From positions 1 through 49,842 of the forward strand of contig JAEUSO010000001.1 in NCBI GenBank assembly GCA_016788605.1: a stretch of DNA of 49,842 nt, in the 5' to 3' direction. The DNA is from Candidatus Kapaibacterium sp. (GTDB taxonomy: Bacteria > Bacteroidota > Ignavibacteria > Kapaibacteriales > NICIL-2). Position 1 is the stretch's first letter; each line of letters begins with the position of its first letter. The position numbers and the translations under genes were made by a program. Below the pieces are notes generated by a model. That model did not search any database. It was not told the DNA's origin and worked only from the letters and a program-made list of their open reading frames with translations. Shown piece by piece: positions 1-49,842 of the stretch.

Positions 1-58
1 GATGTAGCGCTCGTCGTCCTTGATCCAGTGGTAGACACCGTCCCGCATCCAAAACTGA

Positions 59-1954
59 TCAACCGTTCCGCCCGCATTGCACCGCACCGCGCACAGGTAG
101 CGTTTCGGGAATCGGTCGGAGTGCGCCGCTGAGAGTATCGAGCGAGCGGAGCGTGAAGCCCGGTACATCAAACCGTTTACGTGAGATGAGTGCGTCTTGG
201 TCTTCGGCTTCCATCCAGAACCAGCCGTCCTGTGTGTCGTCAATCAGCCGGATGCCGTATTCCACCGAGTCGGCGGGCGAGACAAACGGCAGGACGTTGA
301 TATTGACGTTGAACATTGAGTCGCGTATCGGCTCGACGCGGATAATGCGCGAATCCTTGAGCGTTGTATCGTACACCACGCCGCGACCGGTTGCACAGGC
401 AATGCGTGCCGTAATCTGCGGGAAGTCGTAGCGTTTGAAACTCATGCCGCCAATGTAGCCGTAAGAGTTTGCCGGACCGTAGCCAAAGACGTAGATGCCG
501 ATGCCGGTATCCGCTTCGATTGCATGAACGCCGTCGGTCATAGGCAGCGTGGCGTAGGAATACACCGACGAGGGGATTGGAGTAAAACGTCCGGCAGGAA
601 TTCCCGTTCCGTCAAGCAGGATGCGGGGAACGGATGTGGTGGGCGCAACCACGGTAAGGTATTGTTGTTGATACACGCGGTTTACTCTTCCATTTTGTTC
701 GTCACGTTCGTATGCTTGGGCATTGATGAAGCGGTAGCTTTTCAGGAATTGCTCGGCGGGTGGAATGAGCATCATAAACGGGTCGCTGAGATTGTAGTCC
801 GATTGCACACCACGAGGCGGCACATCGCCCGATGTCTTCTTGAATTGCGCGACCAATATCGGATTATTCGAGCGGACGGTTTTTGCGTTGTCGAGGTCGG
901 CTTCATACCGCTGACCGGTCATAAGCATTGTCACTTGTGCACCATTCACAAACACCCGTGTGCTGTCGAATGCGGCGATAACGCGGTAGCGGTCGCGTCC
1001 GATCGGTGTTGCATCGGCAGGCAGCGGATATGGGGTAAGCAGTGCTGTGCGACCCCACGTATTTATGGGCGGCAGTTGCTCGATAAGGACATCCCGCGAG
1101 ACAAGCGCCTGACGGAGTTGCAGCGGAATGGTGGCACGTTGATGACCGGAAAACACCGCAATCGGTTTTGTGGATGTGATGCGCGAGCCGGTCAGGTCGT
1201 TGGCTGCTTCGTTGTTCACAAGCGATTGTACAAGATACACATCGCCTTTATTCAATGTGCGGTAGGTGAGCGTATCGAGCGCGATGTTCGCCGTATTCTG
1301 AAAACGTATTTCGGTATTGTCTTCCGTTGCTACCACTGCGTATTGCGAGGGCGTTGGGCTTGCATCCCGTGCGTTGATTTGCAGGTCGGCGTTGTAGCTC
1401 ATCACCATGTAGTCCGTGCCGTTGGCATCGGTGGGCAGCACAAGGAATGCATCGCTTGTGGTGAATGCCTGATTCAGTGCATACACCGTAACTTCCTCGG
1501 TTGATGTAAGGTGGAACGACTGCCGTGCAATTTTTCCGTTTTGTGCAATATCCCTGTTCACCGGACCGCCCACGTTAAAGCCGATAAGCTCTTTCAGAAA
1601 AAACGGCATTCCAATCGTCAGTACTTGGCGCGGGTCGCGTATTACAGAGTCAATTCTGAACGTTCTGCCCTCGTAATCGCTGAAGCGAAGCGAGATGGAG
1701 CAGGGCTTCTCGGCGACCACAAACACATAAAGTGAGTCGGTTTCCTGAACGTTCTGGTCGTTGAGGAAATTCGTATGAAAATTCGGAATGAAGCAAAACC
1801 AAAAGTCCTTTCCCTTGCTGTCGGGCAATGTTTCCTGTGCGCTTGAAGATGCAAGCGAGCAGCAGAAAAGAAGCAATGCAAAGGCGGTTGCGGCAAGACG
1901 GCGGGCGGAGAGTCGAATCAGTGATGCCGGTGCGGTTTGGGGTATGGTTTGCAT
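59..1954 (-). CDS. secreted beta-rich protein with IgGFc-binding-protein-N-terminal-like domain
   Basis: ORF 59..1984. An internal Met at 1954 gives a signal peptide (RRLAATAFALLLFCCSLASSSAQE). The KGKDFWFCFIPNFH motif recalls a domain family common in FCB-group secreted proteins (from memory, not searched). Confidence 0.6.
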   Translation of the reverse strand: MQTIPQTAPASLIRLSARRLAATAFALLLFCCSLASSSAQETLPDSKGKDFWFCFIPNFHTNFLNDQNVQETDSLYVFVVAEKPCSISLRFSDYEGRTFRIDSVIRDPRQVLTIGMPFFLKELIGFNVGGPVNRDIAQNGKIARQSFHLTSTEEVTVYALNQAFTTSDAFLVLPTDANGTDYMVMSYNADLQINARDASPTPSQYAVVATEDNTEIRFQNTANIALDTLTYRTLNKGDVYLVQSLVNNEAANDLTGSRITSTKPIAVFSGHQRATIPLQLRQALVSRDVLIEQLPPINTWGRTALLTPYPLPADATPIGRDRYRVIAAFDSTRVFVNGAQVTMLMTGQRYEADLDNAKTVRSNNPILVAQFKKTSGDVPPRGVQSDYNLSDPFMMLIPPAEQFLKSYRFINAQAYERDEQNGRVNRVYQQQYLTVVAPTTSVPRILLDGTGIPAGRFTPIPSSVYSYATLPMTDGVHAIEADTGIGIYVFGYGPANSYGYIGGMSFKRYDFPQITARIACATGRGVVYDTTLKDSRIIRVEPIRDSMFNVNINVLPFVSPADSVEYGIRLIDDTQDGWFWMEAEDQDALISRKRFDVPGFTLRSLDTLSGALRPIPETLPVRGAVQCGRNG

Positions 1955-2085
1955 AAGGGGTGTCTTCCTTGAGTAAAGCAGCAAGTGGTTTCGGTGAAAA
2001 TAACACAGAAAGGCGACGAAGGGTTCGGGGAATGTTGATGTTCGTGCAATTCCTGTTTTTCCGTGCCGGATGATGCAAAAAACTC

Positions 2086-2116
2086 TTGCGCGAAAAGAAG
2101 TATCGCTCTATCTTTG
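2086..2116 (+). promoter_or_regulatory. candidate Bacteroidota-type promoter of tRNA-Asn
   Basis: TTG at 2086..2088 and TATCTTTG at 2109..2116 (fits TAnnTTTG) are 20 nt apart. The motif ends about 29 nt upstream of the tRNA 5' end. Confidence 0.3.
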
Positions 2117-2144
2117 CGCCCCGTTAGCCAAAAACGGTTTCGAT

Positions 2145-2218
2145 TCCGCCTTAGCTCAGCTGGTTAGAGCATCTGACTGTTAATCAGAGGGTCCAAGGTT
2201 CAAGTCCTTGAGGCGGAG
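2145..2218 (+). tRNA. tRNA-Asn (anticodon GTT)
   Basis: Full cloverleaf read by eye. Acceptor TCCGCCT/AGGCGGA, D stem GCTC/GAGC, anticodon stem TCTGA/TCAGA with loop CTGTTAA, T arm CAAGG-TTCAAGT-CCTTG, discriminator G. CCA is not encoded. Confidence 0.95.
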
Positions 2219-2224
2219 CAACAA
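2174..2224 (+). repeat. attL core (51-bp direct repeat, 3' part of tRNA-Asn)
   Basis: TGACTGTTAATCAGAGGGTCCAAGGTTCAAGTCCTTGAGGCGGAGCAACAA is identical to 35776..35826. Identity breaks on both sides. Confidence 0.95.
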
Positions 2225-2227
2225 AAA

Positions 2228-2262
2228 AGCCGCATCCTTTATTGGATTGCGGCTTTTCTTTT
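2228..2262 (+). terminator. rho-independent terminator supplied by the element behind the reconstituted tRNA
   Basis: Stem AGCCGCATCC / GGATTGCGGCT (one bulge), loop TTTATT, followed by TTTCTTTT. It lies just inside the element after the att core. Confidence 0.6.
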
Positions 2263-2392
2263 GGGCGATTATCAAGTATTCATGCGGTTTGCAGAGGTTG
2301 GACGTGGTGTAATGCTATTTACTACACTATCGTTCCGTATCGTTCAGCATCTTTCTTTACTTCGCTGTTTCTTTCTTGTATTTACTTTTTTA

Positions 2393-2413
2393 TCGGTGCA
2401 ATGTCGGTGCAAT
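2393..2413 (+). promoter_or_regulatory. candidate integrase arm-type sites (attL-proximal pair)
   Basis: TCGGTGCAAT-G-TCGGTGCAAT, an 11-bp period. The same tandem 10-mer pair in the same orientation is at 35709..35729. Confidence 0.6.
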
Positions 2414-3435
2414 TACTTTGGACGTACCTGCTCAACTATTGACTTCAACGACGCGGCTCGGTACTGTTTATAGTATTCTGTTGTTGTTCGGATGTCTTTA
2501 TGGCGTAATAATTCTTTGACGTGAACTATACTGACACCGGCTTCAATGAGTTCAGTAGTGTATGTTTTACGCAGTGCATGGATGCCATGGTGTTCTACGC
2601 CTGTTGCCTCACAGGAACGTTCCCAAACACGGGTAATCCACCGAACTTGTGTTCTGTCGTACCCGAATATCGTCGTTGCTCCCTTGTTCAGTTTGTAGGC
2701 AGTGGTGATGATAGAGCGCAGTTCGTCGGTTACTGGTATCATATCGTACTTTGATTTGTTCACTTTATTTGTGAATATCAGTACGTCGCCTTTGTCGTCG
2801 GTGCGGCGGAGGTCGAGAGTTTCAGTCAATCGTGCGCCTGATGCGGCGATGAATCGGAAGAGGATTGCATAGCGTCGGTCATAATGTTTTTCTATTTCAG
2901 CAAGTACCGTTTTTATCTCATCACGGGTGTATGTTTTTATCGGCTTGGATTCGGTTTGTATCAGCCCTTTGAATGACACATGTTCACAGAGTTCCTGCTC
3001 GTTGCACCAACGGCAAAAGACGCGAAGAGAGCGCAGTAGCACACTGCGGGCATTGATGCCGTGCGCGGTATGGCTTAGATATTCCTGAATTTGACGCTTG
3101 ATGTTGCGTGTATCAAGGACGCAATCGCCGTCTGTGATGATAGTTCGAAATGCGTACTCATAACTCTGTTGTGTTTTTGGCGATTTATGCCGCAGGTGTG
3201 CTTCTGTGAATTGTAGATATGCTTCCGCTATCGTCATAAATGGACGGTCGGATGGTATGCGTCCGCTTACGGTCGCATCATGCAGTCGCTCTAAGTATAG
3301 CAATGCGAGCTTGCGCCCTTGCGGCGAATCCGTATAACCGGTGGCGTGTTGCCGCCCTTTATAGTTCACATACAATTTATTCGTTCCTTTACGGACAAAT
3401 ATCGAACCGGGTGTGACCTGCTTACGGCGTGGCAT
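2413..3435 (-). CDS. tyrosine recombinase / phage integrase
   Basis: 340 aa. The C-terminal catalytic region has ARLTETLDLR ... HALRKTYTTELIEAGV ... LLRHKDIRTTTEYY (R..HxxR..H..Y pattern). It is adjacent to attL. Confidence 0.9.
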   Translation of the reverse strand: MPRRKQVTPGSIFVRKGTNKLYVNYKGRQHATGYTDSPQGRKLALLYLERLHDATVSGRIPSDRPFMTIAEAYLQFTEAHLRHKSPKTQQSYEYAFRTIITDGDCVLDTRNIKRQIQEYLSHTAHGINARSVLLRSLRVFCRWCNEQELCEHVSFKGLIQTESKPIKTYTRDEIKTVLAEIEKHYDRRYAILFRFIAASGARLTETLDLRRTDDKGDVLIFTNKVNKSKYDMIPVTDELRSIITTAYKLNKGATTIFGYDRTQVRWITRVWERSCEATGVEHHGIHALRKTYTTELIEAGVSIVHVKELLRHKDIRTTTEYYKQYRAASLKSIVEQVRPK

Positions 3436-3441
3436 AGATGC

Positions 3442-4113
3442 TTACTTGTTTTTTCGCGCCCGCTCTTCCAGTTCGCGGAATGTATAGGATATGCCGATGT
3501 TGATACCAAGATTAGAAAAGTTTGCATCACCGAGTGTTTGAAGGTATTTCGCGTTCAAATCAAGATCAACGCCGCTTTCTATTGGATAGCGAACGCCAAC
3601 TTTAGGGATGAGCGCGAGACGTGTTTTACCGTAGTCGGTGTACGTAACGCTGTCGCTTCGCAACCGGAAGAATGTTACACCTGTTTCAAAACCAACGTAT
3701 GGCTGCAGCCCTGTGGTTGCAAAGTTATACCGCATTCCTATTGTGACCGGGATAGCTGATAGCGTTGTTTTTTGCAGTGCTTCATTGAAGTTTCTATTAC
3801 CAACGGTGTAACGCAATGAATCAACACCCCACATCAAAATTCCGGCTGATGCTGATAGAAAAAACCTCTCTGACATCCTGTAATAGTAGCTTGCAGTAAA
3901 GCCAAACGACGGGCGTAGCACTGTGGTTACGGTAGTGGCTACGGGTATCCCTGATACGGCAACTGTGAACGGCTCGAAGTAGTTAGCCATAGGTAATTGG
4001 ATACCAATGTCTGCGCCAAGTTGGTGCGACCACTGCCCTTTGGTTTGGGCTGATGCGGATACTGCTGAAAGCATTGCAACAACGGCAATGATTGTAGTAT
4101 AACGTGTTTTCAT
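3442..4113 (-). CDS. outer-membrane beta-barrel protein (OmpW/OMP_b-brl-like), prophage-encoded
   Basis: Start at the Met giving signal peptide MKTRYTTIIAVVAMLSAVSASAQ. Alternating hydrophobic beta-strand pattern, with terminal strand GINIGISYTF followed by a short charged tail. Confidence 0.7.
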   Translation of the reverse strand: MKTRYTTIIAVVAMLSAVSASAQTKGQWSHQLGADIGIQLPMANYFEPFTVAVSGIPVATTVTTVLRPSFGFTASYYYRMSERFFLSASAGILMWGVDSLRYTVGNRNFNEALQKTTLSAIPVTIGMRYNFATTGLQPYVGFETGVTFFRLRSDSVTYTDYGKTRLALIPKVGVRYPIESGVDLDLNAKYLQTLGDANFSNLGINIGISYTFRELEERARKNK

Positions 4114-4145
4114 ATAGCAATAAAAGTTAGATGGGGAATTTATTA

Positions 4146-4565
4146 TTACTTCGTTATGCAAAACGCCTCGATACGCTTGTACGAATCTTCACATTGCTGC
4201 ACTGTTGCCGGATTCGTTGAATGCGTGCGGTAGCGTGCTGACCAAGACAAGTCCCGCAACAGGGAAAAATCATCGTGTATTGCTCGTAACCGTTCATCTA
4301 TCAACCAATCAACATACTTGTACGCAGTTAATGAATTCGGGTTGTGATGCATACGCATATGTGTCAGGTCCTTATATTCATATATGGTTCCTTCTACTTG
4401 CAAGCCGAGCGGAAACAATGCGGCAAGTATATGGTGGTATGAGGCATGAAAAAGCATGATTATCTTCCAATCATTGCAATCATCCACAGGAATGTCGCGC
4501 AGTTGCCGGTACACGCCGTAGGTATGCTTTGCATGGTCTCGACGGGTATTCTTATAGATTGACAT
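4146..4565 (-). CDS. hypothetical protein, HEPN-like (tentative)
   Basis: 139 aa, helical. R-x4-H motif in DERLRAIHDDF. Overlaps the upstream gene by 14 nt. The family call is weak. Confidence 0.55.
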   Translation of the reverse strand: MSIYKNTRRDHAKHTYGVYRQLRDIPVDDCNDWKIIMLFHASYHHILAALFPLGLQVEGTIYEYKDLTHMRMHHNPNSLTAYKYVDWLIDERLRAIHDDFSLLRDLSWSARYRTHSTNPATVQQCEDSYKRIEAFCITK

Positions 4566-5109
4566 AGTTCAGCAAGAATCCGTCATACATCAGGTGGTGA
4601 ATATCTTCTTCCGTTGATACTTCGATGCATCGCACCATACAATACCATTTGCGGTCGGGCGGCATCATCTCGCTGGCTATTCTGTACACCTCGCGCACCC
4701 TGCCGCTTGCAATATCCCCGGCGGAGAACCCGAACACCGCTTCGTAGGAATTGCTGTGGACGACCTTAATCGCAAGCTTGTTGGGTTTAAGCCCGGTCTT
4801 GGATATTACCCTGTTAAACACATTCTCAAGCAGGGTTGTAATCACACCCAAATTCCTGTTGATTTTGTTGGCGGTGTAGAGTGAGATTTTTTCCTCGATG
4901 AGAGGTTCGTTTTCTTCCTCCGTCAAGAATTTATTCACTGCATCAATGCGCCCGAGTTCAACACCCTGCGTAAATGCAGTAATCATCTTGTTATTTTGCT
5001 CGTCTTCATCAGGCGTAGATTTCTGCCAGTGCAGAATACTATGAATTCCGCTTTGGTGTTGTGCTGTGTGTTGCTGTTGCATTCTACTTGTCCCGTTGTT
5101 GATCCTCAA
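4552..5109 (-). CDS. hypothetical protein
   Basis: 185-aa ORF co-oriented with and coupled to 4146..4565. No motif recognised. Confidence 0.55.
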   Translation of the reverse strand: MRINNGTSRMQQQHTAQHQSGIHSILHWQKSTPDEDEQNNKMITAFTQGVELGRIDAVNKFLTEEENEPLIEEKISLYTANKINRNLGVITTLLENVFNRVISKTGLKPNKLAIKVVHSNSYEAVFGFSAGDIASGRVREVYRIASEMMPPDRKWYCMVRCIEVSTEEDIHHLMYDGFLLNYVNL

Positions 5110-5144
5110 ATTTACTCGTTAATCTTATCGGTTTATAGATAGAT

Positions 5145-5897
5145 TTAATGTAGGGCTGTTCTAAATATCACAGTAACACCCAGTTCTTCTACAAACGTCT
5201 TAAGTTCGTTCAGAGTTGGGCTGATTACTGATTTACTTACTACATAGAGAAGCAAGTTGTTATCGTAAAATCGTTTTTTGTAATAAACAACTTGACCTAT
5301 CATTCTCTGCATGTCTGTTGCACTTAGGTTATCAGAAATTTTTATTTCTATGCCAATTTGCCCGTTACCGACATCTATATCAGTTTTAAGAGCAAGAAAG
5401 CCGCCAACACTGTATTGTCTATGAATATTTTCTTTACCGAATATAATTGCGAGTTTGTCTGCTATATGTTTTTCAACATCTTTTTCTGATGTCAGCCGTC
5501 GCTTGTATATCAAAATATTCAATAGAGCATTTTTTACATTGTCAAGTGTAATAGGATTATATTCTTCCTTTGCAATAACACTTATGTTCTCAATTTTATT
5601 GTTTTGGTAGTCATATCCATTAGTGTCTGATAAGAAAAGTTGATATATATCTTCGGATAACTCAATTTTTATTTTCTTTACAGTACGCTTTCTTCGAACT
5701 ACGCTCAAGTGCAATGCGAGGTTGTCATAAATAAACTCTAACTTCTGTCGGAATATGTCACTTTCCCTTAAAACACGAACTTTACATAGATGGTCAATAG
5801 TTGTAAGTAGTTCGCTTATTTGGGCTTCGGTAGTATGGTCTTGTTCGACCAATTCAAGATACTTACTGATAATAGTTTTCTGAACAACAAACTCCAT
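5145..5897 (-). CDS. hypothetical protein with PD-(D/E)xK nuclease-like C-terminal region
   Basis: 250 aa. The core-like stretch is LKTDIDVGNGQIGIEIKISD (D-x8-10-E-x-K) followed by QRMIGQVVYY. The gene is visibly more AT-rich than its neighbours. It lies 17 nt downstream of the repressor gene. Confidence 0.6.
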   Translation of the reverse strand: MEFVVQKTIISKYLELVEQDHTTEAQISELLTTIDHLCKVRVLRESDIFRQKLEFIYDNLALHLSVVRRKRTVKKIKIELSEDIYQLFLSDTNGYDYQNNKIENISVIAKEEYNPITLDNVKNALLNILIYKRRLTSEKDVEKHIADKLAIIFGKENIHRQYSVGGFLALKTDIDVGNGQIGIEIKISDNLSATDMQRMIGQVVYYKKRFYDNNLLLYVVSKSVISPTLNELKTFVEELGVTVIFRTALH

Positions 5898-5914
5898 ATC
5901 AGTTCCTTCTTGTC

Positions 5915-6301
5915 TTATCGGTTAATGGAGCGTTCAGGCGAAGGTGAGTTTGTAACTCCTGAATCGCTCTGACTTTTATCGGCTACTTGTTGCTCTAACA
6001 ATGATATAATCTTCTCTTTATCTTCCAAACGTGCCTCGTAGGTCTCACGGATGAAGCGTATGAACTCATCACGTTCATATTCAAACTTCTTTACTATCTC
6101 ATCAGGCAGCGGAGCAGGTGCAGTATTGCTATCTAAATAGTATCCTTTTGCCCGTAATCGCTCACGAACGCTTGCACCGATGTTACGGACACCATGAAGA
6201 TAGTTTGATAATTGACCAATAGTCATACCAAGTTCTTTTGCCGCTTCTCCCTTTGTTTTGTACTTGCTGACAAAATCGTTCAATATCTCTAAATCAGTCA
6301 T
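5915..6301 (-). CDS. HTH (XRE/cI-like) repressor without S24 peptidase domain
   Basis: Start at Met 6301 (MTDLEILNDF...). HTH is GEAAKELGMTIGQLSNYLHGVRN. The C-terminal part is a charged coiled coil. It is divergent from the Cro-like gene. Confidence 0.75.
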   Translation of the reverse strand: MTDLEILNDFVSKYKTKGEAAKELGMTIGQLSNYLHGVRNIGASVRERLRAKGYYLDSNTAPAPLPDEIVKKFEYERDEFIRFIRETYEARLEDKEKIISLLEQQVADKSQSDSGVTNSPSPERSINR

Positions 6302-6309
6302 ATTTCTAT

Positions 6310-6349
6310 CATTGTAAAAATTTTTCTTGCTTTCATTATTACATTGTAA
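6310..6349. promoter_or_regulatory. candidate operator sites in the immunity switch
   Basis: The 95-bp divergent intergenic region contains the palindrome TTACA-T-TGTAA (6339..6349) and a related half-site, CATTGTAA (6310..6317). Confidence 0.35.
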
Positions 6350-6396
6350 TAACTTCGCACCGGAGTTCAAATTATACTATTACAAATATACAACAA

Positions 6397-6597
6397 ATGA
6401 GTACTGAAGTTGATTATCGGCTACTGCTCTCGAAGAAGCCATATCGTGGCATAATTAGCGAAATAGCACGCGAGCGTGGGGTAACTCCTACTGCGATATG
6501 CAAGACACTCAACGGCAACAGAACGAAATCAGACCTCGAATTACTGATAAAGCAAAAAATGCGCGAGCGCGAAGCCACCGCCGCCAACCCGGTATAG
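6397..6597 (+). CDS. Cro-like small HTH protein
   Basis: 66 aa. HTH is IISEIARERGVTPTAICKTLNG. It is the first gene of the plus-strand operon, divergent from the repressor. Confidence 0.65.
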   Translation: MSTEVDYRLLLSKKPYRGIISEIARERGVTPTAICKTLNGNRTKSDLELLIKQKMREREATAANPV

Positions 6598-7165
6598 CAT
6601 CCCGACGGTGCGGGTCCTGTACATAGTGCTGCTGGTAACACACTATCCGTATATCATACAACAGGGCTTACAACCCGCACCGTCAGGGTTCTATGAACCA
6701 CATTCAACCAACGTAGTTACAACCTATGAAAACTATTTTTTTTCATCATTCCGGCGGTTTTTTGTACGCAACACGGGTGCAATCCGGGACGCACTTTTTT
6801 GCGGGCATGAAGCGGCGGAATGAGACGGAAGAGCAGTTCAAGCAGCGGATAGAAGCTGCATTTATTCACTAACCGTATAGCACATCATGGCTAAGAAGAA
6901 ATCCGCACCTGCGGAAGCCGAAGCGGACAATCAAACCGCTCCAGAGCCGAAAGCGAAGGGCAAAAAGCGGACAAAGAAAGACGATACGCCCGCACCGCCG
7001 CAGGATTCGGGGGTAATCGTACCAGGTTCGATAGTGTATTAGTTACGCAATAGTGTTCACGTGCTGATGAACACAGGGTGGTGATGGTTCATGCGTGGGG
7101 TATGCCCGCAGCAAGTTCGATTCTTGCACACCCGCTCGATATTTATTCATCATTGATGTAAGCCA

Positions 7166-7423
7166 ATGAAAACCACACACAAAGCCACAAAGCCCCCGCA
7201 GAGGCAAAAGTATCTGCTCTCGCCGCTCGACGTTAGCCGGTTGCTGCCGGGTTTATCTCACCACATAACACGCAAGCTCATGGAGACAGGGGACATAGTC
7301 AGTTTTTACTGCGGCACTCATCTAAAAACCACTACCGATGCAGTTGAAGCGTTCAAAGTGCAACTAAGCGCAGGCAAAGTATCACTTCCGGGGTTTATCG
7401 AGCCAGTTCGGAGGCGCAAATGA
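7166..7423 (+). CDS. excisionase-like / HTH_17-type DNA-binding protein
   Basis: 85 aa. LLSPLDVSRLLPGLSHHITRKLMETGDIVSF ... AVEAF follows the MerR/excisionase-type winged-HTH pattern. Confidence 0.55.
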   Translation: MKTTHKATKPPQRQKYLLSPLDVSRLLPGLSHHITRKLMETGDIVSFYCGTHLKTTTDAVEAFKVQLSAGKVSLPGFIEPVRRRK

Positions 7424-7617
7424 CAGGTACAGGTCACCTTACACGAATGATAGCATGGTTCATCATGCAGTGTATTGTTCACAACAATCAGTTCTTGGCG
7501 CGTGTGGCACACCGGATACACCGTTGTATCTCGCGCACTCCGGCTTATATCGCTGCCGAGCAGTGTTTGTCGTTCATAGCATCACGCATAGGGGGTAAGA
7601 ATGCCAAGGAGCAGTAG
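7420..7617 (+). CDS. hypothetical small protein
   Basis: 65-aa ORF. ATGA overlap with the upstream gene and a 17-nt overlap with the downstream gene. No motif. Confidence 0.35.
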   Translation: MTGTGHLTRMIAWFIMQCIVHNNQFLARVAHRIHRCISRTPAYIAAEQCLSFIASRIGGKNAKEQ

Positions 7618-8281
7618 CGATTTCTATACACAATCAGTGAGTGTCAAAGTTCCAGAATCTCTTGATAACTACCGCGAAATAGGAACATTGACGATGTGGG
7701 CGCATTACCTCTGTCTGTACCTGCATACATACGCAGAGAAACGACGTGATGGTCTTTTCACTCACAAAGTACGCAAGGTGTCGGATGATACTGGAATGCC
7801 ACTTGAAACTATCTACACCGCATTAGATGATCTTTCACGGATACGCTATTCCACAACCGAACAGCCGTTGGTTGTCTTTGATGCCGGCTTGATATTCCTA
7901 CCTGACACGGCTTTCCTGTATTTACAGAAGAACTTCACCTATCGCAAACAGCACTTGGCGAATACCCTGAAGATGTTTTCAGATTTTCCGGGTGCGGATA
8001 AATCACAGCCGAATCAGGCGTTCGTGGCATGGCAAAAATTCTTTGAAGAAATGCTGTTCGAGATGCGGGAGGATACCAAGTTCGGGGAACATCAAAAGAA
8101 GGTTCAGGCGGAGGCAAAAGTAGCCGCATTTGCACCGTCAAGTTTTATCAATCAAACACCGTACCAATCATCACCCGCGCCGCCCGGATTACTGATGAAT
8201 TTGCCCCATACCGTACCGAGAAATGGCGTGTTGGATGAAGAGAATAACGATTCCGACGAGCAAGATGACCACAGAACATGA
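7601..8281 (+). CDS. putative replication initiator / replisome organiser
   Basis: 226 aa with an acidic tail. The central part looks like a winged helix (GMPLETIYTALDDLSRIRY). Its stop codon lies inside the first unit of the iteron array. Confidence 0.5.
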   Translation: MPRSSSDFYTQSVSVKVPESLDNYREIGTLTMWAHYLCLYLHTYAEKRRDGLFTHKVRKVSDDTGMPLETIYTALDDLSRIRYSTTEQPLVVFDAGLIFLPDTAFLYLQKNFTYRKQHLANTLKMFSDFPGADKSQPNQAFVAWQKFFEEMLFEMREDTKFGEHQKKVQAEAKVAAFAPSSFINQTPYQSSPAPPGLLMNLPHTVPRNGVLDEENNDSDEQDDHRT

Positions 8282-8486
8282 CGTACCGATTTCCCAAGAT
8301 GACGTACCGATTTCCCAAGATGACGTACCGATTTCCCAAGATGACGTACCGAATTGGTGCATCATCTCCACATGACGTACCGAATTGGTGCATCATCTCC
8401 ACATGACGTACCGAATTGGTGCATCATCTCCACATGACGTACCGATTTTCCAAGATGACGTACCGATTTTCCAAGATGACGCACCG
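8278..8486 (+). repeat. iteron array (candidate origin of replication)
   Basis: Eight exact copies of ATGACGTACCGA plus one degenerate copy (ATGACGCACCG), all in the same orientation. Units are 3 x 21 bp, 3 x 31 bp, then 2 x 21 bp. Confidence 0.8.
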
Positions 8487-8553
8487 TTTTTTGACTTTTT
8501 CGCACATCTAATCTATGAATCTATTAATCTATAGAATAGATACTAAATACCTT
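8487..8553. other. AT-rich region with (AATCTATN)x3, candidate DNA unwinding element
   Basis: A T-run followed by AATCTATG-AATCTATT-AATCTATA (8510..8533), immediately after the iterons. Confidence 0.45.
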
Positions 8554-8617
8554 AATGGAAAGGGTGTGGGAAAACCAAGCATAAGCGACGCGGAGAAAAA
8601 AAATTTTTAGCAAACAA

Positions 8618-9151
8618 ATGGCGATGAGAAAAACGAAACATAAAACCGGCAACCCCTACACAGCCAGTGAATGGCGGTGGCGGTTGCAATGCAAGCACGA
8701 ACCCGAAGCGGTGATAGCGCAGATAACCCGTGTGCCTGTCGGCGATGTGCCGCAGTTCCGCCACGCGGCGGATGTGGCTGCAACGCTGCTCGAATATGCC
8801 ATTCGCCGCTACGACACGTTCGGCGAAGTTCTGACCCCGTTGTGTTGGTTGTGGTCGCTTCGCTTCCTCGCGGATGAACCGGACGCAGTGGCAGTCATCG
8901 AGCAATCCATCAACAACGGCGGCAAGGTGTTCAAGCAGTTCTTCCCGGTTGCGGGCGATACAACCTACCCGGAGCGTCCTCGCCGCATTCGCTACGCCAT
9001 GCGGACGAGCCGCAAACTGCGTTCCGAGCCGTTGCACTACGTCGAGACAGTCCTCAAACCGCGAACGACTGTGTATGCCGAAAGCGCACCAATACCAACC
9101 GTCACGATAGTTCAACCGGATTTATTCACCAATCAAACCGTAAAGCCATGA
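8618..9151 (+). CDS. hypothetical protein
   Basis: 177 aa. ATGA overlap with the next plus-strand gene. Preferred over antisense ORF 8552..9115 because of operon context. Confidence 0.5.
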   Translation: MAMRKTKHKTGNPYTASEWRWRLQCKHEPEAVIAQITRVPVGDVPQFRHAADVAATLLEYAIRRYDTFGEVLTPLCWLWSLRFLADEPDAVAVIEQSINNGGKVFKQFFPVAGDTTYPERPRRIRYAMRTSRKLRSEPLHYVETVLKPRTTVYAESAPIPTVTIVQPDLFTNQTVKP

Positions 9152-9900
9152 GCAAGGATGAATTTGATTTTGAAAAATGGATAGCCGCAACGCTCGATTG
9201 GGTGGCACAGCCGAAACCTTGCGGGCGCGACATCAACCTCTCGAAGCAAGAACGTGAATTGCTTGCGGCGCAACTTCGCACGGACGGCTTCACGTTCGAG
9301 CAAGCGAACAAAGCGTATCACTGGATTAGTCGCGGACAATGGAATCCCTACAAAAAATCCTTGGAGTACAGCGACTTTTTCCCCTACCAAGAGACGATTC
9401 CCGTTGCCGAACACAACCGCATCATGGAATCGGCGACGCAGAAGGCGTACAACCAAGGGTGGAACGCCCACAGCCGCCAAATTGAGCAGCTAAAACGCTC
9501 CGGCGTGATGAATCCGAATGCCGGAGCGGAGAAATTCGACTTCGACATGGGGCGCGATTACCTCGACACGCGCAACAAACTTTCCGATTTACAGAAATCC
9601 CATAACGAATTGCAGCAATCACACACCGAAATCAGCGCAATTCTTGAAAAATTAGTACAAATTGTTGCCAACAAACTCGGAACAACCGTCACTCATCGTT
9701 CCGTCGAGGCGCAATTAGACGCAGCGTTTAGCGGATATGCACAGGGCTTTTCGATGCAAAACTCTTTTCCGGTTTCAACGCCCCTACAATCAACGGAAGC
9801 CATAGAGGGAAAGGAAATTATAGCCGAAACCATTACGGATACAGGTAGCAACCCCACGGCGGCACAAAACGATAATGAAGGGGTTCACCATGACTGGTAA
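9148..9900 (+). CDS. hypothetical protein with coiled-coil segment
   Basis: 250 aa, translationally coupled on both sides. Confidence 0.6.
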   Translation: MSKDEFDFEKWIAATLDWVAQPKPCGRDINLSKQERELLAAQLRTDGFTFEQANKAYHWISRGQWNPYKKSLEYSDFFPYQETIPVAEHNRIMESATQKAYNQGWNAHSRQIEQLKRSGVMNPNAGAEKFDFDMGRDYLDTRNKLSDLQKSHNELQQSHTEISAILEKLVQIVANKLGTTVTHRSVEAQLDAAFSGYAQGFSMQNSFPVSTPLQSTEAIEGKEIIAETITDTGSNPTAAQNDNEGVHHDW

Positions 9901-10237
9901 TGAGCTTCGGGAAATGATGCGGCTTTGCGGGCTTAGCCAAAAACGCCTTGCACAGATGTGTGCATTCAACACAAAATCGAAGGTGAGCCACTCGGTATCG
10001 AGAGGTAAAGGGCAGGTAGAACTGATTTACGAAGTGTGTTTCGAGAATTTCCTCGGTAAGAAACGCTACGAAGGTGCATTGGCACGGGTTGAGGAGATAT
10101 GCCGCGAGAAGTATCCGCATCAGTACCATCAGCACGCTCCGGAGCAAGGTCCGGCGCAAGCTGAGCAATCGCCCGAACCGAAACACAGGGGTTCACAGGA
10201 TGAACTATTCGGCGATGCAGAGGTGGTAGATGAGTAA
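9890..10237 (+). CDS. small HTH (XRE-like) protein
   Basis: MTGNELREMMRLCGLSQKRLAQMCAF. An alternative start is at 9875. Confidence 0.5.
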   Translation: MTGNELREMMRLCGLSQKRLAQMCAFNTKSKVSHSVSRGKGQVELIYEVCFENFLGKKRYEGALARVEEICREKYPHQYHQHAPEQGPAQAEQSPEPKHRGSQDELFGDAEVVDE

Positions 10238-11048
10238 GAATTTACAAATCCTCACCTATCCCGGCGGGAAAGGGCAAATGACCGACTGGATTATATCACA
10301 GTTGCCGAAGCATCGCGTGTACGTCGAGCCGTTCTGCGGCTCTGCGGCTGTGTTGCTCAATAAGCCCGTTGTGCAAATGGAAGTTCTCAATGATGTCTTC
10401 AGTGAAATTGCCACACTCTTCATGGTACTCCGCGACGCTCCGGAGCAACTTGCCGCATTGATTCAGTTCACGCCCTATTCCTACGAAGAGTTCTATGCCG
10501 CTACAACGCTCGAACCATACATGACACCGCTTGAACAAGCGCGGAGAATGCTCATCCGGTCGTACATGGGCTATGGTAGTAAGGCGACACAATACCACAG
10601 CACCGGTTTCCGCCGTCCGTCGCTGCAAACATGGTTCAATGCAATCGAGCAATGGCGCGACCTCCCCGGATTGGTGTTCGATGTATCGGAGCGGCTGAAA
10701 CGCTGTGTGATTGAATCATGCGATGCAATCGAGTGTATGAAACGATGGGATACACCCGATACCCTTATCTATGCCGATCCGCCGTATATGCCCAGTACCC
10801 TGCGCCACAAGGCGGGATTGTATAAGCACATGATGACACCCGAACAGCACGAACAGATGCTGAACTTCCTTACCACATGCGACAGCAAAGTGATTGTATC
10901 GGGCTATCACAGTGAACTTTACGATGACTACCTGCACACGTGGCGCATATCAACCCGCACCACACACACACAAGCCAATACACAAGCGACAGAAGTTTTG
11001 TGGTTTTCGCCCTCGTGCGAAAGCAATCAATTATCATTCATTACCTAG
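10230..11048 (+). CDS. DNA N6-adenine methyltransferase (D12/Dam-like)
   Basis: YPGGKGQ near the N terminus, EPFCGSAAV (SAM motif I) and YADPPYMP (DPPY catalytic motif). Confidence 0.85.
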   Translation: MSKNLQILTYPGGKGQMTDWIISQLPKHRVYVEPFCGSAAVLLNKPVVQMEVLNDVFSEIATLFMVLRDAPEQLAALIQFTPYSYEEFYAATTLEPYMTPLEQARRMLIRSYMGYGSKATQYHSTGFRRPSLQTWFNAIEQWRDLPGLVFDVSERLKRCVIESCDAIECMKRWDTPDTLIYADPPYMPSTLRHKAGLYKHMMTPEQHEQMLNFLTTCDSKVIVSGYHSELYDDYLHTWRISTRTTHTQANTQATEVLWFSPSCESNQLSFIT

Positions 11049-11055
11049 GGTCAGC

Positions 11056-11487
11056 ATGAAACAGTTTGACGACACAATCAACGACATCAACGAGAACGGC
11101 TTCACGTGGAATGAGCGACTTTACACCCGTTCGGGAATGAATGCGGAACTGCTTCGCGTCACATACACCGACCGCAGCCATCACCCGCTGTTCGTTGTAG
11201 AGATAAGCAACGAAGATAAATCTGTAACGAAGCTCATCTACTGCAACAAATACGGTCACTTCCTCTGCTACGCAAACGACACCTACCGCCAATGGGGAAT
11301 AAAGGAATGGGGCTACATCCGCTCCACGACAGCGTACATCCAAAGCCGTGGCGGGCATGACCTCGATATTGTCAATCACCGCACCATCGTTGTTCCGATT
11401 CGCACGTGGTTCAGTTTGCTGTGGCAGAAAATCCAAAAGTTTGGTTCGCGTAACGTGAAGGAATCAACCGGAAGGGGTTCGCTATGA
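11056..11487 (+). CDS. hypothetical protein
   Basis: 143 aa counted from the ATG at 11056 within ORF 10894..11487. ATGA overlap with the next gene. Confidence 0.55.
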   Translation: MKQFDDTINDINENGFTWNERLYTRSGMNAELLRVTYTDRSHHPLFVVEISNEDKSVTKLIYCNKYGHFLCYANDTYRQWGIKEWGYIRSTTAYIQSRGGHDLDIVNHRTIVVPIRTWFSLLWQKIQKFGSRNVKESTGRGSL

Positions 11488-12149
11488 CAATAACAGCAAA
11501 GAAACCGGCACTGCCCCATGCCGATGCGTTCACGATTGCAACAACACTTCTGCAAGCTATCATCCCGTATTCGTTCAACGCACGGACAGCCGGTTCGCTC
11601 CGGCGCGGGCAACCGGTGGTTGGTGATATTGAAATCATCTGCATTCCATACGTCGAGCAAACAGAATCCGATGACCTCTTCAACAGCAATTCACAAGTCA
11701 TCCGGTCGCCCTCATTCATCAAGGCGATTCAGGATTTGCGTATTGATGGTGAAACGCTTGTGGTTATGCGAGGCAGCTATGCAAGCGGACGCTACGTTCG
11801 ATTATATCACTCCCGGATTGACTTCGACCTCTTCATGCCCGAAGCCCACGACTACTACCGCCAGCTTGCCATTCGCACAGGTTCGGCGGACTATTCACGC
11901 TCTGTGATTGCCGCAGCGTGGGTGGCAAAAGGGTGGCGCGGAACAGCCGACGGCTTGCGGTTGGAATCGCAGTGCAAACTGGTAGCCGAAAATCAATGGA
12001 AGTGCATCCACGCGCATCCTGAACTGCCGCCGGTATGGGGCAGCGAAGAAGAGTTCTTTGCATGGCTTGGTATTCCGTACCTGCATCCCTCGCAACGCTA
12101 TGTGCCGCAACCGGAATGGAAGCGGCTTGGCAATACAAAATCATTCTAA
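11484..12149 (+). CDS. minimal PolX-family (DNA polymerase beta-like) nucleotidyltransferase
   Basis: 221 aa. GSLRRGQPVVGDIEII aligns with pol beta GSFRRGAESSGDMDVLL. RIDFDLFMPEAHDYYRQLAIRTGS aligns with [22 protein letters not shown]. The C-terminal FFAWLGIPYLHPSQR resembles the PolX tail. There is no 8-kDa or HhH region. Confidence 0.75.
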   Translation: MTITAKKPALPHADAFTIATTLLQAIIPYSFNARTAGSLRRGQPVVGDIEIICIPYVEQTESDDLFNSNSQVIRSPSFIKAIQDLRIDGETLVVMRGSYASGRYVRLYHSRIDFDLFMPEAHDYYRQLAIRTGSADYSRSVIAAAWVAKGWRGTADGLRLESQCKLVAENQWKCIHAHPELPPVWGSEEEFFAWLGIPYLHPSQRYVPQPEWKRLGNTKSF

Positions 12150-12201
12150 CAATCGCCCCGCAAAGTGCAGGGCGGATTACTCACTAACTTATTTATATCA
12201 C

Positions 12202-12678
12202 ATGCCAGTTGATGTAGAATTGCCGCTTACGGCACAACCGACAGCAGAGGACTTAGCGCAGATTCACAATGCGTACAAACAGATGCTTACGATGCTGAAC
12301 AGCATAGACAGCTCGCCCGATTCGCAAGAGGAGTTTTTAGTCATCGCGCTCCATATCCCTGCGGGCGGAGGTATCCTGAATAATTGCATACTCTCGAAGT
12401 TCAGGAGCAGCAGTCCGGGAACGGCGTTAATCAACACGTTTTACCAACGCCCCGACATAGCAAATGTCATGAAGAATACGATTGACATTTCCATCATTGC
12501 CCGCAACCTTCAGGGCAAGGTAAAACATGACGACGGTAGGGATTACTCACAGGATGAGTTAATCACATACGCAAAGCAATACTACTTCGGTCAGCTTATG
12601 ATGCAGCAAGAGCAGATACGCAAGCGCGAGGATGAATTAGCAGCCAAAAACAAGGCGGCGAAAGAAACAGTGCATTGA
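12202..12678 (+). CDS. hypothetical protein
   Basis: 158 aa counted from the ATG at 12202 within ORF 12058..12678. Coiled-coil C terminus. Confidence 0.5.
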   Translation: MPVDVELPLTAQPTAEDLAQIHNAYKQMLTMLNSIDSSPDSQEEFLVIALHIPAGGGILNNCILSKFRSSSPGTALINTFYQRPDIANVMKNTIDISIIARNLQGKVKHDDGRDYSQDELITYAKQYYFGQLMMQQEQIRKREDELAAKNKAAKETVH

Positions 12679-12711
12679 GTATGAAAATGATTTCTATGCA
12701 ATGGACGACTG

Positions 12712-13494
12712 ATGCTAACGCACCTTGATTTATGCAGCGGGCTTGGTCAGTTTGCTTATGCCGGAGCAGAGATACCCGGATTGACAACATGTGCATTCTG
12801 CGAGATTGACCCATACTGTCAAGCCCAACTGCGATACAATTTTCCCGATGTTCCAATCGAGCCGGATATACGAACACTTGACTACACACGCTATGAACAC
12901 GCAAACTTTATCACCGCCGGTTTCCCCTGCCAAAACATTTCCATCGCCGGAAACGGCGAAGGGCTTAACGGCAGTAAATCAGGCGTGTGGCACTCTGTCT
13001 ATGATGCTGTTAGACACATTAGACCCGCATACATTGCAATCGAAAACACACCTGAACTTGTTCGACGAGGTCTTGGAGTTATCTGTCAGAACCTTGCCGG
13101 AGCAGGGTATGATATTGCGTGGCGAATTATATCGGCTGCAGAGTTCGGCTATCCCCATCGCCGGAGGCGTATCCTTGTGTACGCTACCAACACCCACCGC
13201 ATCCGACGCGATGCGATGTTGCTTTACAGTAGAGCAGTTGAACAAGTCATTTCTGAATCGCAAGAAAAAGAAGTACCCGGCTTGGCGCGGGAATTTGAGC
13301 GACTACGTAGCCCACAGTTTTGGTCACATGATTACGCCAACCTTTGTGCGTTGGATAATGGGTATTCGCACGAAGAGAACGCCGCCGACATCCACGCTGC
13401 GGGCAACGCAGTAACGTATCATTATGCACGTGTTGCAATGCAAGCAACAGCACTGTTTCATAACATTATTCACAACGTAAAGGAGAACCAATAA
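12712..13494 (+). CDS. DNA C5-cytosine methyltransferase, unusually compact
   Basis: 260 aa. Motif I DLCSGLG, motif IV GFPCQNISIAG, motif VI ENTPEL, motif VIII-like FGYPHRRRRILV, motif X GNAV. Very little sequence lies between motifs VIII and X. Confidence 0.8.
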   Translation: MLTHLDLCSGLGQFAYAGAEIPGLTTCAFCEIDPYCQAQLRYNFPDVPIEPDIRTLDYTRYEHANFITAGFPCQNISIAGNGEGLNGSKSGVWHSVYDAVRHIRPAYIAIENTPELVRRGLGVICQNLAGAGYDIAWRIISAAEFGYPHRRRRILVYATNTHRIRRDAMLLYSRAVEQVISESQEKEVPGLAREFERLRSPQFWSHDYANLCALDNGYSHEENAADIHAAGNAVTYHYARVAMQATALFHNIIHNVKENQ

Positions 13495-13814
13495 TGAGTA
13501 CAGAACAAGCATCACAACCAATAGACATCGCCAACTGGGCGATTATGGAATTGATGGGACACCGAACCGTAGCCGGTTACGTGACGAGTGTTATCATCGG
13601 TTCGCACGTGATGATTCGCATTGACATTCATTCAAGCGAAGAATCATTTGCACCGGTGACACAATTCTACAACCCGTCGGCTCTCTATTGTCTCTCGCCT
13701 ACAACCGAAGAGATTTGCCGACGGTACGTTGCCAACAATTCATTCACAAAGCCAGTGTACAGCTATCAACTTGCACTGCCTCAACCTGGTATAACGGAGT
13801 TCGATGATGAGTAA
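13494..13814 (+). CDS. hypothetical phage protein
   Basis: 106 aa. TAATG overlap with the methyltransferase gene. The ELMGHRTVAGYV...IRIDI pattern recalls a conserved phage protein of unknown function. Confidence 0.6.
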   Translation: MSTEQASQPIDIANWAIMELMGHRTVAGYVTSVIIGSHVMIRIDIHSSEESFAPVTQFYNPSALYCLSPTTEEICRRYVANNSFTKPVYSYQLALPQPGITEFDDE

Positions 13815-14052
13815 CCGGAAGAAGAAAAACATCGTCGTTTTGATGAAGGCATGCAACATTATTAATATTGGGATTATGGTCTTAGTAGTGTTACCATACC
13901 TGCTGCATTGTGTTAGCAACGACACTGCACAACATAACACGCTGGCAGTATGGATAGGTCGCCTGTCAATCATCTATCTTTTAGTATTCACTGGATTAAA
14001 GATAGAGGTGATTCTCTCGACGTATCGAGACATATATAAAGGAGTGAAGTGA
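13804..14052 (+). CDS. small two-TM membrane protein, paralog A
   Basis: 82 aa. Clearly homologous along its whole length to the next ORF (shared VSNDTAQ.NT.AVWIG.LSIIY). Confidence 0.65.
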   Translation: MMSNRKKKNIVVLMKACNIINIGIMVLVVLPYLLHCVSNDTAQHNTLAVWIGRLSIIYLLVFTGLKIEVILSTYRDIYKGVK

Positions 14053-14297
14053 TGAGTAACTCCAAGCAAAAAATCTTCGTAGCATTCATAAAGGCATTCA
14101 GTTTTATAGACATTGGCATTACTGTATTTATGATGTTGCCCTACCTGATGCATTCTGTTAGCAATGACACTGCACAACAGAACACGGTGGCAGTATGGAT
14201 AGGTTACCTTAGTATCATATATATCATGCTATTAACTGGGTTGAAGTTAGCGACGTTTACCGAGGCGCATCGAGACATAGATAAGGGAGTAAAGTGA
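14049..14297 (+). CDS. small two-TM membrane protein, paralog B
   Basis: 82 aa. Tandem duplicate of 13804..14052 with overlapping stop and start (GTGATGA). Confidence 0.65.
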   Translation: MMSNSKQKIFVAFIKAFSFIDIGITVFMMLPYLMHSVSNDTAQQNTVAVWIGYLSIIYIMLLTGLKLATFTEAHRDIDKGVK

Positions 14298-14497
14298 TGA
14301 GTGACGCAAAAAAGAAGTACGCCGGAGCATTGGTAGCAGCGATGATGGTAGTTCGTGATAATTCGGATTCACAACTGAAAGACATCATTGTCATCAATGA
14401 GAACACTGAAAAAAACATCGTTGAAAGGTACAATAAGAATTTGGATGCAATGATTGAGAATGCCCGCATTCGTAACAACAAAGGAAAGATGTTATGA
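14294..14497 (+). CDS. hypothetical small protein
   Basis: 67 aa. It has the same MMS start context and GTGATGA coupling as the two paralogs. Confidence 0.5.
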   Translation: MMSDAKKKYAGALVAAMMVVRDNSDSQLKDIIVINENTEKNIVERYNKNLDAMIENARIRNNKGKML

Positions 14498-14979
14498 CAC
14501 ACACAATACAAATCGCCGTCACAAATGAGCAGATGGACGAAATGATTTCTTTTATCATAGGCATTGAGTATCTGTATTCAGTGCTATATCCCAACGTCAA
14601 ACTCGATTTGGATAATGAAATTATACTCTTTCACGGATTCATTCACATAGTGAATACTATTGGCGTTCACATCTATGGTAATGAATATCAAAGCCGTAAG
14701 GATGCGATTTCAGGGAAAATCCGACCGTTGTTTGACAAACATTTTTTGGATGATGCAGAACCAACCACGCCGGATACTGACATCAGAAAAAAAATAGATG
14801 TTACAAAGCCGGTAGAGTTTGTCGGTAATGATATACCCATAGTATCTGCGTTCAAACAAAAGCGTGTTTTCATAAACGCTCTATTCAAGGATAGGATGGT
14901 ACTATGTGATTATGATGAATACGGTTGCAATGAAGAGTATCATTCATCAATGCAAATTCGCAATACAGATAATCAGTGA
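14494..14979 (+). CDS. hypothetical protein
   Basis: 161 aa, AT-rich, the last gene of the plus-strand operon. Confidence 0.55.
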   Translation: MTHTIQIAVTNEQMDEMISFIIGIEYLYSVLYPNVKLDLDNEIILFHGFIHIVNTIGVHIYGNEYQSRKDAISGKIRPLFDKHFLDDAEPTTPDTDIRKKIDVTKPVEFVGNDIPIVSAFKQKRVFINALFKDRMVLCDYDEYGCNEEYHSSMQIRNTDNQ

Positions 14980-14997
14980 CAACCGATCCGTAACAAC

Positions 14998-15029
14998 AAA
15001 GCCCGGCTGCATAGCGCAACCGGGCTTTT
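14998..15029. terminator. bidirectional rho-independent terminator between convergent operons
   Basis: AAA-GCCCGG...CCGGGC-TTTT hairpin, with T-rich flanks on both strands. Confidence 0.7.
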
Positions 15030-15065
15030 CTCTGTAAGTATGTCTGTAAGTATAGGGGTATAGTT

Positions 15066-15239
15066 CTACTTTGTAGAAGATGCTTTCAGTTTCGCTTCCT
15101 CTTGCAATTGCTTCTTCAACTTACGCCGCCGTGATTGCATTTTTTTCTTGTTCATAATCGCGCGGAACTCTGCAAGTTCTTTATCAGACCACCTGCCGGG
15201 TACGACGACAAAATCAACATCTAATGGTTCTCGAATCAT
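15066..15239 (-). CDS. small basic protein (57 aa), not in the supplied ORF track
   Basis: Hand translation gives MIREPLDVDFVVVPGRWSDKELAEFRAIMNKKKMQSRRRKLKKQLQEEAKLKASSTK. Its ATG overlaps the GNAT stop codon (ATGA). Confidence 0.45.
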   Translation of the reverse strand: MIREPLDVDFVVVPGRWSDKELAEFRAIMNKKKMQSRRRKLKKQLQEEAKLKASSTK

Positions 15240-15775
15240 TCAAACCTCCAAAAGCTTTTGAAATACCTCTCAACTAACTTTCTTGCACGTGTTTCATCAA
15301 TATGTAATCGTAATGACCTGCCGACTTGCTCTGCACCTAAACTTTGTATGTAGTGCTGAACCAAACCGGATTTTGACAAGAATGCAACATATCCCTGATA
15401 GCCACGCTCGAACGCTGTTTTACAGGCAAATGCAAACATGTTGCCAGCTACTCCACGATACATCCTTTTCCTGCCTTGATTGTGCTTCGCAGAGTTAATC
15501 AAATTTACGAAAATATGGTCTCCCATATCCATAATACTGATAAGCCCTTGTATGACAGACGGATTGCCGACGACAGTTAGTTTGTACACCTCCGTTTGTT
15601 GTTGTTGTATCTCATCTGACCAATCAAAACTCCAGTCGGCGCTATTCAATTTTGCAACGTCGGCGGGTGTCATCCTTGTACAGACCGTATCGAAGGATTC
15701 CCCCTGTGCGTTTTCAATCGAGTTCGTGAGTTTATCAACGGTGATGGAAATTTCCCGTTTGTACGGTGTTTTCAT
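15236..15775 (-). CDS. GNAT-family N-acetyltransferase
   Basis: 179 aa from the ATG at 15775, 13 nt after the upstream stop. The acetyl-CoA-binding-like region is KRMYRGVAGNMFAFACKTAFERGYQGYVAFLSKSGLVQHY. Confidence 0.65.
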   Translation of the reverse strand: MKTPYKREISITVDKLTNSIENAQGESFDTVCTRMTPADVAKLNSADWSFDWSDEIQQQQTEVYKLTVVGNPSVIQGLISIMDMGDHIFVNLINSAKHNQGRKRMYRGVAGNMFAFACKTAFERGYQGYVAFLSKSGLVQHYIQSLGAEQVGRSLRLHIDETRARKLVERYFKSFWRFE

Positions 15776-15788
15776 GGATGAGATTGTG

Positions 15789-17417
15789 TTAGGTGCAATC
15801 CGGGCGCACACGTACCGTTTCCTTGCAATTCCAACGCTTGCGGAGAACTGTAACCGGTACGTCCGCATCAGTTTGTTTAGCAGGGCGGAGATACCAGTTA
15901 TCGTATGTTTTTTCGGTGTTACAGCAGCACTTCTTTTTGCCGGTGGAGGTACGGCAAGGCAATACCACCACTTTCACGCACGAGAGCGCACAACGCGCCC
16001 CGTAGCCGCCTTCTGCGCTCTGTGTAGTGCTGTTCCATGTGTAGCCAAAAAGGTCATCGAGGTACAGGGCAAAGAAGTACGTGCCGGGTTCGAGCGTTGT
16101 TGTGATAATTGCATTCACTGCGAGCTGTTCCACGGGAAGTGATGCGCCCAAGAGGTGATTGCAATTATTCGTGCTGTCTATGCGCTGTTCTTGGTCTAAG
16201 AACGTGCGTGTTTCAGCCAATGCCTGTTTAGAATACTGAAACCGGAATGTCATGTCGCGCCCGTTGCCGGTAACGCCCATGAAGCGGTTGTAGCCCAACG
16301 CAGAATGCTTATCATATTCACCGAGCCAATCGTAGCCCGTTTCAGTATTGATCCTGTTCAACTTGTCGTAGTTCCCGCTGTTCCGGTCTTGCTCGAAAAC
16401 GTCTGCAAAATTCACCGGTACATGATACATGTTCAATCCCGTAGGTTGCTCGAATGCAAGCGGCAACACCGAGGGATTGTTTTTCAGGAACATATTCCCC
16501 ATGGCTGTACGCAGCTCATCCATCGGGCAAAGGGATTCATTCGTTCGTGCAGGGCGCACGTACCGGAGGGATACGTTTGCGTTCTGACTGATGCGAATGC
16601 CGATACCATTGCCAAGTTCCCATGTGTCGAGGAATGGAACGTACAAGTTCACGTGCGTGGCTTTGCAACGCTCGATAACGATTGTCTGCTCCTTGGCGCG
16701 GCGCACCGGAAGCGTACCGCACATTTCGCGCTGTTCGTGGTTCTGCAACACATATTCATTCACCAAATCAACGAGCGTCCGGCGGCGGCGGGTGCCATTC
16801 AAAACTTCGTACCACCACGCCACATCCCAACGGCGAGGAAAGCAGTATTGAGCTATGCGAGACCAGTAGCGTTTGTTGTTCACACCACAGGCGGGCTGTC
16901 CTTGTAGCGAATCAGTCCATGAATCATACCGTTCTTGACACGTTACGTTGTCCTGCGGGCATGGAAATGGGTTATCCCAGTCGTAGATTGGGGGCGACCA
17001 TGTTTCTTGCTCCTGATATTGTTCTGTGTCATCGGCGGTGATTTCCACCGATGTGCCGGATGCGGTTGGCGGAGGTGGAGCGGGTGGTAGTGTCTCTTCC
17101 GTCGTCTCGTCTGTTTTTGTTATCGTGCGTGTGGTAGTGTTGTTGTCTGAACACGTTTTACACGGCGATGAGAGATACCGTGTGATACGTCCGCCGCTCC
17201 GCTCGAATATCTCATACACAGGTCCATCGGCAGTATTGGACTTAAAACGAACGCGCCGGTTGGGGTCGGATGCACTGCCATCATCATTTGTACCCCAACG
17301 GATTGGATTGCGCCCGGTTGCGCCGCCCGCACGGGTGATGAATCGCCCTTTGCTGTCGCAGCCCGTTTGCGAGCCGTTGCGAAGCGCGTCACGTAGTGAT
17401 GATGCGTTGCGAATCAT
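15789..17417 (-). CDS. large late protein with C-terminal cysteine-rich DNWYLRP module
   Basis: 542 aa from the ATG at 17417, 1 nt after the upstream stop. The C terminus, GKKKCCCNTEKTYDNWYLRPAKQTDADVPVTVLRKRWNC, is paralogous to part of 31133..31510. Confidence 0.7.
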   Translation of the reverse strand: MIRNASSLRDALRNGSQTGCDSKGRFITRAGGATGRNPIRWGTNDDGSASDPNRRVRFKSNTADGPVYEIFERSGGRITRYLSSPCKTCSDNNTTTRTITKTDETTEETLPPAPPPPTASGTSVEITADDTEQYQEQETWSPPIYDWDNPFPCPQDNVTCQERYDSWTDSLQGQPACGVNNKRYWSRIAQYCFPRRWDVAWWYEVLNGTRRRRTLVDLVNEYVLQNHEQREMCGTLPVRRAKEQTIVIERCKATHVNLYVPFLDTWELGNGIGIRISQNANVSLRYVRPARTNESLCPMDELRTAMGNMFLKNNPSVLPLAFEQPTGLNMYHVPVNFADVFEQDRNSGNYDKLNRINTETGYDWLGEYDKHSALGYNRFMGVTGNGRDMTFRFQYSKQALAETRTFLDQEQRIDSTNNCNHLLGASLPVEQLAVNAIITTTLEPGTYFFALYLDDLFGYTWNSTTQSAEGGYGARCALSCVKVVVLPCRTSTGKKKCCCNTEKTYDNWYLRPAKQTDADVPVTVLRKRWNCKETVRVRPDCT

Positions 17418-17418
17418 G

Positions 17419-17754
17419 TTAATCGTAGAGTGAGGGTAATACAACGCCGCCAAGTGCCGCCCCGCCCGCAACCCACAGCGGATCAATCGAGCGCGTCATG
17501 CTGAACGACATTACCGTGCCTACCGCCGCACCGAACAGCAATCCTTGCCAGTTGAACGCCATGCCACCGTCGGCAAGCCCGTCATTGAGTGATTGTACAG
17601 GTTCTTCGTTCTTCACACCTCTAAGTTCGTAGCTCATAGCGCGGTACATTCGCCCCGTGCTGTCGGCAATGATATACCCGTCCCCGGATTGCCGCACAAT
17701 TCGGTACGGTTGATTGTTACCGCGATAAACGACCGCTTGATTGATGCTATACAT
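17419..17754 (-). CDS. small protein with C-terminal glycine-zipper TM segment
   Basis: 111 aa. The hydrophobic tail is WQGLLFGAAVGTVMSF...WVAGGAALGGVVLP. Confidence 0.6.
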   Translation of the reverse strand: MYSINQAVVYRGNNQPYRIVRQSGDGYIIADSTGRMYRAMSYELRGVKNEEPVQSLNDGLADGGMAFNWQGLLFGAAVGTVMSFSMTRSIDPLWVAGGAALGGVVLPSLYD

Positions 17755-20700
17755 ACGCTTTTCCTATAATGTATGAGTTAGATTTTTGCTTGATACCAAA
17801 GATTGGGAACGGCGACCCGATAACTCCGTCGCGGTGTTTCAGGAGCGTTGCAACGCCACTGTGAACGTGGACGTTGAAATCAACCATGTTTGCAAGTCGC
17901 GGGAATCCTTCATACTGCCGTCCGTCCTTCGTGGAAATCAAGTTGAAGATAAACGAGACCGCCGGAAAATCTTCCATGAGTGCAAACACATCTTCCTGCT
18001 CGACGTGCCAAAATTGCAGCGAATCAATGATACAGAACATAATGTCGGGATGGTTACGCAGCGTGCTACGCAGTCCGTTGATGGATAGCGAATCATGGAA
18101 GAGAATATCCTTTGTTATCCGCATACGTTTTGCCCGTTCGCCGACACGTCCGTCTTTAACTTTTTCTTCAGTAAGCACTACGAGCGTCTTACCGTTGCGG
18201 GCAAGGTCGTCTGCAATCATCAATATGAGCGATGATTTACCCGAACCCGGAAGCCCCCACGTTATGCCCGTGAATCGTCGTTTGAGTGTACCGAACAGCT
18301 TTGCAGTGCGGAACAGTCGCACAGGCGTTAATTGCACAGCCACAGCGTCGCGCAGCGTGTAGAATTGCTCTGCGGCGCGGTCGTTCAATAGTTCATGCTC
18401 GATGCAGAAGGGTTCAACCGTTTCCGTTCTTGATTCAATACAAATCTCGTCGTTGGTAGGCACGTCGGTTGCCACGTCGGATGCAGCGATGATTGCATCG
18501 TTAGCGATCCTATCACGGAGTCCAAATAATCCCTGTTGGTCGTTACTATTCAGATTGCCTCCGCGTTCGCGCAGTGCAAGTAATTCGCGTTGCACAGCAA
18601 GCACAACATCGGTGTATTTAGCAACTACCTTTTCGCGGAGTTCCGGTGTGTACTTATCAGCGTGTGCGGCTATCTCATCCAGCTTGCGTTCCAACGCTTT
18701 TTTCGCTTCGGCAAGTTCTTTTTCCTTCTCGCGCAGGGCTTCATCATACATCTGTTGTCCTGCATCGCGTCCGGCGTAGTTGTTCAGGTTGAGCGGCGTT
18801 TCAGGTGAGGATTCTATCTGTCCGAACGGAAACCGGTTCAGAATAACTTTTTCGGCAAACGTACTGAACTCATTACTGTTTGTGAATCGCTTGCCTTGTG
18901 TTTTGTAATTCGCCCGCAGGTAGTCGTACATTTCGTTTTGATGCTGCCGCGTCAAATCAGGATATGCCTCTACAACCTCGCCAATCCATCGTGCCATGCT
19001 TTCTACGTCTTTATACTCGTCGCTGGCACGGCTGAACGTGGCTAAGTCGGCAATTACCTTGCTCTCGCTGTCAAGGAGTGATAGCAGAAACACCGTTCGG
19101 CATGATTTATCATACAGAGAACGGCATGTCTCCTCGATTTCCTTTTTCGTCCGCGCCTTGCCACGGAGCAGACGCAGGTACTTTGCATTCTCGGCGTTGC
19201 TTTGAGCGCGGGTGCTTGCGTTGTCGGTATAGGCAATTGCGATTGCCTCTTCTTCGGTGATGTTTTGAAACACGAAAGCCGGGAAATACTCTTCGTTCAG
19301 TATCCGCAATGCTGATTCTCTGTGATGACCGCCAAGCACGTAGTAAAACCCATCAGGAGCAAGCCACAGTTTAAGGGGGTCAAGTTTCTTCCTGTCGAAG
19401 TTGCGAACAATTTCATCAACCTTATCTTTCGAGAAATCAGATCTTGGTTGAAATCGCCGTGCATCAGTCCGCACCAAGTGTGCATAAATCATTTGCACAC
19501 CCGAATCTACTGATTGCGTTGGTGGTACAGGTGGTGGTGATTCCGGTTGTGGTGGTGTCGGTGTTGCTTGCTCCGGTGTCTCTTGGATGGCTGTTCGTTT
19601 GGATTGGTTTGCCTGTTGCTCGCGCAGAAACTTCGTCGAAATATAGGTTGCTTCTTTCGAGCGTAAATTACCTTCGTCATCAATGTATTGCGAGCCGGTG
19701 CGTACCGATGGTTCGGTATTTCCTTGCAATGCAATCAAGTCATCAACATACATCACGAACCATTCGTCTTTATAGTCATAGAGACGCACAACATCTACAA
19801 TTTTATCACCTACTTGTTGGCGTGACAACTGTGCGCCAAAGTATGAGCCGTACTGTCTTTTAATAGATTCTTGAGCTTCTTTATCAATGGTGCTTGACCA
19901 TTGCAGCACTTTAATATACTTCGAGCTGTGTATATCGCCTGTGTAGTCAATATGGTGAGATGCACTTCGAGCGATAACCATTTTCCCGCTACGAATCTCG
20001 CTTTCCAAAACCTTCCGGTTCACAGTAGTACCACTACCGGCATACATGTTTATTTTACGCCCTGCTTCGCGCTCTACGGTTTCTTTCTTATCAATCGAAT
20101 CCACATTCACTATTTCACCAGCCGCCACAACATCATCAACATAGGCATAATACACGCCGTGCGTTGCAATGACAGGGATGTTACGGTACGTTGTCACGAT
20201 TCCACGGCGACCGTAGCTAATAGCAACAGCATTGTAGTATTCCTCTTCAATAGTATTATGTATGCCCTTGTATCGCTGATGCTGCTTTTCCTTGAATGCC
20301 AACCCTAATAACTCATTTCGTCCAACCCAGTAGGGCTGCATTACCCTGTATGTTTCGTCTTCATTCGGAGCAAGGTTGTGCAAAGAACTCAATGGTAATT
20401 CAAGACCTTGTTTGAACTCGCCGGATACTCTTCGTTTGATGTTACGCTGCATGATTATACCAACAACCCTACCGTCCATCCATTCACGTTGCAACACATC
20501 TGCGCGCACTTTTGTATTCATCTTGCTCATGTCAATGCGACGGGATTTTTTACGTTCCTCATCTTGCTTTGCAGAACTCTTGATTTGCTCTACCAGCGAT
20601 ACATCCTTTGTGAGCGGAATACGCTCTGCATGAATAGTAAATCCCCGACCCCACGAGCCGACTGTTTCCATCGTGGGTATTCCCTGCGATAGCAGCTTTG

Positions 20701-21328
20701 CCCTACGTGCATTCTTATTGGCATTGGTGTTACCATTGTATGTTTCGTATCCATCGCTGTACTTACTCTTTTCGACAAGGAGAAAGGTTTTATCTGTTCT
20801 TTTCCATGAGTTGCCCCACGCATCAGTAACAATATCTCCCGTTGTTGCTGTTTCCAACCACTGCACTGTTGTTCCCGTTGCTGATACTGGCTTTACTTCT
20901 TCAACCTCTTCCGGTTCAACAATCTCTTCCGGTTCAACAATCTCTTCCGGTTCTTCTGCCGGAATTGTTACGCTCTCTTCTGAACGCATCGAAAACAAAT
21001 CATCTTGATTGACAACAGCAGGGAGCGCATCGAATGGGCGAGTGCGCTCCTCTGGTGTTGGCGCAGTTGGTGAAGGGGGGGACACCGACCGTTTTTCCGT
21101 TTTTAGTGTAGCCGCACGCAACTTGGTAACTTTATGCCCTGCCTTTATATCATCCCATGATATGCCCGCAAACGTGCCGTCGGCAAACTCAACGTATCCG
21201 CTTGTGGCGGAGACGGCTCGAAGCCAACCGTTTTTTCCTCGTGCATATACGTCCATCCCTACCGTATAGGTAGTACGTCCTATGGTTGCTTTGGTATATC
21301 CGTTCTGATATTTTTTGGGCAGTTGCAT
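17747..21328 (-). CDS. 1193-aa multidomain protein: ParB/Srx-like domain plus C-terminal RecA/DnaB-like P-loop ATPase
   Basis: ParB-type motif: FQPRSDF...DPLKLWLAPDGFYYVLGGHHRESAL (GGHHR at 19319..19333). ATPase motifs: Walker A GLPGSGKS (18233..18256), Walker B-like FCIIDSLQ, and LKHRDG near the C terminus. An acidic EEPEEIVEPEEIVEPEE repeat lies near the N terminus. Confidence 0.75.
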   Translation of the reverse strand: MQLPKKYQNGYTKATIGRTTYTVGMDVYARGKNGWLRAVSATSGYVEFADGTFAGISWDDIKAGHKVTKLRAATLKTEKRSVSPPSPTAPTPEERTRPFDALPAVVNQDDLFSMRSEESVTIPAEEPEEIVEPEEIVEPEEVEEVKPVSATGTTVQWLETATTGDIVTDAWGNSWKRTDKTFLLVEKSKYSDGYETYNGNTNANKNARRAKLLSQGIPTMETVGSWGRGFTIHAERIPLTKDVSLVEQIKSSAKQDEERKKSRRIDMSKMNTKVRADVLQREWMDGRVVGIIMQRNIKRRVSGEFKQGLELPLSSLHNLAPNEDETYRVMQPYWVGRNELLGLAFKEKQHQRYKGIHNTIEEEYYNAVAISYGRRGIVTTYRNIPVIATHGVYYAYVDDVVAAGEIVNVDSIDKKETVEREAGRKINMYAGSGTTVNRKVLESEIRSGKMVIARSASHHIDYTGDIHSSKYIKVLQWSSTIDKEAQESIKRQYGSYFGAQLSRQQVGDKIVDVVRLYDYKDEWFVMYVDDLIALQGNTEPSVRTGSQYIDDEGNLRSKEATYISTKFLREQQANQSKRTAIQETPEQATPTPPQPESPPPVPPTQSVDSGVQMIYAHLVRTDARRFQPRSDFSKDKVDEIVRNFDRKKLDPLKLWLAPDGFYYVLGGHHRESALRILNEEYFPAFVFQNITEEEAIAIAYTDNASTRAQSNAENAKYLRLLRGKARTKKEIEETCRSLYDKSCRTVFLLSLLDSESKVIADLATFSRASDEYKDVESMARWIGEVVEAYPDLTRQHQNEMYDYLRANYKTQGKRFTNSNEFSTFAEKVILNRFPFGQIESSPETPLNLNNYAGRDAGQQMYDEALREKEKELAEAKKALERKLDEIAAHADKYTPELREKVVAKYTDVVLAVQRELLALRERGGNLNSNDQQGLFGLRDRIANDAIIAASDVATDVPTNDEICIESRTETVEPFCIEHELLNDRAAEQFYTLRDAVAVQLTPVRLFRTAKLFGTLKRRFTGITWGLPGSGKSSLILMIADDLARNGKTLVVLTEEKVKDGRVGERAKRMRITKDILFHDSLSINGLRSTLRNHPDIMFCIIDSLQFWHVEQEDVFALMEDFPAVSFIFNLISTKDGRQYEGFPRLANMVDFNVHVHSGVATLLKHRDGVIGSPFPIFGIKQKSNSYIIGKAYV

Positions 21329-21344
21329 ACAGCAAACAATGTTA

Positions 21345-21662
21345 TTATGACAGCTTCGCCGAAAACTTTTTAATACGTGGCTTGGTCTTGCAATTCAGCT
21401 TGGCTTCATCACTTACTGACTTTGCTTTCTCGCGGTATTGCTGACCTAATTTAGTAGCACGTGCGGTAGCTCTTGTAAGTTCTGATTTAAGTTTATTCAG
21501 AGACTTCACTGCCAACTTTTGCTTTTTGGAACAAAGATTTGGATTGTTTTTTTCTTTCTCTGCACGTGCTTTTGCCCTCTCAACAGTTGCCTCATATTTT
21601 TTCTTCAACGATTCGGCAGATGCATACAGTTGCTTTGCCGATTTAGGTTTGTTCGATGCCAT
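21345..21662 (-). CDS. lysine-rich helical protein (possible DNA-binding)
   Basis: 105 aa, strongly basic (KAKARAEKEKN..., KTKPRIKKFSAKLS). Confidence 0.55.
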   Translation of the reverse strand: MASNKPKSAKQLYASAESLKKKYEATVERAKARAEKEKNNPNLCSKKQKLAVKSLNKLKSELTRATARATKLGQQYREKAKSVSDEAKLNCKTKPRIKKFSAKLS

Positions 21663-21711
21663 GATTCTACTCCAATAAAATGTTAATGATGTGCTATCTC
21701 TCTGTTTTGTA

Positions 21712-21939
21712 TTACCATTTGCCTGCGTCGCAATGCTCTACATGTTTCGTGATACTGTGTTCGCCTGTGAATTTGGTTTTCTCACTCACCGGACATCCGC
21801 AGAGTGAACACGTATCATTGATGTTGTTTGTACACGTTGAGCATATTGACATTCTTTTGCGTGATAATGCCGTTTCGGGCAGAAGTTGCGCTGTGACATA
21901 CTTCACCGCTCCAGTTGCATTATGACGGATTTCCTTCAT
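21712..21939 (-). CDS. small cysteine-rich (zinc-ribbon-like) protein
   Basis: CSTC..x9..CSLCGC ... HVEHC. Start at the ATG at 21939, 1 nt after the upstream stop. Confidence 0.5.
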   Translation of the reverse strand: MKEIRHNATGAVKYVTAQLLPETALSRKRMSICSTCTNNINDTCSLCGCPVSEKTKFTGEHSITKHVEHCDAGKW

Positions 21940-21940
21940 G

Positions 21941-22444
21941 TTAAGAATCATTGTAGTAACTCCTAATTTTGGTTTTTAATCGTGGATAGAGATACGCTAT
22001 TGCCAGTGCTATCACCACTGCCACTAATGATGTTGTTACGATACGCACAACATTGTTTTCAACCCTCTGCATGAACGACGGGCGTTCTGCGGGCGGTATC
22101 AGTTGTACGATATGCGTTGTGTCGCGGTAGATAATCCGAACCGTGTCCGGCTGCACATGCACATAGAACCGTTTTTCCTGCGGATAGTATTGAATACTCA
22201 TCACCGTATCGCGCCCGCGAAGCCGCAGTGCTGCAATCATGGAATCAGTGATGGTATGGGGAATCAAGTTGCTGTCTATCACTACGGGCGGAACTACCGT
22301 GATAATGCTGTCTTTCACTACCAATTTTTCACGTTGTATCACCGTGCCGCCACAACCTGCGCTCCACGCACCAAGGAGCAACACAAAAAGCGTTAGAATA
22401 ACCGTAGCCATCCAGTACAGTAAGAGTTTAGCGAAACGCTGCAT
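21941..22444 (-). CDS. candidate unimolecular spanin (lipoprotein signal plus C-terminal TM)
   Basis: The ATG at 22444 is preceded by AGGAGG. N-terminal sequence is MQRFAKLLLYWMATVILTLFVLLLGAWSAGC (lipobox-like). The middle is beta-rich. The C-terminal TM is VTTSLVAVVIALAIAYLY. Confidence 0.5.
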   Translation of the reverse strand: MQRFAKLLLYWMATVILTLFVLLLGAWSAGCGGTVIQREKLVVKDSIITVVPPVVIDSNLIPHTITDSMIAALRLRGRDTVMSIQYYPQEKRFYVHVQPDTVRIIYRDTTHIVQLIPPAERPSFMQRVENNVVRIVTTSLVAVVIALAIAYLYPRLKTKIRSYYNDS

Positions 22445-23036
22445 ACAGACCTCCTGCAAGCACAAATGCACCTGCGATAATCAAACCTGTATTTGTTTCA
22501 TCCGAAGCGGGAGGCACCGGTATAGGTGTATCCTCAACGTGAATGTACTGTGTGTTCAGTTGGCGCATCCGGGCATAGCTGCGGTTTGTTTTTGTACCAA
22601 GCAGAACAACAGATTCGTTAGAGCAGCCGTAGCACTTGATATGATCCGAAACATTGCCCTCGACGGTGTAAATTCCTGTTGTGTCGCCACCGATGACGAT
22701 ACCGGCGTGGTTTGGCACTTGCGGGTTATTGACATACACGAATATCGAACCAACGGCGGGCGTTGAATCAACACGGATGCCACGGCGTTTTGCCTCGTCT
22801 AATATCCCGACGGTCGAGAGCGTGAACGGCAATGGCACACTGACATTTGCAAGGCGCGAGGCATGACGAAGCACAGCCGATACCAACCCGACGCACCACG
22901 GCTTGCCCGTGACGTTTGTATAGTCCTCATCAAAGAGATACTGATAACACGCAGTGTTGTTCTCGGTGCAGTTGCGTTTGCGCCATTCGCGGGCATATTC
23001 TAATGCCACTTGCTTTATGTAGTCGCCGTAGTTCAT
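22428..23036 (-). CDS. CHAP/NlpC-P60-type peptidoglycan hydrolase with C-terminal TM anchor
   Basis: GKPWCVGLVSAVL (catalytic Cys context) and NHAGIVIGGDTTGIYTVEGN (His context). The hydrophobic tail is GLIIAGAFVLAGGLYAAF. Confidence 0.7.
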   Translation of the reverse strand: MNYGDYIKQVALEYAREWRKRNCTENNTACYQYLFDEDYTNVTGKPWCVGLVSAVLRHASRLANVSVPLPFTLSTVGILDEAKRRGIRVDSTPAVGSIFVYVNNPQVPNHAGIVIGGDTTGIYTVEGNVSDHIKCYGCSNESVVLLGTKTNRSYARMRQLNTQYIHVEDTPIPVPPASDETNTGLIIAGAFVLAGGLYAAFR

Positions 23037-23037
23037 G

Positions 23038-23457
23038 TTACCAATTTGTTAGTATTTCAACCACAAGTTCCCCTGTGCGCTGTTCATCGGAACAGGGTAT
23101 GAATGCACAGTCGTATTCGCGCATCAAATCCTCGATGTAGTTCGCGCACATGGTTTCGTCCCGTGTTGCTTGCTCCGTGCCATGCCGCTGGCTTGATACC
23201 ACGTGCATCCAAAAGTAGATGCGCGATTCTATGCCGGATGATTCTTCCATCAGTAGTGGCTGTATTGTGCAATCATACTGTTCAAGTGCCTCGGTGATGA
23301 TTGTTTTTACGGCGTTTGCATCATTCTCGCGGCGTTCGTTCATGCCGTCGTTTTTGGCATACGCCGAAGCAATCGGCAGACACTTTGCAAGATGCTCCAA
23401 CTCTGCGCCTTGAATTGCCTTGCGCCGCAGGGTTTGTGTGTCAGTGCTATTCATCAT
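23038..23457 (-). CDS. hypothetical protein
   Basis: 139 aa, soluble, coupled within the operon. Confidence 0.55.
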   Translation of the reverse strand: MMNSTDTQTLRRKAIQGAELEHLAKCLPIASAYAKNDGMNERRENDANAVKTIITEALEQYDCTIQPLLMEESSGIESRIYFWMHVVSSQRHGTEQATRDETMCANYIEDLMREYDCAFIPCSDEQRTGELVVEILTNW

Positions 23458-23734
23458 CAGTTCCTTTTTCGTTGATAGAATTTTCTTTTTGCCGGTGTTC
23501 CATGATGTTCCATTTCCGCAGTGTGAAGAGTACCGATATCACACCTGTGATGATAGCAACAACATGGGCAATGTTTGCGATACTATGCTCGTTAATAGTT
23601 GTCGTATCAGCCACAACCATTACAAACAGACGTGCGGTGCTTGCTTCGCTAAAAAATGAGAATACGATAGATATGGATGTCAGTATCCATGAACCACGGG
23701 TTGATATGCTTGATATGTTACTGTGTTCCGTCAT
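23447..23734 (-). CDS. small multi-TM protein (holin-like)
   Basis: 95 aa with two or three hydrophobic helices and a charged C-terminal tail. Confidence 0.5.
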   Translation of the reverse strand: MTEHSNISSISTRGSWILTSISIVFSFFSEASTARLFVMVVADTTTINEHSIANIAHVVAIITGVISVLFTLRKWNIMEHRQKENSINEKGTDDE

Positions 23735-24063
23735 TATTCTTTGGGTATTTCTGTTTTCACAAGTGCGCGGGTTGCATTCAGTGCGTCAATCTGTGTGCGG
23801 TCGCCGTCAAGGATCAATTGTTTTATTGCTTCATTCACAGCCGCATCCGTGCAGCCAAGTTCGTTGTAGCGGCGGCGGCGGCGTTGCTGATAGGTTTCGG
23901 GCGGCGGAACAAGCGACGCTTCGATATGTGCGATAGCTTGCGCCTTTGTGCCAACCTCGCGCCCACAGTAGTAGCGGTTGCCGCTCTCATCCTCGAAGCA
24001 CCATACTCCGTCGAAAGCGTTACCGTTCTCATCTTTCGATTTCCATGTTAGGTTGAGTGGCAT
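23734..24063 (-). CDS. hypothetical protein
   Basis: 109 aa with an RRRRR patch, coupled to the fibre gene. Confidence 0.55.
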   Translation of the reverse strand: MPLNLTWKSKDENGNAFDGVWCFEDESGNRYYCGREVGTKAQAIAHIEASLVPPPETYQQRRRRRYNELGCTDAAVNEAIKQLILDGDRTQIDALNATRALVKTEIPKE

Positions 24064-25130
24064 TAGTAAAAAATCCTTTCTATCATTAGCATACTTCCCG
24101 ACATTATCGTAATAGAATGACCACTGTTTGTAGGCGCAAATTTTAGTTCAAACGTATCCATACCTGATGAGTAGAGATAACCTGATATTAAAAGTGTATG
24201 AAACACGTTGCTTGCACTAAAATCATTGTCATATTCAATCCCATAGGTCGAGTTAAGGTTAATTCCTGTTGAATTTATTCTGCATCCTTTGTGAACACCA
24301 TAGTCATCAGAACCTGTGCATGTTGCCAGTATCCTATATGGCGATGGTGTACCACTACACGACAATTGAAAGTTGAAGGGAATCTGTGTTGGATTTGCGA
24401 TTTTAATAAACACTATTGCGAATACGTGGAGGTTCATTAGTGTACCGTCTGATGTAGGAACTACGCTCATGCCAATAGTAGCCGGCGTTGATGTTCCTGT
24501 TATAGATGGCTCACTTGTAACTACTCGTTTTCTACAATTATCTTGTGATAACAGTGCAAATCCCCATGGAGACAATCCCGCGTAGCCATTTCCATTATTC
24601 TTCTGTGATGTGTCTTGTTTGCCGGAGAGTGCGGTAACTAACCCGCTTATATCTGATTGACTATGAGAGTGTGATGCTGCCGCCACGCCTGACAGTTTCG
24701 AGAAGGCGATTGCTGCCGATGCTGATATGTCTGCATTAACGATTGTGCCGTCAGAGATTTTAGCGGATGTGATTGCACCGTCGGCAATGTCACCGGTTGC
24801 GATAGTAGCGTCGGCGATTTTAGCGGATGTGATTGCACCATCGGCAATATCACCGGTTGCGATAGTAGCGTCGGCGATTTTAGCGGATGTGATTGCACCA
24901 TCGGCAACCTTAGCCGTCGTAACAGAACCATCGGCAACACCGGAGCTTCCGGGGCGTTGCGCCGCTTCAAGGAGACCATCCGCACCCAATGTAGCCACAC
25001 CGTTAGCCACTGCCGGAGCAAGGTTTGCAACATTGCCTAACCCAACATCAGATTTTTCAATAGTGACGGCAGTTCCAGATTTCCCATTAACTGCTACAAT
25101 ACCCCCCGGTACAGCGATAAACGGTATCAT
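24063..25130 (-). CDS. tail-fibre-like receptor-binding protein
   Basis: GLGNVAN at the N terminus. Repeats DGAITSAKIADATIATGDIA, then ASHSHSQSDISGLVTAL. These are motifs typical of phage fibre proteins. The C-terminal domain is beta-rich. Confidence 0.75.
   Translation of the reverse strand: MIPFIAVPGGIVAVNGKSGTAVTIEKSDVGLGNVANLAPAVANGVATLGADGLLEAAQRPGSSGVADGSVTTAKVADGAITSAKIADATIATGDIADGAITSAKIADATIATGDIADGAITSAKISDGTIVNADISASAAIAFSKLSGVAAASHSHSQSDISGLVTALSGKQDTSQKNNGNGYAGLSPWGFALLSQDNCRKRVVTSEPSITGTSTPATIGMSVVPTSDGTLMNLHVFAIVFIKIANPTQIPFNFQLSCSGTPSPYRILATCTGSDDYGVHKGCRINSTGINLNSTYGIEYDNDFSASNVFHTLLISGYLYSSGMDTFELKFAPTNSGHSITIMSGSMLMIERIFY
24741..24907. repeat. 60-bp tandem repeats inside the fibre gene
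   Basis: Units 24771..24830 and 24831..24890 differ at 2 positions. Partial copies flank them on both sides. Confidence 0.85.
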
Positions 25131-25759
25131 ACTGCCCTCCCGATATATCCGCGTAATGCCATACGTCCTAACTGCCCCAAGTATCGTTTGCGTTGATAGA
25201 ATCCGTCGCCGTCGCGCTGATTGCCGGTTCCAGATGCGGTATTGCCCTCGTCGTTAATCACCCAAAGATTGTTGATTTTTCTACGAACGCGCCCAATGTG
25301 TCCACTTGCACTTCGTGAGAACTTCCATACAATCAAATCACCCTCCTGTACCTGTTGTTGCTTTGCCTTGCGCCCTGTATTCATCGCCCAGTTGTAAATG
25401 CCGTTTGCAAGTGCCGACCGGATGAATGTCATGGCAACACCGCATAGTTTTGATGCTTCTTGAAAGGTCCACACTATTACTGCCGCACACCACGGATTAC
25501 CCTCGCGCAGTCCTGTTGATTGCAAATACTGCGATACCATCCGTCCGTCGTTTTTCCCGGTTGCTTCGCGCACACCTGTTTGCTGTGCAGAGATGTCAAA
25601 CGAACGCGCCCACACGCAACTATCTATGCGTATTTCGTAACGTATCGGGGATGCAATACTCTTAGCGGAACAAAGCAGGATACACGGCAAGAACAATAAT
25701 CCCAACCATGATTGCAATCGCCTTGAATATCCCGACCAGAGATGTTGTGTCGCGCTCAT
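25127..25759 (-). CDS. CHAP/NlpC-P60-type peptidoglycan hydrolase with N-terminal signal/anchor (endolysin candidate)
   Basis: NPWCAAVIVWTF and SASGHIGRV...DEGNT motifs. Hydrophobic N terminus LGLLFLPCILLCSAKS. The start is uncertain: the ORF extends to 25795 from a TTG, and it overlaps the holin-like gene. Confidence 0.7.
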   Translation of the reverse strand: MSATQHLWSGYSRRLQSWLGLLFLPCILLCSAKSIASPIRYEIRIDSCVWARSFDISAQQTGVREATGKNDGRMVSQYLQSTGLREGNPWCAAVIVWTFQEASKLCGVAMTFIRSALANGIYNWAMNTGRKAKQQQVQEGDLIVWKFSRSASGHIGRVRRKINNLWVINDEGNTASGTGNQRDGDGFYQRKRYLGQLGRMALRGYIGRAV

Positions 25760-25946
25760 TGATGAAGTGAATACGTGTGAAACAATACTGTGCAAGTGTG
25801 GCGCAGAGAACAGCTACCACAGTGCCTACGATGCAGAACCCTGATACAATGAAAATGTACTTGATTGGTTCTTCGAGAATGCCAATGGCGAACAGCGCGG
25901 CAAGGGCTGCGGCTGTGGCTATTGCAATGCGAATCAATGTGTTCAT
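25662..25946 (-). CDS. three-TM small membrane protein (holin-like)
   Basis: 94 aa with three hydrophobic helices, immediately upstream of a hydrolase gene. Confidence 0.55.
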   Translation of the reverse strand: MNTLIRIAIATAAALAALFAIGILEEPIKYIFIVSGFCIVGTVVAVLCATLAQYCFTRIHFINERDTTSLVGIFKAIAIMVGIIVLAVYPALFR

Positions 25947-25958
25947 AGCATGTAGTGA

Positions 25959-26228
25959 TTATGCGTGTTGGATTTTCTGACGGATACCAAACAACACAAA
26001 GGAATTTGAATTGATGAAGTCAATTCGGTTCACGATGTCAAGCACCCATTCCGGCGCAGAGCCGTTGTAATAATTCGTATGATAGTTCTGTGTTTTAGCG
26101 GCAAGCATAGCGGCGGCACGTTGCAGTTCAGTCCGTACACGGTTGCAAATGTCCGGGTTGCTCCAATCAAGGCGATCAGCGTAGTTGATGAGCCAGTCCG
26201 GCACGTCGGTAGCAATGAGTTTAGTCAT
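25959..26228 (-). CDS. hypothetical protein
   Basis: 89 aa from the ATG at 26228, which is preceded by GGAGGAGG. The longer ORF extending to 26342 overlaps the upstream gene. Confidence 0.5.
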   Translation of the reverse strand: MTKLIATDVPDWLINYADRLDWSNPDICNRVRTELQRAAAMLAAKTQNYHTNYYNGSAPEWVLDIVNRIDFINSNSFVLFGIRQKIQHA

Positions 26229-27405
26229 ACAGACCTCCTCCAAAACCGTTTCTGCTGTGTCCGTTCGTGAATTGTACTGCTCCGGCAATTTCTGCATTGA
26301 CAAACTCGGTTTTTGAAATGCTTTCGGTTTCCTCATGTTCAATATCTGTCACGCGAGCCGGCATAGGCGGCGGCGTTCTTAGCGGTGGCAGTGTTTCAAC
26401 TTGATGGATGTTTGGCGATACTTTAATGGCGCCGGGTATATCAGCGGGCGGAGGTGATACAATGAAGCTCGGTCGTTTAACAGGCGCGGGCGCGTCGGCT
26501 ACTGTGTGTTGTGCCGTCGGCGCGGGCGGAATTGGTTGCGGCGGAATTGGTTGCGGACGTGGCGTAGTTGCCTGACCTCCTTGTTGCGCCTGACCATGAA
26601 GTGCTATATCTTTCACACCGTTAATCACGTTCATCAAATCGCCAATAGTGCTTTGCCAACTGCTTCCTGATGATGCTTGTTGCTCGTACTCCCTCGCTAA
26701 TTCTTTCTTTATAGAAATACGGTCGTTCAGGCGTTGTTGTTCGTAGAGATTCTTGTGCTTCGTTTGCTCATGTAGAACCTTATACATGTTCCTTGCGGCG
26801 ATTGCCTCTTCGTTCGCCTTAAAGTATTTTTTTGTCACTATCTCAACCTCTTTCCGCTCGCGCACTATGATTGCATTCAATGCCTCGATTTGTGCGTCGT
26901 AGGTGTTGCGAAGTTCGATGATTGCGTTCTCGTGCATCTGTTGGAAGTTTGCAATAGAATCTTTGTTCATTTGCTTTAGTTCCGCTATCTGCTGCTCCAA
27001 GAACTCATTTTTTTCTTGTGCTTGGTTGTAACGGTACTGCCACACGTCGCCGCCGTGCGCCTGTTGCACTGGAGCATCGCTCAATCCGCCTTGATAACTA
27101 ATCAACGCAGAAGGATTTTGATACGGCATGGTTTCGGATCGTTGGAACATACCAACGTATGTTTTCGTACCATCCTTTTCAACTTTATACGCCCAATACA
27201 TTTTATTGGGTTTCAGTTGTATTTGATATGGTAGTGGTTTGTTTGCCATATCGTGCAGTGACTGGATGTTTGCAAGCTGTAGTTGCTCGCCTGTGGCGGT
27301 CATAACCGCATTCTTAAACACAGGTCGCAGTGTATCGTCGGATTGGTTTAAGTTCGGTTCGCCGAAGAGGTATTGCTCCTTCTTCTTTAGCCGGTAATTA
27401 CTCAT
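26221..27405 (-). CDS. coiled-coil / proline-rich late protein
   Basis: 394 aa from the ATG at 27405. It has a long heptad-like central region and PRPQPIPPQPIPPAPT. Confidence 0.65.
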   Translation of the reverse strand: MSNYRLKKKEQYLFGEPNLNQSDDTLRPVFKNAVMTATGEQLQLANIQSLHDMANKPLPYQIQLKPNKMYWAYKVEKDGTKTYVGMFQRSETMPYQNPSALISYQGGLSDAPVQQAHGGDVWQYRYNQAQEKNEFLEQQIAELKQMNKDSIANFQQMHENAIIELRNTYDAQIEALNAIIVRERKEVEIVTKKYFKANEEAIAARNMYKVLHEQTKHKNLYEQQRLNDRISIKKELAREYEQQASSGSSWQSTIGDLMNVINGVKDIALHGQAQQGGQATTPRPQPIPPQPIPPAPTAQHTVADAPAPVKRPSFIVSPPPADIPGAIKVSPNIHQVETLPPLRTPPPMPARVTDIEHEETESISKTEFVNAEIAGAVQFTNGHSRNGFGGGLYD

Positions 27406-27406
27406 G

Positions 27407-27937
27407 TTACGCCCATTCTGTAAATGAATATGATTTGTTTTTCGTTGCCCGGTTGGATGCAACATTGGTTTCACCGATACTGCGGTCTAATGCCGCGTAG
27501 TCGGTGCTGTTGTAAAACGCAAACACACTGTTGGCATAGAGTTCACCATCAGTGAATTGTCGTTTCAGTTTAGGAAGGTATGACCCTTGGTTATACGCGT
27601 GTGCCACTTTGCGCCAATCGCCGTTGTATCGTTTGTACTGAAACATCATGTAGGTTTGAGCAAGCAAGACAGCGTGTTCGGCATCCCATATCCTGTTCAG
27701 GTCGCACTGTTTCAGACGAAGATGCTTTTGCTCGACCTCGCATTGGGTTTTACTCAGCATTTGCATCAGACCACGCGCAGAACTGCCCGGATTTTTTGCG
27801 TCAGTATCAAAAGGGCGATTCTCTTTTTGATTGATTGCAAACGAGACACGGGCAAGTTCTTCGGCAAGTTGAGGAGCAACCTTCCGTGCAACCCTGCGGT
27901 GTATCGTCCATGCCTGTTCACGTGTCAGTTTTGGCAT
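27407..27937 (-). CDS. lytic transglycosylase (SLT domain)
   Basis: QKENRPFD ... GSSARGLMQM ... AYNQG follows the family-1 SLT pattern. TAATG overlap with the upstream gene. Confidence 0.75.
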   Translation of the reverse strand: MPKLTREQAWTIHRRVARKVAPQLAEELARVSFAINQKENRPFDTDAKNPGSSARGLMQMLSKTQCEVEQKHLRLKQCDLNRIWDAEHAVLLAQTYMMFQYKRYNGDWRKVAHAYNQGSYLPKLKRQFTDGELYANSVFAFYNSTDYAALDRSIGETNVASNRATKNKSYSFTEWA

Positions 27938-28647
27938 TACTTCACTCCTATTAGTTCCATTTCGCAAATGAGGGGATATAGCACATACTTTATAGTCGCC
28001 GTGCTATCAATCACTTTCTGTGCGGTGAATGCAGTGACTTTAATCCAATCCGTTGAGTTATCCGGCACTTTACCAATGCTGATAGGTAATGGTAATTCAA
28101 GCTCGCACGGCAGATACATACCCACACTCAAATCCCCTTTGTGGAGTGTATCATAGTTGTTTGTTTCGTTACCACCTATCACCGTGTCCGCCCCTGCTTG
28201 AACAATCGGTCGGAAGAAGTTTGGATTCCATCCACCCGTCTCGCCATGGCGAAACCGTGATTGCACATAGCCGTCTGTCGCACTTGATAGCGATGTGTCA
28301 AACGCTGTCTTTACGTTTATATCGCTGCCATTGCCAATCCACGCATCATCAACCCTGAACCGCAACCGTGTAATGAACACTTCCCTGTACTGCGCCAGTG
28401 AGCGCATACGTCTGTTGCAGCGCAATCGTCCAAAGCTGCCGCTTCCGACAAGCGTATTCATTTGCGCCTGTGTTTTCGTGGTAGTGAATGCCTCGAAGTG
28501 AGTGAACATTCCTTCTACGTCGTCAGTAACATCGCCGTTTGTGATGTTGCCGGTTTGCGTTGTTGACGAGAATACAAGGTTGTGATACCCGAACTTCTTC
28601 AGATCCGGTTCGTTACAATGTTGTATGATTATATCTGCAATTGGCAT
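27937..28647 (-). CDS. beta-rich late protein (capsid-component candidate)
   Basis: 236 aa with no TM segments and strand-like alternation. It is part of a trio of small beta-rich proteins. Confidence 0.6.
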   Translation of the reverse strand: MPIADIIIQHCNEPDLKKFGYHNLVFSSTTQTGNITNGDVTDDVEGMFTHFEAFTTTKTQAQMNTLVGSGSFGRLRCNRRMRSLAQYREVFITRLRFRVDDAWIGNGSDINVKTAFDTSLSSATDGYVQSRFRHGETGGWNPNFFRPIVQAGADTVIGGNETNNYDTLHKGDLSVGMYLPCELELPLPISIGKVPDNSTDWIKVTAFTAQKVIDSTATIKYVLYPLICEMELIGVK

Positions 28648-28652
28648 GATGA

Positions 28653-29045
28653 TTAGATATAGCGACCTTGAAGTGCGACCGTCACTCTGACATTACCTAC
28701 CAGTTGCGGTGATATAGCTGCGTCGCGCTTGAATATGTATTTTATGTCGTCACCAGGTTGTACGACAATCCCTTTGAATGACTCTGATTCTAGAACTTGA
28801 CGCAATAGTTGCAGCGGTATGTAACCCGTTATATCACTGTTTACATCATCAACGATATTTACCTTTCCTATTGTAATCTGTGCAATGACTTCATCCTGAG
28901 CATCGGCAGCATCTTTTACCCCGTTGTCATCACTTATCAGAACAGAACCACTTTCAATTAAAAATGGATTATTGCCTGTTATAGTGATTGTTTCCGCCTG
29001 ACTTGCAACAGCACCTACCAATATCTTACGCAGTAGCTTTATCAT
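28653..29045 (-). CDS. beta-rich small late protein (capsid-component candidate)
   Basis: 130 aa, with 5-nt spacing to the next gene. Confidence 0.6.
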   Translation of the reverse strand: MIKLLRKILVGAVASQAETITITGNNPFLIESGSVLISDDNGVKDAADAQDEVIAQITIGKVNIVDDVNSDITGYIPLQLLRQVLESESFKGIVVQPGDDIKYIFKRDAAISPQLVGNVRVTVALQGRYI

Positions 29046-29063
29046 ATATGTGTCTATTTGATA

Positions 29064-29099
29064 TTAAGAAAAGCAGTGCCGCAGAGAGTGCGGCACTGC
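29064..29099 (-). terminator. intrinsic terminator / attenuator after the 217-aa gene
   Basis: Perfect 11-bp stem GCAGTGCCGCA/TGCGGCACTGC (29073..29099) with a 5-nt loop. It is followed on the minus strand by TTTTCTT. Confidence 0.65.
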
Positions 29100-29117
29100 A
29101 TAAACATTGTATAAAGA

Positions 29118-29771
29118 TTATACGTTAGCTACAACCTGTTGGCTTTGATACGCTATGAAAAATTTGATGTAAAAACAGCGACCGGTTGCCGAGACGTTTG
29201 TATGCGAACCAACAGGCAAGTGTGGGTTTGTTACCGCCGATGCGGGTGTGGTAAAGTCAAGACCCGTAGGCACTTCGACCTCTAAGTCAAAGTTTGCACC
29301 GCCGGGTACACCGATAGGTTCAGCAAATGCCGTATATGGCTTTTCCTTCTGCGTTATCACAATCAAATCGCCTTCAACCAGATATGTGACATTAACAGGC
29401 AGAAGTGTTTGCAACAGCATTGTGTAGACAGGTGTACCATTGACTTTAAAGTTGCATACAACATTCGTGAGGAATGATGCCAATGCTTCCTTCGTTGATC
29501 CTAATGCTTCCAATGCAGCAAATGCAACGAATGGTAGTGCCATGACAGCAAGGATATTACGCGGCTCGTTTGCCGGTGCAGGGAATTGAATATTTTGCAA
29601 CGCATCGGGTTTCTTTGTTTGCGATGATCCGAAAAGTTTTTGTGTTTTAGCGACCGATGCAGACGCATACACAACAGTGTCATAACCGAATTTCACGGTA
29701 TCACGTACCTGATTGGTAGTGTTAGCGGACATGAGCGCAAGATTTACTTGCATTGCTTCATTATTTGACAT
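29118..29771 (-). CDS. beta-rich late protein (major capsid candidate)
   Basis: 217 aa. It is flanked by the longest intergenic gaps in the late operon and followed by a strong hairpin, which fits a highly expressed structural gene. Confidence 0.6.
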   Translation of the reverse strand: MSNNEAMQVNLALMSANTTNQVRDTVKFGYDTVVYASASVAKTQKLFGSSQTKKPDALQNIQFPAPANEPRNILAVMALPFVAFAALEALGSTKEALASFLTNVVCNFKVNGTPVYTMLLQTLLPVNVTYLVEGDLIVITQKEKPYTAFAEPIGVPGGANFDLEVEVPTGLDFTTPASAVTNPHLPVGSHTNVSATGRCFYIKFFIAYQSQQVVANV

Positions 29772-29838
29772 ATGAGTAAATAGATAGTATGTGAATACAA
29801 TGTGATGCTACTCCATGTTCACGTACTTCTGTTTTACC

Positions 29839-30399
29839 TTACCACAGGGAGGACGAACTAAACTGCGTCGAAGCGTTCCGGTTAGCAAATGTTTGCCTTA
29901 CCTCTTGGTTAGCCGGTACCGTATTGCGAACTGCACCCATGCCATCATTTACCCCCGGCGAGATTGCCGTTGAACGAATGTCCTCCGGATTGTACATGAG
30001 TAAATCCGTACCGGGATACACAGCACCTATGTTGTCATTGATACCCTCGCTGAATGCTGCCGCCGCAGGAGGTGTTGTTGCTGTGGTGGAATCAGTTGTC
30101 CTTTCCGTCAGTGTGAAGAATTTCTTGTTAGTCATCTTTTCAAACTGCGGTTCAGCAAGTGTTAGTATGTGTGCTGCAAACGCACCTGTTGCACCATTTG
30201 ACAGACCGGGAATATCGAACGCCTTGCCGGCTACGTAGGGAACTGCAAAACCAAGCAGTCCTGCAAGCCATCCGTTCATGCCGAACAGCGACGGCAGTAC
30301 ACGATATACTACGCCGCCACCAACTGCATAGGCATTATCAATCAAAGCGTCCGCTTTGAAGCCCTTTGCAATGTTGGATTTGAAATTCAATGAAGCCAT
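29839..30399 (-). CDS. membrane protein with Gly-rich TM helices
   Basis: 186 aa. Hydrophobic stretch AVGGGVVYRVLPSLFGMNGWLAGLLGFAVPYVAG. The C-terminal part is Thr/Ala-rich. Confidence 0.6.
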   Translation of the reverse strand: MASLNFKSNIAKGFKADALIDNAYAVGGGVVYRVLPSLFGMNGWLAGLLGFAVPYVAGKAFDIPGLSNGATGAFAAHILTLAEPQFEKMTNKKFFTLTERTTDSTTATTPPAAAAFSEGINDNIGAVYPGTDLLMYNPEDIRSTAISPGVNDGMGAVRNTVPANQEVRQTFANRNASTQFSSSSLW

Positions 30400-30439
30400 T
30401 GTTTTGCTCCGTTAATTAAAAAATGTGTGAGTGAGATTT

Positions 30440-31096
30440 TTACTTATTAAGAAAATACACTACTGTTCCAACTGCCGCCGCAGTTGCAACAAGCGAGAGA
30501 ACAAATGTTGTTGTGCTGATACCATCATCGCAATCGCACGGCGCATCTGCATACACAACAGGAGGTGGAGCCGGATACGTTGTCGTGGTCGTAGTGGTTG
30601 TGTCGCCGCTTCCTGTATCCACAGCGTTAGCAAGCCCACGCACACGGTCTGCCATCGTCGGGTTTGATACAGGAGTACCGTTTTGGTCACATTCTATCTC
30701 GCTTGATTCACCCTTGCATGTCCGCACCTGCTTCACAACCGGCACTTGCGGGTCATCGGGTGATACGCGGTTTGGGGTAAGCCACCACCGTTCGCGGATG
30801 ATTTCTTCCTCGCAATCAGGCGGGCAATCTTCCGTGCATGGTGAGGCAGGAAGCATACCACCAAAAATTGGTGTAGCACCAAGACCGGAAAGGTTGCGTT
30901 GTTGAAACCGTACTTGCGGTTCTCGCAGCCATCTGTTTTTCACTTGTTCGGGTACGAGCTTGTCGCACTCCGCATTGCACTTGATATTGCCTTTGCAACG
31001 AGTATAACAATCGCGCCACTGGCTCTCCCACGATTGTTGCAGATGTTCGGCAGTCGTGGCGGTATCAGCACCGCGTTTTCCATAATCAATAAGCAT
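30440..31096 (-). CDS. cysteine-rich protein with poly-Thr tract and C-terminal TM
   Basis: 218 aa with many CxxxC-type pairs. RWWLTPNRVSPDDPQVPVVKQVRTC is related to the DNWYLRP module. It also has a TTTTTTTT tract and the TM helix FVLSLVATAAAVGTVVYFL. Confidence 0.6.
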   Translation of the reverse strand: MLIDYGKRGADTATTAEHLQQSWESQWRDCYTRCKGNIKCNAECDKLVPEQVKNRWLREPQVRFQQRNLSGLGATPIFGGMLPASPCTEDCPPDCEEEIIRERWWLTPNRVSPDDPQVPVVKQVRTCKGESSEIECDQNGTPVSNPTMADRVRGLANAVDTGSGDTTTTTTTTYPAPPPVVYADAPCDCDDGISTTTFVLSLVATAAAVGTVVYFLNK

Positions 31097-31132
31097 ACGT
31101 CACTCTTAGAAAATTTGAAATAGTAGTTGTTC

Positions 31133-31510
31133 TTACATACGTTCTGCGTACTTCGAGCCGCATCCGCTCAACGCAGCACCCTTGCATTTTCCACCGCAGT
31201 TACACGCAACCCGGTCATTGAGCGATGAACCGCATTTGCATCCGCGAACGCGGTCATTCAATGCTTCATCAGGGCAGCGCGGGCGCACTTGTGTAGCTGT
31301 GTCACGGCAGACGTACCGGCGGCGAACAACAACGACTTGAACGTCATTCGGCGTTTGTTGCTGTGGTCGCAAATACCAGTTGTCGTTTTCGGATTGTGTT
31401 GTGCAGCAACACTTCTTGCCCTTTGGCGTTGATGTTGCTTGCAGTGTCGAGCCAAGTATTTGTCCTTGCCCTTGCAGGTTTGTTAAAGGTATGATAGGCA
31501 TTAGTTCCAC
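31133..31510 (-). CDS. small cysteine-rich protein with DNWYLRP module
   Basis: 125 aa. KGKKCCCTTQSENDNWYLRPQQQTPNDVQVVVVRRRYVC is paralogous to the C terminus of 15789..17417. Confidence 0.6.
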   Translation of the reverse strand: MELMPIIPLTNLQGQGQILGSTLQATSTPKGKKCCCTTQSENDNWYLRPQQQTPNDVQVVVVRRRYVCRDTATQVRPRCPDEALNDRVRGCKCGSSLNDRVACNCGGKCKGAALSGCGSKYAERM

Positions 31511-32166
31511 TCCGTATAGTTATATGGAGCGCATTTGCTTGTATCAACGCAGATGCGCTTTTCTTTGATTACTTCTTTTGTTCGAGTTACCACCGTCGGC
31601 TTTTCCAAAATCCGTGTACGCTCAACAACGGTATTCGTTCGTGGTGCGCGAACAACAACCAATCGAGCAGGTCGGCGGCGCACAACCGTTTGCCGGACGG
31701 CAACTGCGCTGTTTTGCTGTTGTGGAGCAAGTGGCTGATGCACAGGCATTTGCACAGGTGCGGGATTCTCGGATGTGTTCGAGGATGTGTTCCGGCTGTT
31801 TGTATCCTGCGAGTTTGTGATATTGATATTGATAGGACGCTCTGCGGGTACTGCTTGCGGTTGTGCGTTTTGCATGATGGCTTGCGGTTGGTTATCGGAT
31901 TGCTGTAACGATGATTGCAGCATTCGCAGCATGAGCGCAGTCGTCAAGTCAGTTCCGGCGTTTGTTGATGCAACCGGCGCGGGCTGTTGTATGTACTGCA
32001 CAGATGGTTGAACAATCGCGGGCGGCTGAACATACTGCACAACAGGTTGCACAACGGGTTGTATCATCGGTAGATACGGTTGCTGTGCATAGCACGGCTG
32101 TTGTGTAGCGCACGGACGGCGTTCTACGCTTAGTTGTTTCGGGCAGCAGTTCACAACAGGAGGCAT
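31501..32166 (-). CDS. Gln/Pro/Val-rich low-complexity protein
   Basis: 221 aa. QPVVQPVVQYVQPPAIVQPSVQYIQQPAPV, with Cys-containing termini. Confidence 0.55.
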   Translation of the reverse strand: MPPVVNCCPKQLSVERRPCATQQPCYAQQPYLPMIQPVVQPVVQYVQPPAIVQPSVQYIQQPAPVASTNAGTDLTTALMLRMLQSSLQQSDNQPQAIMQNAQPQAVPAERPININITNSQDTNSRNTSSNTSENPAPVQMPVHQPLAPQQQNSAVAVRQTVVRRRPARLVVVRAPRTNTVVERTRILEKPTVVTRTKEVIKEKRICVDTSKCAPYNYTEWN

Positions 32167-33629
32167 TAGCGATACTCCGAATATTTATAGACGGATCGCG
32201 CACTATCTATAATCACCTGCACACCAACATCCTCTGCAATGTCACGACCGAAAGCAAAACGTTTTTCAAGCGGCACATATATTGGCATGACAAAGTTTTT
32301 GCCTATGCTTGCAAGCTCATTTGCTTTCTGCTTCATGCTGTTCAGGAGCAATCCGTCGAATACTTCAGTACCGGTAGGTTGCCCTGCAAGCATATTCATA
32401 AATCCACGTCGGATTTCAGGACTGGTAATGTCGTTTGTTCCCGTTGCTATTGCATTCACGACCGAAGCCACGCCGGGGAGGACTGCGGGCAGGGTAGTAC
32501 CGTTCGAGCATGATGCGTATATCTGTTGCAGGTTGTCATTGAGTATGGATGTCCCTGCGTCAATAATGGAATCGCCAATCGTGTTTGTACGAAGATTGGC
32601 AGCAAGTTTGTTCACTGCATTTGCAGCAATCGAGTTTTGTATCGTGCTTATGGTAGGTACATAGTCATTGGCATATTGCAACACAATATCCGCATAGTTT
32701 CCTTTTTGAAGGTTACTGATGACACCACGAATGTTTTTATCAAGCGGAATGCCTAACGTGTCGGCAATCGCCGCATAGTCGCTACGTTGAATGTTTGTGA
32801 TGAGTGATTCCGCTTTGTTCATGTATGGGCGGTAATCAACCGGCACGATAGCCGAGGCAACTTGTATCAACGTATTTACTTGAACCTTCTCACCATTCAC
32901 GGCAGAGTTTGCGAGCGAGAACGCAGCTTGCGTCAGTTGCGGAGGTACGCCGATTAAGGCAAGTCCCGCTGATGCGGCGGCGGCTATGTATTGGTAGGTT
33001 GCATCCCACGCAGATTGAAACGTAATCGGCTCGCCGGAAAGAACTATCAGTATAGGTTTATCAAACTGTACGTTCAACGCTTGCAATGCACCGCAAAGAC
33101 CACGAACGGTGTTGTAATCGGGTAACGAGCGTCCTCCTATCTCAAAGCGTTTATTATCGCCTCCGCCCCAAGATGTTGCATCTCTGTCCTCGCCGCGAAA
33201 CGTATGCACCCCCTGTACCATCATTGAATTGTACTCGCCCATGCCGGGTCCCATGTGCCGTTCAAAATCGAACCGCTCCACATTTCGTAACATCCCCGAC
33301 TGCTCGATAATTTTGTATATCGGCTTTGATTCCATTACGATAATGTACTCATTGCCGTTATCATCGGTGAACACGCCGTAATAACTATGATGGGTCGCAC
33401 CCGGAACGCCTATTGCAGCACCGCGAATTTCATCCATAGTGATAGTATGAAACCCGAATTGAGCAAAGTTCATGTCATTCTCAAACCAACCGTCGGCAAT
33501 GTCGGCAGCGACACGAATATCTTGCAGTGCCTCAAAATGAGGAACAATAGATGAAGCGTTATGTTGAAAGTTAGACACGGTAAATTTTACTCCGTAGAAT
33601 TGGCGATACTTCATGTCCGAAACCATCAC
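32166..33629 (-). CDS. large late protein, unknown function
   Basis: 487 aa. The N-terminal half is beta-rich and the C-terminal half is Ala/Ile-rich and helical. The start is uncertain because it overlaps the upstream gene. Confidence 0.65.
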   Translation of the reverse strand: MMVSDMKYRQFYGVKFTVSNFQHNASSIVPHFEALQDIRVAADIADGWFENDMNFAQFGFHTITMDEIRGAAIGVPGATHHSYYGVFTDDNGNEYIIVMESKPIYKIIEQSGMLRNVERFDFERHMGPGMGEYNSMMVQGVHTFRGEDRDATSWGGGDNKRFEIGGRSLPDYNTVRGLCGALQALNVQFDKPILIVLSGEPITFQSAWDATYQYIAAAASAGLALIGVPPQLTQAAFSLANSAVNGEKVQVNTLIQVASAIVPVDYRPYMNKAESLITNIQRSDYAAIADTLGIPLDKNIRGVISNLQKGNYADIVLQYANDYVPTISTIQNSIAANAVNKLAANLRTNTIGDSIIDAGTSILNDNLQQIYASCSNGTTLPAVLPGVASVVNAIATGTNDITSPEIRRGFMNMLAGQPTGTEVFDGLLLNSMKQKANELASIGKNFVMPIYVPLEKRFAFGRDIAEDVGVQVIIDSARSVYKYSEYR

Positions 33630-34158
33630 GGCGGTTTGAACCGTCGTCCATCACACAATCAACCGGTATAACACCAACACGTGGAATCTCAACCATTGCG
33701 TACACATGGGTAAATGGATTGTTCGGCTGATTTTCAACTTTCCATGCCACGACGCGGAAGTACAGATTCTTGAATATACCCGTTGCAAGGCAGATCGTCA
33801 CATAGAGCAATGCCATGTCGTCACAATCGCCCTTGCGGTCAAACTTGATAATATGACGTGGTGCGCGGACGAACTCATCGTGACCGTCGCTTGTATAGGT
33901 TACATTCTTGACAACCCAGTCATAGATACTTTGGGCTGTTGCAAGCGGTTCGTAGTTCACTGATGATGCAATCTTGCGAGCAAGTGATATTACTATCTCG
34001 TCCAGATAATCGAGCCGTGCAAGCTCGCACATCAATCCTACCGTTGCATCAATTCCCGCATCACCTTTGGGTAATTCGCCGTAATCCCATTTACGCACAC
34101 CGTCGCTCACTTTTTGGAGAAGCGTCGGTACATTCGGATATGCAGGGATTCGGTTCAT
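33571..34158 (-). CDS. transglutaminase-like cysteine protease
   Basis: KGDCDDMALLYVTICLATGI (Cys), FTHVYAMVEI (His) and VIPVDCV (Asp), in transglutaminase-core order. Confidence 0.65.
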   Translation of the reverse strand: MNRIPAYPNVPTLLQKVSDGVRKWDYGELPKGDAGIDATVGLMCELARLDYLDEIVISLARKIASSVNYEPLATAQSIYDWVVKNVTYTSDGHDEFVRAPRHIIKFDRKGDCDDMALLYVTICLATGIFKNLYFRVVAWKVENQPNNPFTHVYAMVEIPRVGVIPVDCVMDDGSNRRDGFGHEVSPILRSKIYRV

Positions 34159-34505
34159 TATACGGCTTTACGAACTGCTCCGGTAATAAAAAACGATGCT
34201 ATACCTGCACCGATACCATACCACACATTTTTAGTAATCACGCCAACCGTAATTCCACCGACCATACCACCAATCATGTCAGGCACGTATTGTTTCAATT
34301 CCTCAACCGTACCTTGCTTGCATATCTCGGCAACAAACTCTTTCGGCAGACCTGCGGCGGCTTCTTTCCATCTCTCCGGCGGAAGTGTTGTTAAAACCCC
34401 TTTAATCTTATCAATACCAATACTCACTACGTCAATGCTTGCAACTCTATCATTCAGAGCAATCAAGCGCATCGGCGGCTGTTGTTGTGTGTTTAGCGGC
34501 GGCAT
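34158..34505 (-). CDS. small membrane protein
   Basis: 115 aa. C-terminal sequence GGMVGGITVGVI...YGIGAGIASFFITGAV. Confidence 0.6.
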   Translation of the reverse strand: MPPLNTQQQPPMRLIALNDRVASIDVVSIGIDKIKGVLTTLPPERWKEAAAGLPKEFVAEICKQGTVEELKQYVPDMIGGMVGGITVGVITKNVWYGIGAGIASFFITGAVRKAV

Positions 34506-34508
34506 AGT

Positions 34509-35306
34509 TTAGCGTGGTTTCATTGCAGAAAAGTAGATGATGCCGCCGACAACGACGACAGCACCGACTACATAAACAGCGGTCATAATTCCATCGAACA
34601 GACCTTTAATTTTATCACCGACAAGATTAGCATAATCGTTTGCTTTTCCTACTGGCGACGGCTCGCCCTTCGGCACTTCATTACGATATTCAAGGTTGGC
34701 ATGGTAGGTAAGTGGCGCAATAATGAAATTTTCTTTGAACGCATTAGATTGATTGGCATAGTACACTTCATCAAGTATTCGTTTTACAAGTTGTTCAGAA
34801 TATCCTGATGTGATTGCAACTTCACGAATAACGAACGGTGCAGATTTTGAACTCGGAACATACTCATCTATGCGCTTTGATTTATCCTTAGCAAGAACAC
34901 GATTTTGATATGATTGAAGCGTCTTTTCTAACTGCTCAAATTTTAGATACCCTTTACCACGTGTCGGGTCATTTTCAAACCAATTATTCTGCTTGTTGTA
35001 GTTCAACTGTGCATCTGACAGTCCATACGATTTACCCAAGTTCCAGTTAATCCGATTCCAAACAGTTATCAAGTCCTCATTGTAATACTGACCGAATACA
35101 GCACCAAACATTGCTTGCAAGTCATTCCAGTAGTAATCCCAAGAAGAGTATTCATAGTTACCCATATACTTACCTCCGAACACAACCGGCATAAGAACCG
35201 CAAGCCCAGTAATAGGTAAGAATCCGACATTATCGGAAATACCTGCATCGGCAACCACATTGCACGATGAACAAGAGGGTTTCTTTGAATACGTAATTAT
35301 AGCCAT
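34509..35306 (-). CDS. first late-operon protein, C-terminal TM anchor
   Basis: 265 aa. The tail is AVYVVGAVVVVGGIIYF. Confidence 0.65.
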   Translation of the reverse strand: MAIITYSKKPSCSSCNVVADAGISDNVGFLPITGLAVLMPVVFGGKYMGNYEYSSWDYYWNDLQAMFGAVFGQYYNEDLITVWNRINWNLGKSYGLSDAQLNYNKQNNWFENDPTRGKGYLKFEQLEKTLQSYQNRVLAKDKSKRIDEYVPSSKSAPFVIREVAITSGYSEQLVKRILDEVYYANQSNAFKENFIIAPLTYHANLEYRNEVPKGEPSPVGKANDYANLVGDKIKGLFDGIMTAVYVVGAVVVVGGIIYFSAMKPR

Positions 35307-35317
35307 GTTGTAAAGAT

Positions 35318-35343
35318 TGCGCCGCCGTAGGATTTGCGGCGCA
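35318..35343 (-). promoter_or_regulatory. GC-rich stem-loop in the late-operon leader
   Basis: TGCGCCGC / GCGGCGCA with a 10-nt loop, ending 12 nt upstream of the first late ATG (35306). The T tract is weak. Confidence 0.4.
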
Positions 35344-35414
35344 TCTATAAGTGAACAGAGAGTAGCGTTTCTGTGGCACGAAATTCATCCATGGAAGAAG
35401 TGATTAAAAATGCT

Positions 35415-35494
35415 ACTTTTGAGCTACGGTAGATAATCTCTACAAGTGTCTATATTTAATAAACTTACAGCAATAAAAAACTTTTGAGCTACGG
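35415..35494. repeat. 15-bp direct repeat pair upstream of the late operon
   Basis: ACTTTTGAGCTACGG at 35415..35429 and 35480..35494, 65 bp apart. Confidence 0.7.
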
Positions 35495-35707
35495 ACGTTC
35501 TTTATACACCTCAACTATTTTTTCTTGAATCTCACGGTTCATCGCATCATTCAGTGCGTTCATCTTCTTCGTGTATTTACGCCTAATATGCGATATAGCA
35601 CGTTTCAATCCATTTTCGTGCTGTTTTCGCAACTTGTCGCTTTTATGGTTTTGGTAGTACACTGCGTTGTACTGGCTGCGATCCTCGGATGAATAGCAAT
35701 CGTTCAT
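35489..35707 (-). CDS. small basic protein next to attR
   Basis: 72 aa from the first ATG (MNDCYSSEDRSQ...). The ORF extends to 35764 from a GTG. It is Lys/Arg-rich and helical. Confidence 0.45.
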   Translation of the reverse strand: MNDCYSSEDRSQYNAVYYQNHKSDKLRKQHENGLKRAISHIRRKYTKKMNALNDAMNREIQEKIVEVYKERP

Positions 35708-35708
35708 A

Positions 35709-35729
35709 TCGGTGCAATTTCGGTGCAAT
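35709..35729 (+). promoter_or_regulatory. candidate integrase arm-type sites (attR-proximal pair)
   Basis: TCGGTGCAAT-T-TCGGTGCAAT, 47 bp from the attR core. It matches the pair at 2393..2413. Confidence 0.6.
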
Positions 35730-35775
35730 GGTTGGGTAAATATATGAAATTTGAATAATAACACTAAAAAGAAAG

Positions 35776-35826
35776 TGACTGTTAATCAGAGGGTCCAAGG
35801 TTCAAGTCCTTGAGGCGGAGCAACAA
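35776..35826 (+). repeat. attR core (51-bp direct repeat, orphan 3' tRNA-Asn fragment)
   Basis: Identical to 2174..2224. The 5' half of the tRNA is absent. Confidence 0.95.
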
Positions 35827-35831
35827 TCAGC

Positions 35832-35870
35832 ACACCCGCGTTTCTTATCGGAGCGCGGGTGTTGTATTTT
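35832..35870 (+). terminator. native tRNA-Asn terminator displaced to attR
   Basis: ACACCCGCG / CGCGGGTGT stem followed by TGTATTTT. Confidence 0.55.
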
Positions 35871-35954
35871 CGCCCTGTTGCTAACCGTTATCAGGGTGAT
35901 GCTCTTGCAGCATGGCAATCACTCCGGCAGTTTTCCTCTACACTCATCGTTCGC

Positions 35955-37010
35955 GTGCAGTCAATACTTGTACTCCGTTTGGGTCAGCTTGGCGATGTGC
36001 TTCTTGCCACACCGCTTGTGCGTCTGTTGCGGTTGCGTTATCCCGATGCGCGGATTGATGTGGCGGTAGCGCAGCAGTTCGCCGATGTATGGAAGAATAA
36101 TCCGCATTGTACATCGGTGATTCCTGTTGATACCGGAGCGTCGTTCATTGCCACCCGCCCGCTTATCCGCAGTATTCTTAGCATCCACGGCAGATATGAT
36201 ACAGCGATTGACCTGCATCGCAATATGCGGACGTGGTTTTTGCGGCGAAACCTTGCTGAAAGCGTTCTATGCTATGACAAACACCGTACAGAGAAGCGCG
36301 CCCTTATCCGCAACAAGAAATTTCCCGCTGTGCAAACACACATTGCAGACCGGTACATTGCCGCTGCATCATCGCTTGATATTACAGGCGACGGCGCGGG
36401 CTTGGAACTCTGGCTGCCCGAAGAGCAATCGTCGCAGACGTACCCGCCATCATTGCGGAAGAATACCGGGCGGATGAACCGTGTTGCTCTTGCGCCCGGC
36501 GCGCAACACGCAACAAAACGCTGGCTGCCTGAGTACGTTGCATCCGTTGCTTCGCATTATGCTGAATCCGGTTGTGAGGTGGTCTTGATTGGCTCGGCAA
36601 AAGAGCGCGACCTCTGTGCTGCAATTCGTCACCGCGTTCCGGTGGCTCTCCAACACCGTGTGCAATCGTTTGCAGGAGAATCATTATACCAAAGCGCACG
36701 TCTGCTTGACTCATGCGATGTGTGTATCAGCAACGATAGCGGTGCAGTGCATCTTGCTGCTGCGCGAAGCATTCCCGTTGTCGCCATCTATGGTTCAACA
36801 GTTCCGGCATTGGGATTTTCCCCATACCGCACGCCGCACAGAATAGCAGAAGCCGACCTTGACTGCCGACCGTGTACCCACATCGGTCGCAACGAATGTC
36901 CGCTCGGTCATTTCAACTGTATGAAATTGATTGAGCCGGAAACGGTTATTGCACACGCGGACGGCATATCGGGTATAAGCGGATCGCATCAACAAACAAT
37001 CACACAATAA
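35955..37010 (+). CDS. glycosyltransferase family 9 (heptosyltransferase-like)
   Basis: A GTG start at 35955 gives the N terminus QSILVLRLGQLGDVLLATPL, typical of GT9. ISNDSGAVHLAAA lies near the C terminus. The ORF is open from 35859. Confidence 0.8.
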   Translation: MQSILVLRLGQLGDVLLATPLVRLLRLRYPDARIDVAVAQQFADVWKNNPHCTSVIPVDTGASFIATRPLIRSILSIHGRYDTAIDLHRNMRTWFLRRNLAESVLCYDKHRTEKRALIRNKKFPAVQTHIADRYIAAASSLDITGDGAGLELWLPEEQSSQTYPPSLRKNTGRMNRVALAPGAQHATKRWLPEYVASVASHYAESGCEVVLIGSAKERDLCAAIRHRVPVALQHRVQSFAGESLYQSARLLDSCDVCISNDSGAVHLAAARSIPVVAIYGSTVPALGFSPYRTPHRIAEADLDCRPCTHIGRNECPLGHFNCMKLIEPETVIAHADGISGISGSHQQTITQ

Positions 37011-37036
37011 CCACACCCTCAAATACATAACACAGT

Positions 37037-38044
37037 ATGGCGCAAACAGGACTCGCGCTTATCGGCGCAGGAAACATCGCACAAAGCATTCACTTGCCAA
37101 TACTTACCAAGTTGCCTAACGCAATATTGCTTGCAATCTGCGACCGGAATCTCTCGAAGGCGAAAGCCCTAGCGGAAAAATATAACATTCCCCATGTGTG
37201 CCGCAGCATTGAGGAGCTTTTGCAGATAGACGGTGTGCAAGCGGTGGATATATGCACAAGCACCGACGCACATTACGAAAGCACCATTGCATGTGCCGAA
37301 GGCGGTCTTGATATTCTTGTCGAGAAGCCGCTTGCCCGGACCGTCGCCGAAGCACGGCAGATCGCAAAGGCAGTTGCCGAAAACAACGTGAAACTGATGG
37401 TTGGTATGAACCACCGTTTCCGCCCTGATACGGTGATGCTGAAAAACCAGATTGAGCAAGGTCAGCTTGGTAATGTGTATTACGTGAAGGCGGGCTGGCT
37501 GAAGCCGCGTTCGAGCGACGGCAAATGGATTGCCCAGCAGGAGAAATCCGGCGGCGGCGTGTTGCTTGACTTAGGCGTGGTGATGATTGACATGCTCATG
37601 TACATCTTCGGCTACGGGAAGGAAGTCCGCTCGGTCAGCGCCTCTACTTTTTACCACCATACCCGCTCGGTTGAAGACGTTGCCGTTGCTACAATCAATT
37701 TCACCGACGACACCGTTGCTTCGATAGAAACAAGCTGGTCGCTCATGCGCCCCGACGACCTCTATTACTGTAATGTGTATGGTAAAAAAGGAAGTGCGTA
37801 TGTCAATCCGTTCAAAGTTGTGCGTCAGGAAGAAGGCGGCTTCTCCACGTTTGCGGTCGAGAACACCACGCGCTCGAAAGTATCGCAATACACCAAGAGT
37901 TACGAATCGGAAATCAAGCATTTTGTGAATGCCGTGCAAGACCTTATTCCAGTGGTCTCGACGGGCGAAGAAGCAATCCGCACGCTGAGTATTATTGACG
38001 CGCTGTATGCAAGTGCCGCCGAACGCTGCGAAGTACGGCTCTAA
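37037..38044 (+). CDS. Gfo/Idh/MocA-family oxidoreductase
   Basis: N-terminal Rossmann LALIGAGNIAQSIHLP and the EKPLA motif (VEKPLARTVAEA). Confidence 0.85.
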   Translation: MAQTGLALIGAGNIAQSIHLPILTKLPNAILLAICDRNLSKAKALAEKYNIPHVCRSIEELLQIDGVQAVDICTSTDAHYESTIACAEGGLDILVEKPLARTVAEARQIAKAVAENNVKLMVGMNHRFRPDTVMLKNQIEQGQLGNVYYVKAGWLKPRSSDGKWIAQQEKSGGGVLLDLGVVMIDMLMYIFGYGKEVRSVSASTFYHHTRSVEDVAVATINFTDDTVASIETSWSLMRPDDLYYCNVYGKKGSAYVNPFKVVRQEEGGFSTFAVENTTRSKVSQYTKSYESEIKHFVNAVQDLIPVVSTGEEAIRTLSIIDALYASAAERCEVRL

Positions 38045-38318
38045 ACTATTTATGTTGACGTTGTAGCATAGTAATGCTAGAACGGCTACGTTCAAAATCT
38101 ATCGGTCAACCGGTTCATATCGTAATGACTAGCCATGCATTACTTTCGTAGTGACTATCAGTCCTGTTAAACAAGAATCAGTTACGACGTACAATTGAAG
38201 TACTTCAATGCGCTATTCAGATTACTTAGATTGAACAAGAAGTACAAACAACGCTTACCTGACGTCATTGTGCTGTTGCAATCAGTGTATTGTTCCCACC
38301 GCCAAGCTCATGTTACTC

Positions 38319-39206
38319 TTATCCTTTGTCAATCTTCACGCTTGTCATGGTTAATGATCCGGCTACAGGTTTATCATTAAAGAAACTTATAGCTTCATTC
38401 TTCTCTTTCAAAGCTAACACATAGAGCAAAGGCAAATAGTGTTCGGGTGACGGAATAGAAAGCTGAAATGCCTTTCCCTGTTTTGTATAGTCAATCAAGG
38501 ATTGGTGGTCGTCGTGTACGATAAACTGTTTCATTTTTTCACGTGCCTCTAAAGCCCAATCATAACCATACGATTCATTAAACTTTCTAAATTCTATCAT
38601 GCCAAGATTATGAACCATATTTCCGCTACCGATAATCAGCACACCTTTATCCCGTAGTGGCTTCAGCTCTTTTGCAAGGTCATAGTGAAACTGAGGATGT
38701 TGAGAATAATCCAAACTCATTTGAATAATCGGCACATCCGCTTTGGGATAGAGGTGTTTTACCACACTCCACGCACCGTGATCAAGCCCCCATGTGTTAT
38801 CCAAGCCCACATCAGTTTTTTTGATCAGTGCTTTTGTTGTGATTGCTATCTCAGGACTTCCGGGTGCGGGATACTGAACATCAAAAAGTGCTTTCGGAAA
38901 TCCGCCAAAGTCGTGAATGGTCTTGGGATTTTCCATTGCAGTAACAAATGTTCCTTTTGTTTCCCAATGCGCACTCACACAAAGAATTGCCGATGGTCTT
39001 GGAATTTCTTTGCCAATTTTTCGGAAACCCTGTACGAACTCATTCTCTTCGATGGCATTCATCGGGCTTCCATGCCCTAAAAACAACACAGGCATTTTTT
39101 TGGTACTTTTCAATGATGCTGTCATCGTTTGCAATGCTTGCAGTTTCATGGCTACTCCGGTAAATGGCAATAGTGCCAGCGATGTTAAAAAATCTTTTCT
39201 TTCCAT
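38319..39206 (-). CDS. LigB-family extradiol dioxygenase (4,5-DOPA dioxygenase/YgiD-like)
   Basis: MPVLFLGHGSPMNAIE and the family-typical length. N-terminal export-like sequence ERKDFLTSLALLPFTG. Confidence 0.75.
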   Translation of the reverse strand: MERKDFLTSLALLPFTGVAMKLQALQTMTASLKSTKKMPVLFLGHGSPMNAIEENEFVQGFRKIGKEIPRPSAILCVSAHWETKGTFVTAMENPKTIHDFGGFPKALFDVQYPAPGSPEIAITTKALIKKTDVGLDNTWGLDHGAWSVVKHLYPKADVPIIQMSLDYSQHPQFHYDLAKELKPLRDKGVLIIGSGNMVHNLGMIEFRKFNESYGYDWALEAREKMKQFIVHDDHQSLIDYTKQGKAFQLSIPSPEHYLPLLYVLALKEKNEAISFFNDKPVAGSLTMTSVKIDKG

Positions 39207-39308
39207 GTGAATGTTGCGTTTCAGATTGAACTAAATCTTGTTTTGAAAATACTATCGCTGTTGCACTTGATACTTGAATCTGCGACTTGTAATCACATAG
39301 GTCTTCCC

Positions 39309-39773
39309 TCAAAAGCGCATCATCGAGCGTTTGTACTTGAAATGGTTTTCGATGTGCTGCATCTGCATTGCAAAATCGTTGAAGAGTTGCCAGTAGAGTT
39401 CCGTGCGGTTTAGGTTCACCCAAAAGTATTCGCTCTCGTAGCAGGCGATAACATAACTGCCGAACATGTAGTGCGCCACTTCTTTGCGAATCAGACCGGA
39501 GTTCATCATCAATGCGGCTTCCTCGAAAAGACCAAGCAGGTCGCGCTTGTCGGCGGGCAATACGTCGGCAAGTGCAGGGTCGTTACGGAGCGCCATGTCG
39601 GTCAGGTGCTTGAATGTTTCGTTCTCTTTCAGCCGCCTGCGGATAATCACAAACTGGTCGGCGCGTTTTTGCCGTCCCTGCCGTCCGTACTCGATGATAC
39701 CATTGATAAATGTGAACAGGGCTACGAGCGAGCCGATGATGATGGCGACATCTTTTATATGTGTGTAGTCCAT
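39309..39773 (-). CDS. hypothetical N-terminally anchored protein
   Basis: 154 aa. TM helix VAIIIGSLVALFTFINGII. No motif recognised. Confidence 0.55.
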   Translation of the reverse strand: MDYTHIKDVAIIIGSLVALFTFINGIIEYGRQGRQKRADQFVIIRRRLKENETFKHLTDMALRNDPALADVLPADKRDLLGLFEEAALMMNSGLIRKEVAHYMFGSYVIACYESEYFWVNLNRTELYWQLFNDFAMQMQHIENHFKYKRSMMRF

Positions 39774-39815
39774 TGCGTCATCCCGTATGGAGATTCGATT
39801 GCAGGGTTGCGGCGG

Positions 39816-41324
39816 TTATTCTTCCGTTGAATACTTCGAAGCGTTGATTTCGATTTGCACGGGATATGTTCCTGTGAAGCACGCTGTGCAATAGCCGATG
39901 CCGTCTTGCTGCGGAACGGAATCCATCAATCCTGCAATCGAAAGATATTCGAGCGAATCCACGCCGATTTCCTTGCCAATGGACTCAACCGACTCGTGAC
40001 TGTTGGCAATGAGTTCTTCCTTGCTGGGGAAGTCCATGCCGTACATGCAGGGATGGGTAATCGGCGGCGAGGTGATACGCATGTGCACTTCGGCGGGCTT
40101 TGCTTCGCGGATAAGGTTCACTAATGATTTCGATGTTGTTCCGCGCACGATGGAATCATCAATTACCACCACTTTTCTATCTTCCAACACACCGCGCACC
40201 ACGTTGAACTTTGTCTTCACCTTGAACTCGCGCTGGTCTTGCCCGGGCGCAATAAATGTACGTCCCACATAATGGCTGCGGATAAGCCCTATCTCGTAGC
40301 GCGACGGAATGTTGTTGTCTTTCTCATTCACCCGCGCATAGCCAAGCGTTGCGGTGTTACCGCTATCGGGCACGGGGATGACCAAAACTTTATCGAAACC
40401 GTCGTTGCTTACCGGACTTTCCAGTGCGAGGTTCTTGCCAAGTTTGCGGCGCACTTTATCCACGTTGTGTCCGAAAATTTTGCTGTCTGGACGCGAGAAG
40501 TATATATACTCAAAGATGCAGTGATGTGCCGGCGGTGTGCCGTCGTCAATACGGTGCGATTGGATGACTCCCGTGCGGACTGTCTCGTCGTTGATGACAA
40601 CAATTTCGTTGTGTTCAATTTCGCGCACGTACTCTGCACTGATAATATCAAGGGCGCAGGATTCGCTTGCAACCACATAGCAGGTTGTGCCATCGGGATT
40701 TGTTTTTTTGCCGATGCAAAGCGGGCGGAAACCGTGCGGGTCGCGTGCTGCATAGAGTGCGTTGTCGGTAAGCAAGGCAAGCGAGAATGCGCCGCGTGCA
40801 ATGCGAAGAGCTTCGCGGATACGTTCAAGTTCCGTTTCTTGTTTACTCCGTGCTATCAGGTGAAGGAACAACTCACTGTCGGTTGTGGTTTGGAAGATGG
40901 CACCGTCGTTTTGCAGGGCGTGGCGCAATGCTTTTGTGTTGGTCAGGTTGCCGTTGTGGGCAAGGGCAAGATTGCCAAGCCGGTAGATAATGTGGAACGG
41001 TTGAATGTTCGCTTTTGAGTTGCCGCCTGTTGTTGAATAGCGGTTGTGACCGATTGCCGCCGTGCCGCGAAGGGTATTGGTCAGTACGTCGGCGTCGGAA
41101 AAGACATCAAGCACAAGACCTTCATCCTTATGCACACCAAAACGTTTTTTTTGTTTTATGTCATCGAAACGGGATGCCACGATGCCCGCCGCTTCCTGCC
41201 CCCGGTGTTGCAGTGCATGGAGTGCGTAGTAGGTCATCACGGATGCTTGCGGATGGTTGTACACGCCTACGATGCCGCAGTTGCATTGGGGTTTGTCTAA
41301 CGCTTCAAGTTCGGGTGAGATCAT
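39816..41324 (-). CDS. purF: amidophosphoribosyltransferase
   Basis: A propeptide is followed by CGIVGV (Ntn Cys). PRPP motif VVVIDDSIVRGTT. C-terminal CTACFTGTYP. Confidence 0.95.
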   Translation of the reverse strand: MISPELEALDKPQCNCGIVGVYNHPQASVMTYYALHALQHRGQEAAGIVASRFDDIKQKKRFGVHKDEGLVLDVFSDADVLTNTLRGTAAIGHNRYSTTGGNSKANIQPFHIIYRLGNLALAHNGNLTNTKALRHALQNDGAIFQTTTDSELFLHLIARSKQETELERIREALRIARGAFSLALLTDNALYAARDPHGFRPLCIGKKTNPDGTTCYVVASESCALDIISAEYVREIEHNEIVVINDETVRTGVIQSHRIDDGTPPAHHCIFEYIYFSRPDSKIFGHNVDKVRRKLGKNLALESPVSNDGFDKVLVIPVPDSGNTATLGYARVNEKDNNIPSRYEIGLIRSHYVGRTFIAPGQDQREFKVKTKFNVVRGVLEDRKVVVIDDSIVRGTTSKSLVNLIREAKPAEVHMRITSPPITHPCMYGMDFPSKEELIANSHESVESIGKEIGVDSLEYLSIAGLMDSVPQQDGIGYCTACFTGTYPVQIEINASKYSTEE

Positions 41325-41475
41325 TATGGTAATAGGTTCTGTGATTATATGGTTTTTATTGAGGGATTCCGTTTCGAGAGCGCGAAGTTACGGAAGGGGA
41401 AAGGATACGGGCAGGTTGCTTTGTATCTTGCAATCATCGTATGCTACATCAGATTTTTTTCAACAATAAAACAGA

Positions 41476-42171
41476 ATGGTCACGATAATGCGAAAGAGCA
41501 CATTGTTTCTGAAACATATAGCTCTGAACGTATGGAGGCGAATACAATACGGTCGGGATGTGTATATGCACTTTCCCACATACTCGCAGCAAACAGATTC
41601 ATTCCTTCGCAGTACGGGGTGTCACGACTATGTACGGTATGCTTCGATTGCTTTAGCCGCAAAGCGGATTCAAGCGGAGGGAGTGGATGGTGCAGTTGCC
41701 GAATGCGGTGTCTGGCGCGGTGATTTAAGTGAGTTCTTGCAGCACTGTCTGCCTGAAAGGGAGTTGTATTTGTTTGATACGTTCGAAGGGTTTTCACATC
41801 AGAACCCCGAAGTGCGTAATAATGATGCCCGCTTCCGTGACACGAGTGCGGAAAGTGTTCACAGACGGCTTGGAAACAGCCCGTTTTGTCATATTCGCAA
41901 AGGTTTTTTTCCAGATACTGCGCAAGGGTTGGAATCCGCTACGTTTTCATTAGTCATGCTTGATTTCGATATCTATGAAGCCACACGCGACGCTCTGAAT
42001 TTTTTCTATCCGTTGATGCCTCGCGGGGGGTATGTCTTTATCCATGATTGCAACAGTCCGGAATACGATGGCGCTTGCCGCAAAGCTGTTGCCGAGTTTC
42101 TGTATGACAAACCGGAATTGGTGCTTGATATGCCTGACCTTTGGGGGACAATGTATTTCCGAAAACTCTAA
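41476..42171 (+). CDS. TylF/macrocin-O-methyltransferase-like SAM-dependent methyltransferase
   Basis: GAVAECGVWRGD, LFDTFEGF and the length fit the TylF family. Confidence 0.75.
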   Translation: MVTIMRKSTLFLKHIALNVWRRIQYGRDVYMHFPTYSQQTDSFLRSTGCHDYVRYASIALAAKRIQAEGVDGAVAECGVWRGDLSEFLQHCLPERELYLFDTFEGFSHQNPEVRNNDARFRDTSAESVHRRLGNSPFCHIRKGFFPDTAQGLESATFSLVMLDFDIYEATRDALNFFYPLMPRGGYVFIHDCNSPEYDGACRKAVAEFLYDKPELVLDMPDLWGTMYFRKL

Positions 42172-42241
42172 CTGACAGATTGTAGTAATATTCGATACTA
42201 CGTGATGTATTTTGGGCATGAACTTATTTTTTAAGGTTGTT

Positions 42242-42595
42242 ATGAATACTTTGATACGGCTTAGTGTATGTATCCTAAGCATTATGATGATGTCATGTTC
42301 GACTGCTCGGATTGTGCCGAAGGAGGCGGTAACGCTGACGGGGCGGATGAATTCTGTGAGTGGGGGCAAAGCATTAAAAGGCGAATCGTGCTGGGCGATG
42401 GAGTCGGGCGGCACTGTGCGGAATGTGGTGTATTATCAGTTTATCGGTGATAAGGAGTTGCTTGAAAAATTGCACGAGGAAGATGCGATTGTCACAGTAA
42501 AGGCGGTGATATTGAAAGATAAGGAGGGGGCTTGCCCGATAGGTGTTGTTGCCGAGGTGTATGAGATTGTCTCATTACGGTCGCAGAAGAATTAG
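42242..42595 (+). CDS. small lipoprotein
   Basis: MNTLIRLSVCILSIMMMSCS is a lipobox-like signal. The ORF is open from 42212. Confidence 0.55.
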   Translation: MNTLIRLSVCILSIMMMSCSTARIVPKEAVTLTGRMNSVSGGKALKGESCWAMESGGTVRNVVYYQFIGDKELLEKLHEEDAIVTVKAVILKDKEGACPIGVVAEVYEIVSLRSQKN

Positions 42596-42613
42596 ACGTG
42601 AATCCTGATAAAT

Positions 42614-42647
42614 AAAGCCCCGCCGAAATATACTCGGGCGGGGCTTT
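42614..42647. terminator. bidirectional terminator between the lipoprotein gene and ftsH
   Basis: AAA-GCCCCGCC ... GGCGGGGC-TTT hairpin. Confidence 0.75.
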
Positions 42648-42667
42648 GTGTAATGCGTCGGGTGTGG

Positions 42668-44683
42668 TTATGCGGCGGGAGTTTCGCCGTTAGTCAGTTC
42701 GTTGTTCAATGTGCTCTCGAATGATTGCGGCAGTGTTGCGGGAATCGTGGTGTCCAGTGTTCCGGGTTTTACGGGCGGCGGCAGTGTTTCGCCGTTCATG
42801 ATGCGTCTCAATTCTTCGCCGTCAATCGTTTCGCGCTCTAAGAGGATACGCGAGGTTGTATGGAGCATATCAAGGTTATCGCGCAACATTTGTTCAGTTT
42901 TATCGGCAAGGTAGTGCAGAATGCGTGATACTTCCTCGTCTATCATTTGTGCTGTCTGTTCACTGTATTCACGCTTGTGTGCGAGGTCGCGCCCAATAAA
43001 CACTTCCTGTCCGCTCGAACCATAACTTACAGGACCGATTTTTTCATTCATGCCCCATTCGGCAATCATCTTGCGAATAATATTTGTGGCACGTTCAAGG
43101 TCATTGCTTGCACCAGTGGTGTATTCATTAAAGACAATTTTTTCGGCGGCACGCCCTGCAAGAAGCGTCATTACAGAGGATTCAAGGTATGATTTGCTGC
43201 GAGTATGCGAATCCTCGCGGGGGAGGAATGACGTGACGCCAAGGGCGGGTCCACGGGGGATGATGGTGACTTTGTGTACCGGGTCGGATTCAGGTAAAAG
43301 CATACCTACAAGAGCGTGACCCATTTCATGATACGATGTGGTCTTTTTTTCGTAGTCGCTGAGTACCATGCTCTTGCGCTCAACGCCCATGAGGACTTTG
43401 TCTTTCGCCTGTTCAAAATCGTACATTGTTATTGAAGTACTGCTACGGCGTGCCGCAAAGAGAGCCGCCTCGTTAACGATATTGGCAAGGTCTGCACCCG
43501 ATGCACCCGGCGTTCCGCGTGCAATGATGTTTAAATCAACGTCGGCGGCAAGCGGGGTGTTGCGTGTGTGTACTTTCAGGATGCCTTCTCGTCCTTTGAT
43601 GTCGGGGCGATCCACCATCACGTGGCGGTCGAAACGTCCCGGGCGCAACAGTGCGGGGTCAAGAACATCGGCACGGTTAGTAGCGGCAATCACTATGACA
43701 CCATTGTTCGGCTCGAAACCATCCATTTCCACAAGGAGTGCATTCAGTGTTTGCTCACGCTCATCGTGACCACCACCCATACCGGCTCCACGATGACGAC
43801 CGACCGCATCAATTTCATCTATAAAGATAATGCACGGTGCATTGCGTTTCGCTTGGTCGAAGAGGTCGCGCACGCGGCTTGCGCCCACACCCACAAACAT
43901 TTCCACGAAATCGGCACCGCTGATTGAGAAAAACGGAACGTTAGCTTCGCCGCTCACGGCTTTCGCAAGAAGTGTTTTGCCTGTACCCGGAGGTCCGAGC
44001 AACAACACACCGCGGGGAATTTTTCCGCCAAGACGTTGGTATTTCTGGGGCTCGCGCAGGAAGTCCACGATTTCTGCAAGTTCAACTTTTGCTTCGTCCG
44101 CGCCGGCAACATCTATAAAGGTGACGCGTTTCTGATTTTCGCTCATCATGCGGGTGCGCGCCTTACCGAACGAGAAGATATTACGCCCACCGCCGCCGTT
44201 TTGCATACGGCGCATCATCAGCAGAAACACGGCGATCAGACCCACCCACATCAGGACATTCAGTGCTAGCCCAACCCACGACGACTCCTGGTCGTAGGTC
44301 CACTCGATACCCTTCGATGCCCAGAGTTCCTCGGTGCGCGAATCCACCACGCCAAGCCGCGTGGAGATAAGTTTCAGTTCACGCATTTTACCGTCAATGT
44401 TTGTCGTCCAGGGTTCTTTCAGTTCTGCGCGGAACTCAAAGTCGTTCAGATTGCTCTTCATAATCACCGCGGACTTCACCATATTGTTATTGATGAGTTC
44501 CATGTAATCGGTGTATTTGATCGGGAAGTAGGTGCGCGAGCTTGCCTGCACGAAGAGGTACATTACAATAACGCCCACAAAAATCCCCACCCAGATAAGC
44601 ACCGAGCGGATGACTTTTCCCACTTGGGATTCGTCGTCGTTATTATTGTTCATGTTGTTGAAGTCGGGTTTTTGCGTAGCCAT
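42668..44683 (-). CDS. ftsH: ATP-dependent zinc metalloprotease FtsH
   Basis: Walker A GPPGTGKT, the SRH region, the zinc motif HEMGHAL and two N-terminal TM helices. Start chosen at the Met at 44683. Confidence 0.95.
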
Positions 44684-45020
44684 GAGGCGATAGGATGAGT
44701 GATTGACTTGTTCAAGAATACGGACGAAAGACGATTGAAACAAAGCGGAGATTGTAGCCGGACACGAATTGTAAGAATTAGAGAGTGGAACATCAGCAAA
44801 AAAAACTATTGCCGTGCGCAGACGCTTACAGTATTTTGGCGGGCGTTTTAGAAAAACTGGGACAAAAAACGCGTTGTGATAATCGGGGGATTGTTTCGCA
44901 ACAGTGTCTTACAACTATTATCAAGTCATAATAACTAATACGGGCTTCTGCTATCTCGTGCCTGTATACCAACCTAGCAAACAAACAATTTTATTATATC
45001 ATTTTACATGAGGTAACAGT

Positions 45021-48000
45021 ATGAGCCGCGTTCATACTTCAATAGCTGTCATTGTATTCACCCTGCTCATTAGTGTAGCGGGCATGGCACAGAATATCAC
45101 AAATTATACATTCTCAGCATCAGCGGGGACATTTACGGAAATTACAGGCGGAACCCAATTGCTTGGAACAGCTTCAGATGAAGCTGTTAGTGCAACCACA
45201 TCAATCGGATTCACATTTGTGTTTATGGCTTCTCCATACACGCATTTTACCGTTTCTTCAAATGGGTATTTAGTACTGCTACCAAACTCTACAGCAACTG
45301 GCAGTAATTCGCTTACAAATAATTTAAGTACCGGACCAACTACCACTTCCCGTCCAGTTATTGCTCCGCTTTGGGATGATATCATGACAGACGATAACAC
45401 GGGGAATGTACAATTCATAGTAACCGGCACCGCACCGAACCGAGTACTTACAGTACAATGGTTAAATATGAAGTGGAATTATCTTGCAGCCGGACCCGTC
45501 ATCAGCTTTCAGGCAAAACTTTATGAATCCGATGGTAAGATTGAATATGTGTATCGCCAGGATGCTAACGCTATCAATACTGGCTCTGCATCAGTTGGTA
45601 TAGCTAATACCACAACCGGTTCAGGTAATTTTCTTTCAGTGCAGAGTTTGACAACCGGCTCAGAGACAGTAAGCTCAACAACAGAAGTAACATCACTGGC
45701 AATCAAGCCCGATAATGGACGTACATTTACGTTTCAACCTCCTGCAACTCCTGCTGCACCAACCAATCTTGCGGTAACTGGTGCGGCATTAACCTCGGTA
45801 TCATTAAGTTGGACTGATAATGCTACAACCGAGAGTGCATTTTTAATACAACGCTCTACTGATAATGTAACCTTTGTTACAGCAGGTACTGTTGCCGCAT
45901 CAACAGGGTCGGGCAATACAGTGACGGCTACGGTGACTGGTCTTGCTGTGAATACACAGTATTTCTTCAGAGTTGCTGCTGCATCGGAAGGTTCATTGAG
46001 CTCATTTATCACTGCGCAAGGTTCTACAGGACAGCCCATCCTTTCGGGCACACGGCAGATACCCAGTACAAATTATCCCACAATTCGCGTTGCCATTGAC
46101 TCAATGAGAACGAAGGGGGTTGTCGGACCGCTCGTATTCGAGTTGCTTGCAAGTTACACAAGTGCAGGCGAGGGGTTAGGTGTGTCTCCGCTTACCATAC
46201 CCGAAGTGTTTGGTGTGAATGCAACGAATACCGTTACATTCCGTCCGGCATCCGGCGTTACCAACCTGAGCATCACCGGCTCGAACAGTACTGCTATTTT
46301 TATTCTTGATTCGGCGGATTATATCATATTTGACGGTCGTCCGGGCGGATCGGGGATTCAGCGGCATCTTACTATTGAGAATACGAATACGACCGCTTCA
46401 TCAGCAACTGTGTTATTGCGCAACGAGGCATCATATAATACGTTTCGTAGTTTGATATTGCTCGGTGCAAAAATCGGAACAACGAGCGGTATCGTTAACC
46501 TGTCAACATCAACACCAATATCAAACAGAGGAAACAGCTATAATAATTTTCTCAACAACCGTTTTGGAGTTGCCACCGGAGCAACCGCCGGTACAAATAT
46601 CGGTATCTATTCATCAGGAACATCGGGCAAGGATAATAAGTATATCACTGTAAGCGGCAACGAGTTTGTTGGCTTAACCACGCCAACAACATCCACAACA
46701 TGCGCTGGTGTCTTTGCTACCACAGCATCCGCCGAATGGATTATTACCGGCAATCATTTTTATCAGCCAACACCGACAACCTATACGACGTCGAACACAA
46801 CACAATGTATATCTATAAACACCGGATGGGGATATACGATAGATGGCAACTTCATTGGCGGATCAAGTTTGAATGCAACCGGTGCCGCATGGAATACATC
46901 AATTTCCAGCACCATGACGTTTGCCGGAATTTTTGCATCCACATCCACGATTTCCACATCGGTCATCCGCAACAATAAAATAGCCAATATCCTGATTACG
47001 CCAACAACCACAAGCGGTGTAACATTTCATGGAATTCAAGCAACCGCGGGTAATAATGATATTATGAATAATATCATTGGCGGTGCTACCACCGTTGCAT
47101 CGTCGGACACAATACGGATTCAGGCGAATGCAGCATCTACAAATACATTGAATGGTATTACGTATGGCGGTTCAACAGTCAATATCAGCAATAATACAGT
47201 TTGCGCCACACGGATCAATTCGACGACGACAGCAATTGGTAATATGGTCGGTATAAACTGGTCATCCACACCCACCACGTTTTCGTTGATAGGAAATACA
47301 GTGGGTAGTACAAACCCCGGACTTGGTTTATCCATCCAAACAACCTCAACATCCGGAGGGTACATGGCTGGGTTTACTCTTGGTGCTTCCACGTTGAATA
47401 TGCAGAATAATCTGGTGCAAAATCTTTCGAACCAACAGCCCGGAACATCTACCCGTATTGCTGCGTGTTCGACTGCAACAACGATAAGCACAGCTACTAT
47501 TCAGAATAATGTATTCCGTGATATTACGACAAGCTCAATAAACACGGGAACATCCACTTCGACAGCACAATCGGTGCTTGGAATGGTTGTAACGTTAGCA
47601 TCAACAGTCACGTTCAACAATAACCGTATTTTCAACCTGAGTAATTCAGCAAGCACAGCATCGGCAGTTTGCGTGACGGGGTTATTAGTTTCAAGCGGAT
47701 CATTGACAACAAATGTGTATTCACGGAATACCATTTACGGACTAACATTGAATCCTGCAAACACCAGCACAACTGCAACAATCAACGGTATCGTAATTTT
47801 AGCTGGTGCAACATTCCAAAATAATGCTGTTACACTTGGCTCAGATGCAAGCGGCTCATCAATAGGAACTGGCGCGGCAATCAACGGTCTCAGTAAGCAA
47901 ACTTCGATAGCAGCCAATATGTACCACAATACCGTGTATATTGGCGGAACAGTTACAGCAACAACCGCGGCAAATACCTTTGGTTTGAATAGCGCACAAA

Positions 48001-49805
48001 CATCCACAACCGACAGTGTGTATAATAATATCTTTGTGAATGCGCGTTCGGGTGGTCCGGCATTTCACTATGCAATGGGTGCTACGACTGTGACAACGTC
48101 GCTTCGGACGAATAATATTTATTTTACAACTGCCGCTAACGGACGGTTGGGACGTAACATCACATCAGCAGCCGATCTTACAACAATCGCGGCTATTCGT
48201 TCAACATTCAATTGTGATGCACAGAGCTTCACCGCAGATCCGGGGCTTCGCGCACCATTATCATCACCTCCCGACCTGCGTTTGAATAGTCCTACACCAG
48301 CAGAGCGTGCAGGTTTCCTTATTTCACGAACAGTAGATGATATTGAGGGTGAACTGCGTTCATCGTTGACACCGGTGGATATTGGCTGCGATGGCGGCGG
48401 CTATGCTATCAGCACAGATTTGGTGTCACCGACGATTACGTACACACCACTCAGTACACCGACACTCTTGACAGGCGAGCGCACACTCACGGCATTTATT
48501 GTTGATGCAGGTTCGGGTGTGCCTACTACGGGAGCAGGCGTTCCGACACTCTATTGGCGCAGGAATAGCGGAACATGGACAGCGCAACCCGGAACATATA
48601 TTAGTGGTGTGACATACACATTTACATTCGGCGCGGGTTCGTCGGCAAACGATATCATTCAATACTATATAGTAGCACAGGACAATGCCGGTAACACAAC
48701 CGCGCTACCACTTGCAGGCACGTCTGGATTCACAACAAATCCTCCTGCTGTAACCACCGCTCCAACGATTCCAAGCCAATACACCGTCACGGGCGGTATT
48801 TGCGGAACACTGACAGTAGGTACAGGCGGCACGTACAGTACATTGAAAGCTGCATTTGATTTTATCAATACCAATATCGTTACGTGTAATACTACGATTT
48901 CAATTCTTAGCACGACAAACGAAACTGCTACTTGCGGGCTTCAGCCAGTTAGATACGGTCCGGGTGGTCCGTTCACAATCACTATCCAACCGGCGGCTGG
49001 CACGACGGATACCATCCGTTTCGGTACAGGGGCATTCCCAACGGGACAAGCTGTGCCACTCATTGACCTGCAAGGTGCCGATTACGTGATTATTGACGGA
49101 CGCCAAGGCGGCAGCGGAACAAGCCGCTCACTCACATTAGAAAACAATGTGAACTCCACCGGCGGTAATGTTGTCCGATTTACAAGTGATGCCACCAATG
49201 ACACTGTTCGTCATTGTAATATACGCGGGTGGAATACATCGTTCACCGGCGGTCTGATTTGGTTCGGTTCGTATAATGTTACTATTCCGGATCAGGTTAC
49301 GAACATCGTCGGTAATAGCAATAATGCTATTGATAATAATGATTTTTATCCTTCGCAAGGATCATCTGCAATAGTACCTGCCGTTCCTGCTGTGGGTATC
49401 TATTCTGCCGGCTCATCGAGTGCATACTCGCAATTCAATAAGAATAATAGCATAACCAACAACACGTTCCGTGATATGTATAATACCGGAGCTCAATCGG
49501 CTGCAGTCAATCTCTCATCCGGTAGCTCTGCATGGACAATTAGTAATAACCATGTGTTTAAGACGGTTACTACAGCACCTGCTCTTAGTTCAGTGTATTA
49601 CGGAATTAATGTGAATAATTCTACCGGTTTTGGTTTCACGATTAATAATAACTTTATCGGTGGTAGTGCTTCGAGTAATGGTGGAGCTGCATGGCAACAA
49701 TTGGCAACCGGTTTTACTCACTCGTTTGTTGGCATTAATCTTTTTGCCGGAACAACCGAAAGCTCAACTATTGTAAATTCCAAAATTAGTTATGCCGGAT
49801 TCTAA
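45021..49805 (+). CDS. giant secreted surface protein (FN3 plus parallel beta-helix repeats)
   Basis: Signal peptide ...LLISVAGMAQN. An FN3-like segment (PTNLAVTGAALTSVSLSWTD...YFFRVAA). Long Thr/Ser/Asn-rich beta-helix-type repeats. A large internal duplication. Confidence 0.8.
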   Translation: MSRVHTSIAVIVFTLLISVAGMAQNITNYTFSASAGTFTEITGGTQLLGTASDEAVSATTSIGFTFVFMASPYTHFTVSSNGYLVLLPNSTATGSNSLTNNLSTGPTTTSRPVIAPLWDDIMTDDNTGNVQFIVTGTAPNRVLTVQWLNMKWNYLAAGPVISFQAKLYESDGKIEYVYRQDANAINTGSASVGIANTTTGSGNFLSVQSLTTGSETVSSTTEVTSLAIKPDNGRTFTFQPPATPAAPTNLAVTGAALTSVSLSWTDNATTESAFLIQRSTDNVTFVTAGTVAASTGSGNTVTATVTGLAVNTQYFFRVAAASEGSLSSFITAQGSTGQPILSGTRQIPSTNYPTIRVAIDSMRTKGVVGPLVFELLASYTSAGEGLGVSPLTIPEVFGVNATNTVTFRPASGVTNLSITGSNSTAIFILDSADYIIFDGRPGGSGIQRHLTIENTNTTASSATVLLRNEASYNTFRSLILLGAKIGTTSGIVNLSTSTPISNRGNSYNNFLNNRFGVATGATAGTNIGIYSSGTSGKDNKYITVSGNEFVGLTTPTTSTTCAGVFATTASAEWIITGNHFYQPTPTTYTTSNTTQCISINTGWGYTIDGNFIGGSSLNATGAAWNTSISSTMTFAGIFASTSTISTSVIRNNKIANILITPTTTSGVTFHGIQATAGNNDIMNNIIGGATTVASSDTIRIQANAASTNTLNGITYGGSTVNISNNTVCATRINSTTTAIGNMVGINWSSTPTTFSLIGNTVGSTNPGLGLSIQTTSTSGGYMAGFTLGASTLNMQNNLVQNLSNQQPGTSTRIAACSTATTISTATIQNNVFRDITTSSINTGTSTSTAQSVLGMVVTLASTVTFNNNRIFNLSNSASTASAVCVTGLLVSSGSLTTNVYSRNTIYGLTLNPANTSTTATINGIVILAGATFQNNAVTLGSDASGSSIGTGAAINGLSKQTSIAANMYHNTVYIGGTVTATTAANTFGLNSAQTSTTDSVYNNIFVNARSGGPAFHYAMGATTVTTSLRTNNIYFTTAANGRLGRNITSAADLTTIAAIRSTFNCDAQSFTADPGLRAPLSSPPDLRLNSPTPAERAGFLISRTVDDIEGELRSSLTPVDIGCDGGGYAISTDLVSPTITYTPLSTPTLLTGERTLTAFIVDAGSGVPTTGAGVPTLYWRRNSGTWTAQPGTYISGVTYTFTFGAGSSANDIIQYYIVAQDNAGNTTALPLAGTSGFTTNPPAVTTAPTIPSQYTVTGGICGTLTVGTGGTYSTLKAAFDFINTNIVTCNTTISILSTTNETATCGLQPVRYGPGGPFTITIQPAAGTTDTIRFGTGAFPTGQAVPLIDLQGADYVIIDGRQGGSGTSRSLTLENNVNSTGGNVVRFTSDATNDTVRHCNIRGWNTSFTGGLIWFGSYNVTIPDQVTNIVGNSNNAIDNNDFYPSQGSSAIVPAVPAVGIYSAGSSSAYSQFNKNNSITNNTFRDMYNTGAQSAAVNLSSGSSAWTISNNHVFKTVTTAPALSSVYYGINVNNSTGFGFTINNNFIGGSASSNGGAAWQQLATGFTHSFVGINLFAGTTESSTIVNSKISYAGF

Positions 49806-49842
49806 AATTATTTTGCGCCGCGCCGGTTTGTTGGATGCTTTA

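Follow-up and report, generated by a model that had tools for sequence, protein, structure and literature searches.

SSIP-1, or Salisaeta icosahedral phage 1, is an internal-membrane phage (T=49, 44 kb) whose capsid is believed to contain two proteins, each with a single barrel (PMC6260650, PMC4958249, PMC4124505). Its virion protein gp40 is the predicted packaging ATPase (PMC4124505). The Helvetiavirae (realm Singelaviria), namely the Sphaerolipoviridae (SH1 and HHIV-2), the Matsushitaviridae (P23-77) and the Simuloviridae, are tailless internal-membrane dsDNA viruses with adjacent small single jelly-roll capsid genes and a defining FtsK/HerA packaging ATPase. The Tectiviridae and Corticoviridae (PRD1 and PM2) have an internal membrane, many small membrane proteins, a virion transglycosylase (in PRD1 the lytic transglycosylase P7) and vertex spikes, together with a double jelly-roll capsid protein and an A32-type ATPase. 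The Portogloboviridae are represented by Sulfolobus polyhedral virus 1 (SPV1), a membrane-containing icosahedral dsDNA virus with an archaeal host.

The window analysed here is a stretch of 49,842 nucleotides from Candidatus Kapaibacterium sp. (GCA_016788605.1 JAEUSO010000001.1:1-49842). We assign a probability of roughly 0.68 to the reading that it includes a late operon with the virion and lysis genes of a 33.65-kb temperate phage, integrated at tRNA-Asn, with a tailless icosahedral, internal-membrane virion and belonging to an SSIP-1-related group.

Prophage borders and organization of the late operon

The element extends from 2174 to 35826 (~33.65 kb) in a Kapaibacteria (Bacteroidota) genome. 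It is bordered by a 51-bp exact direct repeat, placed on the plus strand. The attL copy (2174..2224) is the 3' part of the tRNA-Asn gene (2145-2219) and attR (35776..35826) is the second copy. The gene of a tyrosine integrase (2413..3435, minus strand; Pfam Phage_integrase, 9.5e-16) adjoins the repeat of the tRNA-Asn 3' end. The element is a complete and intact temperate phage integrated into tRNA-Asn.

The late operon comprises 29 ORFs on the minus strand, from 15236 to 35764. The initial annotation had described a chain of 29 minus-strand genes; the ORFs are real. If each gene is given its likeliest start, 20 of the 28 junctions are tight (an overlap or a gap of at most 16 nt). Gaps of 36-72 nt flank the genes at 29118-31096, and one of 182 nt lies before the attR-proximal gene (35489..35764). 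This gene, the first of the late strand inside attR, codes for a conserved small protein of 91 aa with homologues in relatives L001 and L003.

The module's conserved first gene (34509..35306) codes for a membrane protein of 265 aa that has two hydrophobic helices. Its neighbours are, in order, a conserved 115-aa protein whose C-terminus is glycine-rich and hydrophobic (34158..34505), a transglutaminase-like cysteine protease or hydrolase (33571..34158; Pfam Transglut_core, 8.9e-10) and a 487-aa protein (32166..33629; 470 aa from the annotated start), the most-conserved large protein of the set. The N-terminal half of the latter is beta-rich and leads into a hydrophobic segment, the C-terminal half is helical, Ala/Asn-rich and of low complexity, and the PDB, Pfam, PHROG and NCBIfam returned no match. 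Next are a Gln/Pro-rich 221-aa protein (31501..32166), a Cys-rich 122-aa protein with a KKCCC..DNWYLRP..RP.C module (31133..31501), a Cys-rich 218-aa protein with a C-terminal membrane anchor (30440..31096) and a conserved 186-aa protein (29839..30399), whose N-region is glycine-rich and hydrophobic and which is a candidate capsid-associated membrane protein.

Beyond the capsid candidates described below lie the genes of an SLT lytic transglycosylase (27407..27937, or up to 27967; Pfam SLT, 1.6e-10), a coiled-coil, Pro-rich 394-aa protein (26221..27405), a conserved small 89-aa protein (25959..26228; ORF extendable to 26342), a 94-aa protein that has three hydrophobic helices and a holin-like position (25662..25946), and a CHAP peptidoglycan hydrolase whose N-terminus carries a signal or anchor (25127..25759, or up to 25795; Pfam CHAP, 5.4e-6; PHROG endolysin, 5.9e-14). 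The late operon would carry a lysis cassette. A 355-aa fibre or spike protein (24063..25130; PHROG tail-fibre repeats, 4.5e-18) precedes three small genes (23038..24063; 109, 95 and 139 aa, the second a membrane protein), a second, conserved CHAP hydrolase that has its membrane anchor at the C-terminus (22428..23036; Pfam CHAP, 8.8e-6), a 167-aa protein with membrane helices at both termini (21941..22444), a conserved 79-aa zinc-ribbon protein (21712..21951; phrog_13558, 3.7e-7) and a very basic helical protein of 105 aa (21345..21662). The strand ends with the 1193-aa ParB-like and ATPase protein (17747..21328), a 111-aa protein whose C-half is glycine-rich and hydrophobic (17419..17754), a Cys/Trp-rich 542-aa protein (15789..17417) that terminates in the same CCC..DNWYLRP module as the 122-aa protein, and, as last gene, a 210-aa protein (15236..15868) with no match in Pfam or PHROGs. 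The fibre-like protein, the three peptidoglycan hydrolases and the transglutaminase-like protein had been recognized by eye, and the PHROGs repeats, the two CHAP and one SLT domains and Transglut_core agree with these assignments.

Nine products had been named as carrying strong hydrophobic helices. The Kyte-Doolittle profile peaks at 1.6 or above in six of them (34509, 30440, 25662, 23447, 22428 and 21941), whereas in those at 34158, 29839 and 17419 the hydrophobic segments are glycine-rich and weaker. An N-terminal anchor is also present in the CHAP protein at 25127, and the abundance of membrane proteins is borne out.

Tailed-phage hallmarks

At the profile level, the hallmarks of tailed phages are absent. 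The sequence and profile searches of the late operon against Pfam, PHROGs, NCBIfam and the PDB gave no match to a terminase, portal or HK97-type capsid protein, as the initial annotation had claimed, and this includes 32166..33629 and 15789..17417, two of the ORFs suggested as possible hiding places. No sheath, tube, tape-measure or baseplate protein was matched in the element. Among its ORFs of at least 80 aa there is a single Walker A motif ([AG]x4GK[ST]), located in the RecA/RadA-like C-terminal domain of the 1193-aa protein.

These results bear on the possibility of a very diverged tailed phage, in which terminase, portal and HK97 capsid would be hidden in the 487-, 542- and 394-aa proteins and the jelly roll would be a decoration or receptor-binding protein. 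The tail-fibre-type repeats of the fibre, a faint Caudo_TAP_N match in the large protein of one relative and the occurrence of jelly-roll domains in tail proteins, as in the BFVD matches to minor tail proteins, are in its favour. On the other hand, the only Walker A motif lies in a RecA-like domain and therefore leaves no TerL candidate, the 394-aa protein has a coiled-coil, proline-rich sequence, half of the 487-aa protein is low-complexity and helical, and SSIP-1, the source of the homologues described below, is tailless. A tailed phage is thus very improbable. The computational evidence supports a non-tailed, membrane-containing virion with a jelly-roll capsid, which is favoured by the lack of tailed hallmarks, the predicted jelly roll of the 217-aa protein and the three homologues of SSIP-1 virion proteins.

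Capsid candidates

Three adjacent beta-rich proteins of 217, 130 and 236 aa had been put forward as capsid candidates of jelly-roll size. The first of them (29118..29771) is modelled confidently by AlphaFold with the family alignment, as an eight-strand jelly roll (pLDDT 89.3, pTM 0.83). The family to which it belongs numbers, by an exhaustive HMMER search, at least 57 clusters when grouped at 50% identity, all of ~200-225 aa, whose distant members (E 1e-9 to 1e-12) occupy the same module on 32-46-kb contigs. VP4, the major capsid protein of SPV1, is the top structural match of the model among solved and predicted viral structures (best solved match in Foldseek, E 4.3e-5, probability 1.0), with TM-scores of only 0.38/0.45. 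SPV1 VP10, the SH1 capsid protein (probability 0.89) and the PBCV-1 MCP are also among the Foldseek matches, and those in BFVD include SPV1 VP4 and CRESS-virus capsids as well as the minor tail proteins. Non-capsid jelly rolls (PHM, BcsB and Cry toxins) score nearly as high as the capsids, so that the fold by itself does not prove a capsid role.

Directly 3' of the 217-aa gene there is a terminator-like hairpin (29073..29099, minus strand) of 11 bp, G+C-rich and followed by a U-run, which ranks first among the terminator-like sites of the late module in a scan (z = -6.1). Hairpins occur at the equivalent place, 3' of the 217-aa homologue, in relatives L006 and L010. We propose the 217-aa protein, a predicted single jelly roll, as the major capsid protein.

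The fold of the other two proteins is less well defined. The conserved 236-aa protein (27937..28647) has the invariant motif YVQSRFR..E.G.W.PNFF.P. Its AlphaFold model is weak (pLDDT 45.9), and its top 50 Foldseek matches are all jelly-roll capsid proteins, none of them significant; it is a candidate second capsid protein. The conserved, beta-rich 130-aa protein (28653..29045) is a candidate for either the vertex or a minor capsid component. Of the three proteins, the 217-aa one alone is modelled with confidence, and the folds of the 130- and 236-aa proteins are presumed.

The SSIP-1 link and the ParB-like/ATPase protein

By sequence comparison, three late proteins are homologous to the SSIP-1 virion proteins gp34 (transglutaminase-like), gp43 (ParB-like) and gp40 (ATPase). 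The family of the transglutaminase-like protein matches gp34, with members up to 2e-16. The 1193-aa protein consists of a unique N-half, a ParB-like region (aa ~620-880) and a RecA/RadA-like ATPase (aa ~990-1180). Its residues 599-882 align with gp43 (34% identity, E 7e-41), and in a search of 50,697 phage records gp43 stands well ahead of every other match (9e-33). The C-terminal ATPase matches gp40 with E 1e-9 (7.5e-12 and 4.6e-13 for relatives).

The two phages further resemble each other in a run of similarly sized small structural proteins (gp45-48 of 210, 211, 256 and 132 aa in SSIP-1, compared with 217, 130 and 236 aa in the element), in their related host groups and in a comparable order of genome size. 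However, the comparison of the capsid candidates with gp45-47 is not significant (E 0.003-0.1 within the SSIP-1 proteome), gene order differs and most other genes are unrelated. Moreover, the lytic, halophilic SSIP-1 has a circular genome of 44 kb, whereas the element is an integrated prophage of 33.6 kb. It had been stated that bacterial internal-membrane phages are much smaller than 33.6 kb and that none carries this gene set; SSIP-1, with 43.8 kb and three genes in common with the element, contradicts both statements.

No FtsK/HerA packaging ATPase was found, the only ATPase being that of the 1193-aa protein, which is of the RecA/RadA/AAA_25 type, unlike that of known membrane-containing phages. 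The Helvetiavirae resemble the element in genome size (~31 kb in SH1), yet there is no sequence similarity and their second jelly-roll capsid protein has only a candidate counterpart here. With the Tectiviridae and Corticoviridae the design would be shared, but no gene is common, neither the double jelly-roll capsid protein nor the A32-type ATPase was detected, and the genome is two to three times larger. SPV1 would share its virion type with the element; there is no sequence similarity and no further common gene.

In relatives, the 1193-aa protein aligns with the C-terminal third of giant proteins of 1906-2321 aa, which contain ddrB-ParB/ParB_N, SNF2-helicase and Zeta-toxin-like domains. Such proteins resemble the giant 'polyvalent' proteins known from phages and from conjugative elements, reportedly described by Iyer, Burroughs and Aravind in 2017. 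The 1193-aa protein differs from these in lacking the helicase part, in its unique N-half of 600 aa and in an ATPase end that is kept across the whole group, like a core gene. ParB-plus-ATPase segments of polyvalent proteins are also found in conjugative elements and could have spread horizontally.

The element might alternatively be a non-viral integrative element, with an unknown type of conjugative or other envelope-spanning transfer apparatus. Its membrane proteins, wall hydrolases, adhesin and injected ParB-ATPase 'polyvalent' protein would then be parts of that apparatus, and the jelly roll a carbohydrate-binding or surface protein. The many membrane proteins, the SLT and CHAP domains, the variable adhesin-like gene, the near-capsid scores of cellular jelly rolls and the giant ParB/SNF2 helicase/Zeta-toxin proteins, which occur in phages and conjugative elements alike, fit this explanation. 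It is nevertheless improbable: Pfam gave no match to VirB4, a coupling protein or a relaxase, tblastn with the 487-aa protein found nothing in 72,556 plasmids, the three homologues are proven SSIP-1 virion proteins, distant relatives figure in IMG/VR as viral contigs of 29-35 kb, and a terminator behind the jelly-roll gene is what is expected behind a major capsid gene.

A virus of the same lineage could instead assemble in a portoglobovirus-like or pleomorphic manner. Basic proteins would condense the DNA, membrane and shell would enclose it, and no ATP-driven packaging would take part. The ParB-ATPase protein would then be an injected passenger that counters host defence or starts replication. 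SPV1, the best structural match, is without a packaging ATPase (PMC8812541). The ATPase type, its position at the end of giant helicase/toxin proteins in relatives and the very basic 105-aa protein encoded beside the 1193-aa gene point in the same direction. Against this, a gp40-like ATPase is kept in every branch examined, including a distant 31.9-kb contig, and is a separate gene in relative L015 and in SSIP-1, whose gp40 is part of the virion and predicted to act in DNA packaging (PMC4124505). We regard such an assembly as unlikely, and prefer the internal-membrane phage with ATP-driven packaging.

Conservation and proposed virion

MAGs of Kapaibacterium, Ignavibacteria and Chitinophagaceae contain the same module, as do metagenome contigs of 30-46 kb. 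The SLT gene lies directly 3' of the capsid-candidate genes in every relative, whereas the length in aa encoded in the fibre slot varies (355 here, 592+665 in L006, 871 in L010, 1170 in L017).

The phage particle would be tailless and icosahedral, with an internal lipid vesicle carrying the many small phage membrane proteins and vertex spikes formed by the product of the variable fibre gene. The SLT, membrane-anchored CHAP and transglutaminase-like proteins may be virion-associated wall-degrading enzymes for entry or exit. The RecA/RadA-like ATPase, fused to the ParB-like DNA-binding domain, is the best candidate for genome packaging.

A literature search found no published description of this phage group. 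Kapaibacterium belongs to the Bacteroidota and Salisaeta to the Rhodothermota, both within the Bacteroidota/Chlorobiota group. The element is best described as a putative tailless jelly-roll prophage related to SSIP-1, probably from an undescribed group of tailless phages. We propose that this group is widespread and unnamed in Bacteroidota-related bacteria, with SSIP-1 as its sole isolated relative.

The prophage at 2174-35826 and at least 57 related clusters may constitute a previously unrecognised lineage, of family rank or higher, comprising tailless dsDNA phages that are temperate, contain a membrane and infect Bacteroidota-related bacteria. [quoted passage not shown] The probability of this reading as a whole is put at roughly 35%. 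In the literature searched, no description was found of SSIP-1 relatives, of Helvetiavirae (Singelaviria) in Bacteroidota or of bacterial portoglobovirus-like viruses that would match the group.

Borders and gene content of the prophage

The last 51 bases of the tRNA-Asn region (2174-2224; tRNA gene at 2145-2219) recur exactly at 35776-35826. A tyrosine integrase gene (2413-3435) lies immediately inside the left copy of this repeat and a heptosyltransferase gene of the host just beyond the right one. The repeats, the adjoining integrase and the host gene outside them indicate that the island is an integrated element of 33.65 kb with both ends intact. Going by the database name of one of its proteins, the contig comes from a 'Candidatus Kapabacteria' MAG. 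The host, Kapaibacterium, belongs to the Bacteroidota (NCBI taxonomy); a host ORF of 1594 aa (45021-49805, plus strand) reaches the end of the window.

The left arm encodes a weak repressor-like protein and, adjoining the integrase gene, an outer-membrane beta-barrel protein (OMP_b-brl, Opacity-like; 3442-4161, minus strand), a possible lysogenic-conversion gene. The early region carries Dam-type (D12) and C5 cytosine (Dcm) methyltransferase genes and a small Pol-beta-like nucleotidyltransferase gene (10230-13494, plus strand); no replication protein was recognised in the early region of the element.

The late module consists of 29 minus-strand ORFs running from 35764 down to 15236 and linked by small overlaps or short gaps, as described in the initial annotation. 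The enzymes and the fibre assigned there by eye were recovered as two CHAP proteins (25127-25759 and 22428-23036), one SLT protein (27407-27937), one transglutaminase-like core (33571-34158) and one protein with tail-fibre-type repeats (24063-25130), and the remaining late proteins have no match in Pfam, PHROGs or NCBIfam. Nine products had also been named as membrane proteins. A hydrophobicity scan found strong helices in six of them, whereas the other three have weaker glycine-rich segments; the CHAP protein at 25127 carries a strong membrane helix as well.

Just upstream of the gene for the ParB-ATPase protein lies a 105-aa protein rich in Lys and Arg (21345-21662, minus strand), probably all-helical, which could condense DNA; the relatives have small genes in the equivalent slot. 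A Cys-rich module, KKCCC..DNWYLRP...V.V.R.R..C....RP.C, occurs at the end of a 542-aa protein (module at 15789-15950) and in the core of a 122-aa protein (31133-31501), and several small proteins of the relatives bear diverged copies of it in the same place. These proteins may share a module for anchoring or for zinc binding.

Hallmarks of tailed phages

The initial annotation reported no terminase gene and left open a very diverged tailed phage. The proteins of the element have no match to a large terminase in Pfam, PHROGs or NCBIfam. A six-frame scan of the whole element (ORFs of at least 80 aa) turned up a single Walker A motif, GLPGSGKS, which lies close to the C-terminus of the 1193-aa protein (17747-21328) and belongs to a RecA/RadA-like domain; no ORF fits TerL. 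Neither an HK97-fold capsid protein nor a portal was matched by sequence and profile searches (Pfam, PHROGs, NCBIfam, PDB). Searches of the PDB by sequence and profile with the families of the 217-aa (29118-29771), 236-aa (27937-28647) and 487-aa (32166-33629) proteins and with the 542-aa protein (15789-17417) returned nothing useful, and megablast of the late module against GenBank phages gave no match. A diverged tailed phage is unlikely, since the element holds no candidate for a terminase.

A single jelly-roll capsid candidate

The initial annotation proposed jelly-roll capsid candidates among three consecutive small beta-rich proteins. AlphaFold2 and Foldseek predict a confident single jelly roll for the 217-aa protein; the model of the 236-aa protein is of low confidence and its jelly-roll matches are not significant. 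The 217-aa model, built on an alignment of 59 sequences (mean pLDDT 89.3, pTM 0.83), opens with an N-terminal helix; a beta-sandwich comes next, in which one helix lies between the strands. Its top Foldseek match in the PDB is VP4, the Sulfolobus polyhedral virus 1 (SPV1) major capsid protein (6oj0_A; E 4.3e-5, probability 1.0, TM 0.38/0.45), with SPV1 VP10, the SH1 capsid protein and the PBCV-1 MCP at lower ranks. Among predicted viral structures (BFVD), SPV1 VP4 (second) and capsid proteins of CRESS-DNA viruses are at the top, and the best TM-score (0.49/0.50) belongs to I1ZBH9, a 211-aa entry that may be an SSIP-1 protein.

Jelly rolls of cellular proteins reach scores close to those of capsid proteins against this model; therefore, although the predicted fold is secure, the capsid role is argued from genomic context. 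That context is good. The 217-aa gene, one of the few late genes bounded by intergenic gaps, is retained throughout the family. Directly 3' of it lies the hairpin that most strongly resembles a terminator within the 20-kb operon (29099-29073, z = -6.1), and two relatives have hairpins of different sequence at the same place after the capsid-family gene. A major capsid gene followed by a terminator is a known arrangement, as in gene 10 of T7.

The 236-aa family gave a weak AlphaFold model (nine sequences, pLDDT 45.9); every one of its top 50 Foldseek matches is a capsid protein with a jelly roll (polyomavirus VP1, picornavirus, tymovirus), none of them significant. That the 217- and 236-aa families are paralogues was considered and rejected, hhalign having returned no relationship between them. 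The family of the 130-aa protein (28653-29045) matched neither the 217-aa family nor SSIP-1 gp44-48.

Homology to SSIP-1

SSIP-1 is an internal-membrane phage of about 100 nm with T=49 and a circular 44-kb genome (literature). Its gp40 is a predicted packaging ATPase (PMC4124505) and its sequence shows hardly any similarity to GenBank entries (PMC6356626). Its host, Salisaeta, is a member of the Rhodothermota, inside the Bacteroidota/Chlorobiota group. Prompted by the size of the BFVD entry I1ZBH9, the proteins of the window were compared with the 57 SSIP-1 proteins (JN880423) by local BLAST. Residues 599-882 of the 1193-aa protein match gp43, a 2319-aa virion protein (34% identity over 290 aa, E 7e-41), and residues 991-1150 align with gp40, likewise a virion protein (27% identity, E 1e-9); across the ATPases of the relatives the homology to gp40 reaches E 4.6e-13. 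When the C-terminal half of the 1193-aa protein was compared with 50,697 GenBank phage records, gp43 was by far the best match (E 9e-33, the next being 7e-7). Members of the transglutaminase-like family align with a further virion protein, gp34, at E-values down to 2e-16.

Judged by these alignments, the element encodes homologues of the SSIP-1 virion proteins gp34, gp40 and gp43, and these three genes are all that the two have in common. The HMM of the capsid family and hhalign placed gp45, gp47 and gp46, which are adjacent small structural proteins, among the top of the SSIP-1 proteome, but only marginally (E 0.003-0.17). [quoted passage not shown]

A novel conjugative apparatus of non-viral nature would account for the membrane proteins, the hydrolases and the ParB-ATPase, but would leave the homologues of virion proteins and the capsid-like gene unexplained. 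VirB4, a coupling protein and a relaxase are absent (no Pfam match in the 45 element proteins scanned) and the 487-aa protein has no match among plasmids. Such an apparatus is considered improbable.

The ParB-ATPase protein

In the relatives, the 1193-aa protein is replaced by a protein of 531-607 aa and a giant of 1906-2321 aa (11886-18851 in locus L013, 12157-18837 in L014 and 12157-18838 in L015). The giants carry ddrB-ParB/ParB_N, SNF2-helicase and Zeta-toxin/AAA_33 domains with a gp40-like ATPase at the end; in L015 the ATPase has been separated from the giant and has its own gene of 330 aa. The window holds a shortened, 1193-aa version with a unique N-terminal half of 600 aa. The ATPase also forms the C-terminal end of an 866-aa protein on a distantly related IMG/VR contig of 31.9 kb (E 3.5e-21 against the window, 4.6e-13 against gp40).

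A profile of the ATPase domain from four sources matches RecA and RadA/Sms in the PDB (RadA at 5e-11). In Pfam, the domain matches AAA_25 (all four members), AAA_24, KaiC and RecA, and one of the four members matches Pox_A32 at 4e-4. By these profile matches the ATPase is assigned to the RecA superfamily and is not a clear FtsK/HerA packaging ATPase. The gp40-like ATPase is present in every branch examined; given this conservation and its presence in SSIP-1 virions, we infer that it is the best candidate for packaging.

The family of relatives

The element is rare at close range. A word-index search of 5.8 billion clustered proteins returned one relative of the 487-aa protein, and the 236-aa query returned only itself. 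By pattern scans the module was located in a MAG of the Chitinophagaceae, a Peregrinibacteria-binned contig (CALMES010000067.1) and a JGI contig; the JGI type recurs in a 1.58-Mb Kapaibacterium contig and an Ignavibacteria MAG. Up to 18 contigs, drawn from several samples, bear the element type of the Peregrinibacteria-binned contig, and one of these carriers is assigned to 'Candidatus Peregrinibacteria'. Since the remaining hosts all belong to the Bacteroidota group, this bin assignment may be wrong. Two elements of this type, L006 and L007, are identical except that L007 carries, inside the late module, a 94-aa gene (14838-15122) with a Tad2-like Pfam match (PF11195, anti-Thoeris family).

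The relatives keep the gene order over the stretch that begins with the attR-proximal gene and ends with the zinc-ribbon gene (21712-21951 in the window). The fibre slot varies in size, as expected for a receptor-binding gene: 355 aa in the window, 592 plus 665 aa in L006, 871 aa in locus L010 and 1170 aa in locus L017. In the Kapaibacterium-type relative L015, an oppositely oriented DDE transposase fragment (5501-6453) interrupts the spike slot.

Exhaustive HMMER searching with the family of the 217-aa protein yielded 57 clusters at 50% identity, nearly all of 185-227 aa and matching over most of their length; the exceptions in length are a 1666-aa repeat protein and a 70-aa fragment. Two distant members (E 3.6e-12 and 9.4e-10) lie within the same module on contigs of 32-46 kb, in the order membrane protein, transglutaminase-like protein, proteins of about 480, 190, 200, 141 (exact) and about 255 aa, SLT and, later, CHAP. 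The 487- and 236-aa families are also recognisable on these contigs. Single-protein queries showed that IMG/VR includes some distant contigs, whereas patterns of the 487- and 236-aa proteins found no close relatives there. One distant relative, apparently free, is IMGVR_UViG_3300034272_002099 (31,873 bp), which has genes for a D5-like primase-helicase, for a 491-aa MoxR-like AAA+ ATPase with GPAGSGKT near residue 240 and, after the latter, for a protein of 463 aa; none of these three genes occurs in the window prophage.

Comparison with known groups

The element fits a known kind, the tailless internal-membrane dsDNA phage with a jelly-roll capsid. Two assignments were tried and rejected for want of any hallmark: classical type IV conjugation (VirB4, coupling protein or relaxase; one Walker A only) and a double jelly-roll phage of the PRD1/PM2 type (Bamfordvirae). 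The element proteins have no profile match to a double jelly-roll capsid protein or an A32-type ATPase; in contrast to the Bamfordvirae, the 217-aa capsid candidate has a single jelly roll and the ATPase is RecA-like.

The Helvetiavirae have two single jelly-roll major capsid proteins; here one jelly roll (217 aa) is predicted with confidence, and the 236-aa protein, with its low-confidence model, is a candidate for a second. The Helvetiavirae are defined by an FtsK/HerA packaging ATPase; profiles of the element's ATPase match RecA and RadA/Sms, which places the element outside that definition.

The likeness to the Portogloboviridae is the VP4-like single jelly roll of the 217-aa protein, at the level of fold and without sequence similarity. 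The host is bacterial here and archaeal there, no further gene is in common, and the ATPase conserved here contrasts with the absence of a packaging ATPase there. Published work gives the portoglobovirus capsid protein a basal position among dsDNA viruses with a single jelly roll (PMC8812541). An assembly of portoglobovirus type, with no ATP-driven packaging (PMC8812541), would agree with the fold and leave the conserved ATPase aside; it may apply instead, though with low probability.

Proposed mechanism

For an SSIP-1-like membrane phage, the observed gene content, the predicted fold and the homologies suggest the following course. Upon induction, the late operon would be transcribed from the attR side and the 217-aa jelly-roll protein would be overproduced thanks to the hairpin downstream of its gene. 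This protein would assemble on a vesicle carrying the phage membrane proteins, probably together with the proteins of 236 and 130 aa. The ParB-like domain would recognise the genome, and the fused RecA-like ATPase would drive or assist its entry. The variable fibre would form the vertex spikes. The SLT protein, the membrane-anchored CHAP protein (22428-23036) and the transglutaminase-like protein may be carried in the particle and open the wall at entry; the proposed role of SLT parallels that of P7 in PRD1, and that of the transglutaminase-like protein has its parallel in gp34, a virion protein of SSIP-1. A three-helix protein of 94 aa (25662-25946) and the signal-anchored CHAP enzyme (25127-25759) could act as the lysis pair.

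Significance

Few phages are both tailless and membrane-containing, and since 2012 SSIP-1 has been a solitary case, with neither known relatives nor a known capsid fold. The present element ties it to a broad set of prophages and of metagenome contigs of 30-46 kb from Kapaibacteria, Ignavibacteria and Chitinophagaceae, for which structure prediction now offers a confident and testable jelly-roll capsid candidate. Marker-based virus detection probably under-counts this group, since no PHROG is matched by any of the 59 members of the capsid family and the searches of IMG/VR yielded no close relatives. If the proposed reading is true, the group would have a packaging solution distinct from terminases and from FtsK/HerA ATPases. 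A bacterial lineage with a portoglobovirus-like capsid protein and a non-FtsK ATPase would bear on the origins of single jelly-roll viruses and on how often ATP-driven packaging was acquired.

Follow-up and report, generated by a model that had tools for sequence, protein, structure and literature searches.

A late gene of a 33.6-kb integrase element, inserted in the tRNA-Asn gene of a Kapabacteria-like bacterium, encodes a 1193-aa protein in which a ParB/Noc/KorB-like module is joined to a RadA-type ATPase with an intact set of catalytic residues (Table 1). Judging from sequence comparison and structure modeling, we give about an even chance to the reading that this is a virion-associated, DNA-bound protein of the polyvalent type, which would be made late, travel with the viral DNA, and act on the phage genome at or just after entry. 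We weigh this reading below against packaging, intracellular replication, and nuclease alternatives.

Table 1. Features of the ORF and its element; positions refer to the window, that is, the whole 49,842-nt stretch of DNA analyzed
Feature	Position	Strand	Basis
Whole ORF: polyvalent-type late protein, 1193 aa + stop codon	17747..21328	-	gene call and translation
aa 1-61: small, probably beta-rich N-terminal domain	21146..21328	-	homology; strands predicted at low confidence
aa 72-150: Pro-rich, acidic low-complexity linker with EEPEEIV/EPEEIV repeat	20879..21115	-	sequence, repeat scan
aa 151-575: orphan region	19604..20878	-	homology, repeat and fold searches
aa 612-706: ParB/Srx-fold nucleotide-binding N-domain	19211..19495	-	profile matches, conservation, structure model
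aa 707-850: all-helical domain, at position of ParB/Noc/KorB DNA-binding domain	18779..19210	-	sequence, model, Foldseek
aa 851-925: coiled-coil hairpin, candidate dimerization element	18554..18778	-	structure model, pLDDT above 90
aa 931-936, QQGLFG: candidate beta-sliding-clamp-binding motif	18521..18538	-	conservation, disorder in model, published consensus
aa 986-1193: core-only RadA/Sms-like RecA-fold ATPase	17750..18373	-	profiles, model, Foldseek, motif mapping
111-aa downstream gene, 8-nt overlap with ORF stop	17419..17754	-	gene call, locus comparison
Tyrosine integrase of element	2413..3435	-	phrog_1, E=2e-37
attL: exact 51-bp direct repeat, 3' part of tRNA-Asn(GTT), left element end	2174..2224	+	repeat search
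attR: second copy of 51-bp repeat, right element end	35776..35826	+	repeat search

The gene and its late-block setting

The ORF is a single uninterrupted frame of 1193 codons with an ATG start, and could be extended upstream by at most 22 codons, up to the preceding stop. Translation places the motifs quoted in the initial annotation exactly at the coordinates it gave: DPLKLW...RESAL at aa 650-674 (19307..19381), GGHHR at aa 666-670 (19319..19333), GLPGSGKS at aa 1025-1032 (18233..18256), FCIIDSLQ at aa 1098-1105 (18014..18037), and LKHRDG at aa 1163-1168 (17825..17842). The same annotation described the gene as a fusion, which a sequencing frameshift would have refuted. The frame is intact, and the ParB module and the ATPase recur together as single ORFs in seven proteins on independent metagenomic contigs, so the fusion is no frameshift artefact. 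Moreover, the 535 codons that lack homologues cannot have stayed open by chance at 48% GC, for which we estimate a probability of ~1e-11.

Homology, repeat, and structure searches agree with the earlier description of some 600 N-terminal residues without a recognizable motif apart from an acidic EEPEEIV repeat. The first 61 residues are related to the N-terminus of 411-419 aa ORFs in Chlorobiota MAG prophages (39% identity, E about 3e-9), which lie immediately upstream of giant ATPase-bearing proteins with a 1-nt overlap, while homology searches detected no relatives for aa 62-600. EEPEEIV occurs from aa 125 onward and coincides with an 18-nt tandem repeat at 20897..20953; no secondary structure is predicted for the linker that carries it. 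For the orphan region, we looked for a homologue, an internal repeat, and a confident fold, and found none. The ~60-aa N-terminal domain, which relatives also have in a separate gene upstream, and the ~500 orphan residues would presumably serve in particle incorporation or as an unrecognized effector.

The ORF lies deep in the late lysis/structural block, with the early genes on the plus strand, and its same-strand neighbors include two membrane-anchored CHAP lysins and a fiber-repeat protein, an arrangement that is syntenic in eight related loci. The 111-aa downstream gene encodes a C-terminus with a glycine- and alanine-rich hydrophobic stretch, where a crude hydropathy scan scored no transmembrane helix, and we regard it as a conserved partner since in locus L003 its homologue directly follows the giant protein P0001. 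The element has no recognizable gene for a capsid, portal, tail, or terminase protein. Terminase, portal, and capsid families were also not found in late ORFs of at least 120 aa or in the neighborhoods of nine related loci, and neither of the two longest late ORFs matches a PDB sequence. The element is best described as temperate, terminase-less, and phage-like, and is probably tailless. An iteron-like direct-repeat array is present at 8255..8511.

The ParB-like module and its terminal peptide

The ParB N-terminal-type signature initially noted in the central region is supported by the PHROG ParB-like profile (E=1.2e-11), by sequence matches to Noc/Spo0J structures (E=7e-5), and by Foldseek, which returned Noc, ParB-CTPgS, and KorB with probability 1.0 for an N-domain modeled at pLDDT above 90; Pfam ParB_N (PF02195) alone is sub-threshold (17.3 bits vs a cutoff of 26.3). 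The N-domain has box I (R-F626-Q627-P-R629), box II (G667-H668-H-R670), and box III (N703), with F626, Q627, R629, G667, H668, R670, and N703 kept at 95-99% in 106 homologues. The Foldseek alignments span 208-242 columns of ~200-aa ParB/Noc/KorB chains containing both the N-domain and the DNA-binding domain, and the modeled hairpin consists of two long antiparallel helices (aa 856-888 and 895-923). In sequence and model alike, the module resembles the CTP clamps of Noc, Spo0J, and KorB and not ddrB-ParB. By homology, it would bind a nucleotide, most likely CTP, through its FQxR, GHxR, and N pocket, dimerize by the coiled-coil hairpin, and close on DNA as a clamp or bridge, thereby tethering the protein to the phage genome.

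Could the module instead be a nuclease? Iyer et al. (PMC5512222) discuss the ParB domains of polyvalent proteins as NTP-regulated DNases, and relatives carry ddrB-ParB at the equivalent position. This would make the protein an anti-defense effector that degrades or nicks DNA of the host or of competitors, a role that DdrB-like ParB and Osa have been proposed to play, with the ATPase as an accessory translocase. However, the likeness to a CTP clamp, complete with helical domain and coiled coil, the lack of any match to PF18763 (ddrB-ParB) in the Pfam scan, and the absence of any identified nuclease catalytic motif other than the shared arginine pocket make this explanation very unlikely.

A new detail is the peptide at the end of the ParB module, Q931-Q-G-L-F935, whose sequence resembles the beta-clamp-binding motif (consensus QL(S/D)LF; PMC9690074). 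It takes the form [Q/E]-x-x-[L/I/M]-F-[G/D] inside a disordered linker (aa 927-985), with pLDDT below 50 in the structure model. Q-x-x-L-F is kept in about 95% of the 106 homologues and also in gp43 of the Salisaeta phage SSIP-1; position 1 is E instead of Q in one third of homologues, and the motif lies at most 15 aa from the C-terminus in 10 of 100, ending the protein in some. A conserved motif so placed is easier to reconcile with a cytoplasmic docking peptide than with a capsid-vertex motor. Under our preferred reading of a protein that enters with the DNA, the peptide could dock on the beta sliding clamp of the host, and the entering genome would in this way be linked to host replication or repair.

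Motifs of this kind are typical of replication and repair proteins, and the peptide would recruit the host clamp for a non-packaged, intracellular replication, recombination, or maintenance factor, in which a ParB-type loader and a RadA/DnaB-like helicase work on element DNA, for example in recombination-dependent replication or in concatemer or circle resolution during lytic replication. The ParB/Noc/KorB and DnaB/RadA folds are both DNA-metabolism modules, no recognizable replicative helicase of its own was found in the element, and the direct-repeat array could be a loading site. Nevertheless, we consider this quite unlikely: the gene sits in the late block and not with the early genes, its homologues in SSIP-1 carry virion-protein annotations, and shuffling with toxins, methylases, and LPD domains is atypical of replication proteins. 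In addition, Walker-A scans found no other Walker-A ORF in the element that could be a ParA partner, no palindromic parS was found there beside the direct-repeat array, and integration makes partition unnecessary.

The RadA-type ATPase, module shuffling, and a possible packaging role

Profile and structure comparisons bear out the assignment of the C-terminal ~200 residues to a RadA/DnaB/KaiC-type RecA-superfamily ATPase and not to terminases. The family profile matches bacterial RadA (5lkm, 8rxc) across the full ATPase domain (RadA residues 45-266; E=8.5e-26), and RadA is also the best Foldseek match, with ~200 residues superposed at ~3 A rmsd. No terminase or FtsK/HerA-type similarity appeared in the Pfam and PHROG matches, the best 60 PDB profile matches, or the top 50 Foldseek matches (PDB, BFVD). 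The catalytic set, which is conserved, comprises Walker A (G1025-S1032, with K1031), E1054/E1055, Walker B D1102, and the invariant K1134, and the ORF residues map onto Walker A, E124/E125, K251, and R253 of RadA. LKHRDG, initially listed as a RecA-superfamily motif, corresponds to the RadA-specific KNRFG motif with its piston lysine and arginine finger (PMC11612176); in the family alignment, both K and R of K1164-H-R1166-D-G reach 90% conservation or more. There is no N-terminal C4 zinc finger (CxxC is absent from the entire protein) and no Lon-protease-like C-terminal domain, with just 25 residues following KHRDG.

Because the Lon-like domain is the hexamer scaffold of RadA, ring formation is uncertain. 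Oligomeric motor action would be expected since no catalytic residue is missing and the piston lysine and arginine finger, which act in trans, are both in place. The domain may thus be a ring or helical DNA translocase or a branch-migration motor, which would help circularize, recombine, start replication of, or strip proteins from the incoming DNA.

The ParB module is found in hundreds of proteins of up to 5203 aa. In related dark prophages, proteins encoded at this late position again feature the two modules, in changing combinations with SNF2 helicase, methylase, Zeta toxin, LPD1, and ddrB-ParB. The ATPase stands C-terminal to LPD1 and ddrB-ParB, to SNF2 helicase, or to ParB_N. P0001 consists of SNF2, ParB_N, Zeta toxin, and ATPase, and P0005 of ParB_N, LPD1, and SNF2, with a stand-alone ATPase of the same family immediately after it. 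Each related locus, fetched by either module, that extends beyond the ParB-module protein encodes a member of this ATPase family; the other domains are variable. Such reshuffling in huge late-position proteins is the signature of the polyvalent proteins of Iyer and Aravind.

SSIP-1 bears on both the preferred reading and its main rival. Our ORF matches the profile phrog_6891, the family of the SSIP-1 ATPase gp40, at E=1.1e-16, and gp40 itself matches it at E=2.6e-79 (A1 profile vs gp40, E=5e-55); gp43, a 2319-aa protein with a methylase, has the same ParB module (34% identity over 290 aa, E=1e-41). Both carry the database annotation "structural protein", and by analogy this label, found in distant SSIP-1 relatives only, suggests a virion location for our protein. 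Whole-virus kinship is not established, since iterative searches from the window's late proteins reached no SSIP-1 protein beyond these two, and tblastn of all predicted window proteins against SSIP-1 added only weak matches (E of 0.006 or worse).

The initial annotation saw no other P-loop NTPase in the late region, and this holds for the whole element: Walker-A scans of predicted genes and six frames returned our ORF alone inside it, the other window match being the host FtsH. Likewise, the complete genome of the tailless SSIP-1 has a single clear Walker-A ORF, gp40, which has been predicted to be the packaging ATPase of this phage (PMC4124505). With no other packaging ATPase recognizable in either the element or SSIP-1, the main rival stays alive, namely that in a terminase-less, SSIP-1-like virus lineage DNA is packaged or condensed by the RadA-like ATPase, with the ParB module as a condenser or, much like a small terminase or pac-site binder, as the subunit for DNA recognition and loading. 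The lack of terminase, portal, and capsid families described above and the constancy of the ATPase amid variable domains also speak for it, and cystovirus P4 is a precedent for RecA-fold hexameric packaging motors. On the other hand, by profile and structure the ATPase is neither FtsK/HerA (A32-type) nor terminase-like, its fusion or adjacency to 1000-2500 aa of helicase, methylase, and toxin domains is awkward for a portal-vertex motor, the conserved clamp-binding-like peptide suggests a cytoplasmic role, and divergent terminases could have slipped past the Pfam and PHROG scans. We therefore hold packaging to be rather unlikely. Among the three functions offered initially, the comparative data agree best with a virion-delivered polyvalent protein, packaging is a live minority view owing to the gp40 prediction, and a partition enzyme is least supported, as the element lacks ParA and integrates.

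Comparison with known systems

The survey of polyvalent proteins by Iyer, Burroughs, Anand, de Souza, and Aravind (2017; PMC5512222) lists a ParB-superfamily domain and, specifically for Bacteroidetes, an SMS/RadA-type ATPase. Our ORF is similarly a large multi-domain prophage protein among late genes that carries both, has at least two unrelated enzymatic or nucleic-acid-binding domains, originates from an integrase element, and has homologues that reshuffle modules with the partners named above. It differs in that its ParB is a Noc/Spo0J/KorB-like ParB_N with helical domain and coiled coil, whereas those highlighted in phages are DdrB-like, and in that its SMS/RadA domain lies in a prophage late operon, whereas the survey puts this domain mainly in conjugative elements or plasmids. 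Half of the ORF is orphan sequence, and we found in it none of the zincin peptidase, MuF, or portal domains that typify packaged polyvalent proteins.

With RadA/Sms (5lkm, 8rxc), the ORF shares the core with Walker A, the EE pair, Walker B, the TK(D/E)G loop, and KHRDG. However, it lacks the zinc finger and Lon-like domain that are both needed for RadA function, and RadA is a housekeeping repair enzyme, whereas this ATPase is a domain of a phage protein. Compared with the ParB/Noc/KorB clamps (7ng0, 7ol9, 7bnr, 6sdk, 8qa9), it retains box I FQPR, box II GxxR, and box III N followed by a helical domain, but box II reads GHHR rather than GERR, a coiled-coil hairpin replaces the C-terminal dimerization domain, and the module forms part of a 1193-aa protein with no ParA partner or parS found. 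Like the FtsK/HerA (A32/P9-type) ATPases of membrane-containing tailless phages and the terminases, the ORF is the sole P-loop ATPase of its element, and its SSIP-1 homologue is virion-annotated and predicted to package DNA; it has no detected sequence or structural similarity to them and no nuclease domain. Beta-clamp-binding proteins (QL[S/D]LF motif) carry a Q-x-x-L-F-type pentapeptide in an exposed or disordered segment or at the C-terminus; the ORF has one in its disordered linker, although E at position 1, seen in one third of its homologues, is unusual. Finally, in SSIP-1 the two modules are in separate proteins, with a methyltransferase in gp43; yet the gp43 ParB module includes the terminal Q-x-x-M-F motif, gp40 belongs to the ATPase family of our ORF, and the two genes lie three genes apart in the late block.

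The gene and the prophage that carries it

The 1193-aa protein is encoded by a single ATG-initiated frame that could be extended upstream by 22 codons at most. Translation confirms the four short motifs that the initial annotation had placed in it, together with its EEPEEIV repeat, which matches an 18-nt tandem repeat in the DNA. Two 51-bp repeats bracket the surrounding element of 33.6 kb, beyond which lie host genes (heptosyltransferase, GFO/IDH oxidoreductase, LigB, amidotransferase and FtsH), the FtsH being 77% identical to that of Candidatus Kapabacteria and Bacteroidetes MAGs. The plus strand carries the early genes (6.4-15 kb), among them those for two DNA methyltransferases and one nucleotidyltransferase of Pol-beta-like type. 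The late block, on the minus strand from 35.3 to 15.2 kb, comprises our ORF and the genes for two CHAP lysins, for a fibre-repeat protein and for a number of small membrane proteins. Pfam and PHROGs scans matched no late ORF of at least 120 aa to a capsid, portal, tail or terminase family, and the two longest other late ORFs (486 and 542 aa) had no PDB match by sequence. Across predicted genes and a six-frame scan of the element, Walker A occurs in this ORF only, in line with what had been claimed from the sequence for the late region. A conjugative element was considered and rejected because a second ATPase is absent, whether of the VirB4, coupling-protein or relaxase type.

Coordinates of features in the window
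Feature	Position	Remarks
tRNA-Asn	2145..2219	3' part forms attL
attL	2174..2224	exact 51-bp direct repeat
attR	35776..35826	second copy
Tyrosine integrase	2413..3435	
23-nt repeats	2391..2413; 35707..35729	
Iteron-like array	8255..8511	intergenic
Tandem duplication	13790..14279	
Duplicated paralogues	13804..14052; 14052..14297	
542-aa late protein	15789..17417	Cys-rich
The ORF	17747..21328	minus strand, 1193 codons
LKHRDG	17825..17842	
FCIIDSLQ	18014..18037	
GLPGSGKS	18233..18256	Walker A
GGHHR	19319..19333	ParB module
18-nt tandem repeat	20897..20953	EEPEEIV
79-aa protein	21712..21951	Cys-rich
CHAP hydrolases	22428..23036; 25127..25759	
355-aa protein	24063..25130	
30-nt tandem repeat	24740..24935	10-aa unit
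218-aa late protein	30440..31096	
122-aa late protein	31133..31501	
1594-aa protein	45021..49805	

Several other features of the region deserve mention. Between early ORFs of 226 and 177 aa lies an iteron-like array of about ten direct copies of the core ATGACGTACCGA(T/A)TT, arranged in units of 21 bp (GATGACGTACCGATTTCCCAA) and variants of 31 bp; the array is a candidate site for replication to start or for the ParB module to load. The 23-nt repeat TATCGGTGCAAT(G/T)TCGGTGCAAT, itself a doubled TCGGTGCAAT, stands just inside both att sites and probably provides arm-type sites for integrase or excisionase. A 245-nt tandem duplication (73% identity) encodes two paralogues of ~81 aa with two transmembrane helices each. 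The two CHAP peptidoglycan hydrolases, whose family is present again in all related loci, are also paralogues, with a hydrophobic anchor that is C-terminal in one and N-terminal in the other, an arrangement that suggests virion- or membrane-associated lysins. Iterative profile searches found a common domain in the late proteins of 122, 218 and 542 aa, which may be a shared anchor of spike or vertex proteins. All PHROG "tail fiber" matches of the 355-aa protein are explained by its tandem repeat and are therefore no evidence of a tail; the same repeat protein adjoins a fibre-assembly-like chaperone in a related locus (L006). The 79-aa protein, two genes upstream of our ORF, has weak DUF6171 and double-zinc-ribbon matches, and a DUF6171 gene occupies the equivalent position in another locus (L005). 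Finally, 9 kb outside the att-bounded element, the 1594-aa protein (fn3, PhoD_N and Pur_ac_phosph_N matches) has the Pfam pattern of proteins of 1719-1841 aa from related loci L012 and L013, which are encoded just upstream of a lysozyme gene and border the late-gene stretch there on its left. Chance could account for this resemblance, or the 1594-aa protein may be a surface protein of the host or what remains of a second element.

A ParB module joined to a RadA-like ATPase

Searched exhaustively with HMMER against 1.84 billion representatives, the protein gave 918 matches, split between two separable modules, ParB and ATPase, whereas a word-index search with the whole protein came back empty, probably swamped by low-complexity words. 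An exact-product look-up found no match, and DNA-pattern searches for close relatives of the whole protein found none in viral_contigs or genome_contigs. The initial annotation had recognized a ParB-like domain followed by a RecA-superfamily ATPase, with no familiar motif in the first ~600 aa apart from the EEPEEIV repeat, and all three statements hold. In the N-terminal half, aa 1-61 have their counterpart at the N-terminus of ORFs of 411-419 aa from Chlorobiota MAG prophages; these ORFs lie directly upstream of, and overlap by 1 nt, ATPase-bearing proteins of 1331-1675 aa. For aa 151-571 the word-index search gave no homologue and phmmer and blastp gave none among the best 150 representatives; aa 62-600 as a whole show neither a homologue nor an internal repeat, and a single-sequence AlphaFold model of this half was unusable (pLDDT 33.8). 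A suspected resemblance between the aa 1-61 domain and the downstream 111-aa protein was not significant (z=2.4).

Hundreds of proteins, 350-5203 aa long, carry the ParB module (aa ~600-940). Here it matches ParB-like families of PHROG (E=1.2e-11) and, by sequence, Noc/Spo0J structures (E=7e-5), although the Pfam ParB_N match taken alone is below threshold. The first part of an AlphaFold model of aa 596-1193 (31-sequence alignment, mean pLDDT 85.8) retrieved Noc (7ol9, 7nfu, 7ng0), ParB with CTPgS or CDP (7bnr, 6sdk) and KorB (8qa9) in Foldseek, with probability 1.0, and the pocket residues F626, Q627, R629, G667, H668, R670 and N703 are 95-99% conserved across 106 homologues. Past the ParB N-domain, aa ~707-850 form a helical domain and aa 856-923 a coiled-coil hairpin of two helices, after which a linker (aa 927-985), disordered in the model, carries Q931-Q-G-L-F-G. 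Between variable flanks, the Q931 position holds Q in 68 and E in 35 of the 106 homologues, with L and F kept at their positions in 90 and 99; the pattern has a background density of ~1.2 per 1000 aa. In 10 of 100 homologues no more than 15 residues separate it from the C-terminus, and one protein stops right at ...ALF. Given the bacterial beta-clamp-binding consensus QL(S/D)LF, in which variation is tolerated (PMC9690074), the linker peptide is a candidate beta-clamp ligand, which we offer as a lead rather than a finding. Together, the full nucleotide pocket and the conserved clamp-binding-like peptide suggest that viruses employ ParB-CTP switches during entry, perhaps coupled to the sliding clamp of the host.

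For the ATPase (aa ~986-1180) we built a 20-sequence family alignment, in which G1025, G1030-K1031-S1032, E1054-E1055, D1102-S1103, K1134, G1141, D1150, K1164 and R1166 are invariant or nearly so. Its profile matches bacterial RadA (5lkm, 8rxc) with E=8.5e-26 over RadA residues 45-266, compared with only ~1e-5 for single-copy RecA, and neither FtsK/HerA nor terminase is among the PDB matches listed. RadA is also the best PDB match in Foldseek (~3 A rmsd), ahead of DnaB, KaiC and RAD51 paralogues, and the viral library returned DnaB-like helicases and polyvalent proteins. One source labels a stand-alone family member "predicted ATP-dependent serine protease," which we take to be the old COG name of RadA/Sms. 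In the RadA KNRFG motif, K is a trans-acting piston lysine and R an arginine finger (PMC11612176); both are kept here as K-H-R-D-G, which implies an oligomeric motor. Unlike RadA, this ATPase has no zinc finger and no Lon-like domain, as the whole protein has no CxxC and ends 25 residues past KHRDG. E. coli RadA needs both parts (PMC4357459). What the phage protein carries is RadA-like but reduced to the core, and no orthologue of RadA.

Related loci and the SSIP-1 ATPase

Among the relatives, the ATPase lies C-terminal to LPD1 and ddrB-ParB (P0037, P0038, P0041, P0120, P0144, P0146), to an SNF2 helicase (P0026, P0085) or to ParB_N (P0009), and a 2574-aa protein (P0001) combines an SNF2-type helicase, ParB_N, a Zeta toxin and the ATPase. 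In locus L013, a stand-alone ATPase of 207 aa (family profile E=1.8e-38) comes right after a ParB_N+LPD1+SNF2 protein of 2274 aa. Both orders of ParB and ATPase occur. The neighbourhoods are collinear with ours in CHAP/SLT lysins, 139-aa and 236-aa families, a DUF6171-like Cys protein, the giant protein and a small partner after it, which has a hydrophobic C-terminal stretch in the window's copy; as in the window, recognizable structural genes are absent. In a 35-kb viral contig (L008, IMGVR_UViG_3300031787_000433), ORFs of 747, 502 and 459 aa (2362..7494) lie directly upstream of a 916-aa ParB-C and ATPase protein. The 502-aa ORF matches an AAA+ (Mg-chelatase/MoxR-like) ATPase family and the other two match nothing; all three add to the variable cargo found at this point of the locus.

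The hosts that bear a name are Chlorobiota MAGs and Hymenobacter, with a Cytophagales MAG contig as a more distant match and one partial stand-alone ATPase protein in Flavobacterium filum. Flavobacterium prophage fF4, described as "undetectable," was set aside as an unrelated Mu-like myovirus with a terminase. The gene identifies, as a coherent set, prophages of 30-45 kb from Kapabacteria, Chlorobiota, Hymenobacter and Flavobacterium-type hosts, and since their structural genes are unrecognized by current family libraries, it is a handle with which to find and classify them.

Among deposited phages the only clear member is SSIP-1, the tailless Salisaeta phage. Its gp43 (2319 aa) joins a methylase to the ParB module (34% identity over 290 aa, E=1e-41) and has QTSMF at the position of the linker peptide; three genes upstream, gp40 (24775..25737 of NC_017983; phrog_6891, E=2.6e-79) is the sole clear Walker-A ORF of the 43.8-kb genome. 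Each is annotated "structural protein," and gp40 was predicted to be the packaging ATPase, as relayed by PMC4124505. Judged by its sequence, gp40 belongs to the RadA/Sms-like family, not FtsK/HerA. Iterative profile searches with the window's late proteins reached only gp40 and gp43 in SSIP-1, and we therefore do not call the element SSIP-1-like beyond these two genes.

That a "packaging ATPase" of RadA/Sms type should also end polyvalent proteins in many related dark prophages means either that gp40 is mis-assigned or that there is a new kind of packaging motor. A packaging role for our ATPase would fit its being the constant part of the locus and the lack of another visible candidate in the element or in SSIP-1, yet its RadA/DnaB family, the bulky effector domains fused to it and the peptide that resembles a clamp-binding motif make this unlikely; its significance, if true, would be much greater. 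A tailed-phage context for P0009 was rejected: its "Phage_tail_APC" neighbour is a fibre-assembly-like protein beside the fibre-repeat protein that the window also has, so this locus neither shows a tailed phage nor counts against packaging.

A polyvalent protein with a proposed role at entry

The architecture, its shuffling among relatives and the late-gene position fit the definition of polyvalent proteins (Iyer et al. 2017, PMC5512222), and we therefore favour, with moderate confidence, a virion-associated, DNA-tethered protein with three working parts, whose action on the genome would fall at its entry. The ParB nucleotide switch would clamp phage DNA, the docking peptide would engage a host factor, possibly DnaN, and the RadA-like oligomeric motor would work on the entering genome. 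Gene position and module type fit less well with an unpackaged protein of replication or recombination, which we find doubtful, and with a ParB-nuclease effector, which seems improbable. We give little credence to a bolder scheme for a temperate phage lineage of the Bacteroidota-Chlorobiota (FCB) group lacking terminase and an FtsK/HerA packaging ATPase, in which a RadA/DnaB-type motor loaded by a ParB-CTP clamp would package or condense the genome and the same complex, co-delivered, would pass it to the host's replisome via the beta-clamp peptide; that this uncharacterised lineage would be widespread, embracing the element, many metagenomic contigs and possibly SSIP-1, we hold to be just as doubtful.

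Set against known systems, the protein belongs with the polyvalent proteins of phages and plasmids, a class described before, and its existence is unsurprising. What goes beyond the literature we found is that the "packaging ATPase" family of SSIP-1 is of RadA type, that the ParB module ends in a conserved Q-x-x-L-F peptide, and that the gene can serve as a marker for an FCB-group lineage of dark prophages without a terminase.
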